This document shows, one piece after another, positions 1 to 64,000 of a stretch of 64,000 bases of DNA. Location: the NCBI GenBank assembly GCA_905178155.1, contig CAJINV010000003.1, positions 7,460,601 to 7,524,600 on the forward strand, read 5' to 3'. The position numbers were made by a program, and so were the translations under genes. The DNA comes from Amoebophrya sp. A120. Its lineage: Eukaryota; Protista; Dinoflagellata. The notes beneath the pieces are model-generated. The model was not told where the DNA came from. It was given only the letters and a program-made list of their open reading frames with translations, and did no database searches. Within the stretch, counting starts at the first letter, position 1. Each line of letters opens with the position of its first letter.

Positions 1-289
1 CTTGAGTTGCAATTTTTTCCATCGGCTATGACCATTCGCTTCTTTTGATGATAACGTCCACTACCTCCTGAGCACAGCACAAAGAGGAGATTTGACTTCG
101 GAAACTTTTTCGTTTCCCTTTTTCAAAAAAAAATCGATAAAAAAAAATACTCGAAAAAAAACAATAAGTGCGCACCAATGAGTATGCCGGTGAGCAAAAA
201 AAACTTCAAAACGTGTGATCTACCGAGTTTCATTTTATCAATCAATCTTTGATGTACTAGTGTTGACCTGTCAATCCACTATACTACCT

Positions 290-3200
290 TCAGATTTTAC
301 CCTTGGTCAAATAGTTGTCATTACAAGCCTCAAAAACGCTGGGTCGAGCGTCCTGGTCCCGCTGCAGCAATCGGCGGATGTAGTCTATCAAAAGGAAAGA
401 TCCCCCCTGCTCCCCACATCAAAACGAAAAGTCGCTGGTGAAGATGGCCCTCTCGCAACAAGACAGAGGCGATTAACTATTTTGCGGTTCCACATTATCA
501 GCATTGCAAATTTTCTGAGGCGTGCCAATTCGATATGGGGAGCGAGGGGGGATAATTTTCCTTTACGGTATAGTCCTGCGCTTCCTTGGACACTTTGGGC
601 TGGTCGGGAAACTCCACCTCGAGTTTGGTGTCGCCCCGGAGGGCAGAATGGTAGAACTTGTCCTGGGTCTGGTCGTGGCCGAAGGGTTTCCGTCCGTACA
701 GCATCTCGTAAAAGATCACTCCCACGGACCAAACATCCACCTTGTTGGAAACTTCCTGCGGCGCCTGTGGCTCCGATTTCTGGTGCTTGTTCTGAGGCCG
801 CGGAAAGCACTCGATGGGCAGGTACCAGTAGGTGCCCGAGCCGATGCTCGTCAACTCACAAGCCCGCTCGGCGAATTCGCTGTTGATCTGCTCCAACGCA
901 GGAACGTGGTTCTGTCCCTGTTGCTGCTGCTGCTTCTTGTGTTCCTTCTCGTCTCGCAGCTTTTTCAACCTGTAGATGAACCATGAACGCGGAGATTTTC
1001 TTCAAAGTAGTTTTAGAGCTCGGAACTACTTTACGCGACGGATTAGGTTCGCATTTCAAGGCCGATAAATGCTCACGGACAAGAAAAGACATGATGAGGT
1101 GGATCCTCAATTCTATGGGTTGTACCGATGTCGATGCTAGTGGTAGTACCTACTGCACCGGGGGGCCGTCATGACGAACACGAAGCCAATGTTGTATCAT
1201 TCCATTACCGCATTAATCATCCCAGCTATATAAAAATCAGACACCAGCTCACTTCCGTAGTTCCATCTCTCTTAGCATGCAAAGTGAAATAAATTGAGAC
1301 GACCGTACACGCCAAATAGCGCTTTCTCCTACGTCGTTTCCTGGTTAGCGTATTTACAACAACGACACCTATCAAAGCAAAAAAGTTCAGGCTCTGCTAC
1401 CGTTCCCCATCTGCGTCCTTGATCTCTCGAATTTTTGGGTTGATAGTCAGTTTCGTGTCGTCGATGAGGAGCGCCTGCTCCTTGTCTAATTTCTTATCCT
1501 GCTTCCGAACAGAGGCGGTGTTTGCGGACGACGACGAGGCCGCCGCAGCGTTCGCCCCGGTCGTTCCACTCCCGACCTGGTGGTTGTTGGCCTGAGCCGC
1601 GCCCGGCGTCACCGTTTTGTTATTGTTCCCCCCCTTGGTCGGCTGCCCCGCCGTCCCCGTCTGCTTTTGTTCTTTGACTCCAGCTGCTGCTCCGCCAGTG
1701 GTGGTTGATGGCGCAGCACCCGCTCCCGTCCCCGCCACGAGCTTCTGATTGTTCTGTTGTTCCACCTCCATGGATATCCCTCAGGAAAAATCTTAACCTG
1801 GCAGGTCATAAGATAATGGTGCATGTGCAAAAATAAAGTATACAAAATCTGTCCTCTTGCATGGCCCACGAAAGCATGTACGTACAGGCTCGCCCATGCC
1901 CGATTTTTGTTTTTCTGTGTTGTATTTGTCATACTAGTCATACACTATTTATTTGCATTGCAATCTGCCAGCTTCTCCCTCGTTCTGCGTGATATGGGAC
2001 TCCTCGTTGCCACTCGCGTTCGGACTGCTCGCTTTGGACGAGTCCGTGCCCTTGCGGACAATTTTCGACAGCCCGAAGTCGGTGATCTTGATGGCTCCCC
2101 GGTCGTACATCAAGTTGGACGGCTTCAGGTCGTAGTGAATGATGGGCTCCTCCCTCCGGTTCATGGCCTTCAGCCCCGTCATCAGCTGGATCAGCACGTG
2201 CCGGGCCTCCTTCTCGCTGAAGGTGCGCGAGGGGCGGGCCTTCAGGCAGTCGTCCAAGGTTTCGCCCGTCCCGCAGTACTCCATCACGGTGGCAAAGGCG
2301 TCCTTCGAAATCGAGATAACGTATGAGCGAGCAAAGAGCTCGATCGTCCCGTCTCTCCCCCTCATTTGATCAAGATGAACTAGGGCATCAATAGCAATAG
2401 TTAGAAATGCAATAAACGCCAGCAAATATTATTATCAATATTATGCAGCCTATGCATGACAAGTTTCTGTGCGGACTGTGGTGGTCGAAACAAGCACGAC
2501 CAGGAGCCGCCCTGCGAAATTTGTCAAAAAGCACGACCAGGAGCCGCAAGGCAGCACGACCAGGACCAACAAACTGGATTCGACGCTTCGCATGACAAAT
2601 GAGGGGGAGGGAGAGTTAGAGTTGTGCGCTCTCATATGACGTCGTACAGTTGTACAATACTGGTGGAGTTGTTCAGTGCTTTTTGGATGTCCGCCTCCCG
2701 CATCGCGTGCCGCACGTAAAACGCCGCCTCCTTATGGAAGCGTCAGGTTTGAAATCGTCAAAGTTGAAATAATTTGTCATGCATAAAATGGATGAAAGTT
2801 GTGACCCAGTTTGTAAGCGGCGCAAGACAAATTTCGGTGGTCGCTAAATCCACTTTGTCATGCTGTTTAGGCAAAGAAGAGCGATTTTCTTATGCTACTT
2901 TAGCAGCTTGAGCTGTAACCCCAAACAGGCTTACAATCGGCCTCACTTGCCTGCTCTGCAACACACGTGCCTCAGGTCATGCATTTTATGCATTGCAAAT
3001 TATTTCAACTTTGACGATTTCAAACCTGACGCTTCCATACTCCTCCTCCCGCATGTATCCCGAGTAATAAAAACGTGCCCACCCCAACTTTCTTTGTCAT
3101 GCAAACTCTTGGAGAGGAATCGCCCGATGGGTATTGCAGGCGACATTTCCGACATTTTTCGGATGCAAAATTTATTTTTGCCAAGTGGCGGCCAATCGTG

Positions 3201-6200
3201 AGTTGATATGGGGCCTCCTGCGCATGGCCTCTCCTTTATGGCTGTCAGCTGCACGGCACGGGGCACGACGCACACTCACCCCCATGAGGGCGGCAAGGAG
3301 ATGGCGCTGCGGGCTAATCGCCTGGATGATTTTCCCGAGCGACGCGCCACACCGCAAGGGACACCCTCCGGAACCCCTACGCTGTGTCATGCGCACAACA
3401 AGTCCCGATCTTAAGTAAAGACTATGGGGTCGTGCTGATGTTTTCACGCAGGATAGCATGTCACGGTTCACCTCGTGGATCTTAAACGCAACCTCCCGCA
3501 GGCGCTCTAAGTCGATTGCCTTGTAAACCTCGGAGAAACCTCCCTTCCCGATCAAATTCCCTAACTGGTACCGATTTCGGAAGCACGGGTAATTGTTGTA
3601 CTTCGAGTTTCGCTCGGCGTTCAAGATCTTCAATCGTTTCTCGTGCATCGTCCTGCAATTGCAATAAATTAAGCTGGCGAGTGATCTATACGTTTATAAT
3701 TAATCGCATCGCACAGAAACTGAAACACTTTGACGAGGTTGGTTAATTCACGTATTATATATACATTGACATGCAGTATCGCCGGTTGGTTATCGTAACG
3801 CTACCTATGTATCTATACCTCTCGGCCATGAATCGCTCCTCCCGTTGCACCAGTTCGGCCTCTTCGCGCCGTAGAAACTCCGCCCGGGAGTTGTACATTT
3901 CTCGCTGCTCAAAGATTCGCTCCTCCTCCAGAGCGTACTGAGACTGAGCCGAAACCATGACACCGCCAACGTTCATCTGGTCCTGCTTCACGGTTTCCGG
4001 CGGCAGTTCCTCCCTGGTCTTCTTCAGCTGGCGCTGGTCTGCGTTCAACCGTTTCCGCTGCTCTTCGATCGTGCGCTGGTGAGGTAGTCATGATTGAGTT
4101 GGTACCGCTATACATATCTTTGACTTTGTTTGAGTACGTTACGACAGGATCAACATCAATCAAGAAGACGCATTGTCCATGCGCTGTTCCATGAATGTTG
4201 AAAAGTGAATTTTTATACTCTTTCATTCTCGATTTCCGCTTTTTTCTCGTTGATTTCCTCGAATTCCTTTCCGTGCATCCATTCGCGGCGATTCTGCTGG
4301 AGAAAGGCGGAGTAGATGGGGCGTTCGCCGAGCCGCACAGTGTCGTCCAACACGCGGGCCTGGCGATCCGCACGTTCCCGCTTGTAGGTCTTGATGAATT
4401 GCTCCCGCAAACAGCCCCGCAGCTTGTCCAGGGCGTCTTGCTTCCAGGCGTCCCGTTCCCCGAGCTGCTCGGCGCGGACGGCCAGCGCGTTGTAAAAGTG
4501 CGACAGAACGGTCAGTTTTTCGTTTCCCTGCAGCTGCTGGATCAGGGTGTCCACCTGGCGCTGGTCCAAATTTTGGATGGCCTGCGCAGCCACGGACTCG
4601 GGGATCAAGTCCTGTAAGTCGAGGTTGATCTTGGTAGACGACCGCTTGTGCTGGTGGTCATTCGTGCCGCCCTGCTTTTCCTTGTCGGTCGCCAAGGCGA
4701 CAATTTGCGACAACAGGAAGGCCGGCTGCAGGGCTGTTGCCGCGCTTTCCGGCAGCCCCGCCAGATGCAACACCGCGGTCGTGCTGGAAGACGCCGCTGC
4801 AGCCTTGTTCGTCGCAGTGTTGTTGTTGTAGCTGTTGCCCGCTGTCAAAGTAGAGCTGCTGTTCGTCGCTCCGATCGGTGGCTGGTTCAGTGGCTGGTCC
4901 GCTTGTTGGGCCTCCAGACTGGTCTGGATCAACTGCGCAATCAGTCCCACCTCATGTTGGGTTATCGTACGAAAAAAGTGTTTCACTGTAAGGATTTTGC
5001 AAGTTTGGCATGACAAGTTCGTTACACATGACAAGGAAAACGCGCCATGCGAGGCTCCTAAGGGAAAACACAGCTAAAAATCGCCTGTCTTGCATGTGTA
5101 GCAAGACAAACACTTCTGAGATGCAGTCTCTGCATTACAAGTTTACAGTGAAACAGTTTTTTCTTGCGATATGGGTTTTACTCTGCTCGGGCGAACTGGA
5201 AGACACTTTTATCGGGTGGAAAAGCGTCACGCGCGTTCTAATCTAGCGATCTTTTTGACGCCTCACCTGCAAAACGACCGGCAGTTTCCAAGCGGCCGGA
5301 AGTGTTTTTGGACATAAAAGATTTCCACTTATCAAGCGGCCGGGGCCTTGCTGTCAAACAAGCGCGAGCGGATTCTATCGATTACCGCTTGATAAAACGA
5401 CGCAAGGGAGCCGCCAAAAGGGGCGCCCTTCTGAGGCGCCCACCGCCTTGGTTTCTGGCGATTTGGGGCGCCCAAAAGGGGGCGCCCAAAAAGCAGCATT
5501 CCGAAAAAAACAGGGAATCCGCATAGTATGGGCCTCATTTTGGCCCACATTCGGGCCTCGCAAAAGAGGCCACCAAAATCCGCCATTTCAGAGGCGGACT
5601 GAAGGCCAGTGTATGTGAGTACCCGAAAAAGGAAAGCCCTCTCACGGAAGGAAGCCACTCTATTAGCGCGCGTCCTCTGCCTGCGCACCCTCTGCCTGCG
5701 CCAGTCTGCGGAACGTAGATGGAAAAGCAAAGCGAATAGCCTCTCACCGCTCGTGAGCACGGTAAACTAAACTTGCAATGCGCCCCAACGAGCCAACCGT
5801 AGCTGTTAGAGTGCACACCCCGGGCCACCGACTCTACGGCCAAGACCCCGACCTGTCCGCCGACAGGGAGGAGATGAAATCCTGCAGGCCGCGGAGACGT
5901 GCGTCTCCTCCCATAGAAGTAGTGCCGTCTTCCGATATCAACCCAGGCGAGCCGAGCTGGCAAACCACCTCCCGCACGGGAAAATCCGCTACCGCTAGTA
6001 CCCAGACATGAGGCGCACCTGGCGCGGAACCTCCTCCGAAAGCTAGAAAGCGAGAAGCCTAACCCAGTCAGCGGATCTGTCAGCCACTAGACCTGAGGAA
6101 ACGAGCAACCGCCCCGCGCAACCACCTGCCGATGCGTTGGACTATCCTCCACCGGAAACCAACCCCGCAAGGGTCCCCTGAACAATAATACACGCGCTCT

Positions 6201-9200
6201 GCTGGCACAATGCGCAATCAGTCCCACCTCATGTTGGGTTTTATTCTGCTCGGGCGAACTGGAAGACACTTTTATCGGGTGGAAAAGCGTACCCTGCTCC
6301 CATTGCAGATACGCAGGAGCGAAGGTGGCATTGTCTTTCAAGAAAAAAAGCCGTCAAAAAAAATTTCGGATTTTCTCTTCCTCAGCTGTCGAGTCCGAGG
6401 TATGTAGTGACACATGAACATGACTGTGTCGCAAGTCCAAAGGAAGGGAATGAAAAGGAACGGTAATATTATACGCAGAAGATTCACTACTTTGCAATTG
6501 CAGACACGACCTCACACCATCATCAAAATAAACAAATTAATAGGATATGGTGGATTCGCCCGCACGGTGTAGTTTTGTCTTGTTTACGCAAAAAACAAAT
6601 GGGGACGCTTTCACACACAATAACGTTGTAGTTGTGCCCACTCTTGTCCATCAAAGACACAGCCCCGGCGCCGCCACCGGCCTGCGGCATGTCCTCGTCG
6701 TCCATATTCGCGGAAGAACTCCTTTCTTTGTGATCGTTCTTGGAGGTGACATTGCTCGACTCGGGACCACCGCCCTCCTTCTGGTTAGCACCTGTATGGA
6801 AACAAAATCAAAACTGATGATTGACTTTCGTCAGCAACATGTAACGTTGCAATTTCCTTCGCGGCGGCCCGCTTAGATTTTTTTGCGCTGCCATGAAGTT
6901 GGGAAACATTTTTGAAGCCGTTCTTGGAAGGAACCACCGGAAAGACGTCGCGCATCCATATCCTGTTGAGCGACTTGTTCTTAGCGTGATCCCAACCCAA
7001 ATCTGCAGGCCAGGACATAGGAGAGCCCCGGTGAGGCCCGACCATCTGCGTCCGCGGTGCTTTCTTTGCACGCCGGACGCGGACCCAACAAACAGGACAA
7101 AATAAAACCCGCCACCGTTTTTCGCAACTTAGGAAAACGACCGCTGGGCTGGTTTCAATTGCTGTGGCCTGTCTTAATAAGCGTACAGAATTTCCGCGCA
7201 GCTCTCGCAAGATGTGGCTGGCCGCTCTACCTGATTTCGTCGCTGCGCGCCGGCGTTTGCACATACGGGCGCCGGCGTCCGTACGAAATCAGAGCGAGCC
7301 AGATAAGCGGCGCAGGCCTTTTCTGCGTTCCTTCTTGGAAGGACTGCAGCGCGTTACGAGCATCAGCATGCCGCGCAAGCGAATACTATCCCAGTGCGCA
7401 GGCTCGCGCAACTGCCCCCACTTGTACCAAATTCGCGCCACTGACTAGGTGCCGGGAATGGGTTAGCATGCGGCGTAATGGCTTAGCATACGGCGCACAA
7501 CTTCTTCGCAAATGCAACGGGACCGAATAACGCATGAACAAGAAGTAGGCCCCGAGAGCATGCGCAGAGAAGGCCGCGGTGGCTCCGCGAATTCGGCACT
7601 CTTGTTGCTGTTGGTCACACACATTCCACAACTCTATTAACTCTGCCAAAAACAAAAATATTAGCCAACTCCGGACCAGCGTCTTTCTGGTTCGTACCTG
7701 GCACTCCGTCGAGGACGCCGCTGGTGTTCGCCGCCACTCCACCACCGTGCTGATGATGGTTGGAATTGGGGCTTGGCTTGTTGCTGGGGGGCTCCACTCT
7801 ACGTCGTTTGCGGTCGTCCTTGATGCTCTTCATGCACGTGGTCAGGTTGCTCGTTTTCTTTAGCGCCTCGTCCGAATCTCGGACGACCGGTTCTTTAGCT
7901 CCGCTGGGCCCGGCTTGCTGGGCCCCGGCACCGCCAGCAGCGGTCGCGGTTGTTCCCGCTTGATTTTGCACCGTGCCTCCACCGTTGTGCGTCCCAGCCC
8001 CGGATCCATTCACCGCCGCGCGCACCACACCCTGTTGGTCGTTGCTGTAACTGCTTTCCATCGCGTCCCCGACCCGCTCCGAACTCTCCTCCGTATCTGG
8101 TGGTGGAGTAGTAAAAGCGACAACTTTCTTGTTTGGAATCGTACTTTGAAATGGGACCACATCTTGATACTTGACATTCAACTCTCCATGACACAGTGGG
8201 AACTTTTCACTGGTCAGATTTTGGTTATTGGTTGCGGTAGCGGTAGCGGTAGCGGTCGTGTGGGATTTTCTGTGTTGCAGCACTGTTATCTCAACTACGC
8301 GTTGTGACCCACAAAAGCCGTTATAATCGAGCTCCAAATTTTGTACTTCTAGTTGCGCAGATGGAGGTGATACTAATGCGTGTCTATTTGGCAAGGCTGC
8401 ACTTGCTCCTTCTGGTACTTGCTTTTCTATTTCTTCCCCGCTAACACCTTTGACATTAGCGCTACAGTCACACAATTCAGTGGCCATAGCTGCCAGTAAC
8501 TAGTACTACGGTGATGCACAAGGTAAAAGCTGATCCTGTGCAAATAAGCACAGCTTCTTACTAGCAACTGCACTCTTGATGTTCGACTAGATCTTCACTA
8601 GCGTAGTTCAAAAGCCTGACGTAGTTCGCGCTGGTGCAAAGTTTATTTGGTCACTCGTACTCGAAGCTTTAGCGTAGTGTCAGCGTCGCGCCTGCTAGAG
8701 GTGACATTCAACCGTATCTATAAATATATCGCGTTTTTGTTTGTCACGAGTACCACTATTATCTTTCATTTCATCTTCAAGGAGAAGGGACCGCGACCGC
8801 GTTTTTGAAGAAGTCAGCAAATCTATTGATATGTGATCTGCGTTGTCCGTATCTCTTTGGTCTCTGACTGCGAATGCTTATGTGGCGGTGGGGGCGCTAT
8901 GCTGCAAGCAGCGTCAAGTACAACGACCTATCAGGAGTTTTAATCTCCTGGTCTATGAACAACATACAAGTTTACGTAAGTATATTTATCCACCGTCGTG
9001 TCCGCTGCGATTTGTTGCAATAGTCATCCTACTACAGCACACACTAAAATTCAAATTTCCAAATTAACAAAGAAGCACAAAAAAATACTTTGCTTCTGCT
9101 TGCTACCCTGGCCTCCGGCAGCTTGGGCCACCGCCAGCGCTCCGGCTGCAGCCGCGGATTCGATCACCCCACTCGAGCGGCGCTGGTCGGCAGCAGACAC

Positions 9201-9380
9201 GGCTGCACTTCGATTGGCTTTATCACCTCCTGTGTTGCCCACCGCCCCCGCCCCCGGTGGCACTTGCTTCTTTGCCATTTTGTGTCCACCGCCCTGAGCG
9301 GTAGTCTTGCCCACCTTCTTTCCGGCACTGCTGCCTTGGTGCGGTGGCTGTTTGTGGTCCCCTGGAGTCTGCTATGCAAG
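290..9380 (-). CDS. TLK: Tousled-like serine/threonine kinase (multi-exon; 5' exons above 6341 are tentative)
   Basis: Spliced by hand: [62 protein letters not shown]...[22 protein letters not shown]...[12 protein letters not shown]...KITDFGLSK...[18 protein letters not shown]...[30 protein letters not shown]...EAQDYIRRLL. These motifs are characteristic of TLK, with a coiled coil upstream (DTVRLG). Stop TGA at 290-292. Confidence 0.9.
386..570. mobile_element. Introner (TATCAAA(A/G)GG family) in TLK
   Basis: Imperfect TIRs; TSD tagtc at 381-385 and 571-575; removal restores AQDY|IRRLL. Confidence 0.85.
2322..2636. mobile_element. Introner (TATGAG family) in TLK
   Basis: TIR tatgag/ctcata plus inner ctcatttg/caaatgag; TSD taacg/tgacg; restores LYDV|ISISK. 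Contains three agcacgaccagga repeats. Confidence 0.8.
2733..3039. mobile_element. Introner with about 44-bp perfect TIR in TLK
   Basis: tatggaagcgtcaggtttgaaatcgtcaaagttgaaataatttg and its reverse complement; TSD ctcct at 2728-2732 and 3040-3044. Confidence 0.92.
3056..3455. mobile_element. Introner (TATCC family) in TLK
   Basis: tatcc...aaaaacgtgcccacccca / tgggg...gttttcacgcaggata; TSD gcatg at 3051-3055 and 3456-3460. Confidence 0.88.
4963..5171. mobile_element. Introner inside the left copy of an 80-bp duplication
   Basis: TIR tatcgtacgaaaaaagtgtttcactgtaa / ttacagtgaaacag...cttgcgata; TSD tgggt; the empty site is visible at 6211-6290. Confidence 0.92.
5228..6210. mobile_element. 983-bp insert flanked by an 80-bp direct repeat of TLK exon sequence
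   Basis: 4934-4962 plus 5177-5227 equals 6211-6290 with 1 mismatch; no TIR or recognisable ORF inside. Confidence 0.75.
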
Positions 9381-11822
9381 GAAAAAACTCTGGCTCTGCA
9401 GCGCGTTCACCCTGTTTCGAAGAAAAACATAGTAGCACTGCATACGATATTCAACTTTATTGTGAAGTGCTTTTTTCGCGTTCGCGTGACAGTTGCTCAG
9501 CTCTTTTGGGACAGGACAGCACAGCTGCAAACCACCAAAGTCGTAATCTACACACCAACTCTGTTGACGCTAGTGACGGTGACGATAGATTGCATAAATC
9601 ACCAGCACAAGTTAGTACACTTCATTTTGTTATTTCACTTTCGCATAGTTACAGTTTAGTCGTTTTTCTCCCTTTTGTTCGGAACCAAGAGTTCACATGG
9701 GCACATTTTTTCCTCGGGTATTTGCTCTTGGTCTGCCGCACTCGCCACGTCGTTGACACTAATCTATGGAGAGAGAGCAAGTGATCTCATAGACTGCTGT
9801 CCTAGCGCAAAGAACAAGAAATCAACTCCGTCGCGCGGGTTCGCGTAAGTGGATCGCATAAGTGCCGCTGCTAGATGGTTTCGGAATCGGATTCGGAAGA
9901 AAACGAAAAGATTCGGTTTGCTTTTTGCATGACAAAAAGGAGGAGTCAGAGACAGAGTCTAGCAAATCCGCATGACATGTTGGAATTTTCGTTGGGGCTG
10001 GCAGCAGGCACTGAAATCACTTACTTCCATATCATCCTCTTGTTCCCCGCCCCTTTTTGCTTGCTGTCCTCTACCATAAGTATGCATCGAAAATGTGTCT
10101 GGGCCAGGAACAGTGCAAATTGTCGCGCTACCTCTAGATTCTGAAAGACCCTGAATTGCAGGAGCAGCAAGAGGAGCCCAGCTGCATTTTTTACGCTCTA
10201 AGGTTATTTCTCATGCGGAAGAGGCATCAAGCATCCATCAAAAAAAATCTGTGATGCTAGGGCATACATCACAGACGTCATTCATGGGTTGTAATGCAAA
10301 ATGTGCGTGGCAACTGTTGCACATTTGCGGACACACCAGACATATTTGCAATCCATAATCAGGTGAAAGTCGTGCCAATTCTGTTTCAGTTGTTCTATCT
10401 AGGAACAACCTGAACAAGTACACTTTCGACTTCGAGCGAGGAGAAGTACAAAATGATTTATCTGACTTTCTCGGAGCGTCACGTAGCGAACAGCAAAATG
10501 CAGCCTCTCTACTATCAATTATATGCCACCGGGACCGAAGAAAAAATAATGTCTAGTTGGATTTTCTTTCGTAGGAGTGCTACCAGCTCTACATCTAAAC
10601 GTCGAAATGTCGGCATATATATAAATATAAACTAATATTGCTAAACGACCTGAAGCCACGATTAATCACGTTACCGCATAATTAGTGCAGTCATGATGTA
10701 GCAGGTAGAGGTACCTATCACATTCACAGCTTTGCCTTTGCTTTGTTTTCTCGCATTCATTTTGATTTTTCGTCACAAGCACAAGAAATAAGCAGAAGCA
10801 ACAGAAACAGCGTCGCTGCGCAGGGCGCTACCTCGCAGCCTCACGTTCACGACACAAAGCAACATTAACTCAACTTCAGCATATCAGCAGTTTAAGTTTT
10901 CTGACCCATCTGTCATAGCCACAGCACTTTTGCGCACTTTTGCGTCAAAATCCATTTGCATATCACCTCATGGAAGGCTTGGAAAATCATATTTTCTCAA
11001 TAGATCATACAGATACTCCGGCTTCGTAACTTTATTTTAAGGTTATCAATGAGGCTTCTTCAACTTCAACATCATTTTCTTGTCAGCGATTGCTCATCTC
11101 GTCTTCATCCACACAACAGTTTCGACCATCCACACAGTTGCTTCAACAAAACTGAACAGCCAAGTGATGAATGATTTGCGCAGAGGCCGTTGGAAATGTG
11201 TTGCAGTTTGGTGAAACACTTTCGCATTCTCGTGGAGGTACCGCCCCATTGCATGTTTGCAGTGCTCGTTCTTGTGCGCTCTTAGGCAGCAGCTCAGTAG
11301 ACCGCGACGACGAGCGCAACAGACGACCGTCGCCTACAATATCGAATCATATATCTGTAAAGTAAACTAGTTTTCGTAACGCAACATCAGCCCTTCACTG
11401 CAGCAACACTATCGATTGGATTCAGTATACCTCATGCATTTACATGCTTGCGAGTCTTCGCGGGCAGCAGCTGCAGCTCGCAAAAGTCAGCATCGCTATC
11501 AGCGCAAACGTTCATTCGCATTGTGACTGACTCGTATTTTTGTTTTTGGGGTCGTTCGCAGCAGCATTTCTTGGGGTCATGAGGAGATCAAACTAACTTC
11601 GAAGGTGCTCTTGTCCATATTTTTGCACGCCTCGAAACATGCCACTATATTGATGTTCTTGCTTACGTCTCTGCAGATCATTGACGTACTTAAACGAACC
11701 ATCTGGCTTTCAATGGGACGTTGCTTTCGTATGGAAAATGAAAAATGAAGTAGTTTCAAAGAGAAACTAGACTCCGCTTCCACCCTTATTTCGTCTCCGT
11801 TTTATATGCATATCAGCAGAGC

Positions 11823-13646
11823 TCAAATCAAAACTGGCGTAGGATTCTTGAGCCAGAACTCAAACTCTGCCGGCATGATTACATCGTCTGCGTGGAAGGA
11901 CTGCGACCTGTATAGAAAAATTCAATCCAGCTTTTCATTCCAACTACCAGTGGCCGCTTCAGTCAACAAGGAGAATTAACTGACATTGATTTTTGTTTTC
12001 ACGTTTTCGTTTCCGTCGAATATCATTTATTAGGGAGGATTAGGGCTGGGTTGATGCGAGTGGGGAAAATGTAAAAGAACAAGAAGACAAAGTACAGTGC
12101 ACTGCAAATGTAGCCCAGCTCCTCCTGCGAAAATTGAACTCCCTGGATACGCAAAGCGAGTTCTGCGAACTTATCCATTTTGAGCCCCTGTGGTGGGCAA
12201 ATGCTTGGGGTGGGTCCTCCTCGGTTCAGAAGCGCTTTTCTGACCTGGCGAAATAATTGATGTTAGTCAGTATCTTGTACTGAAACTGCTGCTGTACCAA
12301 ATTTATTATCAAGGATCTCGACTTGCGGCACGATCTCCCTGGCAGCAATCGAAAAACGGCTAATCGGATTTTTAGCAACCTCCACAAGTATTTCAATTCT
12401 CTGATATACTTTACTTACTTCTCCAGGAATTTTTCACCAAAAACAAGCAACAAGCGATCTCTTTTTTTGCTTACTGAATCGAGCTTCTTTGCGGTTCGAA
12501 ATCCGTAGAAAATCGCCAGGCAACCCAATCCCAATAGATATCCGAAAATAATGAAACCTGCATAGAAGCCAACATGAAAGCCGATTTATTTTCATTTCAG
12601 GCAACAAAAAGAGCGTGTCCATGTGTCGTATATGCTCAGCATCATATTCACAAAACCAGACGTAAGGAATCCCAAGGCGTGCAGCTCTTCGCCTTTGAAA
12701 TTATCAGCATCATTTTTCGTCGTAGTAGAACATAGCTCGTTATTCTCTTTTGTACCAAAGAGAGGCAGCGTGTCGTTGTCCCAGAGGTTTCCGCATACCA
12801 TGCACCCGAGAAAAATGTACATCACTCCCCTCCCGATGAAGCGAGTAAGAAAAAGGCACGCCTTAAATATGACCAGACGGAACTCCATCAGTCGTGGATG
12901 CTGATACTGTAATATTCAATTGGTTTTTATTTGTACTGTCGTCTTTCTTGAGTATACGTTCCGTTTCAAGAACCCCAGCACTGAAGCGACGACCACATCA
13001 GCGACGATGAACTACAGCTGAGTAGTACTTTTTTACGACTATGTCGAAAATCAATGTACCGGCACGTCCAGGGCTGTCATGATCAGCCCGAAGAGCATGA
13101 GGTAGGAGAAAATGATGATGTCGAACGGACTTGCTATTGTCCCGATCATGCTCCACAAACCCAGAAACGCACCGGATCATGTGGAAAAGTGTAGCACCCT
13201 TAATACGACACAAATCATGACCAGCACGACGTCCAGCTCCAGATCGATACAAATATACAGTAGCCGTGCGCACACAAGCATCAGCTGGACTCTTGTTGAA
13301 CGACCCTATGATCATGCTGGGTGGTACAACACTTTGAGTACAACACTTTTCATCTTGATATGCCAAAAACCGTGCTCAAACCGGCGGCAAAAAACAAAAC
13401 CTTCCATGACGCTTTTATCTTCGCTCCGCCCGGGCCTGCAAATAGTTTTTGTTTGTAGCTGAAGCTCCTGCACAAGAACGAAACCATCATAAGTAATTTA
13501 ATGAAAGAAAGCGTGCCTGAAAATCAGTGGAAGGGATGCACTGAAGCCTTCCGAACGGTTCTTGAAGCAAAAACGAATTGAGCAAAGATCATCGAAGATC
13601 AAGTACCGACGGGCATTGCCCCGCCCAGCATCGGCTGCCCCTCCAT
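11823..13646 (-). CDS. COPI-associated / TVP15-like Golgi membrane protein with a C-terminal EF-hand-like tail
   Basis: Exons read MEGQPMLGGAMPV...WKVLFFAAGLSTVFGAFLGLWSMIG...SYLMLFGLIMTALDVP...FLTRFIGRGVMYIFLGCM...GFIIFGYLLGLGCLAIFYG...SQEELGYICSAL...DDVIMPAEFEFWLKNPTPVLI*. FLxxFxGRGxxYIFLG is typical of this family. Confidence 0.7.
13175..13360. mobile_element. Degenerate introner in the COPI-associated gene
   Basis: gatcatgtggaaaagtgt / acacttttcatcttgata; removing the element plus 5 nt restores TVFG|AFLG. Confidence 0.65.
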
Positions 13647-14138
13647 CTTGTTCTCTTCTACGCTACCGGACGCAGTCGACTATGAAAACATTATTAATTC
13701 CAAATTGTATGTATGAGTCGTGCAGTTTTTGTCAGGAAGACAGAAAGCACCTCGCAGTTATCTCGGACGCATAGGCATACTGCTCCATGTATTTACAACA
13801 TAGGGGTAAAAATTATAAAGCCGGAAAACGTACAAATATAAAGTTTCTATGGTGCTGTGTGGCGTATAATATGGCGCAGCACCAGACCTATTTCGAAGAG
13901 GCAGCCTCACAACAAAAGCTACTTAGTTCGTCCCAGAAAGAAAAATTAAAGCCATGCTAACAAGGTGCTAACACAAAGTTGATGCTGATGATGATGATGA
14001 TGGTCTGTGGGAAAAGACCACTCTCCTTCACAAGGATGAAAAGAGAACTCTCATCGTGAAGATGGTGACATGATAAAGGCAGCAAACGTCACAACCAGCT
14101 TACCTAGACCACGCATGCTACAGCAAGTGCAAGACCAT

Positions 14139-15625
14139 TCATTGCGGCCCTTCATATATCAGAAGCACAAGAAACCCATCTGCACATCTACTTCGTTGGT
14201 TTAGATAGTTCTTATCTTTTACTATAGTATGAACACGCGCTGCGTATTCCCACGCACTCGAAAATGAGCCCTTCTTTCGCTCTTCAACCCGCACTTCTTG
14301 GTAAGTTTTGATATTTCTCGTCTCTGCGGTTTCGGATAGGTATTTGCCTATGAGACCACATTCATTCTCGTTTGCATCGATGTAGAAACTAGCGCGACTG
14401 CAGAGATCTCGAGCTTGACTCTGAACTGCTAGAGGATGCAAAGACTGATAGATTACATACAGAACAGATACAACAACGAATAACTTCCTTTTCTTTTGAT
14501 ACGACACTTGATGTCAGAGCACACACGCCGTGACGACTTGCAGCAAGGGCGTGTCCAGTTTTTTCTTGATGGAAAAAGCCCGGAGGGCGGCGACAAAGTT
14601 CTCATACAAGACATCTTCTTGCACTCTGGGCGCTGCGGAAGAGCGAAAAAAGTCGCGCAGGACGGAGAAGGTTTCTTGAAGGTGCACTTTGCAGAACGGA
14701 TCTCCAATGCCCGCCTCGTGAAGCAACTGCGCCACGAGAGGTACAAATTCGTCTTCAAAACGAACCTCTCGTCGCTTCAAACTGGAGGCGGCAGCCACAT
14801 TGTCAGCACCTGTACTGTCATCGAAGAGGTGCTTGTAGTCGCGATTGGAAAAGGAAAAGTGCCTCTTGTTGTGCTGAGATGCCTGTGCCAGCCCCAGCGA
14901 GAAGTTGCTCGCGGTGGCTGCATGCTGCGAGGGTCCTCCACTTTCCGCTCCTGTATCACCACTAAAAGTGGCCAGCAAGGTGAGTACGGAGGCGATATTC
15001 ATCTGATTGGGAATACCCTCGGTCACAACCCGAAACAGTTTTTGGATCTGCTGAGCACCGAGAACAAGTTCCTCTGACAGGTTGGTCATTACAGATGAAG
15101 CATCGTCGTGTTGATGCACTTGCTCCTTTCCTAGCATCGCATCGTCAACCAAGGAAGCGCTTGATGCAACTATCAATTTCAACATTCTCTCTGCTTATCC
15201 TCCGCCGGCAGTCTCAATTCAAAGAAATCTCTTCGACTTCGTTGAAGCGAGCTAGACGATATTAAAAGGCTGGTGTTGAGAGCAGTCTTGTAAACTCAGC
15301 CTGTTATTTGGTTGGTGTAGCTGCTGCAAACGACCTGATACTTACTATACGTACAGCGGCACTGCACCCGGCAGTCTTTGTGCGCAGTCGGATATGGTGT
15401 GTGCATGATAGTCATCGAAGCCACATGTTCTCGAAGAATTTCAGCCTGGGCTTCTGCTGCGTCGCCGATGCTCCACTTCAGTGCAACGCGCAGTCTTTCA
15501 CGTTCCTCTTCTAGCAACAATATCGAATATCGCACGGACAAAAAATCGCAGTACACCGCGATTGGAATCGCTGACCACACTGGTTTGCAAGCATCGTTAA
15601 AAATCGCCACAGAGCGAGGTCGCAT
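14139..15625 (-). CDS. Hypothetical protein exon(s); may continue the upstream coiled-coil gene
   Basis: Minus-strand ORF 14514-15185 (223 aa) and ORF 15296-15625 look protein-like; no family recognised. Confidence 0.35.
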
Positions 15626-15764
15626 CTACTTCAAGAATAAGTCACTCTCACTCATCTATCTATCGAGCGCATGCGCAGTTCGCACTTCTGATAGTGAGAC
15701 ACCGCAGAAAACGGTAACTGCTGGACGCGTCAGTGGCAATTGAACGTGCGAATCTCATGGTGTA

Positions 15765-18700
15765 CTACGCTGTAGTTCTACTCCATTGGATACTGCGTTT
15801 TGGGGGTTCACTAGGTGGATGTTGGCAAAGAAACTGTTGCTGAGCAGCTCGCGCAGCTATCAAAGGGAAAAATCCCCCCTCCCCATATCGAAAAGGAACG
15901 CCTCAGAGAATTTGCGATGCTGATTTGTGACCACAAATATTGTCTGTCTTGCAAGAAAGCAACGGCAGAGGCTCCGCCCCATTATGCAGGAGGTTTGTAA
16001 TGCTGTTGGGCCTACAGCAGAGACGTTCATCATGCTAAGTGCTTAGGCCAAAACCTAAACCTCTCTACATTGGCATGATATGGGTCTGCAGTACTCTACT
16101 GCAAAACAAATCTGATTTGTGTACTGAAATCCAGCATCAGAAACTCCTTTTTGATATGGGGTGGGGGGATTTTTCCTTTTGATAGCAGCGTGCTCCGAGT
16201 TAGCCGGCGACGATCCCAGTCCGACACAAAAACCATCCGCAGTGTATCAAATGTAAAAGTGTCTGGGTCTGGAAGAGTGCATGTTTGTCATGCTTGTCTG
16301 GCATGACTCCCAAATCTGTCACGCACGTTACCCAAGAGCGCCACTTTTCTGTCATGCAGAAACGCAGTCTGTCATGCACAATAGGCAACACCTAGAAGCT
16401 CAGAAACTTGTCATGCATACCCGACTGCACCACATCAAAAACCTTTGCACCGTCGCCGCAAGCAGCTTCGGACGCAGGAGATCTAGGGTCAGAACCGCGA
16501 AAAAACATCGCGAGTATTTCTTCATCCCCGGGCACTTATGTTATCTTTACCTTACTTCTCGCTAACACTGTATGAGCTGCTGCAGACACACTGTGACAGG
16601 GAAAAACACAGGCGCCACAATAATCAACGCTCATTTATATCTAATATGCGGAAACTGGCAGGCACCTGTCGCACGAGGAAAATAGCAACAGGCGCGGGAA
16701 CAGAGTCCGAGGAGTTTTTGATCTACTCACATATAGACTGATGTTCGAAGACCAGCAACACTCGTACGGCGCGTCTCAGCTAGCTCCAACCGTGGGATGA
16801 GCACGCTATAATGACTATACAACGAAGGCGAGCTTCCAGGCCGTAAAACGATGCCGCGAGTGGAAACCTGCCAATCCATCCGCACTTCGCCTGCTTCGTG
16901 TCGCTCGCCTCGTCCGCGTAGACGCGATCTCAAGACTTCGCGGTCGGACTGTGCCGATTGGCAAAAGTGTGCCTATGATCTGCCGATTGGTATACGTTCG
17001 CTCTCGTTCCCGCTCTGCGTTGCTGCATGTCATGCTGAGCCAGCACTTGTGACCTCCTCATGATACGCCAGCCAGCATCACAAGTTTCCAGACCCAAACA
17101 TTTTTGCATTTCATACAGTGGTCGGTCTTGCAACAAGGTGCGAGCGAGTTGCGCTTTCCGCAGGAAAACACACTGCGTCAACTGCAACTCTTTCTCGACA
17201 TCCTCATCCGTAGCCTCCGCCTGATCGTCGTCTTCCGGCCCCAAACTAGGAGCACCTCCTGAAGAAAATCGGGATGCACGAGAACGACCCGAAACGCGAC
17301 CTCCACCTGCACGACCGGATAGTACAGCCTCAGGCCCAAGCGCCAACAAGAACGTAGCGCCGTTGGCGGCGGCGGTCCCGCGAAACAACCCGACGCGCGC
17401 TGCCCAAGTGTTGCGAGAGTTTTTGTTCGCGTTCGTGGCGACGTGCGAGAATTCCGCGCGCACGGACGACCATGGCGGCTCACCGGAAAAGGACAGCCCA
17501 AACGCCGCGTCCGAGTGGTGATCGAGACAGACCGCGTCGACGAGAGTTACGGGGCGAAGCGGCGATACTAGATACTGTGCCGCGCGCCGGCCGCGACCAC
17601 CAGCTGAAACCGCCAAAAGAAACTTCTCCAGATCCTCCGAAAATCGGCTCCAGTAAGCAAGTTGCCGCTTCTGCTCCGAAGATTCTCGCTTTGGGGAATT
17701 TATTGAAGATATTGTTGTACTAGATGTCTTTCTTGTTCCTACCCGCCTGCCACCCGCAGCACCAGAATTATGCGGTCTGCCCAGCCGCAACACCAAATGG
17801 AACACCCGCTCCCGGTCAGCACTCAAATAAAAATCCTGGATCAGATTCGTGCCCAACATGCTCCCTTCTCGCCCGGTGGACGTCCGCACCATCGTCCCAC
17901 CATGCCTCGCTTCCCGATTGTCGAGGAACTCTGCGATCCACTCGGCAAGCTGCTGCACATGCTGCACAACTTTTGCGTCGGAACTTCCAGCAGTCGCGGA
18001 AAGATCTACTCCCACTGTCTGTTGCGGAGACACGACCCCGCCAGGCTCAACATTCGCCGACGGTGGTACATCAACAGCGGTGCTGGCGGTCGTCGAAGAC
18101 ATCACGCTAAACATATCCAGTAGCGTCACCGCGAACGCTCGGTGGTGCTGGGCTTGTCCGAGCAACCGCGTCAACACGCGCCTCTCTCGCCGCTGGTGGG
18201 CGACGCGGGGTCGTAGCGATGTCGCCAACCGTTCCTGTCGGTCGGCCTCTTTCGCGCCAGCGGCAAGCTTTTTCTGCAGCGTTTGCTTTTCCACCAACAG
18301 CGTATTGCCCTCCTCCTCCGCGTCCGCCAAACGTTCCTCGCAGGCGGCAAGGAGGGCGCTCTTACGTGTCCATACCGAAGTAGACATCTTGGCGGGGGCG
18401 TCGGCATCTTCATGCTGTGCGTGTCCAGCTGAGGAAGTAGAGGCACCGAACTCGCCAGAAGATCCGGTCGTGGCAAACGGATTCAGATCAAAGTCAACAT
18501 GATATGCTTGCTCTTCGTCCCTGAACAGCTCGTCTTCCAAGGCTCCTCCCCGCTGGTCCTGTTCCGTTCGCTTGCGGGCGTGCTCCAAGCGCAGGGCGCG
18601 AAGCTCCTCCTCCTGACGGTAGAGATGCGAGGAGAAATCCTCCGCGAACGCCTGCATCACGCCCGAGCTTGCGCCCTTGAGAAAGATAAACAACGAAACA

Positions 18701-21250
18701 AATACGGCACCAGAGCGAATACGACCAGATTTTTTCGAGCTTTTTTATTTTTGGCAAGATTAAAATGTGATCACGAGAACAAAACGGTGGTGGAAATATG
18801 GGCTTTCATCAAATTCGATGGAAAAAGCAAAAACCAGCGGTCACAACTTGACCGAACAGAGAGAGCGCACCAATCCTAATTAACAAATCACCTGGCCAAG
18901 CGACCGAGGTTAGAAGTGACACGTAGTTCACAGTGAAAAAGTTGTGATAAGGTTCTATGATTAGTCCTGGAAAGGGTATGGTTAACGCTATCCAATCAAT
19001 GCACAAAGCGTCGGGTGCCCATTGCGATTGGTCAGGTTTAGAAGTCTCACTGCAAAAGAATTCGATGTACAAAAAGTATAACAAATTATTTCTTTCTCTT
19101 CATTAATTGATTCCAATCCAATGCTATTCATCCGCCCCCGGTTGCTTGGGCATTGATTTGATTCATTTTTCTGTACATTGCCATACGTTTTACTTGGGCC
19201 ATGAGCTTTCAGTACTCAGTTTTCACCTAAAGAAAATTTCCTTCGGCGCCAGAAAAACTCCAGCTGTAAACATCCTTTATCCCTCGGCTCCGTCTGGATC
19301 TAGGAACCGAGAATTCACGGCGCTTGCTGACAGCATGTGATTTTCCACGGACGCTTTTATACCTGATGATTTTTGACGAAGACTTTATTTCAATCTCTAT
19401 TTTTCAACACTCATGAGTTTACGTGGTGAGCTGCTGAAGAGAGACAAAAGAGAGAGAAGTGAACAACAGAACCATGGAAACACAAACAACATGAACATGC
19501 TCCCAAAAAAAAAACGGCGCCTCCGCCTCCGCACAGGGAGTACAAACAAATAAACAAGCGGTCGAGCCGTGACGCTTTTTTGAGCAACGTAGAGACCTTC
19601 AAAATGCGGATACCTTCTCTAACGTCCACCATGTCCGAGTTTAAGTTGTCGACCAAGTCACTGTTCTCTTTCAGATGCCCCTGTAGCTGTGCCAATTCTT
19701 TTTCCCCTCTTTTCCGCTCCTGTTTTATGAATGTTAAAAGTTTGTCGATCAGCCTTCTGCTTAATCAATTTTCATTTTGTATATGCTGTCTGTGGCGACT
19801 TCTGTCTTCTGTTGCGACAATGAGAATCTTATTATCCGTCTGCCAAGGATCCGGCTTGTTCTTTTCACACAACAAAACTACCGCAACACAAACACGTCTG
19901 GAAGAACCCGTATGAATTTCGCCGGAGCTTGCAAACCAAATCCATCGAAGTGACAAAGATCGCACGTCAATAAATGATCGTCGTAATAAACGAACAAAAC
20001 CCTACCTCCGCGAGGTCAGAGAGCTGCTGGGAGAGGCGAGCTAGCTGGTCGTCGAGCTTCGCCCTGTGCTCCAGCGTTTTGGTAAGTTCCGCATATTTTC
20101 GATCGTAATCCGCTGTCAGCGAGCTCTTCTCTTTCGACAGCGTTTGCTTCAGTTTTCGGTTCTCTGCGATCTGATTCTGCAAGACTAATGCAGGTACTTA
20201 AAAATCCGGTGATTGCGCGAGGATAGAAGGGAAGACCACACTGCACATAAACCAAACAAAAAAGACAGCTGCAGCTGCTCGCGTATTACTTGTCCGGTTT
20301 TTTCAATGATTTCTAGTTTGCATACTGCTCTATTCTAAATCCATAAACATTTCTGGCATGAAGACAAAATTTTTTGCGAGCGTTGCAAAAGCAAACCTGA
20401 AGCAGGAGCAGCGGCCATAGAAATAGTTGTCGAAAAGGACGAAAAGCGATGCAAAAACTGTAGCGGAGCGCAATCACCAGTAACCAATTGCATAGTATCT
20501 GTTTCTGCTGCAGCGCATGTTCGTAGTTAGCCTTGCTTTGCTGAAAGCGCTGCGCCAGCTCATTGTTGTATTTGTCTTCCATATTCTTCAACGTTTTTGT
20601 GCTTTCCTCGACCTGCTCCTGAAGCTTCATGGCCTGGTATATTTGAATGGTTGCCGCTTTTGCTTTTCTTACTACTAGGAGAGCCAAATAAAAACGCTGA
20701 TCTTGCTCGGACTAGTAAAAGTGTTTTCCGCTACACACGTTCACGTGCTCATGCCACACATCATGCCGATGCAAAGGTAGGTGACCGCTCCCCGCGCGGT
20801 ACGATTGTATTCTCTATATAGTTTATTTAATGTCTTCTCGTGCACAAAATAAAAATTGTTTACTCTTACCTCGTGCCTTAGGTGGTCGCATTGCGTCGTG
20901 ACGCGATCCAGTTCTCTTTTGTTCTTTACGTATTTGGATGTCCACTCGGAAAGGCTCTTGTCATAGAGCACTTTCGTGTTGGGATTTGCCCGTTCGTGAA
21001 TCCTGCTACTCGGCGTTTTCAGCATCTTCCAATCTTCGCACCGCTGACGCACTCCTCCGCCCGAAACGTTTTCCTCCGCTCGGTTGAGAGCTTCTGTGAA
21101 GATGGGTAACTGACGGCCTGGCCTTTTGTTTCAAGTTCAACTTCACGAGACGGAGAATCAATTGACGCGCAGATGGCCGAGTGGTGCCGGAGTTACTCTA
21201 CTTCCCTAGAAGGCAGCTTCCAAATCCTGGTCCATTTGCATCATAGTAGT
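15765..21250 (-). CDS. Large coiled-coil protein of unknown function (multi-exon)
   Basis: Heptad-rich minus ORFs at 20741-21052, 20313-20687, 19967-20182 and 19411-19695, plus the 587-aa ORF 16930-18693. The frame continues across the introners at 16245-17115 and 15858-16184 (LQDRPL|RMVFVSDWDRRRLTRSTL|RELLSNSFF). Confidence 0.55.
15858..16184. mobile_element. Introner (TATCAAA(A/G)GG family)
   Basis: TIR of about 40 bp (tatcaaagggaaaaatcccccctccccatatc); TSD gcagc; ends match those of 386-570. Confidence 0.9.
16245..17115. mobile_element. Introner (TATCAAATG family) carrying a nested 611-bp insert at 16417-17027
   Basis: TSD cagtg; the arms are the reverse complement of the 40918-41169 element; the nested insert is flanked by tgtcatgc at 16409-16416 and 17028-17035. 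Confidence 0.9.
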
Positions 21251-21664
21251 TCTTGAAGCTTCTAGTTTTGATGCAACGCATAAGAAGCACAAAACCTGTA
21301 ACTCAAAGCAAAATCAGAATTCAAAAACCCAAGGCGACATGGATCGCTAACTTGCGTCGCACGTGAGTATAATCGTAGCGTAACTGTACTACTTTCATCT
21401 CCGAGAGAGTTCGTTTTTCTCGTACTCACACGCAAAGGGTGCACTTCTCGCTCGGCTTTAGTGTGGCGGAATTGCGATGAAAACTCGATCACGTCTCATC
21501 CGCTTGGTTCTTCAGGAAACAACTCCTAGAGTCACCTCGCACCCCAAATCAGCAGGGGAATAAACGTGAACAAAACAAGACTACTGTCTTTAGATGAGGC
21601 AGCACGCTGCCGCCCTGGTGTGGCTGTGGCCTTCGTTGTGATACAATTAGAGCCCATGCCTCCA

Positions 21665-23679
21665 TCAGCTTCTATTCATCTTGCCGGAAATGATTTGTTG
21701 TAAGGCAATACTTCGAGCGTTTTGCGCAAATGCACGGACTCTCTCTGAAGCTTCATCGTGCTCTGTTTTTCTGTTTTCTGCTACTTCGGGCGCCATGGGC
21801 ACGGCTTTAAATGTCTGAAGTGTCCATTTATCAACCCCATACACCTGCGCTGACCCATGCCACGAGCACGGGTCTACGTTGCCCTTTGCGTCACGAGTAA
21901 AGAAAACCAGAAGCTTGCCTTGCTCTGGCCGTACAGCGAAGCCCCGCGTTGATGAACATGCGTCCGTATGTGCTAGCAGTTCTTTCGCGCGGACGCGTTT
22001 ACTAAGCGCCACGCAGGACGATGCACCAGGAATCTGTAGCTGTGGGTCTTGCTCCATGTCTTTCTTTCCGCGACACGAAATAATGCGGTGGGCGGAGGAT
22101 GTCATTTTTTTATCTAGAAGACAAGCCTGCTTTCGTTCTCGTTCTTCCTTTCTACACTGGTCCCTGAGTGTTGCCTTTGCCGACTCTTGGAGCGCTCGCA
22201 GGCATGTTTGCGCTTCTGCGAAGACTTCCGTTGCGCCACTGTCCACGGGCACGTCGGTGCTTTCGAAGCCCAAGGAAAGCAAGCGCTGTCCAAGTTCACG
22301 CTCGACCGGAAAAACGGTGTGCCCCATTATCCTGAGTAAAAACGTACCCACGCCAGAGTTGTAGTGCAGATTTGCAAAGACAGGAAGACTTGTAAGGCGC
22401 ATCCCCATGAGAGCCATTTCCAATCGCGTTTTGGAATTTGTGATGCTATGAACAGGATGAGCAGATGAATCTGTGATGCGGCTGCACTTGCTAACCTGCA
22501 CTACACTGCATAGTGCAACTTGTGATGCGTGACTCACAAAACTCCTAGGTTTGTGTTGCAAAATCCCCATCCTGACTCTGGTGTGGGTACGTTTTTACTC
22601 AGGATACCCATGCCAGTTTGTTCTGGTGCGTCTTCAACGTCCTCGACTGTGTTCAAATACAAAATCGCCGTGGCGAAGCGCCGAGATTCCTCGTTAAATG
22701 TGTCCACGTGGAGCCCGTTTTCCAGCAAGAATGTAGTCTGATCTCCCCAGAGTGGTGCCAGAGCTCCGCGTGTGACATCATTTCTCACTTGTAGTCCTGT
22801 GGTTCCATTTTTTCCCGCTCCTGTCATCAGCTGCCGCCTTGGTGTTAAGTTCAGCACGCACCGCGATTCCTCAGCATGGGACGGGCAGGACAAAAGTTCG
22901 CCGATGACGGCTTCGAATTTCCGGCACAAGGGTTCTGTCTCGATCTCGAACTCACCACGCAGTTTTCGTGAGGCTGGGAGCTTATACAGCCGTTTGAATA
23001 TGGAAGGCAAAAGTACACGTCGGTCGTATTTAGGCATGACATTTGTCTTAGACTAGACTAGGGTATTAAGACAAATGTCATGCCAGGCTCGGCAACATGT
23101 GTGCAGAACTACTACTTGTTGCCTGGCATTTTTGAAGTGGCCGACATATGAGATCGAGCTCCAGGCTCCAATTGCTTGAGCGGCCTTCTGGTTCTTTTGG
23201 GTAAATAAGTATTGACACTGTTGCAACAGACAAACTTTCGACAAGGTTGCATTTTTCTCGACTCGGATAATGAAAGTCTTGTACCCATAAACAATGCCAT
23301 TGGTCGCGTCCAGGACCGTGCGCAGGGACGACGAGCACTGTATGCTGCATGCTTGGTCGCCTGTGTCTCCTTGCCCCAATGCAGAATTCGGAAGATGTCC
23401 TTGCGAGGACCGCGTTTTGCTATCACCGTCCGTTCTTGGAAAAGCAGATTTGCTCGAGATTTCGGTGGGAAGTAGATCGCTAGATGCGCCGCCACTCAGT
23501 GCTGCGTTAGCGTCCGCACCAGCCGCGATGAGCGCCGCGCACTCGGCTTTTGAGGCGAAGTTGTGCCAAACCAACGCCAGCGGCTCCTCCGCAAGCAGCT
23601 CCCACATAAAGAGCGGAAGGGCGCCAATCCATAGTGAAAACAGGGCTAACTCTTCTTTTACTCCGTAGATTCTTGTCAC
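21665..23679 (-). CDS. Prolyl-4-hydroxylase-like 2-oxoglutarate/Fe(II) dioxygenase
   Basis: EPLALVWHNFASKAECAALI; HxD motif in LHVDTFNEESRRFATAILYLN; TGMG|HTVFP after introner removal; VRPEQGKLLVFF...DPCSWHGSAQVYGVDKW supplies the distal His and the 2OG-binding Lys. Confidence 0.8.
22328..22606. mobile_element. Introner (TATCC family) in the oxygenase gene
   Basis: Near-perfect TIR of about 33 bp (tatcctgagtaaaaacgtacccacgccagagt); TSD cccat; restores GMG|HTVFP. Confidence 0.93.
23033..23084. repeat. Perfect 18-bp stem hairpin within an oxygenase intron
   Basis: ggcatgacatttgtctta ... taagacaaatgtcatgcc. Confidence 0.85.
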
Positions 23680-24335
23680 ATGACAAGTTCACCTCGCCGA
23701 ACGAGCTTGAACAGGCTGCACTACGATCGCGCATATTTCCGCAGTATCAGACGAGCGCATTCACATTCTTCCAATTTTGATTTTATGTTTTCCTTTTCCT
23801 CGTGTTCCTTCAGTTTCATCCGTGCGCCTTGAAGAAGTTTCTGATGCACTACTACTCAGGGCCGCTCGTCGCACTCGACTACACATAGTGCTGACGGTAG
23901 TGTAGAAACAGCTCGCTGAACGTGAACTTCTCTACATGCTACAGCTCAACCGCGAAACTCGTTGCGTTGCTCTGATTAGTTCATTTGAAGTACCTTGAAG
24001 CGCTCGCGCTCGAAAAAGCGGGCTACAGTAGAAACCGCCACTGTTGTTCTCCTGGTACTTTCCAAAGTCACTTAAGCTATTACCCTCAACTTTTAGGTTT
24101 ATCCATTCCGTTGTTACATAGTTCATCTGATCTGTTCATTCCTTTGTCCTAGATTATAACGGGGACGATAGTAATTTGAATCGGAAATATATGCTTACGG
24201 TTCTCACCTTCGCCCAAACACATTGGGACAAGTCGTTTTCGCTATGTTTGCGAAGTTTGTGAACAAGAAGTAATAGAGAGTAAAAGTAGCGACTAAATAA
24301 ACTAGTCCGTCGTCGTGTGTCTAGAACTTTGCCAC

Positions 24336-26324
24336 TCAGTTCACCCGCACACTAACCCCAGACTTCCAGCTTACTGTCACGCTCTTGGGGGGCTTGTCAG
24401 AGACCTGCTCCTCTTCCGTAGTCTCCTCCTCTTCCCGCTCCTCCACCTGGGTAAAGCTCCCACACAACTGGTTCCCGTCGGGAAAGACCCAAACGCCTGC
24501 GGTCAAAGGGTCCAGAAGTTCAATGTCGTACTCTTACGCAAAGTGGTCAAAGCCTAACTCAATATCATGATCATCAATCCGAATTTTTATGCAGAGTCAC
24601 AACTTCGACGGCGACGTGGAGGTCAGTCCGAACGCCTTGCTAGTATGTTTCAGATGCTCATTTTTTCTCATGAACGTGAGCAGGCGCATCGAATCAATGA
24701 AGGACAATTGTACCACTTCCTATTGGCTGATTCCACTTGAAGGATCCCACGTACTTCACGCCGTTCAATAGTGTCCACGTTCCCTGCACAAACATCCCAT
24801 CGGCCCACCTCAGAAAAAGACAACAAGACCGATAGGTATCTCTACGTGTCACTTCTGCAGCTTGACATGAGAGATCAACAGCCGGCTCGTTATGAAAACA
24901 TTCAGGCTGTTGCTCTTAGCATGAACAGACGAGAACCAAAAGCAAAAACAATCAAATATTTAGAAGTACTTTCCTGATAAGGTAGACCCGTCCCGGGTGT
25001 ATCGGTACACACCCTTGCCGTGCTTCTTCCCGTTCTTCCAGGCGCCGGAATAGGTATCTCCATTCACGTACTTGAAAGTACCCCCGCCTTCCCGCTTGTT
25101 CTCGGCCCACCTTTGAGGAAGCGTCTAGCATTGATAAGAACAGTAATTCTACCTACTATGAAATATTTATACATGCAAGATCAAAAGTATTTTCTCGATT
25201 CACATCAGACTAATGTACATATTTCATTTTTCATAAAAACAATATTTATTACTCTCCGTGGTATTCACCCCCTCTCGCGGGTGCGGATTCCTCGTCTTCT
25301 CGCTATGAGAGTGCACAGCCGCCCCATCTACTACCTCAATTGTGATGCTGACGAGCCTCCGCTACCAAGCCCGATTAGCCGGGGAGGACACTACCACCTT
25401 TGTTTGTAATGCGAAACAAAGAAGTCGGCCATCAAGACGGGGCACTACGCCATAAATATGTCTCAAAACCGCACAACTCCTGGAGACAACACACTATCAA
25501 AACCAATCTGTATCTAACACATCATTGCATGACAAGCGGTAGTCGGGGACCTGTTACTAAGTAAAAACCGGCCTCCGGAACAGCACCAGAAAAGTGCGCT
25601 TCCAGAAAAGTGTGCTTGAATTAGGTTGGAAATGATGATCTGTTGTTGTTTCTTTTGCGGCCCATGTGCTTTAAATGAGGAGGAGGGCGAGTTGTGCACT
25701 CTCCTACTGGTGGTTCCGCGTATGCTGAACCGTAGCAAAATTTTCCCATACCGTTGCGCTTGTTTTCCAGGTATCCGCCAACATACCTTTTATTTTGTAT
25801 AAGAGGTCGCTGATGATTTAAATTTATTCGCTCCTCCGAGGCGGCAGCCAGAAAATAGAAATACTCAAAATCGCCGTCCTCCAAGAACTATTGAGACGAA
25901 AATAAATTCCGTTCCTTTGGCGCGGGGGTAACAAAAGGAGCAACAACGTGAGCACAAAGAAGAATCTTGTGGTCTTGCGCAATCTTCAGAAGATACGAAA
26001 AAGTGTGCTAGTACTTGTCGCCGTTGTTGGAGAAGGTGTAGGATCCGGTACCATCCCGCCTACCGGCCAAGAAGGTTCCATCGTAGATATCACCGTTCAA
26101 ATACCTTGTGTCGGTTCCAGAAACTTGAATGCAAACACGACACCCATATGAAAGGTAAAAAATATGATTGAGGAGAAGGCAACTGATGAACTTGTATCAA
26201 TTATCAGAAATCGAAGCCTGTACGTGGCCACTGCCGCACCGTCAAAATGCTTCGAAGTGTCCCTCACATCTCCATCCTCCTTTACACGGAGCTGATACTT
26301 GGGCTCCGTGTCTTCATCCGCCAT
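24336..26324 (-). CDS. MORN-repeat protein (radial-spoke-head-1-like)
   Basis: NGDIYDGTFLAGRRDGTGSYTFSNNGDKYVGGYLENKRNGMGKFCY...GGEYHG..WAENKREGGGTFKYVNGDTYSGAWKNGKKHGKGVYRY...GVWVFPDGNQLCGSF, followed by an acidic tail. Stop TGA at 24336. Confidence 0.8.
25304..25706. mobile_element. Introner (TATGAG family) in the MORN gene
   Basis: tatgagagtgcaca / tgtgcactctccta; degenerate TSD ctcgc/ctggt; restores AEPP|EDEES. Confidence 0.8.
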
Positions 26325-27720
26325 TTTGTTTCTGTACTAGAAAAAACGAAAACTACCCCAGGGCTAGGGCGTAAAAGTCAGCGTCTGGTTGTAAAAATTG
26401 ATGAAAGTCCGGGCAGTAAACACAGAAGAGTTGCCTCTATCTTTTCTAGTTTTTCCGAAGGTTCTCTCGAAGACAAGTCGGGAACTACGATCAACCGAGA
26501 AAAGGAGACTACTTTTGCGTAAACAATCGCGCAAACGACGTCGCCAATTTCTGGTCGGTTCCACGACTAGTGCCGATCTCGCACGATCAGATCACGAAGA
26601 AGACACGAGATGAAAACTCTTTTTCCTCTGGTCGCACTATAGTTTTACGCGTGGTGAATGATGATGATGTTGATGTTGAGCATGTGCCCACCTGTGGGGT
26701 CTATACCATACCCATAGGTAAATCGAGGTTGATTCCATTCACTCGATTTTTTTGTCGGATTCTTTGCTACTGTAGCTTGCACAGAACCGCCATATTAAAA
26801 CTTTCCTATCGAATTTGCACTCTGTCCCTATACAATCAAAATATCCCCGCTCCCCCTCTTTCGCAAAATGAAGTAAATCAATGTGCGCTCATTCTGTGCA
26901 CTCAAAAGCGTTTCTTCCAGGTCGAGACGCCAACTTTCGCCGCGACTAAGTGCTCAACATACGAAACCCTGATCGAACAAAACGATCCGAAACAGTCAGG
27001 AGTTGATGGTGCACGTTGATGTTGTGAGAACTTTGCAATTACTATGTATACTCTTGTAGCAAGCTAGAAAGAGGTCACCGTCACGAAGGCAGACTCAGAT
27101 CATACTCATACTCGCAAAGAAGCTTACCAAATACCACGGAAGGGCTAAATGAGCCGTCTGACAGGCTCTGGCATGTATACATAGTAGTTTCCAAAAAAAT
27201 AGTCACCGGGTCGCAAGCTATTTTTAACTCAAAGGATACGAGATTGCCGAGCGAATTCCATCCAGACTATGCAAAAACTGAGCCTTCCGAACCACGATTT
27301 ATTGACGGCACGCCAGCAAAAAAAAATACGTGAAACTTTCACTGTGCAATTACATAGATGCGCGGCTGGTAGAAGTCGCCCTCTTCTTCGCATGCAGAGT
27401 CGTGATCGTATCGGTCATGTAGTAGGATTCCGAAGGCAATTGAGCAGTGCGATGGCGGTCAATGGATCACCTCACTCGCGGACCGGGTCGGACGCGCCTC
27501 TGGAAACTGAGCGGCCGACTGTATGCTCTGATCCGCCCACATGCGCAGAGCCTGCGTTTGTTGATTTACAAATTGTTTACCATAGCGCTTCGAAGCAACC
27601 AGGTTAGTTAGAAGCATCCCGGCGGGGAGTAAGAATAAACCCTCACTTTCTCTCTTTCATCCCTACCCTTACCAGAAGACGCACAAACAATCGCCGAAAG
27701 CACGACGGAAAAGCTTTTTT

Positions 27721-28942
27721 CTACCCATCAGAATGAGACCGTTGAAGCAGGAAACCAATATCTGGTATAATACGTATGTGCTTTTTCATCACCGACTGCT
27801 GTTGCCCCACTTGTTGTCCCGAAGTCTGTGACCCCGGGCGACTGCTAGGTTGCTGCTGCGTGCTGCCCGGGACGGTAGTCATAGCTGCCGTCGTGCTGGC
27901 GACGACGCCTGGTCTGCCAAGTGTAGGCCGTGGTGCGGGCCGCTGCGACCCGTACGCGGCGGCGGCTCCTACGTGATGGTTCTTCCAGTTGGTAGCTGCG
28001 CGTGCCGCCGCGCCTCCCCCTCCTCCTCGCCCGGCCTGATCCGCCGCGAGCAGTTGGCGATACTGCAGCAACATGTCTACAAGTTTCTCCGAAAGCGGAA
28101 CCTCAAGGGTGACCCCAACATTCAGTGTCGCAGCTGCACCCTGCTCGTGTTGGCAGCTCACAGGTGCGTCCCCGCCACGGCTTGTCCTGGTCCCCGCTTC
28201 GCATTGTTCCGTCATGTTCATCGCGATAGAGTTCTTTGCGTCCTCCGAAGTTGATCTGCTGGGGCCGTCTTGTTCCTTATCTCCTGCGGCACCGCCATTC
28301 TTGGCAGAGGTTGTAGCCGATGCACTCGCTTCAGTTTTATTGGGCCCTACCCCCGCGGACGCGGGAGACTCGTCATTGTGTGGGGGGCCGCGGTCGGTGC
28401 TGGTGCTGGCACAACCGGTGGTGTGAATATCGATGCAGCTGCGAACATCCCGCAGCTTCAAGGGAATAGAGAAAGGTACACCCATTAACGCTGCTGGGGA
28501 AGTCGCTCGAGGAGGGCGACTAGAGGTAGACTGGTGCATCTTTCAAAAAAATAAGCACAGAAGTTCTTGACAGGATTCAAGCTTTCGATGGCGTCTCCTG
28601 CATGACTTACAACACTGGATGGTGGTGTTCTCGAGTCACTGACTCTGCGGGTGTCCGTATAAATGATTTTAAACCTCTTATATATACAATATTGATTCCT
28701 CGAGTGGATGAAAACTGCTTGCTTAATACTCCAGCACTTCGATATTGTGTACCAGTATGCTGCTCTCAGTTGCTTACCTATCGATCCTCTCGCGAAAATG
28801 GCCGGGGGCACTACGCGGATGCTCTTGTACTTACTCTACTTATCACACAACCGCAGGCAAAGAAGAACGCGTCCTGTTGTTTCCCAGATGGCAACTTTTT
28901 TGAAAGGGCGCATCCACTTCAAAACCGCCAATCGCACCAACT
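27721..28942 (-). CDS. Low-complexity hypothetical protein exon(s); possibly a C-terminal extension of the CDK gene
   Basis: 272-aa minus ORF rich in S/T/A/G/Q; can be joined upstream across the inverted-repeat element at 28539-28907. Confidence 0.4.
28539..28907. mobile_element. Possible introner with non-TAT ends
   Basis: ctttcaaaaaa / ttttttgaaag inverted repeat; flanks gtgca/gcgca; removal gives the open frame KWMR|QSTSS. Confidence 0.45.
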
Positions 28943-29188
28943 ATAGTCTTGTCTGTATAAAATCGCATTAGTCCTACGCTCACATTCATGTCCACGTGCA
29001 ATCGCAACCGCAAGGCCTTTGTTGCGTTGCAAATTATTCCACACGAAATAGAAGGCACTGCGAGCTTACTCTGGTTGGTGTTGGTCGGTGCATTCTTACA
29101 AAAAATATGAGAATCAAGGAGACATCTGGATGGAAAAAATCAACACATTTAAGAGGCGTACGTGCTAGCGCACGAGGTCGCCTTGTTA

Positions 29189-32098
29189 CTAGCTGTCTGT
29201 GAAAAACGGGTGACAGAGAGCCCGTTTTGCCGTTAGACGCCTCGCCTATCCCGAGTAAAACCGTCCGCACCCCAAACGTGTCATACAAATCTGCAAGCCT
29301 CAAATGTTTCTCATGCACAGGGTAAAATAAATGAGTAGCATTTTCTAACGCCGTCAGGCAGTTTCTTCTTGGCGCGCGAGAATAAGTATATCGGTCTGCG
29401 CTGCAGCTGCACTAGTTCCACATGATTACACTGCGAGCCCAAACCTGACTTCATGCGCGACAGCCGAAACTCGTTGGCTTGTGAGGAAGCGTTCGCATCT
29501 GGACTCTGGGGCGGGGACGTTTTTACAGAGGATATCGCTGGATCGTATTTCATCAGGTGCTCGAGGAGGTCACAGCAGGATAGCCCGACCTGGGGAAAAT
29601 CAAGTTGTCCTATGCTTCTTGGCATGCACCAGTGTATCGGTTAGGCAATGACCGACTGCCGACAAAAATTTTTAACAAGTACGTATACATCTTCGTAGGC
29701 AGCAAAGCCACAGCGGTCTTTTTACCTTTCCTGCGAACGAACGAGCAGGAGAAGCTGAATCTGAAACAATCATTAAAACGCACCCATCGAGTGAAACCGG
29801 TGAGCCGGCGAAGTAAAAAAATGTATCGATGCTCAGCAGAACAAAAATACGCAAAACTCTGATGTTGAAGTACCTTCGACCCAAGCTCCCGAATATCAGG
29901 CCAGAGCTTTTTTCGCCACCTCGGGAACGTGTCTTGCTTGAAATCCTTCAGGTGCTCGAGTCCCGGCCATTCTTGAAAACTTGGCGTGCCCAGCTTCTGA
30001 AAAATCTTGAATATCGTATCGATCTCGCAATCCCCTGTAAAGTAGAGTGTGTGATGTGCCGTCAAGTGCGTACAAGAGATCGATACTCTTTTTGCAGGCT
30101 ATAAATTTGCACAGCTGATTACTTTAAACATAATGAGACGTCCAGGAGGGCAATTCGAATCTGTTCGATCGAATGTGTAGAGTGCCTATAAAAATATCCC
30201 TCCGCGAGTATTCGACCCAAGCGTAAGCTCAAGCTGCCAATGCTGCCACATCATTAGGTACATCAAAATCAGAACAGTACAGAAATACAAAATCAAAAAG
30301 ACACTTATAAAAGTCAATACCCATAAATAGAGCGGCACCGCAGCCCATTTCGCCAAGACGCTTATGCAACGGCAAAAACGCAACATCTCAGTTTCAATGC
30401 AGTTTATTTCTGAACGTACTTTGTTCTTTTTACAACTACTTTCATTGCATTTATTTCGGAGAAGAGAGCGGAATCCGGATCGTGTAATTGAGGCATGCTG
30501 TTCAAAAATCGATGGTTGGTGTGCAGCCACTTCATCTTCGACACAAATGCACGCGTTGCGAGACAACCCAGTGACTACGTCGTGATTGCGCTGTTGTTCG
30601 TTCCTCGGCGTAAATGCATCCAGTACTCCAAATATCGACTGGGAGCGCATACTCTTGCTGTCCAAGCAAGATCTCTGGCGCTCGATACCTGGATATGCAG
30701 CGAAAAAGCAGTGCAAATGCAGGCGACGACGCCACAGAGCATGACTACGTGGCACGCGTTTTTCTGTGTTTTGCCGCTTGCATTTCAAAGTAAGCTTCGA
30801 GACCAAGAAAAAAAGAACAAGCGATCGAATCAGAGCCAAACGAAACTTGATATTGTTTGTATGTAGCTGCGAACATAATAAAAATCTTCTCTACCAGACG
30901 GTGACCACCTCGTGGGTGTATTTCGGTATTGGCAGCGTGAAAGCCCGCGCGAGACCGAAATCAGCGATTTTGAGTATTGGTGGGTTATCCACTGTGACGA
31001 GCAGATTCTGTGGCTTCAAATCACGATGGAGGATCCGATGGTTGTGGCAAAAGTCCAGGCCCGACAGGAGCTGGTATCCAAAATCCCGTACCTGACGCGA
31101 ACTCAACGCTCCCCCGTTTTTCTTCATGAACTTCTTCAGGTCGGACTCCACAAACTCAAATACCAGCATCACCTGCAAGGTCGTGTGTGTCGCGTGATTT
31201 AGAAGGTTTTTTTAGCTTTAGCGTTATCTGCTTTCATGACCTACTTCAGCAGTGTACAAACAGATGTTCTAGGTGACTCTACCACTGGCTAGTATACCTA
31301 GCCTGACAGATTTCGTGGGACGGAAGATCGCTTTTGCGCGCGCCTTGATCATTCTGGAGCGTCAAGTCCCTAAGTAGTAGAGCGGCCATGAAAAAGAAGG
31401 GTTGTATCTTTTAAATAAATACTCTTTTTACCTTCTTTTGCGTGCAGAAAACGTCGCGGAGGTGCACAACATTTTTGTGCGGAAGCTCCTTTAGTATACT
31501 GATCTCACGGATGGCTGTCGACGGTATGCCTTCCTCTTCGTCGTGGAGCTTCATCTTTTTCATCGCGAGGATTTCGTTCGTGACATTGTCTTTGACTTTG
31601 TACACCTCGCCATAGGTTCCTTCTCCCAGCAGCTTGACTTCCACTTTCTCGTACCTCGCACTCAGCATCCTGAGAAAAAACGTCCTCGTCCCACAGTTGT
31701 ACTATACCTACCTAGAAGCGCTACACAAGAAACCCGCAAGCTCCAGGAGACAAATTTGAGCCCGCAGCTTTGCTATCGCGGTCGGCGAAGGCTACCAAGG
31801 CACATAGATTGGAGCATGAAAACTTCTGAAACACAAGTAGGAACTGCCTCCCCCTTTCATGGAGTTGGAGAAGGAGATTGATCAGCCGCATGAGAAAGAT
31901 TCCGCGTGAAATGATTAGGATTAGCATGCAAATTTGCGTGACAAATCTGGGGTGTAGCTTTTGCTATTCATTGAAGATGTAGAACAACAAATCATAGCAC
32001 AGACAAAAGGATGTAAGGACGGGGACGTTTTTACCCAGGATACTGGGGCTTGCATCCCCACCAGCTCCCGCGCCGCTGCTGGCGCTGCTCGTCTCCAT
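29189..32098 (-). CDS. CDK1: Cyclin-dependent kinase, cdc2/CDK1-2 type (PSTAIRE)
   Basis: METSS...SPS|[97 protein letters not shown]|[14 protein letters not shown]. Confidence 0.93.
29247..29534. mobile_element. Introner (TATCC family) in CDK
   Basis: TSD tcgcc/tcgct; restores YDPA|RRLTAK. Confidence 0.88.
31666..32042. mobile_element. Introner (TATCC family) in the first exon of CDK
   Basis: catcctgagaaaaaacgtcctcgtcc / ggacggggacgtttttacccaggata; TSD ctcag/ctggg; joins the ATG at 32098 to the kinase frame. Confidence 0.82.
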
Positions 32099-33699
32099 TC
32101 ACGGGCTCCTTCGGGGCCACCGCGACGGGAACGCAGGTTTGTTCCTGCAGCAGACAACTGCAAGGATTTTTACTAGTTTCCTCCGCCAATTATATCAGCC
32201 GGCCACAGGAGTAGGAGATGACGCTTCGCGCAAGTACCAACTTCCACTAGTAGGAGGGGAATCGAATTCGAATGTCGACGCAGGAATTACATCATTCCGT
32301 GGTACTAGGAATTGTACGTGCGTGGAGACAGCAACACGTACACGTCTGCTACTGACCTTCGAGATAGGGGCGAATTCGTCTCGAGGAACAGGACCTCCTC
32401 ACCGAACGAGATCGAAACAATGAGCAGTGTATATCTACTTCCGCTGCCGGTGGTTATCTTGGTTTCTTCATCTCGTGTGGTTACCACAGGTGGGAGGTGA
32501 AGAACAATATCAAAAAAGTATAGTCAGCAGGTTGTAGCTTTGCTCTGTCGGAGCAACACAAGAAGACTTCGACGAGTCAAACGCAGTCTCCCTAGCAATG
32601 TTTCGGAGTCGCTATTATGGCTCCCCGAGGCGGGCTGAGCAAGAAGTTTGATAAATTCGAATGGAGCGGCCAATGAAGAGCGTCTCCCGTAGACGTAGTT
32701 CCGGCTATCAGCGGCTGCCTCTGCAATCACAACTAGAAGCTGCACCTTTGCTCACTATTTCTCCGCGGAAGTGCGTGTTGCGTACCGTCGATCTCCGTGG
32801 GTCTCTTAATTTTAAGTGAGATGGAGATTCTTGTTATCGTTGGTAGGATCTAGCTGGTCTTCGTGCGTGTCTTACAATGATCCGTGCGCGGGAGCCAGAG
32901 AGTCGTCGTCTGTGCTGCCGATCTACCCGGCGCGTCAAGATGCCGGTCTTGCTCTTGCACTTGCTCTCCGTCACCGTCTCCCACACACTGCATGTGCATT
33001 ATAGTCGTCCGGTCTAATTTCTGTCCGAGGTTCAGCAGCGAAAGAACATCGATCGTTTCGGTGCTGGATCTGGAATCATAAAGAACGTGGTACTATCATC
33101 CAATATACGACCTTCCTTCCCGTGTCTGCAGAAACAGAGGTGCTTGCAAAGAAACATGTAGACAGCCACAGATGATATGAACGCCTTTAATAAATATGAT
33201 GTTTTTTTTCCTGTGCAACTACTAGTAAGGCGGGGGCAGGGCGTCTTTGGATGCAAATGTTGAACTACAACTACTCAGATTGGGGGAAGCGATGGAAGCA
33301 ATAATTAAACTTACAAGTACAATTTGACTATTGTTCAGATACTTAATCCTACTTCTTGCTGGTGGAAAGCAACGAGAATAAGACGCACAAAAGTGTTTCA
33401 TCTCACTGAAACCAGACAACTACTCTTTCTCCTAGCGTGCAGGCCACCAGCACATGACAGGAGTAACTGGACGAAGTTAAAAACTAAACATTTTTTCCGT
33501 GGTCAGCAGCTTCTTTTTTCATCTCGTTCTCCTCTTCTCATCGGCAGAAGGCCTCACACAAAGCAGCGTTCGGACTTTTTTGTTTTTCGGCGCAATACTG
33601 CAAGTGCGACATATGCACAACATACCAACACAGGAGAATAACGACACTGCTAAAACTCACATTCTGACGGATGCAACCCGCAACAGGAAGACTCTGAGT

Positions 33700-35270
33700 G
33701 ACACTAATCCCAACGCTGACCACTTTATCTCACATCGCCGAGTGCGAGTCTTCCTACAACTCACTACACATTTATGTAAACTCGTCGACGAGGAATCGCG
33801 AGGAGACTTCAACCCTATCAAGAAGTTGAGGAGGTTCCAATCAACGTATTGTTTGCCAACAAGATGAGAAGTTTGTGATTGCGACCACTTGATGCCATCT
33901 CTTCCTGTTCCATACAAAATAATGTAGCATCGATAAGCGGTTTTGGTTTACGAACACCATAATTTCAAGACCCGGGCCGGGGCCATGGCGCTCGGCAGCA
34001 CACGCCGGAGCCATACATCCTTTACCAACCAAATGTGGCCTGAAGGCGAAAACCATTGACATCGAAGAAGAAGGCGAAAACCATTGACATCGAAGAAGTC
34101 AAGTACATGTATTTACCGACTTTACAACTACGAATGATCACAGAGAATTCCATTGTCATCAAGTGTGGAGCGATTGCAGTGCTCTCCCTTCTGCACCAAT
34201 TCATCCACAAATCCGTTTCGATCTCGGTCCCGCACCACAGCTGTAGTACGAAGAATATAAATCTCTGAAAGTAATATTAATCTATATTCAGATTTACCGA
34301 CGGACCTACATAAATTACAGAAAAACCGTAAGCAATTACTTACAAAACGGATCGGGGCTTCGGACATCCATCGGAAGCGTGTGGGTGTGGTCAGCACAAA
34401 AGTAATACTGAAATGCGAAAGGACAAAGCCTTCCTCCAGCAAGACATCTAGCATCTCGGCGGATCATTCTTTTGTGACACTGGCTTCCGTGCCTGTAGTC
34501 TAGTAGACTTTTTTCTCTAGATGAAAACGTGAGGAAGGCATCAATTCGTCAGATTTAAACAAATGAAATAAATGCTCTGCTAAAATCGGTCTAACTAACC
34601 TCATCCCGCGCCTCTTAAATAGCGCTGTATCTTTTATTCTCGGGCTTGACAAGGTTCTTGGCGGAAACGAAACAGGAGCACTCTACTAAGAATAGACTGT
34701 ATTCTCTGGTACTAGGGCAAGTAGAAGCAGTGTGCACCTATTCATCTTGGAGGGTTAAGAGACTGCATTTTCCGATGGGCTCAGCAACCATGTTCGTGTT
34801 CGTGTAGTGTAAAGTATACTTTGCTTTAGTTGTTGTTTTATGCGATGCTTACGGAGCCTTGGCTTTGGAATCGTGGTTGCACAGCGAAGCCTTTTTTCTA
34901 GCACCTCGGCAGAACGCAGGAGCGTGCGCACGAAGATGCAGACCGGTTTCTTTTTTCTCGATGCTGCCGGTGATCTCAGGAATGAAATCCCAAAAATCAA
35001 GGGTGTAAGTACTCGCAATCAAGAGCTGCACATTCCTGCCAGCCCATCATAATCTTCCGGCTCCGTAGTTATTGTGTCTCTTACAGCGACGTCGGAAAAG
35101 CAGGCAAAATCTCTTTGATGTTTCGACAATCAGAAGAGTCAGTTCGAATTTTTCTAGTTCCTGCTTGGGCAGCCCAGTGCGAGCCGTGGCGTAGGTGGCC
35201 TTGCTGTAAACCATGCAACGCTTCTAGGATTCTTCGAATAAGCAAGAGCAGTGCTGCCGCACCACCACCA
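33700..35270 (-). CDS. Possible fragmented gene, not resolved
   Basis: Short GC-richer minus-strand segments ending in GTAAG donors (about 34345 and 34853); no family recognised. Confidence 0.2.
34042..34097. repeat. Perfect 28-bp tandem duplication
   Basis: gaaggcgaaaaccattgacatcgaagaa, two copies. Confidence 0.9.
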
Positions 35271-36600
35271 GCTTCTGACGTTACAATAAATTTCTGTGTC
35301 AGTGGTTGTTGGCTGTTGCATGTCGCATTATTTTCTACAAGTCGCAAACACTTACGAAAATACAAAAACCGTCCTAATAAAAAATCGTGCTTTTTGTGGT
35401 GAGTTTTCGCTGTCGATTAATGCTGTACTGTTCGCAAGATGTTGAAACAAGATCAAGAACCAGAGCACGATTTACCTCTTTAAAATTACTTGTTTCGCGG
35501 ACTTCGATGAAACGTGGTGGTTGCTGTTTATTCTCCAACTTAATTTCCAGCCCAAGAAACTAGTTGTGAAAACGTCTGGCTCATTTATATGTATTCTTGC
35601 AAACCACTGCTAGGTACTACCAGGCTCTATTCTCCGGCCAAAACGAAAAGCTACAAGCTCTTAACTTACAGCAGAAAAAGAACTGGTACAAAACTTCTTC
35701 AGGGTCAAAATCTGTGTGCTTTACGAAGCGCTACGTTCTACGACGCGATTTCGAAATCGGACGCATGTTGCAGAGCAGAGATCTAGTATTTGGAAGCAGA
35801 GGCAAAAAAAATTTGGGAAAGTGCAACACCGACAGCTGCAGAGATGAGACGCACCTACGCTAGTACAACAGCAAAAGGCATCTACATCTAAATCGCAACA
35901 AAAATATCATCGAATCTATCGGCTTTATTACTTTTCTCATTGGATTTATGGTGTTCTTTAGATGTATTCCTGCGGCCCGACTTTGCACCACACGCACGCA
36001 GTCTTGGTATAGTAGATAGGTCTAGAACTCGGAGATGATGGGAATTACTATAAATAGGTGTTTTTGGCGTACCCAGGTACGCTGTAGGCTTCGTTAGATC
36101 TTACACGCTCATCTTCTGATATTGATGATTATAATCTGTTCGACTCTAAGTCTTAGATTGTCCCGCGATCTTCTGATATTAATGTGGAGGAAAGCCGAGA
36201 CGTCAGGTGGTTCTCCTCGTCTCTATGTATTTGCTAGTGTTTTTAACGTATCCAACGTGGAGGCACCATAGGGATGACCACAGCAACATGAAGTGCGTCT
36301 TGTGTGTGTCTCTGTGTGTGAAGAATGCCGCTCCAATCGAGTGCTCAGTGGTAGCAAGGGGATACTGGCGACGTCTTGTGGTTCAGCGATTCCATCAAAA
36401 ATGACGTCGATGCAGCTGGGGGTGCGCTGAAGGAAGACAGATTATCCCAGCAAAGCTCTCAGACCCAGTCAAAAGTTTAGATAAAGATACAGGACGCAGA
36501 AGATGAAGACATATACTACATGTGCGTAGTCTTTTTGTTTTTTCACGTGTTCTTGCGCCGCGGCGTCCTTCGTCGGCTTTACTCGCTTTTAATAAAATAC

Positions 36601-39600
36601 TTATTGTGGTCTGACGTCACAAAAAACAGCTTTGACTGGACTGAAAGCTTTGCAGAGAGCATACAGTTGCGATGTGTTGGTGTGATCGTACGCATGATGC
36701 TGTGGCTGTTGAACAAGATGATGGCTCTGCTGCTGATGATGCGCCTGCAGTGTGGACGACGGCATCTGATCCACGGCCACGAAAGCCGGTGGAGCACCAG
36801 CGCCAGGCATCAACGTGTTCCCTGTACCAGTAGTGTTACCGGCCGAAGATGTGATAGCCCGTGCCGCGGTCGCACCAGTATACTGGTGGTATGCGTGCTC
36901 CGCTTGAGATCCGAGTACCGCGGATGTGCCGGTGGTACCACAATTACCGTGCATATCCGCGGGGGCGTAAGCCGCGGACGTTGATGTATTTGCGTAAGAA
37001 CCGCCTCCAGCGCTCATCGTGCCTGCGTGAGGACCACAAACACCTGCTCCCGTCGCTCCGTTTAGAGCACATAGACCTGCACCCGTTACTCCGCTGTTCT
37101 GGAGGTAGTTCACTTGCTGATGTTGATTCTGCTGCGCCACCGAAGATTTGCTCCTTATGGTGCAACAAACAGAAGTCTTGCTGTGTTGCGAGCAATTCTT
37201 GTTCTATCAATACCTCATATAAATCGCGCAACTGCACTGCACCACGAGAGCCGGACGTCTGTTTTACTATTACTTTTCCGACCGCGTAAGTTGATTAAAG
37301 TGCAGCGCAGAAACACAGTCCCAATGTTCATACAGAAGCACCAGCACAGGAGCTTGGGAACTAAATACTTAAAATCAGAAAATGCAGTGGTGAGGCAGAA
37401 ATGTTGCGAGCCGTCATCTTTACAATATGTAGATACACTACGTCGGTGCAAATTTCGCTTCGACTTGCAGGTAAAAGGATTTTGATAGGATAGTGGGAGC
37501 GGTGCAGCTACTGCCCAGGTGGTGCTGTCCTGCCTGCTGGGCTGTGGCGTGATGTTGCGGGCCGGCGGTTGCCTGCGTGGACCCGCCCATCCCCTGGAAT
37601 ACCCCCTCCGCGGAAAAATGCTGGAGCCGCTCTCGCGCCCGGCTGTCACGCTTGCGATCGATGGCCTTTAGTAGTGTCTGGTAAGTTTTTGCGCTCAACA
37701 AACACGCCCGAAAGTGCTTCTTGGCTGCTGCCAGCTCCACGAATTCCAGCGCCATAGTCAACTTATTTTGATGCGCGGCCGCCACCGCGAGCGCGGAGTA
37801 ATGGTAACCCTCAGGACGAAACCCCTCCTGGTCCATCTGCTGCAAAACACTCTTTCCGCGAACCAAGTCCCCATGGTTGGCAAGCGCATGCACAAAGGCA
37901 GAGTACACCACACGCAACAAGTATACCCGAGAAATTATATGCCCCTGCCACAGTCGCGCGCTGCATCCCCGCAGGTAAAGAATCCATTAAAACTCGTACG
38001 ACCAAAATGTATCTGCAAAAGCAGCTGCGTCGCTATATTTTATTCTTGATAAGATTCAAATATTGAATTGCTTCCATCGAACTCCTGCGAACGGAGTTTT
38101 TCAACCTGCTTGTTCCCTCCACATTTCACGACTTATTTCACCCTTTCTAATAAATATCCCTGGGAAAAACGACGTGAGGAGTCCTTTATGCAAGTGCGAA
38201 ATACGACCTAGGCAGAGAACAACAATAACTTCATGTACGCTGCATGTTTGCCTCAACCGGCAGCAAAAAACAGTCTCCGCGGGCGGAACTCTTGTTGTAC
38301 GCAGCGGCTCATTCCGGGGCGCGAACGATTCGTGCCGCGTTCTACAAAGCAGGGGCATTTTAACTTGTGGGTGATAGCGGGTCCTTATCGTTCTGGCTGC
38401 TGGTTTTGGCGCAGTTCTTCGTGTAATAGTCCCCGTACTCGTCGTATGTGCTGTGCTGGTGGTGGTACTTGCCATGGTACCCGTGCCGGCCGCCTTTGCC
38501 CTGATTCTGCTTCAGCTGCTCGAGCACGCCGTAGGCCTTATGGATGTCGATGGGGACGTAGAGCTTTACCAGGATGCTCCACGTTATCGCATTCGGGTAC
38601 ACTCGCTTCTCCGTCATCTCCGCCAGGAGACGCTCCGCAATCTCCACCTTGCCCTCCTTCGCACATCCATCGCTATGAGAGCGCACAGCTCCGCCTCCCC
38701 CTTACTTCAACTACTGGGAGATGAAGGGGGGCATCATGATATTTATTAGAGGAGCAGCAGCGAGAAAAAGAATTGGCGCTATCAACAAAAAATTCGAACG
38801 GTGCTGACAGACAAAGACTCCTGACAGTGACAGTACAGTTGGTATAAAATTATAGGATGCATCACGGAAGGGAAGCAGGTGCACTTGTGCGCTCTACACT
38901 TTCATAGTCCAGCAGGGAGTTGTAAGTGACCGGGTCTATGCATTGCAAATATATCTGGGTCTGGAAGGTTGCGCGCGTTCTTGGTCATGCAGCGTTTGGA
39001 TGGCGCGGAAGCGGATAGCCTGGAATGCACGAAAGACCATTCGAACTTGTGCTCGTCAGCGTCAGGCCCCTTGATCCCTGTCCCGTGTGAGAAATTGAAA
39101 TTCGCTATGTATGATTTGCGTAGGAATGGACAACTTTTGCCACTCATGCGTCGTGCCGAGCGAGTTTCTACTATTTGGAAAAGTAGTTGCATGTCCTGTC
39201 TCTGTGATTCAGAGTTTGCATGAACAAATACAACAAGTTCGCACCCTTCCAAACCTGGACACATTTATTGCAGTGAGTAGGGTCCGCGGCAAAGCCATTC
39301 TGTTCCATCATCTGGAACGTTTCAAGGGCCTTGTCCAGCGCGCCCCCCTGGGCGTACCCCTTGGCAATAATGGAGTAAGTGCAGCCATTGGGACTCAGCT
39401 CGTAGGCCTTGATCATCTGCAGGATCTCCTGGAAGTGGTGGTGGCCACCGGTCCGCGCCACCGAGTCGATCACGGAGTTGAAGGTGAGAATCCCCGGGGG
39501 TAGGTTGAGCTCCTGGATCTGGTACAGGGCCTGCATGGCCTTCTCCGGCTTGTTCAAGCGCCCGTACATCTTGATCTTCAGGCTCATGCTGATGATCGAG

Positions 39601-42600
39601 TGCGGAATGTTCATGGCCTCCATCTCCTCGAAAAGTTCCTCTGCTTTGCGGTCTTCCGACATCTTCAAACACAGGTCAATCAGAGCGCCGAAAAGCACCG
39701 CGTTCAGTGGCAAATTGTCCAGCTCGATTCGCTGCTTCACCTGGAGAGTCAAAATAAGCAAAGCCTTGTTTATTAGCAGCCTTCTTCGTTACGATTACGG
39801 TTTATTACATACGATAGTACACTACGTATTTTGATTCTCGACGCTCGAAATCATGATGATGATCATCATATCGGAGAATAAACACGTGCCGGATGGAATA
39901 TCAAAATTTCGTCACATCACCTCTAGCACCGTTAGGCTCTTTCCGTTCACGTTGACGTTGTGAAGAGCTCTTATATTTTCTCCCTCTACATAATCCGAAT
40001 TTCCGTATGCCGTGGCCGAGCGTGAGCGAATGATCACAGTATCTATTAATAAAGACAATTTATTTGAAGAAGAGCTCTACCCGGAAAGCAGACTCAAGAT
40101 CGCGCTGCTGGGAATAGCATTTGATGAGGAGGCCATATTCGAACTGCGAGAACTTCAGCAGGTCTCGGCTAAGCTCGAAAATTTGTTCCGCCAGGTCAGG
40201 GCGTATCCCAGAGACAAAAGCTGAACCTAGTACATCATCTCAATTCTTCCGTGCATCAAGATGAGTCTGTCATTGGCTGACAACATCACATCGTGTAAAA
40301 GAAGTTTTCTGGTGCGTATACATGAATATTCATTTTCGCATATAGTTACGCTAGCTTTTTTCCCTGGGATAGGGCGCCCGCAATGCGCACAAGCGTCGAG
40401 CAAAGCGCGGACGAGTACTCCGTCGATGCGGCTCCCATTCTGCTATCCTGTGTAAAAACGTCCCCACCCCAGAGTTGTTATGCTAAAGGAATTGCAGCAC
40501 ACTTTGCCCCCCCCTCTGCCCCAGGCCGCAGATGGCTTGACACGCAGGGGGGGTAGGTCAGGCGGACACCAAAGTGCCATCGCCATCATCTCCCGGCCGC
40601 TAACCCCAGAGTTGTTATGCAAATTTGCAATGACAGGAGCGCTTGTAATGCGCTTCCCCATGACAGGCATTTCTAATCGAGTTTTGGCATTTGTAATGCT
40701 GCAAACAGGATAAGCAGATGGATTTCAGATGCGGATGTCCTTGCTAACATGCACTACACTGCGGACTGCAACTTGTCACGCGTGGCTCCCAAAACTTCTG
40801 GATTTGTGTTGCTAAGTTCCCAACTTGACTATGGGGTGGGGACGTTTTTACATATGATATCTGCTGTAGCTTCCACACGTCGTTGAACGCCCGCTCCAGT
40901 ACCTCTTGCTTGACGCTTATCAAATGTAAAAATGTCTGGGTCTGGAAACTTGTGATGCTGGGTGGCGTCTCATGATGAGGCTACAAATGCTGGCTCAGCA
41001 TGACAAGTTTCTGAGCTCCTAGGTGTTGCCTATTCTGCATGACAAACTGCGCTTCTGCATCACAGAAAAACGGAGCTCTTGGGTAACGTGCATGACAGAT
41101 TTAAGAGTCATGCCAGACAAGCATGACAGACATGAATTCTTCCAGACCCAGACATTTTTGCATTTGATAACGCTGAAGTGTCCGCCATTGTTATAGCTGC
41201 GGTTGTGCTGCCCGTATCCGCCGCCTGCCCCCGCGTACGAATTGTGATTGTTCCATTTATTGTTGTGCTGGCCCTTCCCCCCTCCACCTCCATTATTTGC
41301 GTACCAGCCGCTCGCTCCCGCGGAAGAGGAAGATTGCCATTGCGAGGACTGTCCCCAGTTTGAAGAAGCCCCTCCGGAAGATGATGAGGCTGGAGTGTTG
41401 TATTGCTCCCACTGGTTCGTGTTGGCGTTCCAGACCTGCTGATTCTGGTGTTGAACAACACTGGAAGCATTGTTCGTCCCGGCAGTGCCGGGGTTGGTGC
41501 CGAACACCGAGGGTCCATAGTCTTTCATCTGCTTGATGGCCGAGATCAGGCTCGTGTAGGTCGCACAGTCGGGGTGTACGTTGAGAGACTGCATCTCGGA
41601 GACCAGCTGCCACGCTCGAGCGAACTGGTTCAGCTGCACGCAGGTGTGCACCAGCGTGTTGTAGGTGACCACGTTGGGCTGCACTGCGTTGCGTCGCATT
41701 TCGTCCAGAATGTTGAAGGCGCTGTCCGAGTCCCGCTCCATCGCGTATCAAACAAAAAAGTGCCTTAACGTTTTGAACAGTTTTCAAAGATTGCAGTCAT
41801 CGAGGAGATCATGGTGTCAAATTTTGCCTAAACATGATGCAAGATGTTGCTATGCAATACAAATTTTCTTTTTCGCGCTCTGTTTTCTAGTCGTGCATCA
41901 CTACATGCCAACTCCCGTTAAAACGCTTTTTTGGTTGATATCGCGTAGGCACGAATCACCGTGTTGTAGGTCACGCAGTCGGGCTCCAAACCGTCGTCCC
42001 GCATTTGGGTGTACAGGGAAATCGCCTTCCGCGGACGGAAATTCACGATGCAGGCATCTTATCCTGTGCGAAAACGTGGTGCCCACCCCGTAGCCAGCCT
42101 GGCATTGCTGGTAACTTTGATTTATACAACTTAAGGAGTAGTTATGGGTATGGCTGTAGAAGTTGCGCATGACAAGCCTAGATACGGAGCATTGCGGTTG
42201 CAGTGAAGTTTAATTATTGCAGCTGCGTCAATACTCGCCTTTCTGATATTGCTTCGTAAAATCCCAATATACTGGGCATTTGAATTTACACGTTTTTACA
42301 CAGGGTACGTCGATCAGAGAATTCATCATGAAGCTGTCACAGCTTTTCGCCTCCCGGTAGAGGAAAAAAACGCCAAAGGCAAAGTGGAGACACTGCAAGT
42401 GCCCCGCACTGCGGATCAGGATTGTGGACGACGCGGCAAGTGGAAGCTTCTCTTTGGTGTGTTTTGACTCCAACGGCCGCTTATGCATTGCAAAATCTTC
42501 ATCGGATCTTTAGTATTAGGTTGCATTTTTACGATGACGAAAGTTCTCAGGAAAAAGCAACTGCAACTTGGAACCGCTCTTGAAAGTAGATGATGAGGTT

Positions 42601-45539
42601 GTAGCAAAGAAATCGATGGGAACAAGATAGATTCACCCATATAAAAATATGCCAGATCATTGCAACTAGATGGTAAGTGCGACGGCGATACTTTTGCACA
42701 GGCTACCGTTTGTCCATCAATAACTGCGAGGCCTCGAACCGGCGCCCCGCTTCGAACAGTTTGTTCACGAGCAAGCCGTGGATTTCCAGGTCTGCCAGGC
42801 CGTTATCATTCATGTCTTTCAGGATCGCAATTGCGTCGGGCCAGCGGGCGGCGTACGTCAAATTTCGCACCATTTGTGCGTAAATGGCGTGCGTCGCCTT
42901 GCCACGGACCCGGACCTTGTCAAAGAGCTCTAACGCCTGCAAAAATGGATGTAGTTTGAATACACATTTCTTGATAGTACGTAGTAGTGCGGGCTTTTTC
43001 GCAAAAAAAAACGGACAAAAATGGTTCTAAAAACCCGAGTGGGGACCCCTCTGCTCTGCCATCAACAAGGAGGCCAAACGATAATTTAGAATTCAGAATT
43101 ATACCTTGTCGGTGTTCTTCGTTTTGAAATAGAGATCGAACATGAGGACGTAGACGGGGCAGCCGATTCCGCACTGCAGCTTTGTTTTTTCCAGCGGCTT
43201 TGCGGCCTCCAGTTCCATCTCACGGAAGAGCTCCTCTGCCGGAGACACTTCGCGCTTCGAAATGAACCCCTTCAGAAGATGGTAGTAGGCGTACTCGTCC
43301 ATAGGTCTGTCTTCCCGTTTGGACTCGGTCATGAGCTCGCGCATACCGCCCAAATCCTGCTGTTCCGATGCCATCCGGACCTGTCGGAATGAAAATAAAT
43401 TCATCGCCGGAGGATAATTTTCATCGCTTTTCCTCCAAATGGCAGAGGTGCACGGAGGGGAAGAATCAAATCTATCACTTGTGTCACATCAGATAAAACC
43501 TTTTTGTTGCTTGCATTTGATCATCAAAACAGTGAAATTGTGCACCCACCCGTAGGTTGAAAGTTTGCCGGGAGGTGAGGCTGCCCTTGGAGAGCTGAAT
43601 AATCTCGTCCACTTTACCCCATTTTTTTTCGCTCGCGAAGGAGGACAACAGTAGATGATAAAACCGAGAGTTCACACAGTTAGTTGCACGAGCGCGATGC
43701 AAGGCCTCCTCAGCCAGCCCGAGCTCGCCGAGCTTCGCCCAATGCCCCAATATCGCGTAGTAGAGACGTTCGTTCACCGGTGGGTCTATGTGCCGCGCAT
43801 TTGCATCCTCCACTAGAGAGTCGATCAACCCACACACCTCCTTCAGAATGTCCACGGACGCAAGCTCCGTTGCCGCTTGAATGGCGCAGCCACAACCCTT
43901 TGGAATCATTTACTTCCCTTAGAGGCTCTTACGTACTTCTGCAGCAAGCTTTACTTCTACTGCGCTTGTCATCAAAAATATTCATCACAGGAATCGTATG
44001 CGTAGTCAGAATGCATATGCAGTGAAAATAGTGATACATCCACATGAATCATCATCAGAACCTCCTGCTCTCGAACGGCCAACAAAACGTACTCACCTTG
44101 ACATCCACGCTGCGGTGCGCAGCCGCAGCGTCTGCAGCTGGATTCTTACATGCTTGCCCCTGTGCGCCTTTTTTTGCACCATCCTCTTCGCTTCCAACGA
44201 TGTCGCGCGCCACCTCAGCTTCTTTCAACCCTTCCTCCAGGTTCAAGGACGCAGTAGCATCCGCCGAGGGTCCTTGGTGCTCATCGGGGTCGGGAATGCA
44301 GGGAAACGAGGGCTCTGTGCGGTCTGGGCGTGGCTCTGAGAGAGCCGCTGTAACCAGCCTCTGGAATAGCAGCACCAGCAATTCATACTCGCGGTTGCGT
44401 CCCAGCATAAAGAAAACTACATTCACATCCGCCGCGGGCATCAAAATCTGCGTTGTTTACAAAGATGAAGGCGTGCATTCAAGGTATGTACGGCGGTACG
44501 GGACGGAGTGGATACAGTCTCGTCTTTCCGCCAAATCAATGAATGTAGATTTTCGTAGAGTTAGACTTACCCACCACGAGCGACAGATTTGCCGAATCGC
44601 ATGACTGCCGAAACTGGGACCGGTAAGTCATTGCTTCCATATGTTGATAGATAAAGGCAGAGCATCAAAAATATTAGATTCGTACATTTCGCAACTGCAG
44701 CCAATCGTACAAGGAGGAAACGATTTCCCCATTCATCGCGGTGCCCATCTTGCGACAGCCGCGCACAAACAGATACATCCAGCCGGCCATAGCCTGGCGA
44801 TTCTCTGTCTTCTCCTCCGGCGCCAAATTTTTGATGCGCTGCAGAGCCTCCTCACAATGCTGCGACTCGACCAGATCATGGACTTCCACGTACGTTTCAC
44901 CTGTACTATTCTTGCCGAACTAACTTTTTTCCTTGCGCAAGTTTTTATGAAAAGGCAAAGTTGAAACTCCTAATCTGATCCGTGGCATCAGCATCATTTT
45001 CGGCAAAAGCAACACATACGTTGACAAATTGAGAGAAAGAACTACTTAATTCGGAAAAAGTTAAAAGCAAAATTTGGCGCCCTGTAAAGCAGATAGTGAA
45101 ATTTGAAAGTGTATGCTAATACTAGACATTGACGGCGCGGAAGACTTGCTGTAGCCTAAGGTTTCCTCCGCGGTGGTACCAGACCCAAATGCATCTTCTT
45201 CGACATACTTGGCCGCGGCACGGGGGGTTGGAGTAGAAGGCCAATGCTGGCTGGAACGACGCGCTTTGCAGGTCCCGCGGACTGGCGAGCCGCTGTGGGG
45301 AGGGGTGATTTCTAGATGGTTCACGTTTGGGGGTGACTGCTGGTCGTGGGCGCCGAGCGTAGAACTAGTACAGTGCTGCGAGTCGGACGTCGTAACTCCC
45401 GAGCGCGTCGACGCGTCACTTTCCAGAGGCGACGCTTGATGCCGGTAGTGATGCTTTTCGGGATGCTTGTTCGTCTCCAGAGACGCTGTGATCCGATGTT
45501 TGGCGTTTGTTCTTGCTGCAAAGTCTTCCTTGCAGTCAT
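36601..45539 (-). CDS. Pentatricopeptide-repeat (PPR) protein, multi-exon
   Basis: Many 35-aa PPR motifs: PNVVTYNTLVHTCVQ, PDCATYTSLISAI, PDCVTYNTVIRAYA, NAVLFGALIDLC, PGILTFNSVIDSVAR, PNGCTYSIIAKGYAQGG, YNSLLDGCAKEG, PNAITWSILVKLY, VVYSAFVHALANHG. Confidence 0.9.
37205..37487. mobile_element. Degenerate introner in the PPR gene
   Basis: tatcaa...ttgata ends; removing the element plus 5 nt joins ORF 37438-37920 to ORF 36601-37140 in frame. Confidence 0.55.
37922..38376. mobile_element. Introner in the PPR gene
   Basis: tatacccgagaaattatatgcccctgc / gcaggggcattttaacttgtgggtgata; the TSD has decayed; restores DKDP|LRVVYS. Confidence 0.75.
38674..38906. mobile_element. Introner (TATGAG family) in the PPR gene
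   Basis: tatgagagcgcaca / tgtgcgctct...cata; restores YNSLLD|GCAKEG. Confidence 0.8.
40204..40371. mobile_element. Introner in the PPR gene
   Basis: tatcccag...aaaagct / agctttt...ctgggata; TSD gggcg; restores CGRP|DLAEQIF. Confidence 0.88.
40444..40859. mobile_element. Introner (TATCC family) with a nested 119-bp insert
   Basis: The body aligns with 22328-22606; TSD tctgc; the extra segment 40484-40602 is flanked by the 18-bp repeat accccagagttgttatgc. Confidence 0.9.
40918..41169. mobile_element. Introner (TATCAAATG family)
   Basis: TIR of about 30 bp (tatcaaatgtaaaaatgtctgggtctggaa); TSD acgct; restores HFSV|KQEVLER. Confidence 0.92.
41746..41940. mobile_element. Introner in the PPR gene
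   Basis: tatcaaacaaaaaagtg / cgcttttttggttgata; TSD tcgcg; restores RAYA|MERD. Confidence 0.88.
42060..42307. mobile_element. Introner (TATCC family) in the PPR gene
   Basis: tatcctgtgcgaaaacgtg / cacgtttttacacagggta; decayed TSD; restores NSLID|ACIV. Confidence 0.82.
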
Positions 45540-45732
45540 TGCGCTAGTTCTTCATCGTAGTTTAGCAACGACCACACCAGGGAGGTTGGATTTGTTCGTT
45601 GATGCAGTTATCTCTCCAGCATGAAGCTACAAATTGTTCACAAAATTGTGCTCTTAGGAGCAGACACCCCACGTAATCGCAAAAAAAAAACCACTTTGCG
45701 TGAAGGCTACAAAAGTTTGACGCTGGTCGCAA

Positions 45733-48507
45733 TATACCTGGGTGTGAGGGGGAAAAAAACGGGTTACTCCGGTTTTTGTCGAAATCGCGGGTTTTTTTGT
45801 CGATTAACCCGGTTTTTGTCGAAATTCGTGTCGAAGCCGCGAATTAACCGCGACTTCGGCCTGAATTTCGACGAAAACCCTCCTTCCCCATTTCGACAAA
45901 AAGCGAAATAACCCGGATTTCGACAAAAACCCTCCTTCCCCATTTCGACAAAAACCGAAATAACCTGGATTTCGACAAAAATCGGCTTTGTCGAAATCCT
46001 GGTTAAAGTTACTAAACCTCGGAATTTCGACAAAAACCGGAATGGCCTGGATTTCGACAAAAATCCTCCTTCCCCCAGTTCGACAAAAACCGAAATAACC
46101 TGGATTTCGACAAAAATCCTCCTTCCCCCAGTTCGACAAAAACCGAAATAGCCTGGATTTCAACAAAAATCGGTTTTGTCGAAATCCTGGTTAAAGTTAC
46201 TAAACCTCGGACTTCGACAAAACCTGAGTTGTCCCGGCGAACCCAAAACCCGACCCGGTTCTGGGTGCTGCCGCGCCCTATCTGCTCCGCTGGACCAGCA
46301 CCCCAAACGCTCCCGCGCGAACGTGCCCTCCTCGATTGTGTCGAAATTCCGGTTAAAGTTACTAAACCCCGGACTTCGACAAAGCCGAGGTTTAATAACC
46401 ACTTCGACAAAACCGAGAATATACCGGCTTTCGACCACCCAAAACCCGACCCTGGTTTTGGGGCAACCCCCGCCCTATCTGCCATGGTGGGGCAGCGCCA
46501 AAATTGCCCGTCTCGGACATACCCAGACGCAGCCCCACCGCGCCCTCACTGGCGCGTGCGAACCCGGGGTCGGATTCCGCCGCCGTAACCTGCACCCCGG
46601 GGCCGGACCGGGAAGCGGGTAGGTTACGACGAAGAAGGCGAGGGCGCCGCAGTTACGCGTCCACGCGGATACGCGTCCACGCGGATACGCGTCCACGCGG
46701 ATACGCGTCCACGCGGATACGCGTCCACGCGGATACGCGGATACGCGTCCACGCGGATACGCGTCCACGCGGCACCCAAAATCCGACCCGGGGTTCGCAC
46801 GCAGACCCGTCCTATCTACCCCGGCGGCCCTACGCCGGAAAGAGCCGACGCTGAGGCACCTTGTCCAATTGCCTGGCCTTGCCCAGTTCCTCGCGCCTTT
46901 CCCTCGCCCACCCCCGCCCTATTTGCCCCGCTCGACCTGCGGCAAATCGGGCCTGCGCAGACAGCGAGCACAGCTGCATTGTCGGCGAAATCAGTTTTGT
47001 CAAAGTCGGCAGCCAAGGTTAGAAAACCTCGGATTTTCGACAAAATCGAAAATAACCCGGATTTCGACAAAAATCGATTTTGTCGAAATCCTGGTTAAAG
47101 TTACTAAACCTCGGACTTCGACAGAACCTGAGGTCTTCGACAAAACCGGAGCTGTCCCGGGGAACCCAAGTCCAGACCCGGGCTTGGGGCTCAATCCCGC
47201 CCTATCTGCCCCGCTGGACCTGCACCCAAAACGGACCCGCGCGAACGCCCCGACCTCGATTTTGTCGAAATCCGGGTTAAAGTTACTAAACCCCGGATTT
47301 CGACAAAAGCCTCGGACTTCGACAAAACCTGAGGTGGCCCGGCGAACCCAAATCCAGACCCGGGCTTGGGGCTCAATCCCGCCCTATCTGCCCCGCTGGA
47401 CCTGCACCCAAAACGCTCCCGCGCGGACGTCCCGACCTCGATTTTGTCGAAATCCGGGTTAAAGTTACTAAGCCTCGGACTTCGACAAAAATTTCGACAT
47501 AACCCGGACTTCGACAAAACCTGAGCTGTCCCGACGAACCCAAAGCCAGACCCGGGCCCGGGGCTCAATCCCGCCCTATCTGCCCCGCTGGACCTGCACC
47601 CAAAACGCTCCCGCGCGAACGTCCCGACCTCAATTGTGTCGAAATCTGGGTTAAAGTTACTAAACCCCGGATTTCGACAAAGCCGAGGTTTAGTAACCAG
47701 GATTTCGACAAAACCGAGAACATCCCGTCTTTGACCACCCAAAACCCGATCCGGGTGTTGCAGCCACCCGCGCCCTATCTGCCCCGGTGGGGCAGCACCA
47801 AAAGTGCCCGCTCCGGACATACCCAGACGCAGCCCCGCCGCACCCGCACTGGCGCGGTCCCTGATAAAGAGGCAAAGGGGAGGGCCGGGTGACCCGGTCG
47901 GATTCCGGGGAGCGCGAACTCCGTCGATCCGCACCTTTTATTTCGGAAAGAAACTACCGCAGCGGTCGATTCTCGCCCGAGGCAAACTTTCTTTGCGAAA
48001 AAAAGACGAAGGAAACCAAGGGAGCCCCAGCACAAGGGAACGGGGTCACTCGCCCAGGGACAGCGGCCGCCACCTTCCCGCAAACGGAATTTTGTCGAAA
48101 TCCGGGTTATCCGCGATTTTGTCGAAATCCGGGTTGTTCTCGATTTTGTCGAAATCCGGGTTATTCTCGGTTTTGTCGAAATCCGTGTCGAAACCGGGAA
48201 TAACCCGGATTTCGACAAAATCGACCAACCCGGCGAAACCGCGGACCCGACCACCGCGGATCCCGCCGACGCCGGCGGTTAAAGTTAGAAAACCCCGGAC
48301 TTCGACAAAAATTTCGACAAAAAAATCGACGGACAGTGTCGCCCGTGGTTATTTAACCCGGATTTCGACAAAAATTTCGACAATAACCGCGGTTAATTCG
48401 CGGCTTCGACACGAATTTCGACAAAAACCGGGTTAATCGACAAAAAAACCCGCGATTTCGACAAAAACCGGATTAACCCGTTTTTTTCCCCCTCACACCC
48501 AGGTATA
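45733..48507. mobile_element. 2.8-kb non-autonomous foldback-like TIR element
   Basis: 120-bp TIRs at 45733-45852 and 48388-48507 (1 mismatch); the interior is built from TTCGACAAAA motifs and modules of about 185 bp; no transposase ORF. Confidence 0.9.
46655..46772. repeat. 16-bp minisatellite (acgcgtccacgcggat), about 7.5 copies
   Basis: Directly visible tandem array inside the 2.8-kb element. Confidence 0.95.
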
Positions 48508-48654
48508 CCCTTGGTCGCCTCTTGTTGTTCAAACACTATATCGCAAACTGTGCAGTAAAAACTTCACTTCCTTGCCTAACAACATGAAAAAAATCACTCA
48601 TGATGAAAACGGTGGTACCTACTTAATTCTAAAAACAACTAAAACTTTACATTC

Positions 48655-51600
48655 TGACTTCGCCTGGGAATAATGCTGAGCCGTGGGCATTATCCACTGA
48701 TCCCATCCAGCATTCTGCACTGGAGCCGGGGCGTACCTGTAGTGATAAACATTTTTCTTTTTTGACAAAAAATCTTTATTCATTATGCGTATACCGAGGA
48801 TGCGATGTTGCAGTTGCGTCCCCATCAGAAACACACGAGGAGAAAAGCAGTACTTTTACAAATTTTTCGTTCTTGATGAAAAAGTTAAAGCGGTGGCGCT
48901 TTCTTTCTATATCATTCTTGCTCATCTCTAAATTCATTCAATACAATGGCGTGGACGGCGGCAGCGCGTGGTAAGGACTCGGCGGGTAGTACCACTGCGA
49001 AAAATCCGCGTACTGATGCATTTTATGAAATTCAAAACAATCAGCGAGCTCAATGGCAAGGGATGTCCATGAAAAGAGCACGGCTCGCACAAGTAAACTA
49101 TCTCAAATTCTCTAAAGTTAAGTGTAAAATCGTCAGAGTGCAGGTGCACTATAAGTCAACCTGCCGCTGTAAATGCAAAAGAGTGAACACCACATAACAC
49201 GATGTGCTGAGCATGACCATGGAGATGCACTATAAACACAGGTACACTTGTGTACGCAACAAGCACCGATGTCATTCCAATTTTGCAAGCAAACCGCGTT
49301 CGCAAAACGCACTACAGAGGACTGCACTGGGCTCATCTTCCGTTTGTTTCACTGTCGCATTCCGGGGACCACAAGCCTCCGGCGGTGGCATCCCCGCCCG
49401 GCACACCAGCCGTCGGCCCCGGTGTCGGGGATCCGTAGTACGCTGCCGCCATATTATAGTGCGCCACCGGAGAAAGCATCTGGTGTGCGGGTGAACAGTG
49501 AATTTGAGATATATCGGCCAGGTCCTGCTGCGAGATGGCCGCCGTGCTATGAACCACCCCCGCACTGTGCGGGTCCGCCACCACCGCGGACGACCGCGGC
49601 GCGACCACCGATTTCGAAGTGGTAGTGTCGTCGGCTCCCACCAGAGAGGACTGGTCGCCACCGCTTGGTCCTCGTTGTTCTTGGCACCGTTTCTGCTCCT
49701 CTTCTTCCCGATCGCGCACAAATTTTGGCGTGTTAGCGTGAAGCACCTCTGCAGGGGACTTCTCCAAAGTCATCAGCTCCTCGATCGAGGCCTCATTTTC
49801 GCTCAGCTCGACCTCCTCGTCTGCATCTTGCGCGGCTGTCGACGGCGATCCGGTATTTGTCGTCCCGCCTCCAGTATCCTGTGCAAAAGTATCGTACTCG
49901 TATTGCAATCATGCATTACAATTTTTTTTCTGAAGGCAAATCCGCATTACAGATTTTATTTCTCATGCTGAGGAAATTTGTAATGCATCTATACGAGTAC
50001 GATACTTTTGCAATGCATATCCAGGTCGCGCAGTGGCGTCTTCGAGATCTAACATCTCCTTCGATGTTGATGAAGTTGAACAAGCCCCTGCTCGTTTGAT
50101 ATTTTCATCTACGCTCTTCGTGCTACCACCAGCGGTCGTGGACGAGGAATTAACAGCCCCGTAAATTTTTGTTGAACAACTACCATCAGCAAGATGCGTA
50201 TCGCTACCTACATTGCCGTTGCCGCTTGCAGTCAGACTGGTCGACGAGCCGCCGTCAGCAGTCAAACTGGAATTATCGGTGCCGATCGCGCATGGCTTCT
50301 TCGTCACCCCCTGGTCTTCCTGCACGGCGTGTTCCACCAACGGAGATTCCACCAGGTGCGGCAAATCATCAAGCTCTTCGTCGAGGGGGCTTTGTTCGCT
50401 TTTTATTACCCCAGGACCGACGTGCCCTGCCGCACTAGCATTGGTTGTAGCCGCTAGGACAACTCCTTGCGTTCCTGGCTCACTTGTTGATGTGTGGGTT
50501 TTGTTCTCTTCAGCTGCAACTGTTACGATTTTGTCGGAAGCTAATGTAGTTGCACCATTTATCCCCAGAGGAGTGCCTTCGGTGAGTGCCTTGTTCGAGG
50601 ACAAGCTGCCACCCCCGTCCGAAGAGGTCTGCCCCGTGTAGTCCTGGTCCGGAGCTAGGCGAGCGAGCTCATCGGCCTGCTTCTGGAGCATGGCCTTCAG
50701 TTGGAGCTTCTTCTTCTTTTTCTTGCGCCCGTTCTCCTTCTCCTTGTTGTTGAGACAACACGCAGGAAGATTCGACGACGTGTGGTCACGTGCACCGCCA
50801 TTGCCCGCGTCTCCTGTGGCATCAGCAACGGCCTGATCTTGCTCCACCGACGTCGTGGTGGGCTCATTATTTGGTGATATGTTTTTGTCCATCAAGGCGC
50901 GTTCCGTACTCAGGACAGCACCCGGAAGTGCGGGATCCGGAGTGGTCCCTACCGTCACCTCAACCGTGGAAGGACACCCCGAGCCCGCCACTTTTTTTAC
51001 CGATGCATGTCCTCCCTGCTCAGAAACAACTGCTGCACCGTCTACAGCGGTATGATCCTCCCCTTCGTGATGCCGCGGCGCGTCTTCAGCGACTTCCTCT
51101 TCTTCGATTGGATGCTCCACCTCCATACCTGCAATCATATTGTCACGACTGAACACCTGAAGACCCCACGTTCTTTTTTTATGCTCTTGCAGTTCATCCG
51201 TGCAGCGGCAACCGCCGGCACGATAGATGTAGTCGTAGTAGACAAGGCTGCTCGAAATAATTTTACAGATGAACAAGTAGTACGTAGTATTTTTACAAAT
51301 ACTAACCCGGCTGGAAAGAATCCTTCTGGTGCATGACGACAGCACACAAGCACTACAAACCGGCGTCGAAAAATCGACGAAAGATCAAGATGACAAAGCA
51401 GAAAGTCACCAACTAGATTTTTACATAGTTGCACTACATTGGTTCGTTTCATGCATATGCTTATTTGTGTATTTACCTTCTTCGTCTTCCACTTCGAGAA
51501 TGGTGCTCGGAACACCCTTTTTCAAAATTACTCCCGTGCTTCCATAGCCCTTCTTCATGCGGCGCCGCAAGCGTTGGCCCATCCGATCGTCCGCAACCTC

Positions 51601-52179
51601 TTTGCCACTCGCAGACTGCTGGCTGACGCCTCCCGCCGTTTGTTCGGAAGTGCTCGAAGACGACACCGACGTCGTGGAAGCGGCAGCAACCTTCCCACCC
51701 TCCGCAGCATCGTGAGAAGTTGTCGGGTCGTCACTAGCATTAAGCCCATTTTCCGTAGGATCCACCTGCGCCGGAGCCAAAAGACCGTGGATATTTTTGT
51801 CGCCAAGACCTTGAACGTCCTGCTCCCCAGTAGGGCTTTCAACCACGGTTTCCCCTTCCAAAGCCGGGGCGCCAGTGCCACTATTAAAGGAGCCCTGGGT
51901 CGTGCCTTGTTGCGGCAGTACCCCCACATCGTTGTTGATGTCCACCACATTGCTCGGGTGATGTTCCGTTGCTACGGTTGTCGTCACGGCTGCTGAGGCT
52001 GTTTCTTTCTTTTTGTTTTTCAGATGGTTGAAAACAAAGACAATGATCTGAAAGATCGCCAGCCAAAGCAGGATCTCGTTCCCCAGCCGCCGAACCACGT
52101 CTACGAGCGCCGACACCACCATGACAAGGTTCGTATGATTTTGTCGGTTCGTATGATTTTGTCTTGTCCCGAAGCCCAA
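48655..52179 (-). CDS. Low-complexity exons with an N-terminal hydrophobic helix; probably the 5' part of the PPR gene, or a separate gene
   Basis: ORFs 51421-52179 (ILLWLAIFQIIVFVF), 49963-51345 and 49333-49908 join in frame (DATARPG|GGTTNT across the introner at 49875-50019). Further Y/P-rich exon-like pieces occur near 48950 and 48700. Confidence 0.55.
49875..50019. mobile_element. Introner joining ORFs 49963-51345 and 49333-49908
   Basis: tgcaaaagtatcgtactcgtat inverted repeat with TAT/ATA ends; TSD tccag. Confidence 0.9.
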
Positions 52180-53623
52180 ATAATCACCCTTCTCTTGGTC
52201 CTAAAGCAGAACACCTATGCTGGGACACTCTTTACTTGATACCGCGGCGGCTGTATATCCAACGACAAACGGATATAAGTTGGTGCTGCGAGTGGGAGTG
52301 CCTACTCCAGGGCTGCAGCACGGCTTTTTACCCGTTCGTGTTATCGCAAAATATTCACGCTGAACAGAGGAACCTGCTGCTCTCCGCGCGCTGGCCCGTG
52401 CCGTCAATCATCAAGAGGATCCCATACAACCCGATCGGAACTGTTATATTCTATATCTATTTACCTTGCAGCTGCAAGTAGAACGAACGAAAGACAAGAC
52501 TTTCGATCATGTAATTGCAGAAATAGAATCGAGCGAAGATGTTCATGTTTCAGCTCCAGTTGCGTGCCGGAATCCGGCATGTAGCACCTTTTCAATAAAA
52601 TCTACCGCAGCGCTGCTTCTATTTTCTCAGCTTTACAACTACCAAAACCACATACATAGGAGTCCTGCAAACGAAACTACGACTGTACCGTGACTGACCC
52701 TTACTACGCGCACGACATGTAGCTCGTTTTCTTGTATGCAATCAATAACTGACGAAAGGATATCGTCGAGAAAAACCTTTTTTGGCAAACAAATCGAAAT
52801 GAAACAAAAATAACAAACTATGAAAGGTGGTCAAAAACAAAACATACCATTATATCAGTAGCAATATACAACGAAACTTCGAGAAAAATAAAATAGTACC
52901 GAGAAAATCAGCTGGGCAGGCTGATTGTTTTTTTCGCAGACACAAGTACATCTATCTAGCCCAACAAAGTGCGCTTGGTTTGTTTCCCTGAAGGTGGTTG
53001 TTGGTAAGCAGTCAAACACGACGAACCACACCTTCAAAGTCTCATAAAGAGCTCCCGCGATTGCATGGTGATCATGATGATGATCAGATCCGGAGCAGAT
53101 CGATCAAACTACAACAAACAAGCAGAGCAGAAAAACAGAATGAATCATATGTCAGATCCAAATCGTGATCGTCTTTTGATCTCCCGCTGTGAATGTATGA
53201 TGCGACTGGTCTCGAGCGATGCCATACCGTCTTATGCGCGGCCGTATGTGCTTTTGCAAATGGAAAAGACTATGAATGAAGTGCTTGCTTGTATACAAAC
53301 ATCGCAGAGAAGCTATGTGGCTACGCTATGTTCTGCTTCTGCCAAAATTGCAAGAAAATTTACATTTGATCTGTTTTTCCGTTTCGCAATGAAGATGATG
53401 TTTACAAAGGTCAATGCTCAGGCTTTCTCGTTCTCTGTGCGCAACAATGCAACGACTGAAAGATGAAACAGCGCGCGTCGGGGAAGAAAACATTCGCGAG
53501 GTCTGTATCGTGCGAGGTCTTTCTCGAACACATCGCATTCACAACAATTTCAGACTCAGAGTGAACGGAACGCTCGCGCAGCTGCACGACAAGCTATTCG
53601 ATTCCATTCACCCGATCGCGATC

Positions 53624-54677
53624 GAGAGCCTGGAGCCGGGAGGCCGCCTGGCTTTTGAACCGGGCTCAGGGTTCAGGGCTCAGAGGGCGCCGGCGCGCAT
53701 GCAGATTGTTGCTTGGGCCGGCCGCCCGCAGCGGGGTAGTAGCGAGCGCAGCGGCCCCATTTGGCCGGCAGGCCAGAATGCTTGCCGGTGGCCCAGCTCG
53801 GTCCGTGTTTCGCGGCGCTTTTTTTTCCCAGAATGCTCTGCGCCCCGCGAGGAATCCGAGGGCCAGCTTTCGGCGTGCTATTCCTGATCCAAAAGCGGCG
53901 GGCCCACCACCCTTGACGCCCCGCGCAGCAACCTGGCTAGCGGACAAAGAAACGCCAACGATATTGGGCGGGGGGGGGTTGGCCCACCGCCTGGGCGCCG
54001 TGCCTGCCATTACCTGCCGGCCCCCTGGCTGGGGGGGGCCGTATTTTGCCCCGCGGGCTCACGCGCTTGGCGGTAGCCGCATTCGCCTGCGCGCCTGCTC
54101 AAGCTGTTGTGGTTGGCCTGCAGGCTATGTCCGTGCGCGCGCGCGCCGGCGGGGGGGCCGGGTCACTGACTTAACTTCACCTCGGACGCGGCGGGCCCAC
54201 GCCGGCAAGCCCTCGCGCCCCTTGGGCCAGCTTGGCGCGCCCGCATGCCTGCGGCAAGCCGGGCAGCTACATGGAGTGGGCCGGCCGGCTGCTCACAATG
54301 GGCGGCCAGTTGCTTGGCTGGGCAGGGTAGGTCGGTCCGCCGCGCGGGGCGGTGGCGTGAGTGTGTTGGGCCCGAATATTGGCGGGCCGCGCAACGGAGA
54401 TCCCCCGCGCTATGTATTTGGGCCAGGTCCCCGCGCCTGGTGGAGGTCGCTGGCCGCTGTTGCACGGGGCCCCCACCTGGCCGGCCGCCTCTCAGCCCCC
54501 AACCTGCATGGGTAGGCGGCGGGGCGCGCGCGGGCCGTTCGGGCACATGGGCCGAGTACTCGCGCCCCACATGTAGTGGGCCAGGAGGGCGGCGCCGGCC
54601 TTGGGGGCATGTGGCCACGAGGGGGGAGGAGGGTAGCGCACTTACGAGTTGAAAACTTACGTTTTGAGGGGGCCATA
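53624..54677. mobile_element. 1054-bp very GC-rich insert flanked by a perfect 42-bp direct repeat
   Basis: ctgcacgacaagctattcgattccattcacccgatcgcgatc at 53582-53623 and 54678-54719; composition shifts abruptly at both edges. Confidence 0.8.
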
Positions 54678-55387
54678 CTGCACGACAAGCTATTCGATTC
54701 CATTCACCCGATCGCGATCTGGGTAGCAGGAGTCGAAAATCAGGATGAAATATTGGGTAGGCTGTAAAAGAACTTTTGAAAGTGAATTACACACAATCTC
54801 GTCATGGGCAAGGCCACGGCCCGACATTCGACGGCAGAAAATATAGAGGTTTTCATCACTGCAGAGCATCGAGTATTCTTCCCATCAATGCATCAATTTG
54901 ATTGAACTAACGGGCGTTTCTGTTTGTATCTATCCCTCAAGGTCCATTCTCCTGCTATTGTAAGTCTAAGTCAGTGTGCGTATAGGACGCGGGTACTGGT
55001 CACTTCTATTAAGCTGCCACCATGGCGCACACCTCACGTTGTTCTCCTTGTTGTGCCTTGGTGTGCTAGAGAATTGCGTCGGTCCGTGTCGTGTCAACCT
55101 CAAGCGCATGAGCAATCTGACATCCAAACCCGATCTGTCTGGTTCAAAAAAAAGTAACAGGGACTAGAACCGTCCGTTTCTGCGCTACAGCGGTACAAAA
55201 AACCATTTGCAACGAACACGAACAAACTGAAGTGACAGTGGCGTGAGTCCATGTAACGAATATTGATGATATTTCTCCTGTACTAAATTAATAAAAGTGA
55301 GTTCATAGGTAATTACTTACTTCTGCATCGGTCACAAGAACAGCAGGAAGAACACCTTCCAGAGAAGTGAATGTGGAACGATCTGGA

Positions 55388-58300
55388 TTACTTCTTCGGT
55401 CCCAGCAGCGCCTTGAATTTTGATGCGCCGGTTCCACCAAAGGGCGACGCACCGCCACTCGCGCTCGGGGATCCTGCCATGATCGCCAAAGTGTTGCGCG
55501 CCTGCGTCATGTTGTTTTCTCGCACGCCGGGAACGGTGGTTACATGCTGCCCCTTGTTCCACGGAGTCTCCCGGTAGTGCCCCGCTGAGAGCGGTGTGCC
55601 TGCGCATGGATTTTTTACAAATTTCCATGAACGCGCTCTAGTGCTACACTACGATCATCAAGAGCTGACACTATCAAGCGATAGCAAAAAAAAAACGCAA
55701 ACTTGAGTACCTTGGCAAGGGGCGACACCCCGCTCCTTCTCGAGCTTCGCCAAAGACATGTGTGTGTCGTCGATAGTTTCCTCCAGGTCCTTGCAGCTCT
55801 TGACTACACTGTCCAGGATGATTGCCAGCTGCTTCTGCAGCCCACTGCAGTCATGGTCAACGTGTTGCAGCATTTTGCCCGTCTCGATCGCCAGGCTCGT
55901 CAACTCCTGCTTTCGCCGCTCTTCGTACCCGGTCTCTGCCAGCACAAAACGGTGGCACCGCAGCATCAAATGCCGAGCGAACCGGGGCTCTACGCCAAGT
56001 GCCTGAAAGTAATGGAACGGACCCACACTATGTCTATATTATCATATCGAGCGCTGTGTAGAAGTGCGTGAAGACACTTTCAGCCACGATTTCAGACTCA
56101 TCTTTCACGCGAAGTTCATCCGAAGTTAGTTGATGCATACATCTGGATCTGCAAGCTTGCGCTCGCATTTCAATTTGAATTTCAAGAACCAAGTAGTGTA
56201 GTAGACCTAGTCCTAGACACAATTGATATTTGATTTATAAAAAATATGTCCAGCATTAACAAGTGCAGTACCTCGAGGTCTTCAAAGGTGATTGGCTCGC
56301 GGATGTAGGCCATTTGTTCCTTTTGTATTTGCATTGTGCCCTTTGCCAGCAGCTTCTTTTTGCTCCCAGAACCGGACTTGGAGGACTGTCGACTGATCTG
56401 CTGCTCCCCGTCCTCTGCATCGTCACCCTCCTCGCCACCGCCGCCCTCAGCACCGGGCGGCTGAGAAGCGGGGTCTTTACTCGCGGGACTTTGATTCGCA
56501 CCAGATGCGGGTGACGTTTTGCCGTCTGGCCTCGCATCGTTTTCGTCTGCGACCGGCGGCTCATCGACGTCCCCGCCGCTTTGTTTCGTTTTTTCGCCGT
56601 CTGGGATCATCATGTCGTCCGGATTTATTACGGCGTCTTCCCCGGTCCGTTCCGCCTTCTCGATCTCCTCGTCTTCGCCCTCGGCCATCCGATGCGCCCC
56701 TTCCTGCAGCAGGTAGCGCCGAAGCTTCCGCGAAGATCGACCACCAAGGGCAGCCCTAATCTTGTTTTCCCTGTGCCGCTCCTGTGTAGTACTCGATACT
56801 GACGACGACGTTCTTGCGAGTCGTGCACGTAGCGTTGAAAACGCCTCCCTTTCCCGGTTTTCGCGCATCGAAAAATTCGTCATTTCGATGCCGCCGCTTG
56901 AATCATGCTCGTCATCTGTTCGTGGAGATGATGATGAAGCGCTCCCTCCTCTCTGTTGATTGTGGAACGTGGTGCGCGACGTAGTGAAGCACTCGGGCCC
57001 CGTGGCAGAGGGGAGCGGTGAACGGGAACCCGAAGAGGAAGAACCGTCCGACCACCATGGCGGCGGCTCCATAGCGTGCGTTCCCTCTGCAGGCACGGAC
57101 ACGGCGGGCTCAGCGTTCTTGCTTGCGCTGCGCGGAACAACGACCCCGGAACCCCCCGTGTTACTCAGTGGTTCCTTGGACCCGCCCTTGGACGACGGCG
57201 CCTCCCCACTGCTGGACCGCTTCTTGGCCATCTGCTCAGCCTCAAGCATCGAAAGCCGATTTCCACCGTCCTTACTTTCGTGCCGTAAACTCTCCTCGAA
57301 GGCCGCGCGGTCCGCATTGCGCTTCTCTGTCCGCTGCTCGAGAATAGTCGGCCGCCCGTACACTTCCCCTTGCGGCGACTCCTCCACCATAGCTTCGTAC
57401 ACCTCTTCGTACGACATCTGCTCGTCGAGAAACAGGTACCCGAATTTCTTCGGGTGGAAAAATCGAAACACCTTGTACTCTGGCATGGGATCGATTACCT
57501 CCTTCTTAAGATACTGCTTCCGCTGCAGATACCAATCAATGGCCCAACTTTTTTCGAAGAAGACGTCCGCAATCTGGGACCCCAAACCCTGCGTTTCGCC
57601 CACTGTGTCGCGAAAACTGGCGGTTTTTGGATGTAGTTTTAGTTTAGTTTTTGACTTTCCCAACATCTGGATACTAGTGCATCACAGTTGCGGGGACATT
57701 CATTCGTCCTTGTTTTTATTTTTGAAATAAATTCATTTTTGGCTGCACGTGCAAGTGCAACGAGCTTGATGTCGGCATACTAAGTGAAGATTGGCGAGCC
57801 TACTTAGCTCAAGCGAGCCAGAACATAAAAAAAAAGCCCTGGTGCACTCCTAGTCCAACTTTCATTCTGAAATTGCAGTACCTGTAGTAGTGATCGAATA
57901 CGATGGCCACGAGCAGGTTCATCAGGATGTACCAATTAATCACCATAAAGGACCAGAACCACAGGTAGGCAGTGATTGGCGACACCTCCATCAGCGCATC
58001 CATATCGATATTCCCCAACAGAGCCATCATACTGGTATTGATGGCACCCATGATACTCGACCAATCCTGATATTTTCAATTATATATTTTCAACTACATC
58101 AGTGCTTCTCTACTAGTGGTCAGTCGCCGTAACGTTCAAAAAGTGGCTAGTGGTCCCAAATACATCAACTGGTTCATCGTCATTATGATATATGTATGAT
58201 TCCTCATCTTACTTCCTCATCGAGTGGAAATTAAGCATGATACGTCGCTGCTGGTTCCGAACATGAGATTGCCGCCGATCGCAAAGTTGACGAAGACGAC

Positions 58301-61300
58301 GGCAAAAACAATTAGAAAGTGGCCCATGTCCAGGAGAGACTTCAACAACGTGGACGAGATTTGCGACAGCCTGGGCTGCCCCTGGAAGTTCTTGAAGAAG
58401 CGAAGCATCAGCACCAGGGTATACCAGTAGAGAAACATGAACTGCACGTCCTGGGAGTCGGACAGGGAACTCAGGTCGTCCACGATGCGCGTCCACTTCG
58501 ATTGGTACAACGCGGATCCTTATCAAATGCAACCATTTCCGAGTCTCCTGGAAGTCTACTGCAGAGGACCGTAGAGCACACTTACTTTATTTTGTTTGTT
58601 TAAAAAGCGAGAATTATATGAAACGTTTGTTTCGGCATTTCTTCGTAAAAAAAAATTACTCGGGGTGCGGGTCCCCGCATTGGTGCAATGCCTGTGCTGC
58701 GTGACCACGGGAAAGCACACGACATCACCTAGGATGTCGCAATTCTTCCTTGTACTTGATGTTCCGGTAGTAAGTTGAATTATGTTTCATAGCCGATGGT
58801 ACAAATTTAAATTTTTGTTTGCTACAGAACGAGCTGCGCCGCGTATTGATTCTGCATCACTTACTATGCCAAGTCTGTGTCCTCTATCAACGACTTTCCA
58901 GAGCCCGACATCATGTTTGCAGTGGGTATAGTCGCAGCCGTTTCCGGGGTGGGCCCCAGGTCCGCGATCAAGTCCCCGACGGACTGCGTGCGAAGCACAA
59001 TGTTGAACCAAAGGAAGGAGATGACGAACCCCGCTATAATGCTGAGCCAGTCGACCAAATTCCAGAAGTCCGACAGGTAGAAGGACAGCAGCCCGCTCCG
59101 CTTTGCGTTGATCACCTCGAAACCCTCCTGGTAGAGCAGCTGGGAGATCATGGCGAGGAAGATCAGGTCCGGCACGATGTACCAGAAAGTCGGGTACATG
59201 TTTGCGGAGATGGCGGCCACCTTCATGCGCTTCTCCATGTAGCCACCGTTTTCGAAGGTGAAGGTCAGCGTGAGCAGGGAGTACAGCCGCACCTCCGCGT
59301 TGAAAAACGCGCCCTGGAACTGCACCTCTTCCGTAGCCCCGTCCAGCCACTGGAAGGGCCGCAGCGTGTACTCAATGTCCTCCAGCGGCCCCGCCGTGGA
59401 GGCCAGTGGCCTACCCACGTCGAAAAGGCAGTCAAAGTAGCCGTCTGTCTGGTCCTTCACCGGCTCAAAGCACCGGTGGCTCACGCCCTTCCAATTGCTG
59501 GTCTCCTCGTCACCCGTGCGGCAGTCGGCATTGTAAAACTCCTGCAGCTCCGGGTTCACGTCGCAGTCCGACGTCGTTTTCAGCCGCTTCTGCCGCAATC
59601 GTATGCCGCCAATCTGGAATCAATTTCAAATTTTCTTCATTATTTTCAGTTTAAACAAAAAAAATTCTCACGCCCGTGGTCCTTACGCATTGATTTGAGG
59701 CGGTTCATGTTGTCGGGCGGCAGCACAAGGTAGGTGCGTTGGAGTTTACTTTTAAAGTTAAACCAAATTGATGTTGAAAAGTAATAAAGAGCTACGAGCT
59801 GGTTCGTGACGTAGAGGCGTCCCGGTCTCTTCGCGATTGCAACAGGGGCTACTATCACAGGTCCTGTGCTAGGTGCAGTCGTTTCTGCATTGGTCTCGTT
59901 ACCGGCTAGACTTGGATCTGTCGTAGTCGTCGTAGTCGTCGTGGTCGTCCTGTGTTGTGTGTGTATCATTTACTTAAGCTGGATTTTTTGGATAACAAAT
60001 ACGGATATCTTTTAAATGTTGTCGCGCTTGCTATTGATATAGATTGCTGTGCTAAACACAGCAACTCGGGCAAAAAAGCGAACTTTTCCCATCCGTTCCC
60101 AATATCCTCCAACTATCCTGAAGATACCCTCCCAGTATCCTACTAGGAAATCTTTTCCCCAGGTAGCCAGAATTGCTGCGCCAAACACAGCAACTTGGGC
60201 AAACAAACGAACTTTTCCCGCCCATTCCCAATATCCTCCAACTATCCTGAAGATACCCTTCCAGTATCCTAGTAGGAAATCTTTTCCCCAGGTAGCCAGA
60301 ATAGCTATGCTAAACGCAATAATTCGGAAAAAAAAACTTCCCATCCGCTTCCAGTATCCTCCTCCTAGCCTGCAAATTCTCTGCCAATATCCTACTGGAA
60401 ACCTTCCCTCTGGGTAGCCAGAATACCTATGCTAAACACAACCGCTCGGGAGAAAAGCCAAGCATTCTTCCGGTGCTGCTCCCAAACTGGGGCGCGCTGC
60501 GGATGCGTTTTTAATGTGCTTCCGGCTGAGTTTCCTTGCAGCTGGAAACGCACTGCGGCACGACAGCAGAAGCAGTGTTTTTCTCAGTTGCTGCCGAAAA
60601 CGACGGACCGCGCGCCGTCGCGGCAGGTGAACTCTGTGAAAAATGCTCCTTCTAGCGCAAGTTTGCGATGTCACACCGAGCGGGCGAAGCTATTCGAATC
60701 TCGTCAATTTCTATTTGATTGATCAGATTAAAACTGCGATTTTTTGTTCATCGAATTCGAACCTACACCTTTCTATTATTCTTTCCTACGGGGCTCGCAA
60801 AAGATTGAAAAAGTTTCTATCATCGACATCAATACTCGGTGACGGTGACTTGCTGGAGGGAAAGCTGAATCGCCGCAAAGTCGTTCTCATTCCAGACGAA
60901 GGGAAAGGCACCGTGCTGGATCCAGAACCACAGGCTGTCGATGTTGTCCACGGAGTCGTAGGGCACGGGGTCCTGAAACGCCATGTTGTCGGTTTTCTGC
61001 TTGTACATTTGTGAGCGAAGCTGGTCGCCGGAGTACTCCGGAAAGAACTGACCGTCGGTGACGGATTTCACGTTTAGGTAATTGCGGTTCAACGCGTTTA
61101 CCTGGCACGCCTCCGGCTGGGTGAAATCGGCCCGGGGCACGCAGGCACAGTGGCAGGTGGTTGGACACGCCGAGCCACTCGTGTCGCCGGCCGCGGCCGC
61201 GGGCGTGTTTCCCAGTTCCGGGTAGGCGACCACGCTGACCAGCGCGCCGCCTACGGCGGACTGCACCTGGTAGTTGCTCTCGATCGAGGCGTGCATGCCC

Positions 61301-61782
61301 AGCAACACCAGAAAGTTCACCCAGAGCGCGATCGTGAACGGGATCCCATACGCCGCCTCGTTGAACCACAACTGCGTGTTCAGGTACGTCATCATGTCCG
61401 CACGCGTCACCACGTACTCCTCCGCTTCCTCCTCCTCCCGCCGGTAGTTCGTGCTGCGGTTCCACCACAGTCGCCAGTAGGGCACTTTCGCCAGCTGGCT
61501 CCCCCACCCCTCAGGGAGCTCTTCGAATTGCGGGGCCGGGGGCTGCCCATTGTTGTCCGCGTTTTCCTCCTCCTCGTCTCCTTCCTCGTCGTCCTCATTC
61601 AAGCCCCCACCAAATGTGTCCAGAGCTCCGCCTTCGTCTTCAGTGCCCGAGTTCCCGAAAACGTTCCCTCCGCCGCTGGCCTGCTCGGACCCGGAATTTG
61701 GCTTGTTGTTCTCCTCGTCCTCCTCGGCAGGCGCGTCCGGGTCCTGCTCGACTCCGGGTTCGCCTTCCTCGGGGGCGGACAT
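55388..61782 (-). CDS. Polycystin-2 (PKD2/TRPP)-like cation channel
   Basis: NQL|IGGIRLRQKR, WLDGATEEVQFQGAFFN, YLSDFWNLVDWLSI, LRFFKNFQGQPRLSQISSTL, FAIGGNLMFG, pore and S6 region ALLGNIDM...LMNLLVAIVFDHY. Stop TAA at 55388. Confidence 0.85.
56040..56228. mobile_element. Possible old introner in the PKD2-like gene
   Basis: Only tatca/tgata ends remain; removing the element plus 5 nt joins ORF 56182-57666 to ORF 55658-56026 in frame. Confidence 0.45.
60048..60460. repeat. Intronic tandem repeat with a unit of about 129 bp, 3 copies plus a partial, rich in agtatcct/aatatcct
   Basis: Units start with tgctaaacac-like sequence at about 60050, 60179, 60308 and 60430. Confidence 0.85.
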
Positions 61783-62909
61783 CTCCGATTTTTACAATCG
61801 AAGTCCCGTCGACGTGCCGTCTGTTTTGGTCCACATCAATCGAGGTTGGCTTCTCTGTCAGCCAGTCCGCACACCGCCCTCGATGGCTTTATTTTTGACG
61901 AGGCAGTAAAACGAAGGTTGCGAGAAGTCCTTTCACTGGAAGCATGACGTACTTGTTTCATGGGACGAACATCAACATCCAGAAAATCAATAACAACTAG
62001 GTATTGACATTGCTGTCTCCAACTTTCTAAACGAAACCTGGTGGTTGCATGGGTGGGTACAACGGAAACGGGTAGGCGCTCTTATTACGTGATAATAAAC
62101 TAGAAGTCAATTGCTTCTAAGTTAGGGATAGCGGTGGCCAGGGATACCGATATTCATATTGTTCGACAAAACATACTATCAGGGGTCGTCCGTTTCGAAG
62201 TGGCTGTCGAAAATGGCACGCGACATTGACCATCACGAGTTGCGATTCGTAGCTAAACTTTTCGATCGAAGACCGCTCAGTGTTCTCGAATTCGACGCTC
62301 ACTACAATGCGAACGTTGCTCGCAAACAACTATACGCATGAATATCGCTCCCCTCGTCTCTCTCAATTCCTTCGCGCAAGAAATGCATCGAATTACTCAA
62401 TTATATATAAGAGAATAGTTCCTTTCGAGTATTTTGGTTTTGAAAATGAACCCACTACCGAGGCAGCTAGTCCTTCTAGTCAACAGTGCGGGCTCTACAC
62501 TCGCGACCAAGCCAGCGAGTAGCGTACGTCAGCTTAAGCATGAACGTGTTCATGATCATGACGCACACTTACACTAGTTGTACCTATTCCTGCATTGTTG
62601 CACACACTGCTGCAGGCAATCTAGAAGAAGATGACAAAGATCCCATTTCCAGTCAGGATGTTTCTCAAGCATCGCGATGTACTCTGACTTAGCAGTTGCA
62701 ATCGCAACTGCATCGCATTTATTCATTGTTTTCATCAACTACAGCTATATTCATTGCTTTGAACGCCATGATTAGTGACCACAACATAGCTGGGACCAGA
62801 GGTAGTCACAGGACCGCAGGGATCACGATGCGGCGGGAAAGACTTGGAAAAGAAAACTATCTCCACTGACTGGAAAACATAAAGCGACTTCGCACCCTGA
62901 TAAGGCTCT

Positions 62910-64000
62910 CTATCCACTTTCCCCGGTACCCGCGCACTTGGTGCTATTGAAGCGCGAGCATTCGACGTCGCACTCATTTTCGCTCCCTGCGGCGCTTGCT
63001 GTCCAGCGCCCCGCCGCTGTTGATGTTGGGAAATCGCTCTCAGCTGCATCTTCACTTTGTCCGCAGGACGGCATTTGATGTCCTGTAAAATCTCTTTCGA
63101 TTACTGAGTCGCATGGTTGTACGCAGCGACCGGGTGATGCTCGGGTACTTCTGAGGGAGAAGGACATCAGTAGCGGTTCCTCCGCTTCGCCTGGGCTGAT
63201 GAAGTGGCCGATTTCTGTCGTGAGAGTTCCCTCTTGTTCCTGGGCTCTGGTAGGTTCGTACGCTATCACTCGCACGCGATCGTCCTCGTCGTCAGCATCA
63301 GCCCCGTCGCTCCGCTCTGCCGCGTTGTTCGTGGTTGCTGTGGTCCCGACTTCGGACGGTGTTGTTGCCATAATACTCCGTTCTTTTGCGCCACCCTCTG
63401 CATCGAGAGAAGATGCACCTACAAAAACCTCCCGTGTCGTCCCGGGAGCCCTCACCACGGGAGAAACAAACACGCGGCCGTCTGTTGTTGAGAAATGCCC
63501 GCGCGGCTTTTGCACGCGCGTCGAAGACGCCGCGTAGCCGAATATCAGGTAGCAAGTGAGGAATCCTACCAAAATGCCGACTAGGTTTGGAATCAGGATC
63601 CACCAGTCCTGCAACAACAGACCCGTGGCTAGCCAGAGCCACGAGGAAACAAAGTTGACGACACTGAGCTCGACGGGCATGGAGTCCACGGATCGGGTCT
63701 CTAGCACCGTGGGCAGAGTGGCCAGCGGGCTGAGTGTCACGATTACACTCAGCGTTGCCGACACGCAACCGGAGAGCAGCAGATACTGTTCCACGGGGCG
63801 AATCGCAAAATTGAGAAACTGAAACAGGAAAACGCAAGCGGCGATCAGCACGTAGGTCTGCATGCGACGGAACGTCTTGGAAGTGCGATCGACGAATCGA
63901 AAAAACGTCAGGGAGTAATAGCATCCCATGCAGGCGCCCACCACGTTCGCGTACACCACAATCAGAAATCCGTGGTTCCCCGTGTACCAATACGCAGACA
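62910..64000 (-). CDS. SWEET/MtN3 sugar transporter (5' end lies outside the window)
   Basis: YANVVG...SPLATLPTVLETRSVDSMPVELSVVNFVSSWLWLATGLLLQDWWILIPNLVG is a typical MtN3 second repeat. Confidence 0.88.
   Translation of the reverse strand, partial: SAYWYTGNHGFLIVVYANVVGACMGCYYSLTFFRFVDRTSKTFRRMQTYVLIAACVFLFQFLNFAIRPVEQYLLLSGCVSATLSVIVTLSPLATLPTVLETRSVDSMPVELSVVNFVSSWLWLATGLLLQDWWILIPNLVGILVGFLTCYLIFGYAASSTRVQKPRGHFSTTDGRVFVSPVVRAPGTTREVFVGASSLDAEGGAKERSIMATTPSEVGTTATTNNAAERSDGADADDEDDRVRVIAYEPTRAQEQEGTLTTEIGHFISPGEAEEPLLMSFSLRSTRASPGRCVQPCDSVIERDFTGHQMPSCGQSEDAAESDFPTSTAAGRWTASAAGSENECDVECSRFNSTKCAGTGESG

Follow-up and report, generated by a model that had tools for sequence, protein, structure and literature searches.

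What does a short motif do that recurs inside introns with very different inverted repeats? An earlier note on a 64-kb stretch of DNA from Amoebophrya sp. A120 (the window) had reported such a 9-mer and proposed a common binding site, either for a transposase near the element ends or for a factor that marks the introns for removal.

Motif identity and distribution

The 9-mer TTGTCATGC had 13 matches in the 64-kb window against a chance expectation of 0.89 (sd 0.98; 0 of 100 shuffles reached 13), an expectation above the 0.5 given previously. With the repeat at 45.7-48.5 kb left out, it ranked first among the 9-mers of the window, as did its core among the 8-mers. The 12 positions first noted were all exact and a 13th, at 9927, had been overlooked. 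The 8-mer variants at 3385, 16350, 16370 and in both arms of the 23033 hairpin were recovered, whereas 5027 was a one-mismatch variant. All 13 matches were inside TAT…ATA inverted-repeat elements. The 12 matches that the earlier note assigned to different TIR families fell into eight elements of about five families. The elements at 16245-17115 and 40918-41169 were one family (91% over 172 nt), and those at 2322-2636 and 25304-25706 had the same best family assignment.

The broader motif was YTGT(C/G/A)ATGC, within the wider consensus A-Y-Y-T-G-T-V-A/T-T-G-C-W. TGTVATGC matched the window 40 times (C 22, A 9, G 9), and T stood at the V position twice. The earlier note had pointed out the palindrome CATG within the core, but the C of this palindrome was the most variable position of the motif; CATG is therefore not the functional core, and that emphasis was misplaced.

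Element ends read TAY…RTA. The inverted repeats started with TAT, seven loose bases and an A-run (in some families TAT without the A-run), and of 54 TIR-only pairs, 51 had a target duplication of 5 bp and none had one of 6 bp. TAT inverted repeats, a boundary direct repeat, removal without GT-AG and repeated families were all found, and the elements match the published introners of Amoebophrya sp. A120. These are likewise non-GT-AG introns with TAT, seven loose bases and an A-run at their ends, short direct repeats and co-oriented genes, and their family lengths near 107, 148, 208, 256, 278, 305 and 320 bp match those of families here (PMC7789003; PMC12130899). The available text of both papers reports no internal motif or spacing rule (PMC7789003; PMC12130899). 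The papers listed by a literature search for the motif string were unrelated, none of them dealing with the motif.

Almost all TGTVATGC matches in the window (39 of 40) were in the 29 TAT…ATA introns with 5-bp duplications (9.9 kb), and one was in the 21 canonical introns. The remaining 48.8 kb contained none, with approximately 5 expected, so the motif is not a general promoter element. This other DNA includes exons, promoters and intergenic sequence. The coordinates of the MORN gene introns and of some canonical introns are approximate by 1-2 bases, which leaves the counts unaffected. Equal frequency in canonical introns or intergenic DNA, an outcome that the earlier note regarded as fatal to its proposal, was thus not observed.

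Related loci (486 kb) were retrieved with the TIR of one family, and element calling was biased to young copies. There, the motif was present in 307 of 315 elements and in 13 of 13 families, with 989 matches in the elements compared to approximately 23 in shuffles. Its density was 12.45/kb within elements and 0.24/kb in the remainder. The remainder contained 90 matches versus 30.6 expected, clustered in few loci; no TAT was found at in-phase offsets around them, and they are perhaps decayed elements. No 8-letter word with one free position, other than the variants of TGTVATGC, reached 13 families. After masking, family interiors had just 16-40-nt patches in common, and descent of all carriers from one recent element, the other objection foreseen, does not hold for 13 families with largely unlike interiors. 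The average number of strict copies per element was approximately 1-4, and both orientations occurred. Of the 15 motif carriers in the window, 11 matched the 13 related-locus families. One TIR intron that had gone unnoticed (9765-10031) carried the 9-mer at 9927 and an 8-mer at 9970; its intron status is inferred from a 146-aa frame that opened when it was taken out with two neighbours. An older relative of the 16245/40918 family (10081-10357) had motifs at 10250 and 10290.

Spacing and orientation

Inward-pointing copies began 33-35, 43-45, 53-56 or 64-66 bp from the element end. The nearest motif edge was less than 33 bp away at two element ends only, with peaks at 33-35 and 41-46 bp. This phasing was exceeded by 21-25 of 5000 permutations for the strict motif (25 family-end sites) and by 1-2 of 5000 for matrix sites (39); past 50 bp it was weak (p about 0.05). 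The first inward copies were approximately three or four helical turns from the end, and direct pairs, 31-33 bp apart, were separated by three turns. A direct pair at 30-34 bp occurred in 9 of 13 families versus 2.2 expected (0/20000; look-elsewhere p 0.003). Since the flanks within direct pairs were only 22-53% identical, the pairs are not recent tandem duplications. As in subterminal repeats, a short motif was repeated inside both ends, at positions fixed relative to the terminus and to each other.

Three of the 13 families (1, 11 and 12) had no inward 33/43 site, outward-pointing sites in the related loci showed no phasing, and the two ends of an element showed no strict 33/43 pairing. A clean 10.5-bp lattice across all pair orientations was rejected, as direct pairs left periods of 9-12 unseparated and 15.75 fitted equally; the spacing claim is limited to the 31-33 pair peak and the end distances. 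Reading the terminal TAT-N7-AAAA as an outward motif copy was also rejected: position 4 was best on average, with a real match in families 1 and 11 only.

Individual window elements displayed these distances. The TIR intron at 2733-3039 (63-bp TIR, 5-bp duplication CTCCT; 9-mers at 2774 and 2855) carried matrix sites at a distance of 43 bp from either end, together with a 32-bp pair. At 4963-5171 (duplication TGGGT), the 9-mer at 5008 was accompanied by a matrix site at 64 and by TGTAATGC at 5132, 33 bp from the right end. The intron at 15858-16184, whose removal restored the frame in silico, had TGTAATGC at 15996 and matrix pairs with spacings of 32 and 33 bp, and the one at 22328-22606 had TGTGATGC at 22439, 22472 and 22521 (pairs 33 and 31 bp apart). 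Two 31-bp matrix pairs were found at 40444-40859 in a PPR gene (TGTAATGC at 40644 and 40692), and a short TIR intron (49875-50019) contained TGTAATGC at 49913 and 49944 on the minus strand, 31 bp apart, and at 49979 on the plus strand. The intron at 40918-41169 had a plus-strand motif at 40951, 34 bp from the left end, and minus-strand motifs at 40998, 41037, 41057, 41090 and 41121, located 42, 73, 106, 126 and 165 bp from the right end. It is one example of the 42/73/106 series. Its family member at 16245-17115, in the opposite orientation and with a restored 579-aa frame, had motifs at 16285, 16350, 16370, 16408 and 17028 (plus) and 17075 (minus).

Intron removal and conservation

Skipping of introns was followed in transcript-like contigs from one sample, presumed to represent RNA, which contained 17 non-canonical joints (no GT-AG). 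Two raw-read runs reached no further than the ends of elements. Removal of the non-canonical introns restored a 1163-aa kinase frame. In a kinase gene, the TIR intron at 2322-2636 (9-mers at 2454 and 2590, both on the minus strand, the latter 40 bp from the right end) was skipped with the joint 2315>2636. The intron at 2733-3039 and that at 3056-3455 (5-bp duplication GCATG; 9-mer at 3094, 8-mer at 3385) were skipped with the joint 2732>3456 and a micro-exon in between. For 4963-5171, the joint was 4957>5172, and an empty-site copy was found at 6208-6295.

An RNA-level signal by which a factor tags these introns for removal is very improbable as an explanation of the motif. Its near confinement to non-canonical introns, the reported absence of U1 from the genus Amoebophrya and the depletion of private substitutions in the motif would fit such a signal, and the motif may still affect efficiency weakly. 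However, 10 of the 17 skipped non-canonical introns lacked the strict motif and 6 lacked any matrix site. These included a decayed intron (13175-13360), four introns skipped in one contig (36437-36662, 37152-37493, 37918-38377 and 38670-38907) and the intact-ended TIR intron at 40204-40371, all without a strict or matrix site. Moreover, some skipped introns carried only sense copies (2322, 4963 and 42060) or only antisense copies (2733, 3056 and 40444), and there was no strand bias: all genes in the window are on the minus strand, with 22 matches on the plus (antisense) and 18 on the minus (sense) strand. The motif was neither strand-specific in the transcript nor present in all members of the class, the two properties used to recognise a splicing signal. 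Spacing by helical turns also suits duplex DNA.

Shared variants affected 2 of 259 motif sites versus 91 of 1325 interior sites in the related loci, and spacers changed more than motif bases. The private:shared contrast between motif and interior had a p of 0.011 and was stronger at looser clustering. Private substitutions were approximately 2-fold lower in the motif (0.018 vs 0.034), which allows some constraint after insertion. Copies of family 0 had a median identity of 61%, and the motif places were nonetheless fixed. In the window, the strict motif was found in 9 of 11 intact-ended and 6 of 18 decayed elements (p 0.021). Decayed carriers included the introns at 22999-23269, with the 23033-23083 hairpin and TGTCATGC in each arm, at 25304-25706 in the MORN gene (motifs at 25341 and 25405 on the plus strand, 9-mer at 25527 on the minus strand; intron deduced from the frame) and at 42060-42307 (9-mer at 42167). 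The intact-ended elements at 40204 and 41746 lacked the strict motif. In the related loci, motif density was much the same in all TIR mismatch classes (1.36, 1.28 and 1.38 per 100 bp).

Candidate binding protein and related systems

The common binding site that had been proposed is supported as a putative one, and within that proposal the subterminal transposase branch is favoured by the fixed end spacing, the strand neutrality and the conservation in transposing lineages. Because distances are fixed and motif-less introns are still removed, the motif is likely a grip site of the mobilising enzyme and not a splicing signal. It is probably bound as duplex DNA by the mobilising protein, through the DNA-binding domain of a shared transposase or an obligate partner. 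That the motif and its spacing rule are common to every family tested is suggestive of a single mobilising system.

A host DNA-binding protein could instead occupy the array, as a transposition co-factor or a silencing or chromatin-targeting factor, with different transposases reading the TIR bodies. One motif over very different TIR bodies would agree with this, as would the depletion of private substitutions in the motif and the failure of Farhat et al. to find an A120 transposase in the available part of their report (PMC7789003). We consider it rather unlikely, as the 48.8 kb with exons, promoters and intergenic DNA contained no match, a fixed tip distance needs contact with the end-processing enzyme, and transposing lineages would lose rather than keep a silencing mark. 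That the motif is a relic of an ancient ancestor built of tandem units of approximately 31 bp, with no present binding function, would account for the recurring 31-33-bp direct spacing, the TAT ends and 5-bp duplication common to families and the short patches shared by some of them. The near-random flanks within pairs and the fixed motif places in the diverged family 0 make this very unlikely, and the avoidance of the motif by shared variants, a selective conservation, largely refutes it. Also extremely unlikely is a by-product of CpG decay, of a CATG-type methylation target or of hairpin pairing between inverted copies. TG/CA steps are abundant in the motif, some TIRs are lengthened by inverted copies, and such copies also flank the 23033 hairpin; however, the free position of the motif is the C in CATG, TG/CA sites elsewhere are as variable as the rest of the interior, and pairing is impossible for direct pairs and for elements with copies in a single orientation.

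If a mobilising protein binds the motif, several subunits of an oligomeric transposase could occupy sites on one helix face, comparable to the BED domains of Hermes on its subterminal repeats, and thereby place their catalytic domains at the TAT tips. TIR body and spacer sequences could then drift freely without loss of mobility, since a single enzyme would serve the families, and the existence of hundreds of families that have no family-specific transposase would be accounted for. After insertion, the motif would not be needed for intron removal from RNA and would decay, and the TAT…ATA ends would persist. Since TIR bodies differ between families, two or more transposases may take part. We tentatively suggest, as a less certain extension, that a single, so far undescribed transposase recognises nothing but the TAT tip and a helically phased YTGTVATGC array (three or four turns from the end, pairs three turns apart), in a tip-spacer-nonamer-like arrangement. 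With spacers free, TIR and interior sequences could diversify without limit, the A120 families, hundreds to thousands in number, would together form one transposon system, and the box transposition code would be separate from a hairpin-end splicing code. Setting the moving signal apart from the splicing signal narrows the search for the latter to the ends. The motif could serve as DNA bait, as a signature in searches for the autonomous element and as a marker for old introners.

No transposase or integrase domain was found with Pfam in 79 ORFs of the related loci, drawn mainly from 151 long ORFs. No transposase was found in elements >400 bp, no long or autonomous element was seen in the window or related loci, and the family TIR pattern had no matches in viral contigs. 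For A120, tens of thousands of non-canonical introns in approximately 1,950 families have been described, with no transposase found in the part of the report available, and Farhat et al. (2021) argue there against general mobilisation by transposases (PMC7789003). Most published families are classed as 'TIR DNA, Unknown' in the accessible text (PMC7789003; PMC12130899). In the published classification, as far as available, family 38 is a Ginger element with a 5-bp TSD and TA/TA termini.

Hermes/hAT subterminal repeats, as described in the available text, are likewise short sites that recur inside the ends in either orientation, with an asymmetry between the two ends and rigid positions relative to each other and the TIR (PMC10368747). 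The Hermes site differs in being 4 bp and family-specific, and hAT duplications are usually 8 bp (PMC10368747); here, at least 13 families, unlike in their TIR bodies and with 5-bp duplications, had a 9-10-bp site with 31-33-bp pairing in common. The candidate enzyme suggested by the TA…TA ends and the 5-bp duplication is an integrase-like DDE protein (Ginger/IS3EU/GingerRoot-type), with hAT5 as an alternative. hAT5 resembles the elements in its 5-bp duplication and belongs to a superfamily known for subterminal repeats; it is described, in the text available, within an animal lineage (PMC12730594). IS3EU and GingerRoot share TA…TA (TAY…RTA) termini and TIRs >30 bp with the elements, but their duplications are usually 6 bp according to the accessible text (PMC10045372, PMC6839031, PMC12730594). 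The word 'subterminal' is absent from the GingerRoot paper. The TSD was slightly GC-rich here, as in GingerRoot.

Motif content of introners in the window

All genes examined in the window were on the minus strand and were broken up by elements with inverted TAY…RTA ends, flanked by a 5-bp duplication. For the 4963 element (4963–5171), a duplicated exon piece (6208–6295) provided the empty site, with the five bases in one copy. This piece is the inner copy of an exon piece (4933–5227) duplicated within the 5205–6622 intron, and represents a natural empty site. The inverted ends and flanking duplication agree with the A120 introners in the available text of Farhat et al. (PMC7789003), and the family lengths agree with those of Gozashti et al. 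(PMC12130899), based on 56 of the 58 rows given for A120 in supplement file 8. The 16245 element (16245–17115) contained approximately 600 bp of extra sequence (16420–17027) compared with its 252-bp relative.

The 9-mer TTGTCATGC had 13 matches in the window, compared with 0.89 expected in dinucleotide-shuffled sequence, and all 13 lay inside elements. The 12 positions reported in an earlier note were all recovered, and one at 9927 was added. These 12 matches had been assigned to different terminal inverted repeat (TIR) families; they fell into eight elements of approximately five families, so that several families were indeed involved but not every carrier was distinct, and the match at 9927 added one family. 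Same-family pairs were 16245/40918 and 2322/25304, and elements 3056 and 42060 had similar ends. Single-base scans of the window defined the core as TGTVATGC (40 matches; C 22, A 9, G 9); T at the free position gave just two matches. The palindrome CATG was therefore discarded as the core, since the base inside it is the free one, with C, A and G all tolerated. The strict motif TGTVATGC occurred 39 times in 29 curated non-canonical (non-GT-AG) elements (9,947 bp; 17 with intron skips, or joints, in transcript-like contigs, 12 deduced from their ends and their reading frames) and once in 21 curated canonical introns (5,254 bp; 9 with joints, 12 inferred). The remaining 48,799 bp contained none; at a window-wide rate of 0.106/kb, approximately five would have been predicted there. 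The comparison of these compartments, proposed in the earlier note, thus yielded unequal frequencies.

Breadth and spacing across families

Independent DNA was obtained by scanning with the motif-free TIR pattern of one family, which retrieved at least 151 loci (486 kb after overlap merging). Elements in the loci listed reached 98% identity with copies in the window. Motif-blind calling in these listed loci identified 315 elements in 13 families plus 12 singletons (shuffles gave 3 and 3), of which 307 carried the strict motif. One family comprised 159 of the 315 copies; cross-family statistics were therefore weighted or taken per family. In total, the listed loci contained 989 strict motifs (approximately 23 in shuffles); densities in elements, partial copies and the remainder were 12.45/kb, 10.87/kb and 0.24/kb, the last also an excess (90 versus 30.6 expected). 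Loci L025 and L028 contained motif clusters outside called elements, perhaps genes crowded with decayed introners. With TIRs removed and motifs masked, family interiors had only 16–40-nt patches in common, and the 30 broadest 8-letter words with one free position were all variants of TGTVATGC. The families yielded the longer matrix consensus A-Y-Y-T-G-T-V-A/T-T-G-C-W.

In the loci elements, the nearest motif edge was <33 bp from the element end in only two cases, and inward copies started 33–35, 41–46, 53–56, 61–66 and 73–77 bp from the end. Phasing at 9.8–11 bp was exceeded in 21–25 of 5000 permutations for the strict motif (25 family-end modal sites) and in 1–2 of 5000 for the matrix (39 sites), mostly due to the first two positions. 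Outward-pointing copies in the loci elements were not phased, and the inward 33/43 site was absent from families 1, 11 and 12 of the 13. Direct pairs 30–34 bp apart were found in the richest copy of 9/13 families (null mean 2.2, 0/20000; look-elsewhere p 0.003), or 10/13 with the matrix (look-elsewhere p 0.017), and flanks within these pairs were only 22–53% identical. The motif distances recurred in window elements of the same families. The motif array is real and belongs among subterminal repeats, for which being common to unrelated families and phased across them is unusual. No report of the motif was found in the available text of the literature on Amoebophrya introners, subterminal or internal motifs and binding sites, including the review PMC11282704 and the Roy et al. 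preprint (10.1101/2020.10.14.339549), nor of the motif string; Roy et al. 2023, supplementary figures and GitHub alignments may bear on this.

Conservation and intron removal

Conservation was assessed in 64 copies from nine subfamilies. Shared variants occurred at 2/259 motif and 91/1325 interior sites, where the consensus defined the motif sites, a choice biased in favour of conservation; private changes per cell were 0.018 and 0.034, respectively. The private:shared contrast between motif and interior (p 0.011) grew stronger when clustering was loosened and lost significance at the tightest cuts. This is in line with selection acting mainly on copies that later transpose, and the lower private rate in the motif may reflect unsampled founders or some post-insertion constraint. 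As to persistence in old copies, another check raised in the earlier note, the strict motif was kept in 9/11 intact-ended versus 6/18 decayed window elements (p 0.021); in the loci listed, its density did not vary with TIR mismatch class.

The earlier note had alternatively suggested a factor marking introns for removal. In contigs of one sample, presumed to be RNA, at least six non-canonical introns were skipped in 1–20000 (among the 15 joints listed of 28), and all 12 introns in 36300–42950, 11 of them non-canonical, were skipped in one long contig per run. Ten of these 17 skipped non-canonical introns lacked the strict motif and six lacked any matrix site, and skipped carriers included sense-only and antisense-only cases; the motif is therefore not needed for intron removal, though it may slightly affect its efficiency. 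Orientation across the window (18 sense, 22 antisense) likewise spoke against such a mark.

Joints at elements with decayed duplications (13170/13362, 37151/37494, 37917/38378, 42054/42308) were compatible with a single cut only, placed on the sense strand one base ahead of the element and four bases beyond it, with 13170>13362 unambiguous. An approximately 11-nt micro-exon in a kinase domain (3040–3055) was located between back-to-back introners, with six letters between joints in the contig. Raw RNA reads of runs X9 and X10 matched only the element pieces 16245–16276 and 16389–16412 (91 and 108 reads) and were otherwise foreign, so that abundant transcripts elsewhere carry family copies; the X9 match reached into the motif that lies directly inward of the TIR. 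Introns of the CDK gene contained lone TAT-N7-AAAA ends (30694–30720 and 30363–30380), one in an intron with canonical ends, possibly old introners turning canonical.

Candidate binding proteins and other repeats

Alongside the demonstrated enrichment, breadth, spacing and conservation of the motif and its dispensability for removal, we propose that a protein would bind the boxes on duplex DNA in a geometry fixed relative to the element tip. The BED domains of Hermes use subterminal repeats in that manner, according to the accessible portion of PMC10368747. The common subterminal site for a transposase suggested in the earlier note agrees with the fixed spacing and conservation, with binding itself a putative step by analogy. 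The main rival is a host co-factor that binds the boxes. No transposase was found in 79 ORFs from the loci or in elements >400 bp. An integrase-like enzyme is the leading candidate for mobilising these elements, because A120 family 38 is classed as Ginger in the available part of PMC12130899, with a 5-bp target site duplication, TA/TA termini and integrase-like homology. The element ends also resemble the TA…TA ends of IS3EU/GingerRoot, but the latter usually have 6-bp duplications (available text of PMC10045372, PMC6839031 and PMC12730594), whereas among 54 TIR-only pairs the duplication was 5 bp in 51 and 6 bp in none; the elements were therefore not assigned to IS3EU/GingerRoot.

A 1,104-bp TAT…ATA element in locus L020 (505–1608) carried four motifs close to one of its ends; its GC interior was rich in repeats, and its 238-codon frame had no Pfam match. 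A 2.8-kb inverted-repeat element in the window (45730–48515) differed at its ends, lacked TGTVATGC and carried an internal word of its own (TTGTCGAA) in 39 copies; it seems to represent another type of transposon, with a separate repeat array. A GC-rich 1.1-kb insert (53585–54720) with an approximately 45-bp direct repeat on both sides (53585, 54680) may be a small element, either LTR-type or recombined. A tandem array of approximately 120-bp units (60040–60460), located upstream of the last long gene, had a relative in locus L024.

What the first reader, a model, noticed from the sequence alone, without database searches (positions are those of the whole stretch)
16245..41169. The same introner family sits in opposite orientations in two minus-strand genes
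Seen: the arms of 16245-17115 are the reverse complement of 40918-41169 (tatcaaatg..gtctgggtctggaaga..catg..tgtcatgcttgtctggcatgactc..aaatctgtca.gcacgttacccaagagc). Both host genes are on the minus strand and both frames are restored by removal. Inference: excision cannot depend on a strand-specific branch point or polypyrimidine tract. It more likely reads the terminal stem or symmetric motifs, which is unlike spliceosomal recognition.
Basis: partly seen in the sequence, partly recalled or inferred. Interest (0 to 1): 0.8.

Follow-up and report, generated by a model that had tools for sequence, protein, structure and literature searches.

The report
Orientation-blind Amoebophrya-type transposon introns
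Two copies of an already published kind of hairpin-ended jumping intron from a marine parasite sit back-to-front in two genes and both are missing from likely RNA; the flip is ordinary because both ends read the same either way, and the cut likely falls at one fixed, direction-dependent position read by a relaxed spliceosome.

Summary
Observation confirmed. B (40918-41169) is the reverse complement of A's two arms (91% and 90%). Both hosts are minus-strand. A is skipped in 4 of 4 RNA-like runs from one sample. B's removal is shown by length arithmetic on one contig. The elements match the published TAT...ATA introners of Amoebophrya A120 (PMC7789003). In 153 further loci, family orientation is about 1:1 to the predicted host strand (8:5 strict, 4 uncalled).

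The 30-nt inverted ends present the same 5' and 3' sequence in either orientation (28/30 and 29/30), including a U-run and a branch-like A. Either-orientation introners are also reported in another dinoflagellate. Only strand-specific signals in the interior are excluded.

More telling: five junctions with decayed target duplications share one cut, 1 nt before TAT and 4 nt after ATA. Terminal changes spare U+2 and A+3, the positions of canonical GUA. A relaxed spliceosome is likely (0.5); a stem-cutting nuclease/ligase is the rival (0.33). Earlier notes of this scan found the same register on other pieces of this genome.

The parts
16245..17115 (.). Copy A: 871-nt TAT...ATA element; short arm 5' in host sense
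   Evidence: skipped with one TSD in 4 of 4 RNA-like runs
16240..16244 (.). Left 5-nt TSD of A
17116..17120 (.). Right 5-nt TSD of A
16245..16274 (.). 30-nt terminal inverted repeat of A (host 3' arm)
17086..17115 (.). 30-nt terminal inverted repeat of A (host 5' arm)
16245..16416 (.). Long arm shared with B; holds five subterminal 8-nt boxes
16417..17027 (.). 611-nt interior of A absent from B, between two same-sense boxes (16409, 17028); no coding or RNA family
17028..17115 (.). Short arm shared with B
16241..17116 (-). Predicted intron A in the -1/+4 register (GT..CT); register inferred from neighbouring junctions
14514..18657 (-). Host gene of A: 806-aa unannotated protein with four non-canonical introns
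40918..41169 (.). Copy B: 252-nt TAT...ATA element; long arm 5' in host sense
   Evidence: removal by length arithmetic
40913..40917 (.). Left 5-nt TSD of B
41170..41174 (.). Right 5-nt TSD of B
40914..41170 (-). Predicted intron B in the -1/+4 register (TT..CG); register inferred
37441..43488 (-). Host gene of B: PPR protein (span of Pfam-hit exons; the gene extends further)
15524..15793 (-). Non-canonical intron with decayed TSD that fixes the cut: 1 nt before TAT, 4 nt after ATA
   Evidence: (both=0, 4 of 4 runs)
20183..20495 (-). Second register-fixing intron; 3' arm ends ATT instead of ATA
   Evidence: (both=0, 4 of 4 runs)
15167..15411 (-). Intron allowing registers 0 or -1 only
22995..23270 (-). 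Intron allowing registers -1 to -5 (seen in 1 of 4 runs)
36439..36664 (-). Intron allowing registers +1 to -3 (X3 record 12)
15858..16184 (.). Neighbouring introner of another family in the host gene of A, skipped with one TSD
22328..22606 (.). Introner of the 40444-40859 family, same host-sense orientation, skipped with one TSD
40444..40859 (.). Introner next to B in the PPR gene

Best explanation
A and B are two copies of one MITE-like, TAT...ATA non-canonical intron family of the Amoebophrya A120 type that sit in opposite orientations in two minus-strand genes and are missing from RNA-like contigs, and they are likely removed by a relaxed, U1-less major spliceosome that reads only the inverted ends.

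Steps:
(1) Inferred: a transposase not found here inserts the element in either orientation and duplicates 5 nt. The duplication itself is shown by an empty site in a local duplicate.
(2) Shown: the 30-nt TIR gives the pre-mRNA the same two ends in either orientation, and the ends are predicted to pair in both senses.
(3) Shown for five neighbouring junctions and inferred for A and B: the intron starts 1 nt before TAT and ends 4 nt after ATA, so one TSD copy is rebuilt exactly.
(4) Inferred: N-U-A at +1..+3 serves as the donor (canonical introns here start G-U-A), the A at -7 likely serves as branch nucleotide, and the acceptor is set by distance from the stem, with no G or AG check.
For: Splicing in both orientations. 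About 1:1 orientation in other loci: 8:5 with 4 uncalled of 17 (strict) and 17:12 with 13 uncalled of 42 (broad); 316 same vs 303 opposite pairs. Strand model: minus scored higher for 20 of 20 window elements, 16 by the margin used, and Pfam agreed in 4 of 4 loci with hits.

Register: two junctions force -1/+4 and the other three intersect only there. All 6 canonical introns examined start GTA. Changes in the terminal triplet: 5' arm 0 at TIR positions 1-2 and 8 at position 3; 3' arm 5 and 1; Fisher p 0.003 (a sixth 3' position-1 change at 31666-32042 was not in the test). G-U mismatches are not favoured over A-C in the stems (99 vs 116). Phase-0 excess under this register (66/32/41, p 0.001).

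Literature: a near-complete spliceosome without detectable U1 (PMC7789003 section 10); spliceosomal precedent in Fritillaria as summarised in PMC11282704 section 6.
Against: No lariat, branch or knock-down data. No excess of G at +1 (46 vs 41.9 expected) or of AG at the 3' end (14 vs 9.7) among 139 elements: a spliceosome blind to both ends has no close precedent that I read. A 30-bp stem (mean pair probability about 0.9) would hide the donor and branch regions unless unwound. The branch-like pentamer is degenerate, one called element (L003) lacks the A at -7, and the asymmetry test on loci alone is not significant (p 0.14). The A excess at intron -2 (56 vs 38.7, p 0.0017) is matched by a position with no known role (0.39 A just upstream of the TSD). 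The RNA evidence is contigs of one sample whose RNA nature is a guess, and it carries no strand. Splicing of the 153-locus copies was not tested, and their strands are model calls.
Confidence: 0.5

Rival explanations
1. A dedicated non-spliceosomal endonuclease plus ligase recognises the terminal stem and makes a staggered cut (1 nt before, 4 nt after), as proposed for euglenid nonconventional introns.
For: Terminal bases are free. The stem is predicted in both senses. U1 was not found. Euglena uses a similar fixed-spacer code, N3-CDG...CH'G-N5-6, with machinery suggested to be distinct from the spliceosome (abstract, passages and section 7 of PMC12501133).
Against: The positions kept on the 5' arm are the U and A of canonical GUA. 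Changes that break pairing (C-A, A-C) are tolerated, and wobble pairs are not favoured. A sequence-specific nuclease could still do this, so the rival is weakened but not excluded.
Confidence: 0.33
2. A mixed route: the stem is recognised by a new adaptor protein that replaces U1/U2AF and hands the ends to a spliceosome core that uses another branch site inside the element.
For: Farhat et al. suggest recruitment of a new subunit (section 16). A second yUnAy-like site lies at -14 in the host sense of both A and B.
Against: The -14 site is missing in the flipped sense of both copies, while orientation is about 1:1.
Confidence: 0.12
3. The skips are reverse-transcriptase template switches across hairpins at direct repeats, or DNA-level excision, and not splicing.
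For: A hairpin plus direct repeat is the classic setting for such artefacts (own knowledge). The RNA label of X3-X6 is a guess.
Against: Retained A and B carry stops in all three frames (12/8/14 and 2/3/4). Junctions with no shared letters are still cleanly joined in 4 of 4 runs. The same contigs skip GT-AG introns. DNA-like contigs of X1 run through neighbouring elements and into B's ends.
Confidence: 0.05

Closest known systems
Introner elements / non-canonical introns of Amoebophrya sp. A120 (Farhat et al. 2021, PMC7789003; sections 10, 11, 12, 16, passages and supplement legends read)
   Same: TAT + 7 nt + AAA inverted ends, 3-5-nt direct repeats (5 bp in the Fig. S19 legend), non-GT-AG borders, about 250 nt, repeated families, co-oriented genes, mix with canonical introns.
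   Different: The paper leaves the border 'variable/unknown' (Fig. 3 legend). My searches of its text for strand/orientation found only gene-block orientation. The 1:1 orientation and the -1/+4 cut are not stated in what I could read; figures were not visible.
Either-orientation introners of Polarella glacialis and Aureococcus (10.1101/2020.10.14.339549, passages; Aureococcus only as cited there)
   Same: [quoted passage not shown]
   Different: They recruit GT/GC/GA donors and AG acceptors from element or TSD, with a bias to one orientation. Here neither end is required and most families show no bias.
Nonconventional introns of Euglena (PMC12501133 abstract, passages, section 7; PMC11282704 section 6)
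   Same: Paired ends at a fixed spacer from the cuts, longer on the 3' side; no GT-AG; likely MITE origin.
   Different: CAG/CTG motif with 3 and 5-6 nt spacers, and excised as circles. Here TAT/ATA with 1 and 4 nt spacers, a 30-bp stem, and an unknown excised form.
Non-canonical MITE-derived introns of Fritillaria borealis (as summarised in PMC11282704 section 6 and passages of 10.1101/2025.08.15.670264; the original paper was not read)
   Same: TIR/TSD transposons removed as introns without GT-AG, attributed to an altered U2 spliceosome.
   Different: They have preferred borders (AG-AC, AG-AT); here the terminal dinucleotides follow the random target sequence.

Membership tests
Amoebophrya A120-type introner (IE) | IR starts TAT, about 7 variable nt, then at least 3 A | tested here: met
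   both ends of A and B vs section 11
Amoebophrya A120-type introner (IE) | Direct repeat of 3-5 nt at the borders | tested here: met
   5-nt TSD on A and B; 191 of 225 elements in the loci
Amoebophrya A120-type introner (IE) | Removed from transcripts without GT-AG | tested here: met
   A direct, B by arithmetic, no canonical register; one sample, RNA label guessed
Amoebophrya A120-type introner (IE) | Repeated family | tested here: met
   17 full-length copies of B at 87-98% among the top hits; 17 with interior score >=150
Amoebophrya A120-type introner (IE) | Predicted terminal hairpin | tested here: met
   mean pair probability 0.88-0.96 over 30 pairs in both senses
Amoebophrya A120-type introner (IE) | Belongs to one of the 1954 published A120 families | not testable with these tools
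MITE (non-autonomous TIR DNA transposon) | TIR, TSD made at insertion, no coding capacity | tested here: met
   empty site with a single 5-mer for element 4963-5171; no Pfam hit at cut-off in 8 ORFs of A
MITE (non-autonomous TIR DNA transposon) | Cognate autonomous transposase | not testable with these tools
   no whole genome held
Canonical U2 intron | GT/GC donor and AG acceptor | tested here: not met
   0 of 6 registers for A and for B
Canonical U2 intron | Lariat at a branch adenosine | not testable with these tools
   only a degenerate motif at -7 in both senses
Euglenid nonconventional intron | N3-CDG ... CH'G-N5-6 code | tested here: not met
   in the -1/+4 register the ends are N-TAT ... 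ATA-N4; it may still work alike
Euglenid nonconventional intron | Excised as a full-length circle | not testable with these tools
   no raw reads cover the locus

The most novel reading that the evidence does not exclude
This parasite has a second mRNA-splicing machine that is not the spliceosome: a hairpin-measuring nuclease-ligase that cuts 1 nt before and 4 nt after any TAT...ATA stem, is blind to orientation and to all four border bases, and so makes tens of thousands of random transposon insertions harmless, convergently with euglenids.
Probability: 0.3. Interest if true: 0.85.

Novelty: already known. Interest (0 to 1): 0.42.

Why it matters
The element class is published, but how it is spliced is open. 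Orientation independence doubles the share of insertions that become harmless introns, which helps explain the spread. It confines all required signals to about 30 nt at each end. The fixed -1/+4 cut and the kept U+2, A+3 and A-7 give exact positions for a lariat test and for reporter mutations, which would separate a border-blind spliceosome from a new enzyme. The flip itself is expected for a TIR element and does not decide between them.

Tried and rejected
It is not genome-wide.

Sequencing runs: no RNA holder on record was listed. Laying X1 with the RNA-like run swamped the joint table for B. X1's very high depth over B is not a copy number, and X1 may be the window's source.

Searches that found nothing: viral contigs gave 0 matches to the TIR. 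A's interior had no blast hit in the 153 loci, no Pfam hit at cut-off and no Rfam hit. Whether B is a deletion derivative of a longer parent or A carries a nested insert is unresolved; loose ends at 16476 favour a longer parent.

Tests that were not significant or were set aside: enrichment of G+1, AG or AGG, and TSD mismatch position (8/2/2/3/2). In the strand validation two of the 20 window elements were entered one base off, one lies in a seed gene, three have no independent strand truth, and none is plus-strand. In the terminal-triplet tally, 4 of 13 odd loci had no strand call and 1 doubtful pair (L039) was dropped.

Literature: the Aureococcus paper (id recalled) is not held. The orientation-phrase search gave nothing relevant. 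Claims of 'not in print' rest on searches and text finds 9, 30, 31, 36, 61, 68, 69. Figures of PMC7789003 (Fig. 3, S19-S25) could not be seen and may show the register; supplements of the bioRxiv papers were not seen.
Full report
1. Observation. A (16245-17115, 871 nt) and B (40918-41169, 252 nt) both start TAT, end ATA and are flanked by a perfect 5-nt direct repeat. B is the reverse complement of A's first 172 nt (91%) and last 88 nt (90%) (E 4e-63 and 9e-27). The two arms overlap by an 8-nt box that recurs five times in the long arm. With the 30-nt TIRs cut off, the interiors align only in opposite sense (214 vs 21). A TIR+TSD scan gave 14 hits against 0-1 in five shuffles.

2. Hosts and removal. 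A lies in a minus-strand gene: the RNA-supported exons give 806 aa on minus and 17-21 stops per plus frame. B lies between PPR exons on minus, and removing each of four neighbouring elements with one TSD gives a continuous PPR-like frame. Four RNA-like contig sets (X3-X6; one sample, RNA label guessed) skip 16240-17115 exactly, in 4 of 4 runs, and also skip four GT-AG introns of the minus strand. For B no joint row was shown. X3 record 12 stops at 41170 and has 240 letters up to 39738, which equals the exon model (53+67+118+2) and cannot hold B. Retained, A and B have stops in every frame. No register of either copy gives GT/GC-AG.

3. Identity. Farhat et al. 2021 (PMC7789003; sections 10-12 and 16, passages and supplement legends read) describe Amoebophrya A120 introners starting TAT + 7 nt + AAA, with 3-5-nt direct repeats, unknown exact borders and no detectable U1. 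The window's elements fit every feature I could test. The organism is inferred from this match alone.

4. Orientation beyond two copies. They hold 225 distinct elements, 191 with a perfect 5-nt TSD. A codon model called the host strand for 163 of 225. On the window it favoured minus for 20 of 20 elements (16 by the margin of 8), and it agreed with Pfam in 4 of 4 loci that had hits among 150 ORFs (two plus, two minus). The A/B family is 8 B-like to 5 A-like (4 uncalled of 17; p 0.58) and 17:12 with looser members (13 uncalled of 42; p 0.46). Families of ten or more split 16:13, 8:10, 9:7 (with A and B), 7:8, 6:5 and 7:3; one family of eight is 8:0. These copies sit in predicted coding frames; their splicing was not tested.

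5. What the flip does and does not show. In host sense, A and B share 28 of the first 30 and 29 of the last 30 nt, and the stem is predicted in both senses. Any signal within 30 nt of the ends is therefore present either way, including a U-run and a yUnAy-like pentamer with its A at -7 (consensus recalled, degenerate). Canonical introns here lack a pyrimidine tract anyway (0.37-0.60 Y in six introns). Either-orientation introners are reported in P. glacialis and, by citation, in Aureococcus (passages), and one introner survey searched for opposite-orientation pairs as an expected case (PMC9860276 passages). The flip excludes only strand-specific signals in the interior.

6. The cut. Where the TSD has decayed, the junction fixes the register. 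Introns 15524-15793 and 20183-20495 (no shared letters; 4 of 4 runs) start 1 nt before TAT and end 4 nt after the 3' triplet. Three more junctions allow {0,-1}, {-1..-5} and {+1..-3}, which meet only at -1. All five are in minus-strand genes; for A and B the register is inferred. It puts U at +2 and A at +3, as in the GTA that starts all six canonical introns examined. Among elements with a changed terminal triplet, the 5' arm changes only at position 3 (8 cases), while the 3' arm changes mostly at positions 1-2 (5 vs 1) (Fisher p 0.003; loci alone p 0.14; 4 uncalled and 1 doubtful pair left out). G-U pairs are not favoured over A-C (99 vs 116). Against a spliceosome: there is no excess of G at +1 or AG at the end, and only 9 of 139 elements could be canonical in any register. 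A excess at -2 and phase-0 excess are weak hints.

7. Mechanism. Most likely (0.5) is a relaxed U1-less spliceosome that takes N-U-A as donor and the A at -7 as branch, and sets the acceptor by distance from the stem; all of this is inferred. The main rival (0.33) is a stem-measuring nuclease-ligase as suggested for Euglena, whose code also has fixed, unequal spacers (PMC12501133 abstract, passages and section 7). Diplonemid work leaves the same alternatives open (PMC12621601 passages). A new adaptor with an internal branch site gets 0.12. A template-switch artefact or DNA excision gets 0.05.

8. Prior notes and novelty. I had the register before looking. Earlier notes of this scan report the same 1+4 cut, the kept UA and the A at -7 on other pieces of this genome; they are unchecked AI notes and not independent support. 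The element class is published. The 1:1 orientation count and the register were not found in the texts searched, though figures could not be seen.

Noticed in passing
window 15858-16184 family; L004, L005, L039, L053, L056 (2), L078: One family has 8 of 8 called copies in the same host-sense orientation (p 0.008, one of 16 families). A diverged relative at 386-570 is flipped (score 63 vs 16). It may carry an orientation-dependent interior signal, or this may be chance.
   Followed up: partly
window 4924-5227 and 6202-6290: Local duplicate in which one copy holds element 4963-5171 and the other is an empty site with a single 5-mer, showing that the TSD is made at insertion.
   Followed up: yes
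L063:970-1228 and 1401-1659: Two relatives of the A/B family in opposite orientations, 172 nt apart, within one predicted minus-strand frame (interior score 68 opposite vs 16 same).
   Followed up: partly
L066:967-1228: A family relative splits an RNA polymerase Rpb1 domain 5 match (profile 1-24 and 24-78), so it likely must be removed precisely.
   Followed up: partly
window 45733-48507: 2.8-kb element with 120-nt arms that are 99% complementary and an interior of tandem repeats; its flanks do not form a 5-nt TSD.
   Followed up: no
window 19363-19613: A canonical GT-AG intron begins like an introner end (G then TATCC); it may be an old introner.
   Followed up: no
window 14311-21297: X6 record 16 joins A's host gene to the upstream, more deeply covered gene; this is either read-through or one gene.
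   Followed up: no
window 1-8500: Minus-strand protein kinase gene (Pfam Pkinase) interrupted by several TAT-type elements, one starting TAC in host sense (386-570).
   Followed up: partly
window 36123-36168: A 45-nt stretch drew hundreds of raw reads from X9 and X10 whose flanks differ, so it is a repeat expressed elsewhere.
   Followed up: no
window 60043-60456: Tandem repeats of about 129 nt.
   Followed up: no

What the first reader, a model, noticed from the sequence alone, without database searches (positions are those of the whole stretch)
53582..54719. GC-rich 1.05-kb insert with a perfect 42-bp target duplication: a candidate long-TSD element class
Seen: no TIR, poly(A) tail or recognisable ORF; very high GC; a perfect 42-bp direct repeat. 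The same architecture recurs with 80 bp (5228-6210), 18 bp (40484-40602), 8 bp (16417-17027) and a decayed ~33 bp (6792-7697). Established: eukaryotic DDE TSDs are usually 2-10 bp, while long variable duplications are known from IS1634/IS1549-type insertion sequences and some non-LTR elements. Inference: either an undescribed mobile family or staggered-break repair that captures foreign DNA.
Basis: partly seen in the sequence, partly recalled or inferred. Interest (0 to 1): 0.75.

Follow-up and report, generated by a model that had tools for sequence, protein, structure and literature searches.

The report
One-ended transposon piece, 42-base target duplication
In the marine parasite Amoebophrya, a 1,054-base, left-truncated piece of a repeated element sits between two copies of a 42-base landing site that a relative carries once and empty; the long duplication likely arose when only one end was joined by a transposon enzyme and host repair finished the other.

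Summary
Observation confirmed: a perfect 42-bp repeat flanks a 1,054-bp, 70% GC insert with no protein or RNA family match. An orthologous locus from a relative (L001, flanks 95-98% identical) holds the 42-mer once and no insert, so the repeat is a true target duplication, not an LTR. The insert is not foreign: DNA contigs of the same organism show other copies. Two continue leftwards past this copy's left end, with a 6-of-7 microhomology at the junction; one stops at the same right end (TAT.., like the local introner tips) in another flank. So one end is precise, one is broken. Best reading (0.5): one-ended insertion of a TAT-ended DNA transposon completed by host repair; target-primed retrotransposition (0.2) gives the same picture. 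The four other sites are real duplications (8, 18, about 33-45, 80 bp) but of mutually unrelated inserts, so no single family; one is an annotated GT-AG intron using both copies. The scan reported this class before on another piece of this genome (e1-10627074); the empty allele and end asymmetry are added here. New variant of a known kind; interest 0.42.

The parts
53582..53623 (.). Left copy of the 42-bp target duplication (last 2 bases could come from target or element, so 40-42 bp)
   Evidence: single copy in L001 807-848
53624..54677 (.). 1,054-bp non-coding, 70% GC piece of a longer multicopy element, truncated at its left
   Evidence: no family or homologue
53617..53623 (+). Imperfect microhomology (6 of 7, last 2 exact) between the end of the target copy and the longer element copies at the truncation point
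   Evidence: loose ends before 53617 and 53625 in X2, read by eye; chance of 6 of 7 = 0.002 for a window chosen afterwards
54631..54677 (-). Terminal 47 bp shared with contigs that have another, AT-rich interior; precise element end at 54677, reading TAT..AAAACGT inwards
   Evidence: loose ends before 54631 (2 contigs) and behind 54677 (1 contig) in X1 and X2; pattern test
54678..54719 (.). Right copy of the 42-bp target duplication
53144..53581 (.). Left flank, orthologous to L001 379-806
   Evidence: 95.4% over 480 columns incl. the 42-mer
54720..55764 (.). Right flank, orthologous to L001 849-1895
   Evidence: 97.7% over 1091 columns incl. the 42-mer
6792..7697 (-). Related older event: 906-bp GT-AG intron of a Tousled-like kinase gene whose donor and acceptor both come from the CAG/GT in a decayed 33-45-bp duplication; its insert starts TATGG at 6795, directly at the duplication
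   Evidence: exon map of annotated protein P0001
4934..6290 (.). Related event: 983-bp insert (5228-6210) with 80-bp duplication that includes the tip of an introner; left copy later split by a 209-bp introner; no TAT tip on the insert
40466..40620 (.). Related event: 119-bp insert with 18-bp duplication inside an introner; empty paralogue at 22328-22606
16409..17035 (.). Related event: 611-bp insert with 8-bp repeat inside an introner; empty paralogue at 40918-41169; the 8-mer is a recurring motif of that introner, so it may be microhomology

Best explanation
The 42-mer is host target DNA duplicated on insertion, and the insert is the right-hand 1,054 bp of a longer resident repeat; it likely arrived by one-ended transposition, in which a transposase would join only the TAT tip to the target and host repair would finish the other side. 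Shown: empty site, multicopy repeat, constant right end, broken left end with microhomology. Inferred: the tip is a terminal inverted repeat of the TAT..ATA elements that normally make 5-bp duplications; its 3' end was joined at 54678; the free target 3' end at 53581 was extended by strand displacement over 40-42 bases and then annealed to the element at the microhomology, so that repair, not enzyme geometry, set the length. That would explain the spread of 8, 18, about 33-45, 42 and 80 bp among unrelated inserts in this window.
For: Empty orthologous site with one exact 42-mer; the same record carries a normal TAT..ATA element with a 5-bp duplication that the window lacks, as internal control. 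Variant contigs along the insert in X1 and X2 (one sample, so not independent). Two contigs continue left of the junction into shared GC-rich sequence. One contig leaves at exactly 54677 into another flank, and two share only the last 47 bp. Summed contig depth in X2 is 102-293 over the interior and 320-459 over the last 150 bp, against 41-43 in the flanks (not a copy number). A relaxed introner-tip pattern hits 21 places on both strands: 16 tips of the elements it was drawn from, 4 other tip-like sites, and exactly 54677. A second long duplication also abuts TATGG (6795). No tail, tRNA head or ribozyme. Precedent: a provirus with one damaged end and a 273-bp instead of 4-bp duplication (PMC2857682); single-ended piggyBac events in cells (PMC3952818).
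Against: No full-length copy was seen, so a partner inverted repeat and 5-bp duplications at other copies are untested. The ungapped tip profile scores this end weakly (-2.9 bits; top 0.7% of all positions but only top 17% of TAT starts; 24 of 26 real tips score 3.4-25.7 left out), and the relaxed pattern was widened after seeing this end. The internal CATGA-type words of the window's introners are not enriched in the insert (8 observed, 8.0 expected). 3 of 5 long-duplication inserts have no TAT tip. Truncation with microhomology, one constant end, a shared 47-bp tail and variable duplications are also the normal marks of target-primed retrotransposition. The constant right end rests on one foreign-flank contig.
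Confidence: 0.5

Rival explanations
1. 5'-truncated retro-insertion: a non-LTR reverse transcriptase copied an RNA ending at ..CCATA into a nick, and a second nick 42 bp away gave the duplication.
For: Same geometry: precise right end, truncated left end with microhomology, 47-bp tail shared with another family. Long duplications are reported for Dualen (over 50 bp) and R9 (126 bp) LINEs (PMC9977147). A120 has non-LTR elements (PMC7789003 section 5). Extra left breakpoints at 54254 (X1 only) and 53854 (X2 only).
Against: No poly(A) or tandem tail; no RT frame, tRNA or Rfam match in the retained part; the end falls on a TAT tip-like site; interior depth is roughly level with a step near the end rather than a ramp; the two extra breakpoints did not reproduce between runs.
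Confidence: 0.2
2. Enzyme-free break repair: a staggered break or nick was patched by copying from, or ligating, a piece of a resident repeat.
For: Unrelated inserts, variable lengths, 3 of 5 without a TAT tip; microhomology at the left junction.
Against: The right junction lies exactly where another copy also ends, with no added or shared bases against the empty site; blind copying has no reason to stop there. May still explain the three tip-less inserts.
Confidence: 0.12
3. Copy-and-paste element moved by a single-strand (HUH) enzyme, Replitron- or Helitron-like, with one exact and one fuzzy end.
For: Replitron-1 makes variable duplications with one imprecise end and inserts after RG (PMC10288648); here the TAT tip follows AG on the minus strand.
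Against: No terminal hairpin beyond chance (z -1.5, -0.9, -1.0); RG at only 1 of 3 known TATGG junctions; no Rep frame; the loose end is shorter than the donor, not extended by donor flank; the paper saw no duplications in other Replitron families.
Confidence: 0.1
4. A dedicated transposase that makes long, variable duplications for intact elements, a eukaryotic counterpart of IS1549/IS1634.
For: At least four duplications of 18 bp or more in 64 kb; IS1549/IS1634 give 8-514 bp (PMC2266710).
Against: This copy is truncated; inserts are unrelated; 13 intact TAT..ATA elements in the window and one in L001 have 5-bp duplications.
Confidence: 0.06
5. The 42-mer is part of the element (LTR-like) or an assembly artefact.
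For: No listed contig spans the whole insert.
Against: L001 has the 42-mer once inside continuous host sequence; another copy ends without it; short-read contigs stop 30 bases into each copy (53611, 54690), as expected if the 42-mer has two real neighbours on each side.
Confidence: 0.02

Closest known systems
Amoebophrya A120 introner elements / TAT..ATA non-autonomous TIR elements (PMC7789003: passages, section 5, supplement search; PMC12130899: passages, Dataset rows for 32 of 58 A120 families)
   Same: Same genome label; non-coding repeat; right end reads like their tips; multicopy.
   Different: One tip only; 42 bp instead of 3-5 bp (2-6 bp or none in the 32 family rows seen); 70% GC; internal introner words not enriched.
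Uncoordinated / single-ended integration by DDE enzymes (XMRV provirus with 273-bp duplication, PMC2857682 passages; single-ended piggyBac, PMC3952818 passages)
   Same: One correct end, one damaged end, duplication far longer than normal.
   Different: Those are rare laboratory events; here several such scars are fixed in a natural genome, about 1 kb or more of the far end may be missing, and the enzyme is unidentified.
Non-LTR retrotransposons with long duplications (Dualen-4b, R9; PMC9977147 passages)
   Same: Constant one end, truncated other end, long variable duplication.
   Different: No tail, no RT frame, end resembles a TIR tip.
IS1549 / IS1634 (PMC2266710 passages)
   Same: Long, variable direct repeats of target DNA.
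   Different: Bacterial, autonomous, two intact ends; this piece has no transposase and one broken end.
Replitron-1 / Replitron-N1 (PMC10288648 passages and part 1 of 2 of section 9)
   Same: About 1 kb non-autonomous size, one exact end, variable duplication.
   Different: No short direct terminal repeats seen, no significant hairpin, RG rule met at 1 of 3 junctions.

Membership tests
Amoebophrya introner element (intact) | 8-20-nt inverted repeats at both ends | tested here: not met
   No end-to-end inverted repeat; left end scores -31.7 on the tip profile
Amoebophrya introner element (intact) | 3-5-nt direct repeat | tested here: not met
   42 bp, proven by the empty site
Amoebophrya introner element (intact) | Repeated in the genome | tested here: met
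   Variant contigs and loose ends in X1, X2
Amoebophrya introner element (intact) | Removed from RNA as an intron | tested here: inconclusive
   No joint across it in the runs laid; see Tried and rejected
One-ended TIR transposon insertion | One junction exactly at an element tip | tested here: met
   Another copy ends at 54677 in a different flank; no extra bases against L001
One-ended TIR transposon insertion | That tip is a terminal inverted repeat of a DNA transposon | tested here: inconclusive
   Relaxed pattern hits it, ungapped profile weak; internal words not enriched
One-ended TIR transposon insertion | Other junction internal to the element, with microhomology | tested here: met
   Loose ends before 53617 and 53625
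One-ended TIR transposon insertion | Full-length copies have two TIRs and the normal short duplication | not testable with these tools
   No genome held; contigs break at variant sites
Non-LTR retrotransposon / SINE | 3' poly(A) or tandem-repeat tail | tested here: not met
   Ends ..GGGGGCCATA; no tandem array there
Non-LTR retrotransposon / SINE | 5' truncation with microhomology and variable duplication | tested here: met
Non-LTR retrotransposon / SINE | RT frame, or tRNA/ribozyme-derived head | tested here: inconclusive
   None in the retained part, but the left part is missing
IS1549/IS1634-like long-duplication transposon | Intact element with both ends and a DDE transposase | tested here: not met
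   Truncated; no transposase match
IS1549/IS1634-like long-duplication transposon | Long variable duplications at many copies of one family | not testable with these tools
   Only this copy's two flanks are known
Replitron | Short direct terminal repeats, terminal hairpin, Rep gene | tested here: inconclusive
   No hairpin signal, no Rep match; true left end not held
LTR-like element | The direct repeat belongs to the element | tested here: not met

The most novel reading that the evidence does not exclude
Amoebophrya has a routine pathway, host- or element-encoded, that completes half-done insertions with long variable duplications (8-80 bp), and this is a real route of intron gain: a long duplication readily contains AG/GT and turns the insert into a clean GT-AG intron, as at 6792-7697. 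It would give a natural eukaryotic model for the unexplained long duplications of IS1549/IS1634.
Probability: 0.2. Interest if true: 0.7.

Novelty: new variant of a known kind. Interest (0 to 1): 0.42.

Why it matters
Published work on this genome describes 3-5-bp repeats around its introners; I found no paper on long duplications in it (searches; open-access library only; supplement files 13-14 of PMC12130899 and 26 of its 58 A120 family rows not seen; bioRxiv supplements closed). Four duplications of 18 bp or more in 64 kb suggest that failed insertions leave frequent, datable scars. Such scars mark where a transposase joins its end and how far repair synthesis runs, and one of them has become an ordinary intron, which bears on how new GT-AG introns arise. 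The chemistry itself (one-ended joining plus repair, or retro-insertion) is known, which caps the interest.

Tried and rejected
No whole genome is held and L001's assembly is not searchable, so other copies could not be read in full. Idea that the insert interrupts a gene: the empty site reads as a 170-aa frame (P0002) with no Pfam match, a single-member cluster, on the strand opposite to the neighbouring genes and frameshifted by 10 bp in the window; treated as a probable chance frame. Foreign origin: no match in phages, plasmids, viral contigs or metagenome contigs. Insert frames: no homologue. Terminal hairpin: not above shuffles. Partner inverted repeat within the window: best 15 of 20. 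Internal introner words: not enriched. Reverse-transcribed excised intron: rejected, since the insert ends at ATA with no extra donor bases. In one search the right end of the 8-bp-site insert was set 8 bases short (17019 for 17027); the correct end reads TGCAG.. inwards and is no TAT tip either. Supplement searches for the end motif found nothing. Paper searches returned nothing and two papers were not held, so aberrant HIV/RSV integration and hairpin footprints are recalled, not read. Sequence look-ups in earlier findings were blank.

Full report
Observation. The 42-nt repeat is exact at 53582-53623 and 54678-54719 and encloses 1,054 bp of 70.4% GC. Chance expectation is 1e-17. There is no end-to-end inverted repeat, tail, tandem array, RNA family, tRNA, protein family above cut-off or homologue of the two longest frames, and no similar DNA in phages, plasmids, viral or metagenome contigs.

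Host. A kinase frame of the window is 100% identical to P0001, which its source labels Amoebophrya sp. A120. The window holds 13 TAT..ATA elements with 5-bp duplications matching at 4 or 5 of 5 bases, the published introner elements of this organism (PMC7789003, passages).

The repeat is target DNA. A frame in the left flank found one unnamed protein, P0002, which reads across the site with a single copy of the 14 residues encoded by the 42-mer. Its DNA, L001, matches the left flank at 95.4% and the right flank at 97.7% and holds the 42-mer once, exactly, with no insert. No paralogue of the left flank was laid at 80% in run X2, so L001 is likely the orthologous locus of a relative. L001 also carries its own TAT..ATA element with a 5-bp duplication at a site that is empty in the window: the ordinary elements make 5 bp. 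Short-read contigs of X1 and X2 stop at 53611 and restart at 54690, 30 bases into each copy, which is what a real repeat with two different neighbours on each side gives; no listed contig spans the whole insert.

The insert is a broken piece of a resident repeat. In X1 and X2 (one sample, possibly the window's own, so not independent of each other) several variant contigs lie along the insert. Summed contig depth in X2 is 102-293 over the interior and 320-459 over the last 150 bp, against 41-43 in the flanks; the tool warns that this is no copy number, but about three interior copies would fit. At the left junction two different contigs go on leftwards into the same GC-rich sequence (loose ends before 53617 and 53625; not among the 7 of 8 rows shown for X1 at the stricter setting). 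So other copies are at least 68-87 bp longer, and their sequence matches the end of the 42-mer at 6 of 7 bases (read by eye; chance 0.002 for a window chosen afterwards). At the right junction one contig leaves at exactly 54677 into a foreign flank, and two contigs share only the last 47 bp with another interior; both results appear in both runs. Loose ends at 54254 and 54359 (X1) and 53854 (X2) did not reproduce and are not used.

The precise end. Read inwards it begins TAT and has an AAAACGT tract, like the introner tips. A relaxed pattern hits 21 places on both strands: 16 tips of the elements it was drawn from, 4 other tip-like sites and 54677. Against this: the pattern was widened after seeing this end, the ungapped profile ranks it only in the top 17% of TAT starts, and the internal words typical of the window's introners are not enriched (8 against 8.0 expected). 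The tip assignment is likely, not shown.

Other sites. An exact-repeat survey (16 nt or more, 60-6000 bp apart, outside the 45.7-48.5 kb array) gives 6 rows: this site, the 80-bp site in two pieces, the 18-bp site and two rows of a 129-bp tandem array. The 18-bp and 8-bp sites have empty paralogues in the window; the decayed repeat beats 500 of 500 shuffles. The five inserts are unrelated, and 2 of 5 have TATGG directly at the duplication. By the exon map of P0001, 6792-7697 is a GT-AG intron that takes its donor from one copy of the duplication and its acceptor from the other; the 80-bp insert lies in skipped sequence and the protein carries the residue of the left copy. This rests on the annotation, not on reads laid here.

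Mechanism. Shown: target duplication, resident repeat, one constant end, one truncated end with microhomology, variable lengths among unrelated inserts. Inferred: a transposase joined one tip to the target; the free target end was extended 40-42 bases by strand displacement and annealed inside the element. Precedents read in passages: a provirus with one damaged end and a 273-bp instead of 4-bp duplication (PMC2857682) and single-ended piggyBac transposition (PMC3952818). The wording 'host repair finishes a half-done insertion' comes from earlier finding e1-10627074, which moved me from a retro-first reading. Target-primed reverse transcription predicts the same junctions, and long duplications are known for Dualen and R9 (PMC9977147); only the full-length copies can separate the two. 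Replitron-like copying (PMC10288648), enzyme-free repair and an IS1549/IS1634-like enzyme (PMC2266710) fit less well.

Comparison and novelty. It works like an uncoordinated DDE insertion; it is not an intact introner (no paired ends, 42 instead of 3-5 bp). In the 32 of 58 A120 family rows seen, the column that I read as duplication length is 2-6 in 22 rows and empty in 10. Polarella introner classes in the passages read have 3-8 bp (10.1101/2020.10.14.339549); a review gives 3-5 nt for Amoebophrya (PMC11282704, passages). Searches listed no paper on long duplications in Amoebophrya. The scan has noted the class on another piece of this genome. Verdict: real, new variant of a known kind, interest 0.42; boldest reading (a routine long-duplication pathway that makes GT-AG introns) probability 0.2, interest 0.7.

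Noticed in passing
window 53624-54582 and 54860 (differences listed): Copies of the insert, and L001, differ by many 4-base insertions. Of 10 tested, 6 read as a 3-base repeat split by the complement of the base before it, 2 fit that or plain slippage, 2 do not; random 4-mers give it 11% of the time (three cases lean on neighbouring substitutions). This looks like excision footprints of 5-bp-duplication elements through a flanking hairpin (hAT/CACTA-type chemistry, recalled).
   Followed up: partly
L001 1-357 against window 27574-27218; L001 379 against window 53144: L001 joins the reverse of window 27218-27574 (96.6%) to window 53144 onwards: a possible 26-kb inversion or other rearrangement between the two lineages, or a chimeric contig, with a breakpoint 440 bp left of the insert.
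   Followed up: no
L001 1892-2040 / window 55756-55760: TAT..ATA element with 5-bp duplication present in L001 and absent in the window; related (79%) to window 49875-50019. A presence/absence polymorphism inside a coding stretch.
   Followed up: partly
window 45733-48507: 2,775-bp foldback-like element with 120-bp inverted ends (99%), TAT start, nested 16-, 27-, 53- and 182-192-bp tandem arrays and no 5-bp duplication (2 of 5 match).
   Followed up: no
window 6792-7697: GT-AG intron of a Tousled-like kinase gene built from a decayed long duplication; candidate intron gain.
   Followed up: partly
window 40484: The 119-bp insert starts with TAAAGG, the terminal motif of Replitron-1, but lacks it at the other end and does not follow RG; probably chance.
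   Followed up: no
window 51125-51474, 55598-55710, 56001-56271: Three GT-AG joints on the minus strand in run X3 (RNA by guess) in the neighbouring genes.
   Followed up: no
window 60043-60440: About three copies of a 129-bp tandem unit between exons of a polycystin-like channel gene.
   Followed up: no
window 54328-54541: No contig of X2 matches the window exactly here (nearest has 3 other letters), which may be polishing errors in a repeat or a mosaic copy.
   Followed up: no
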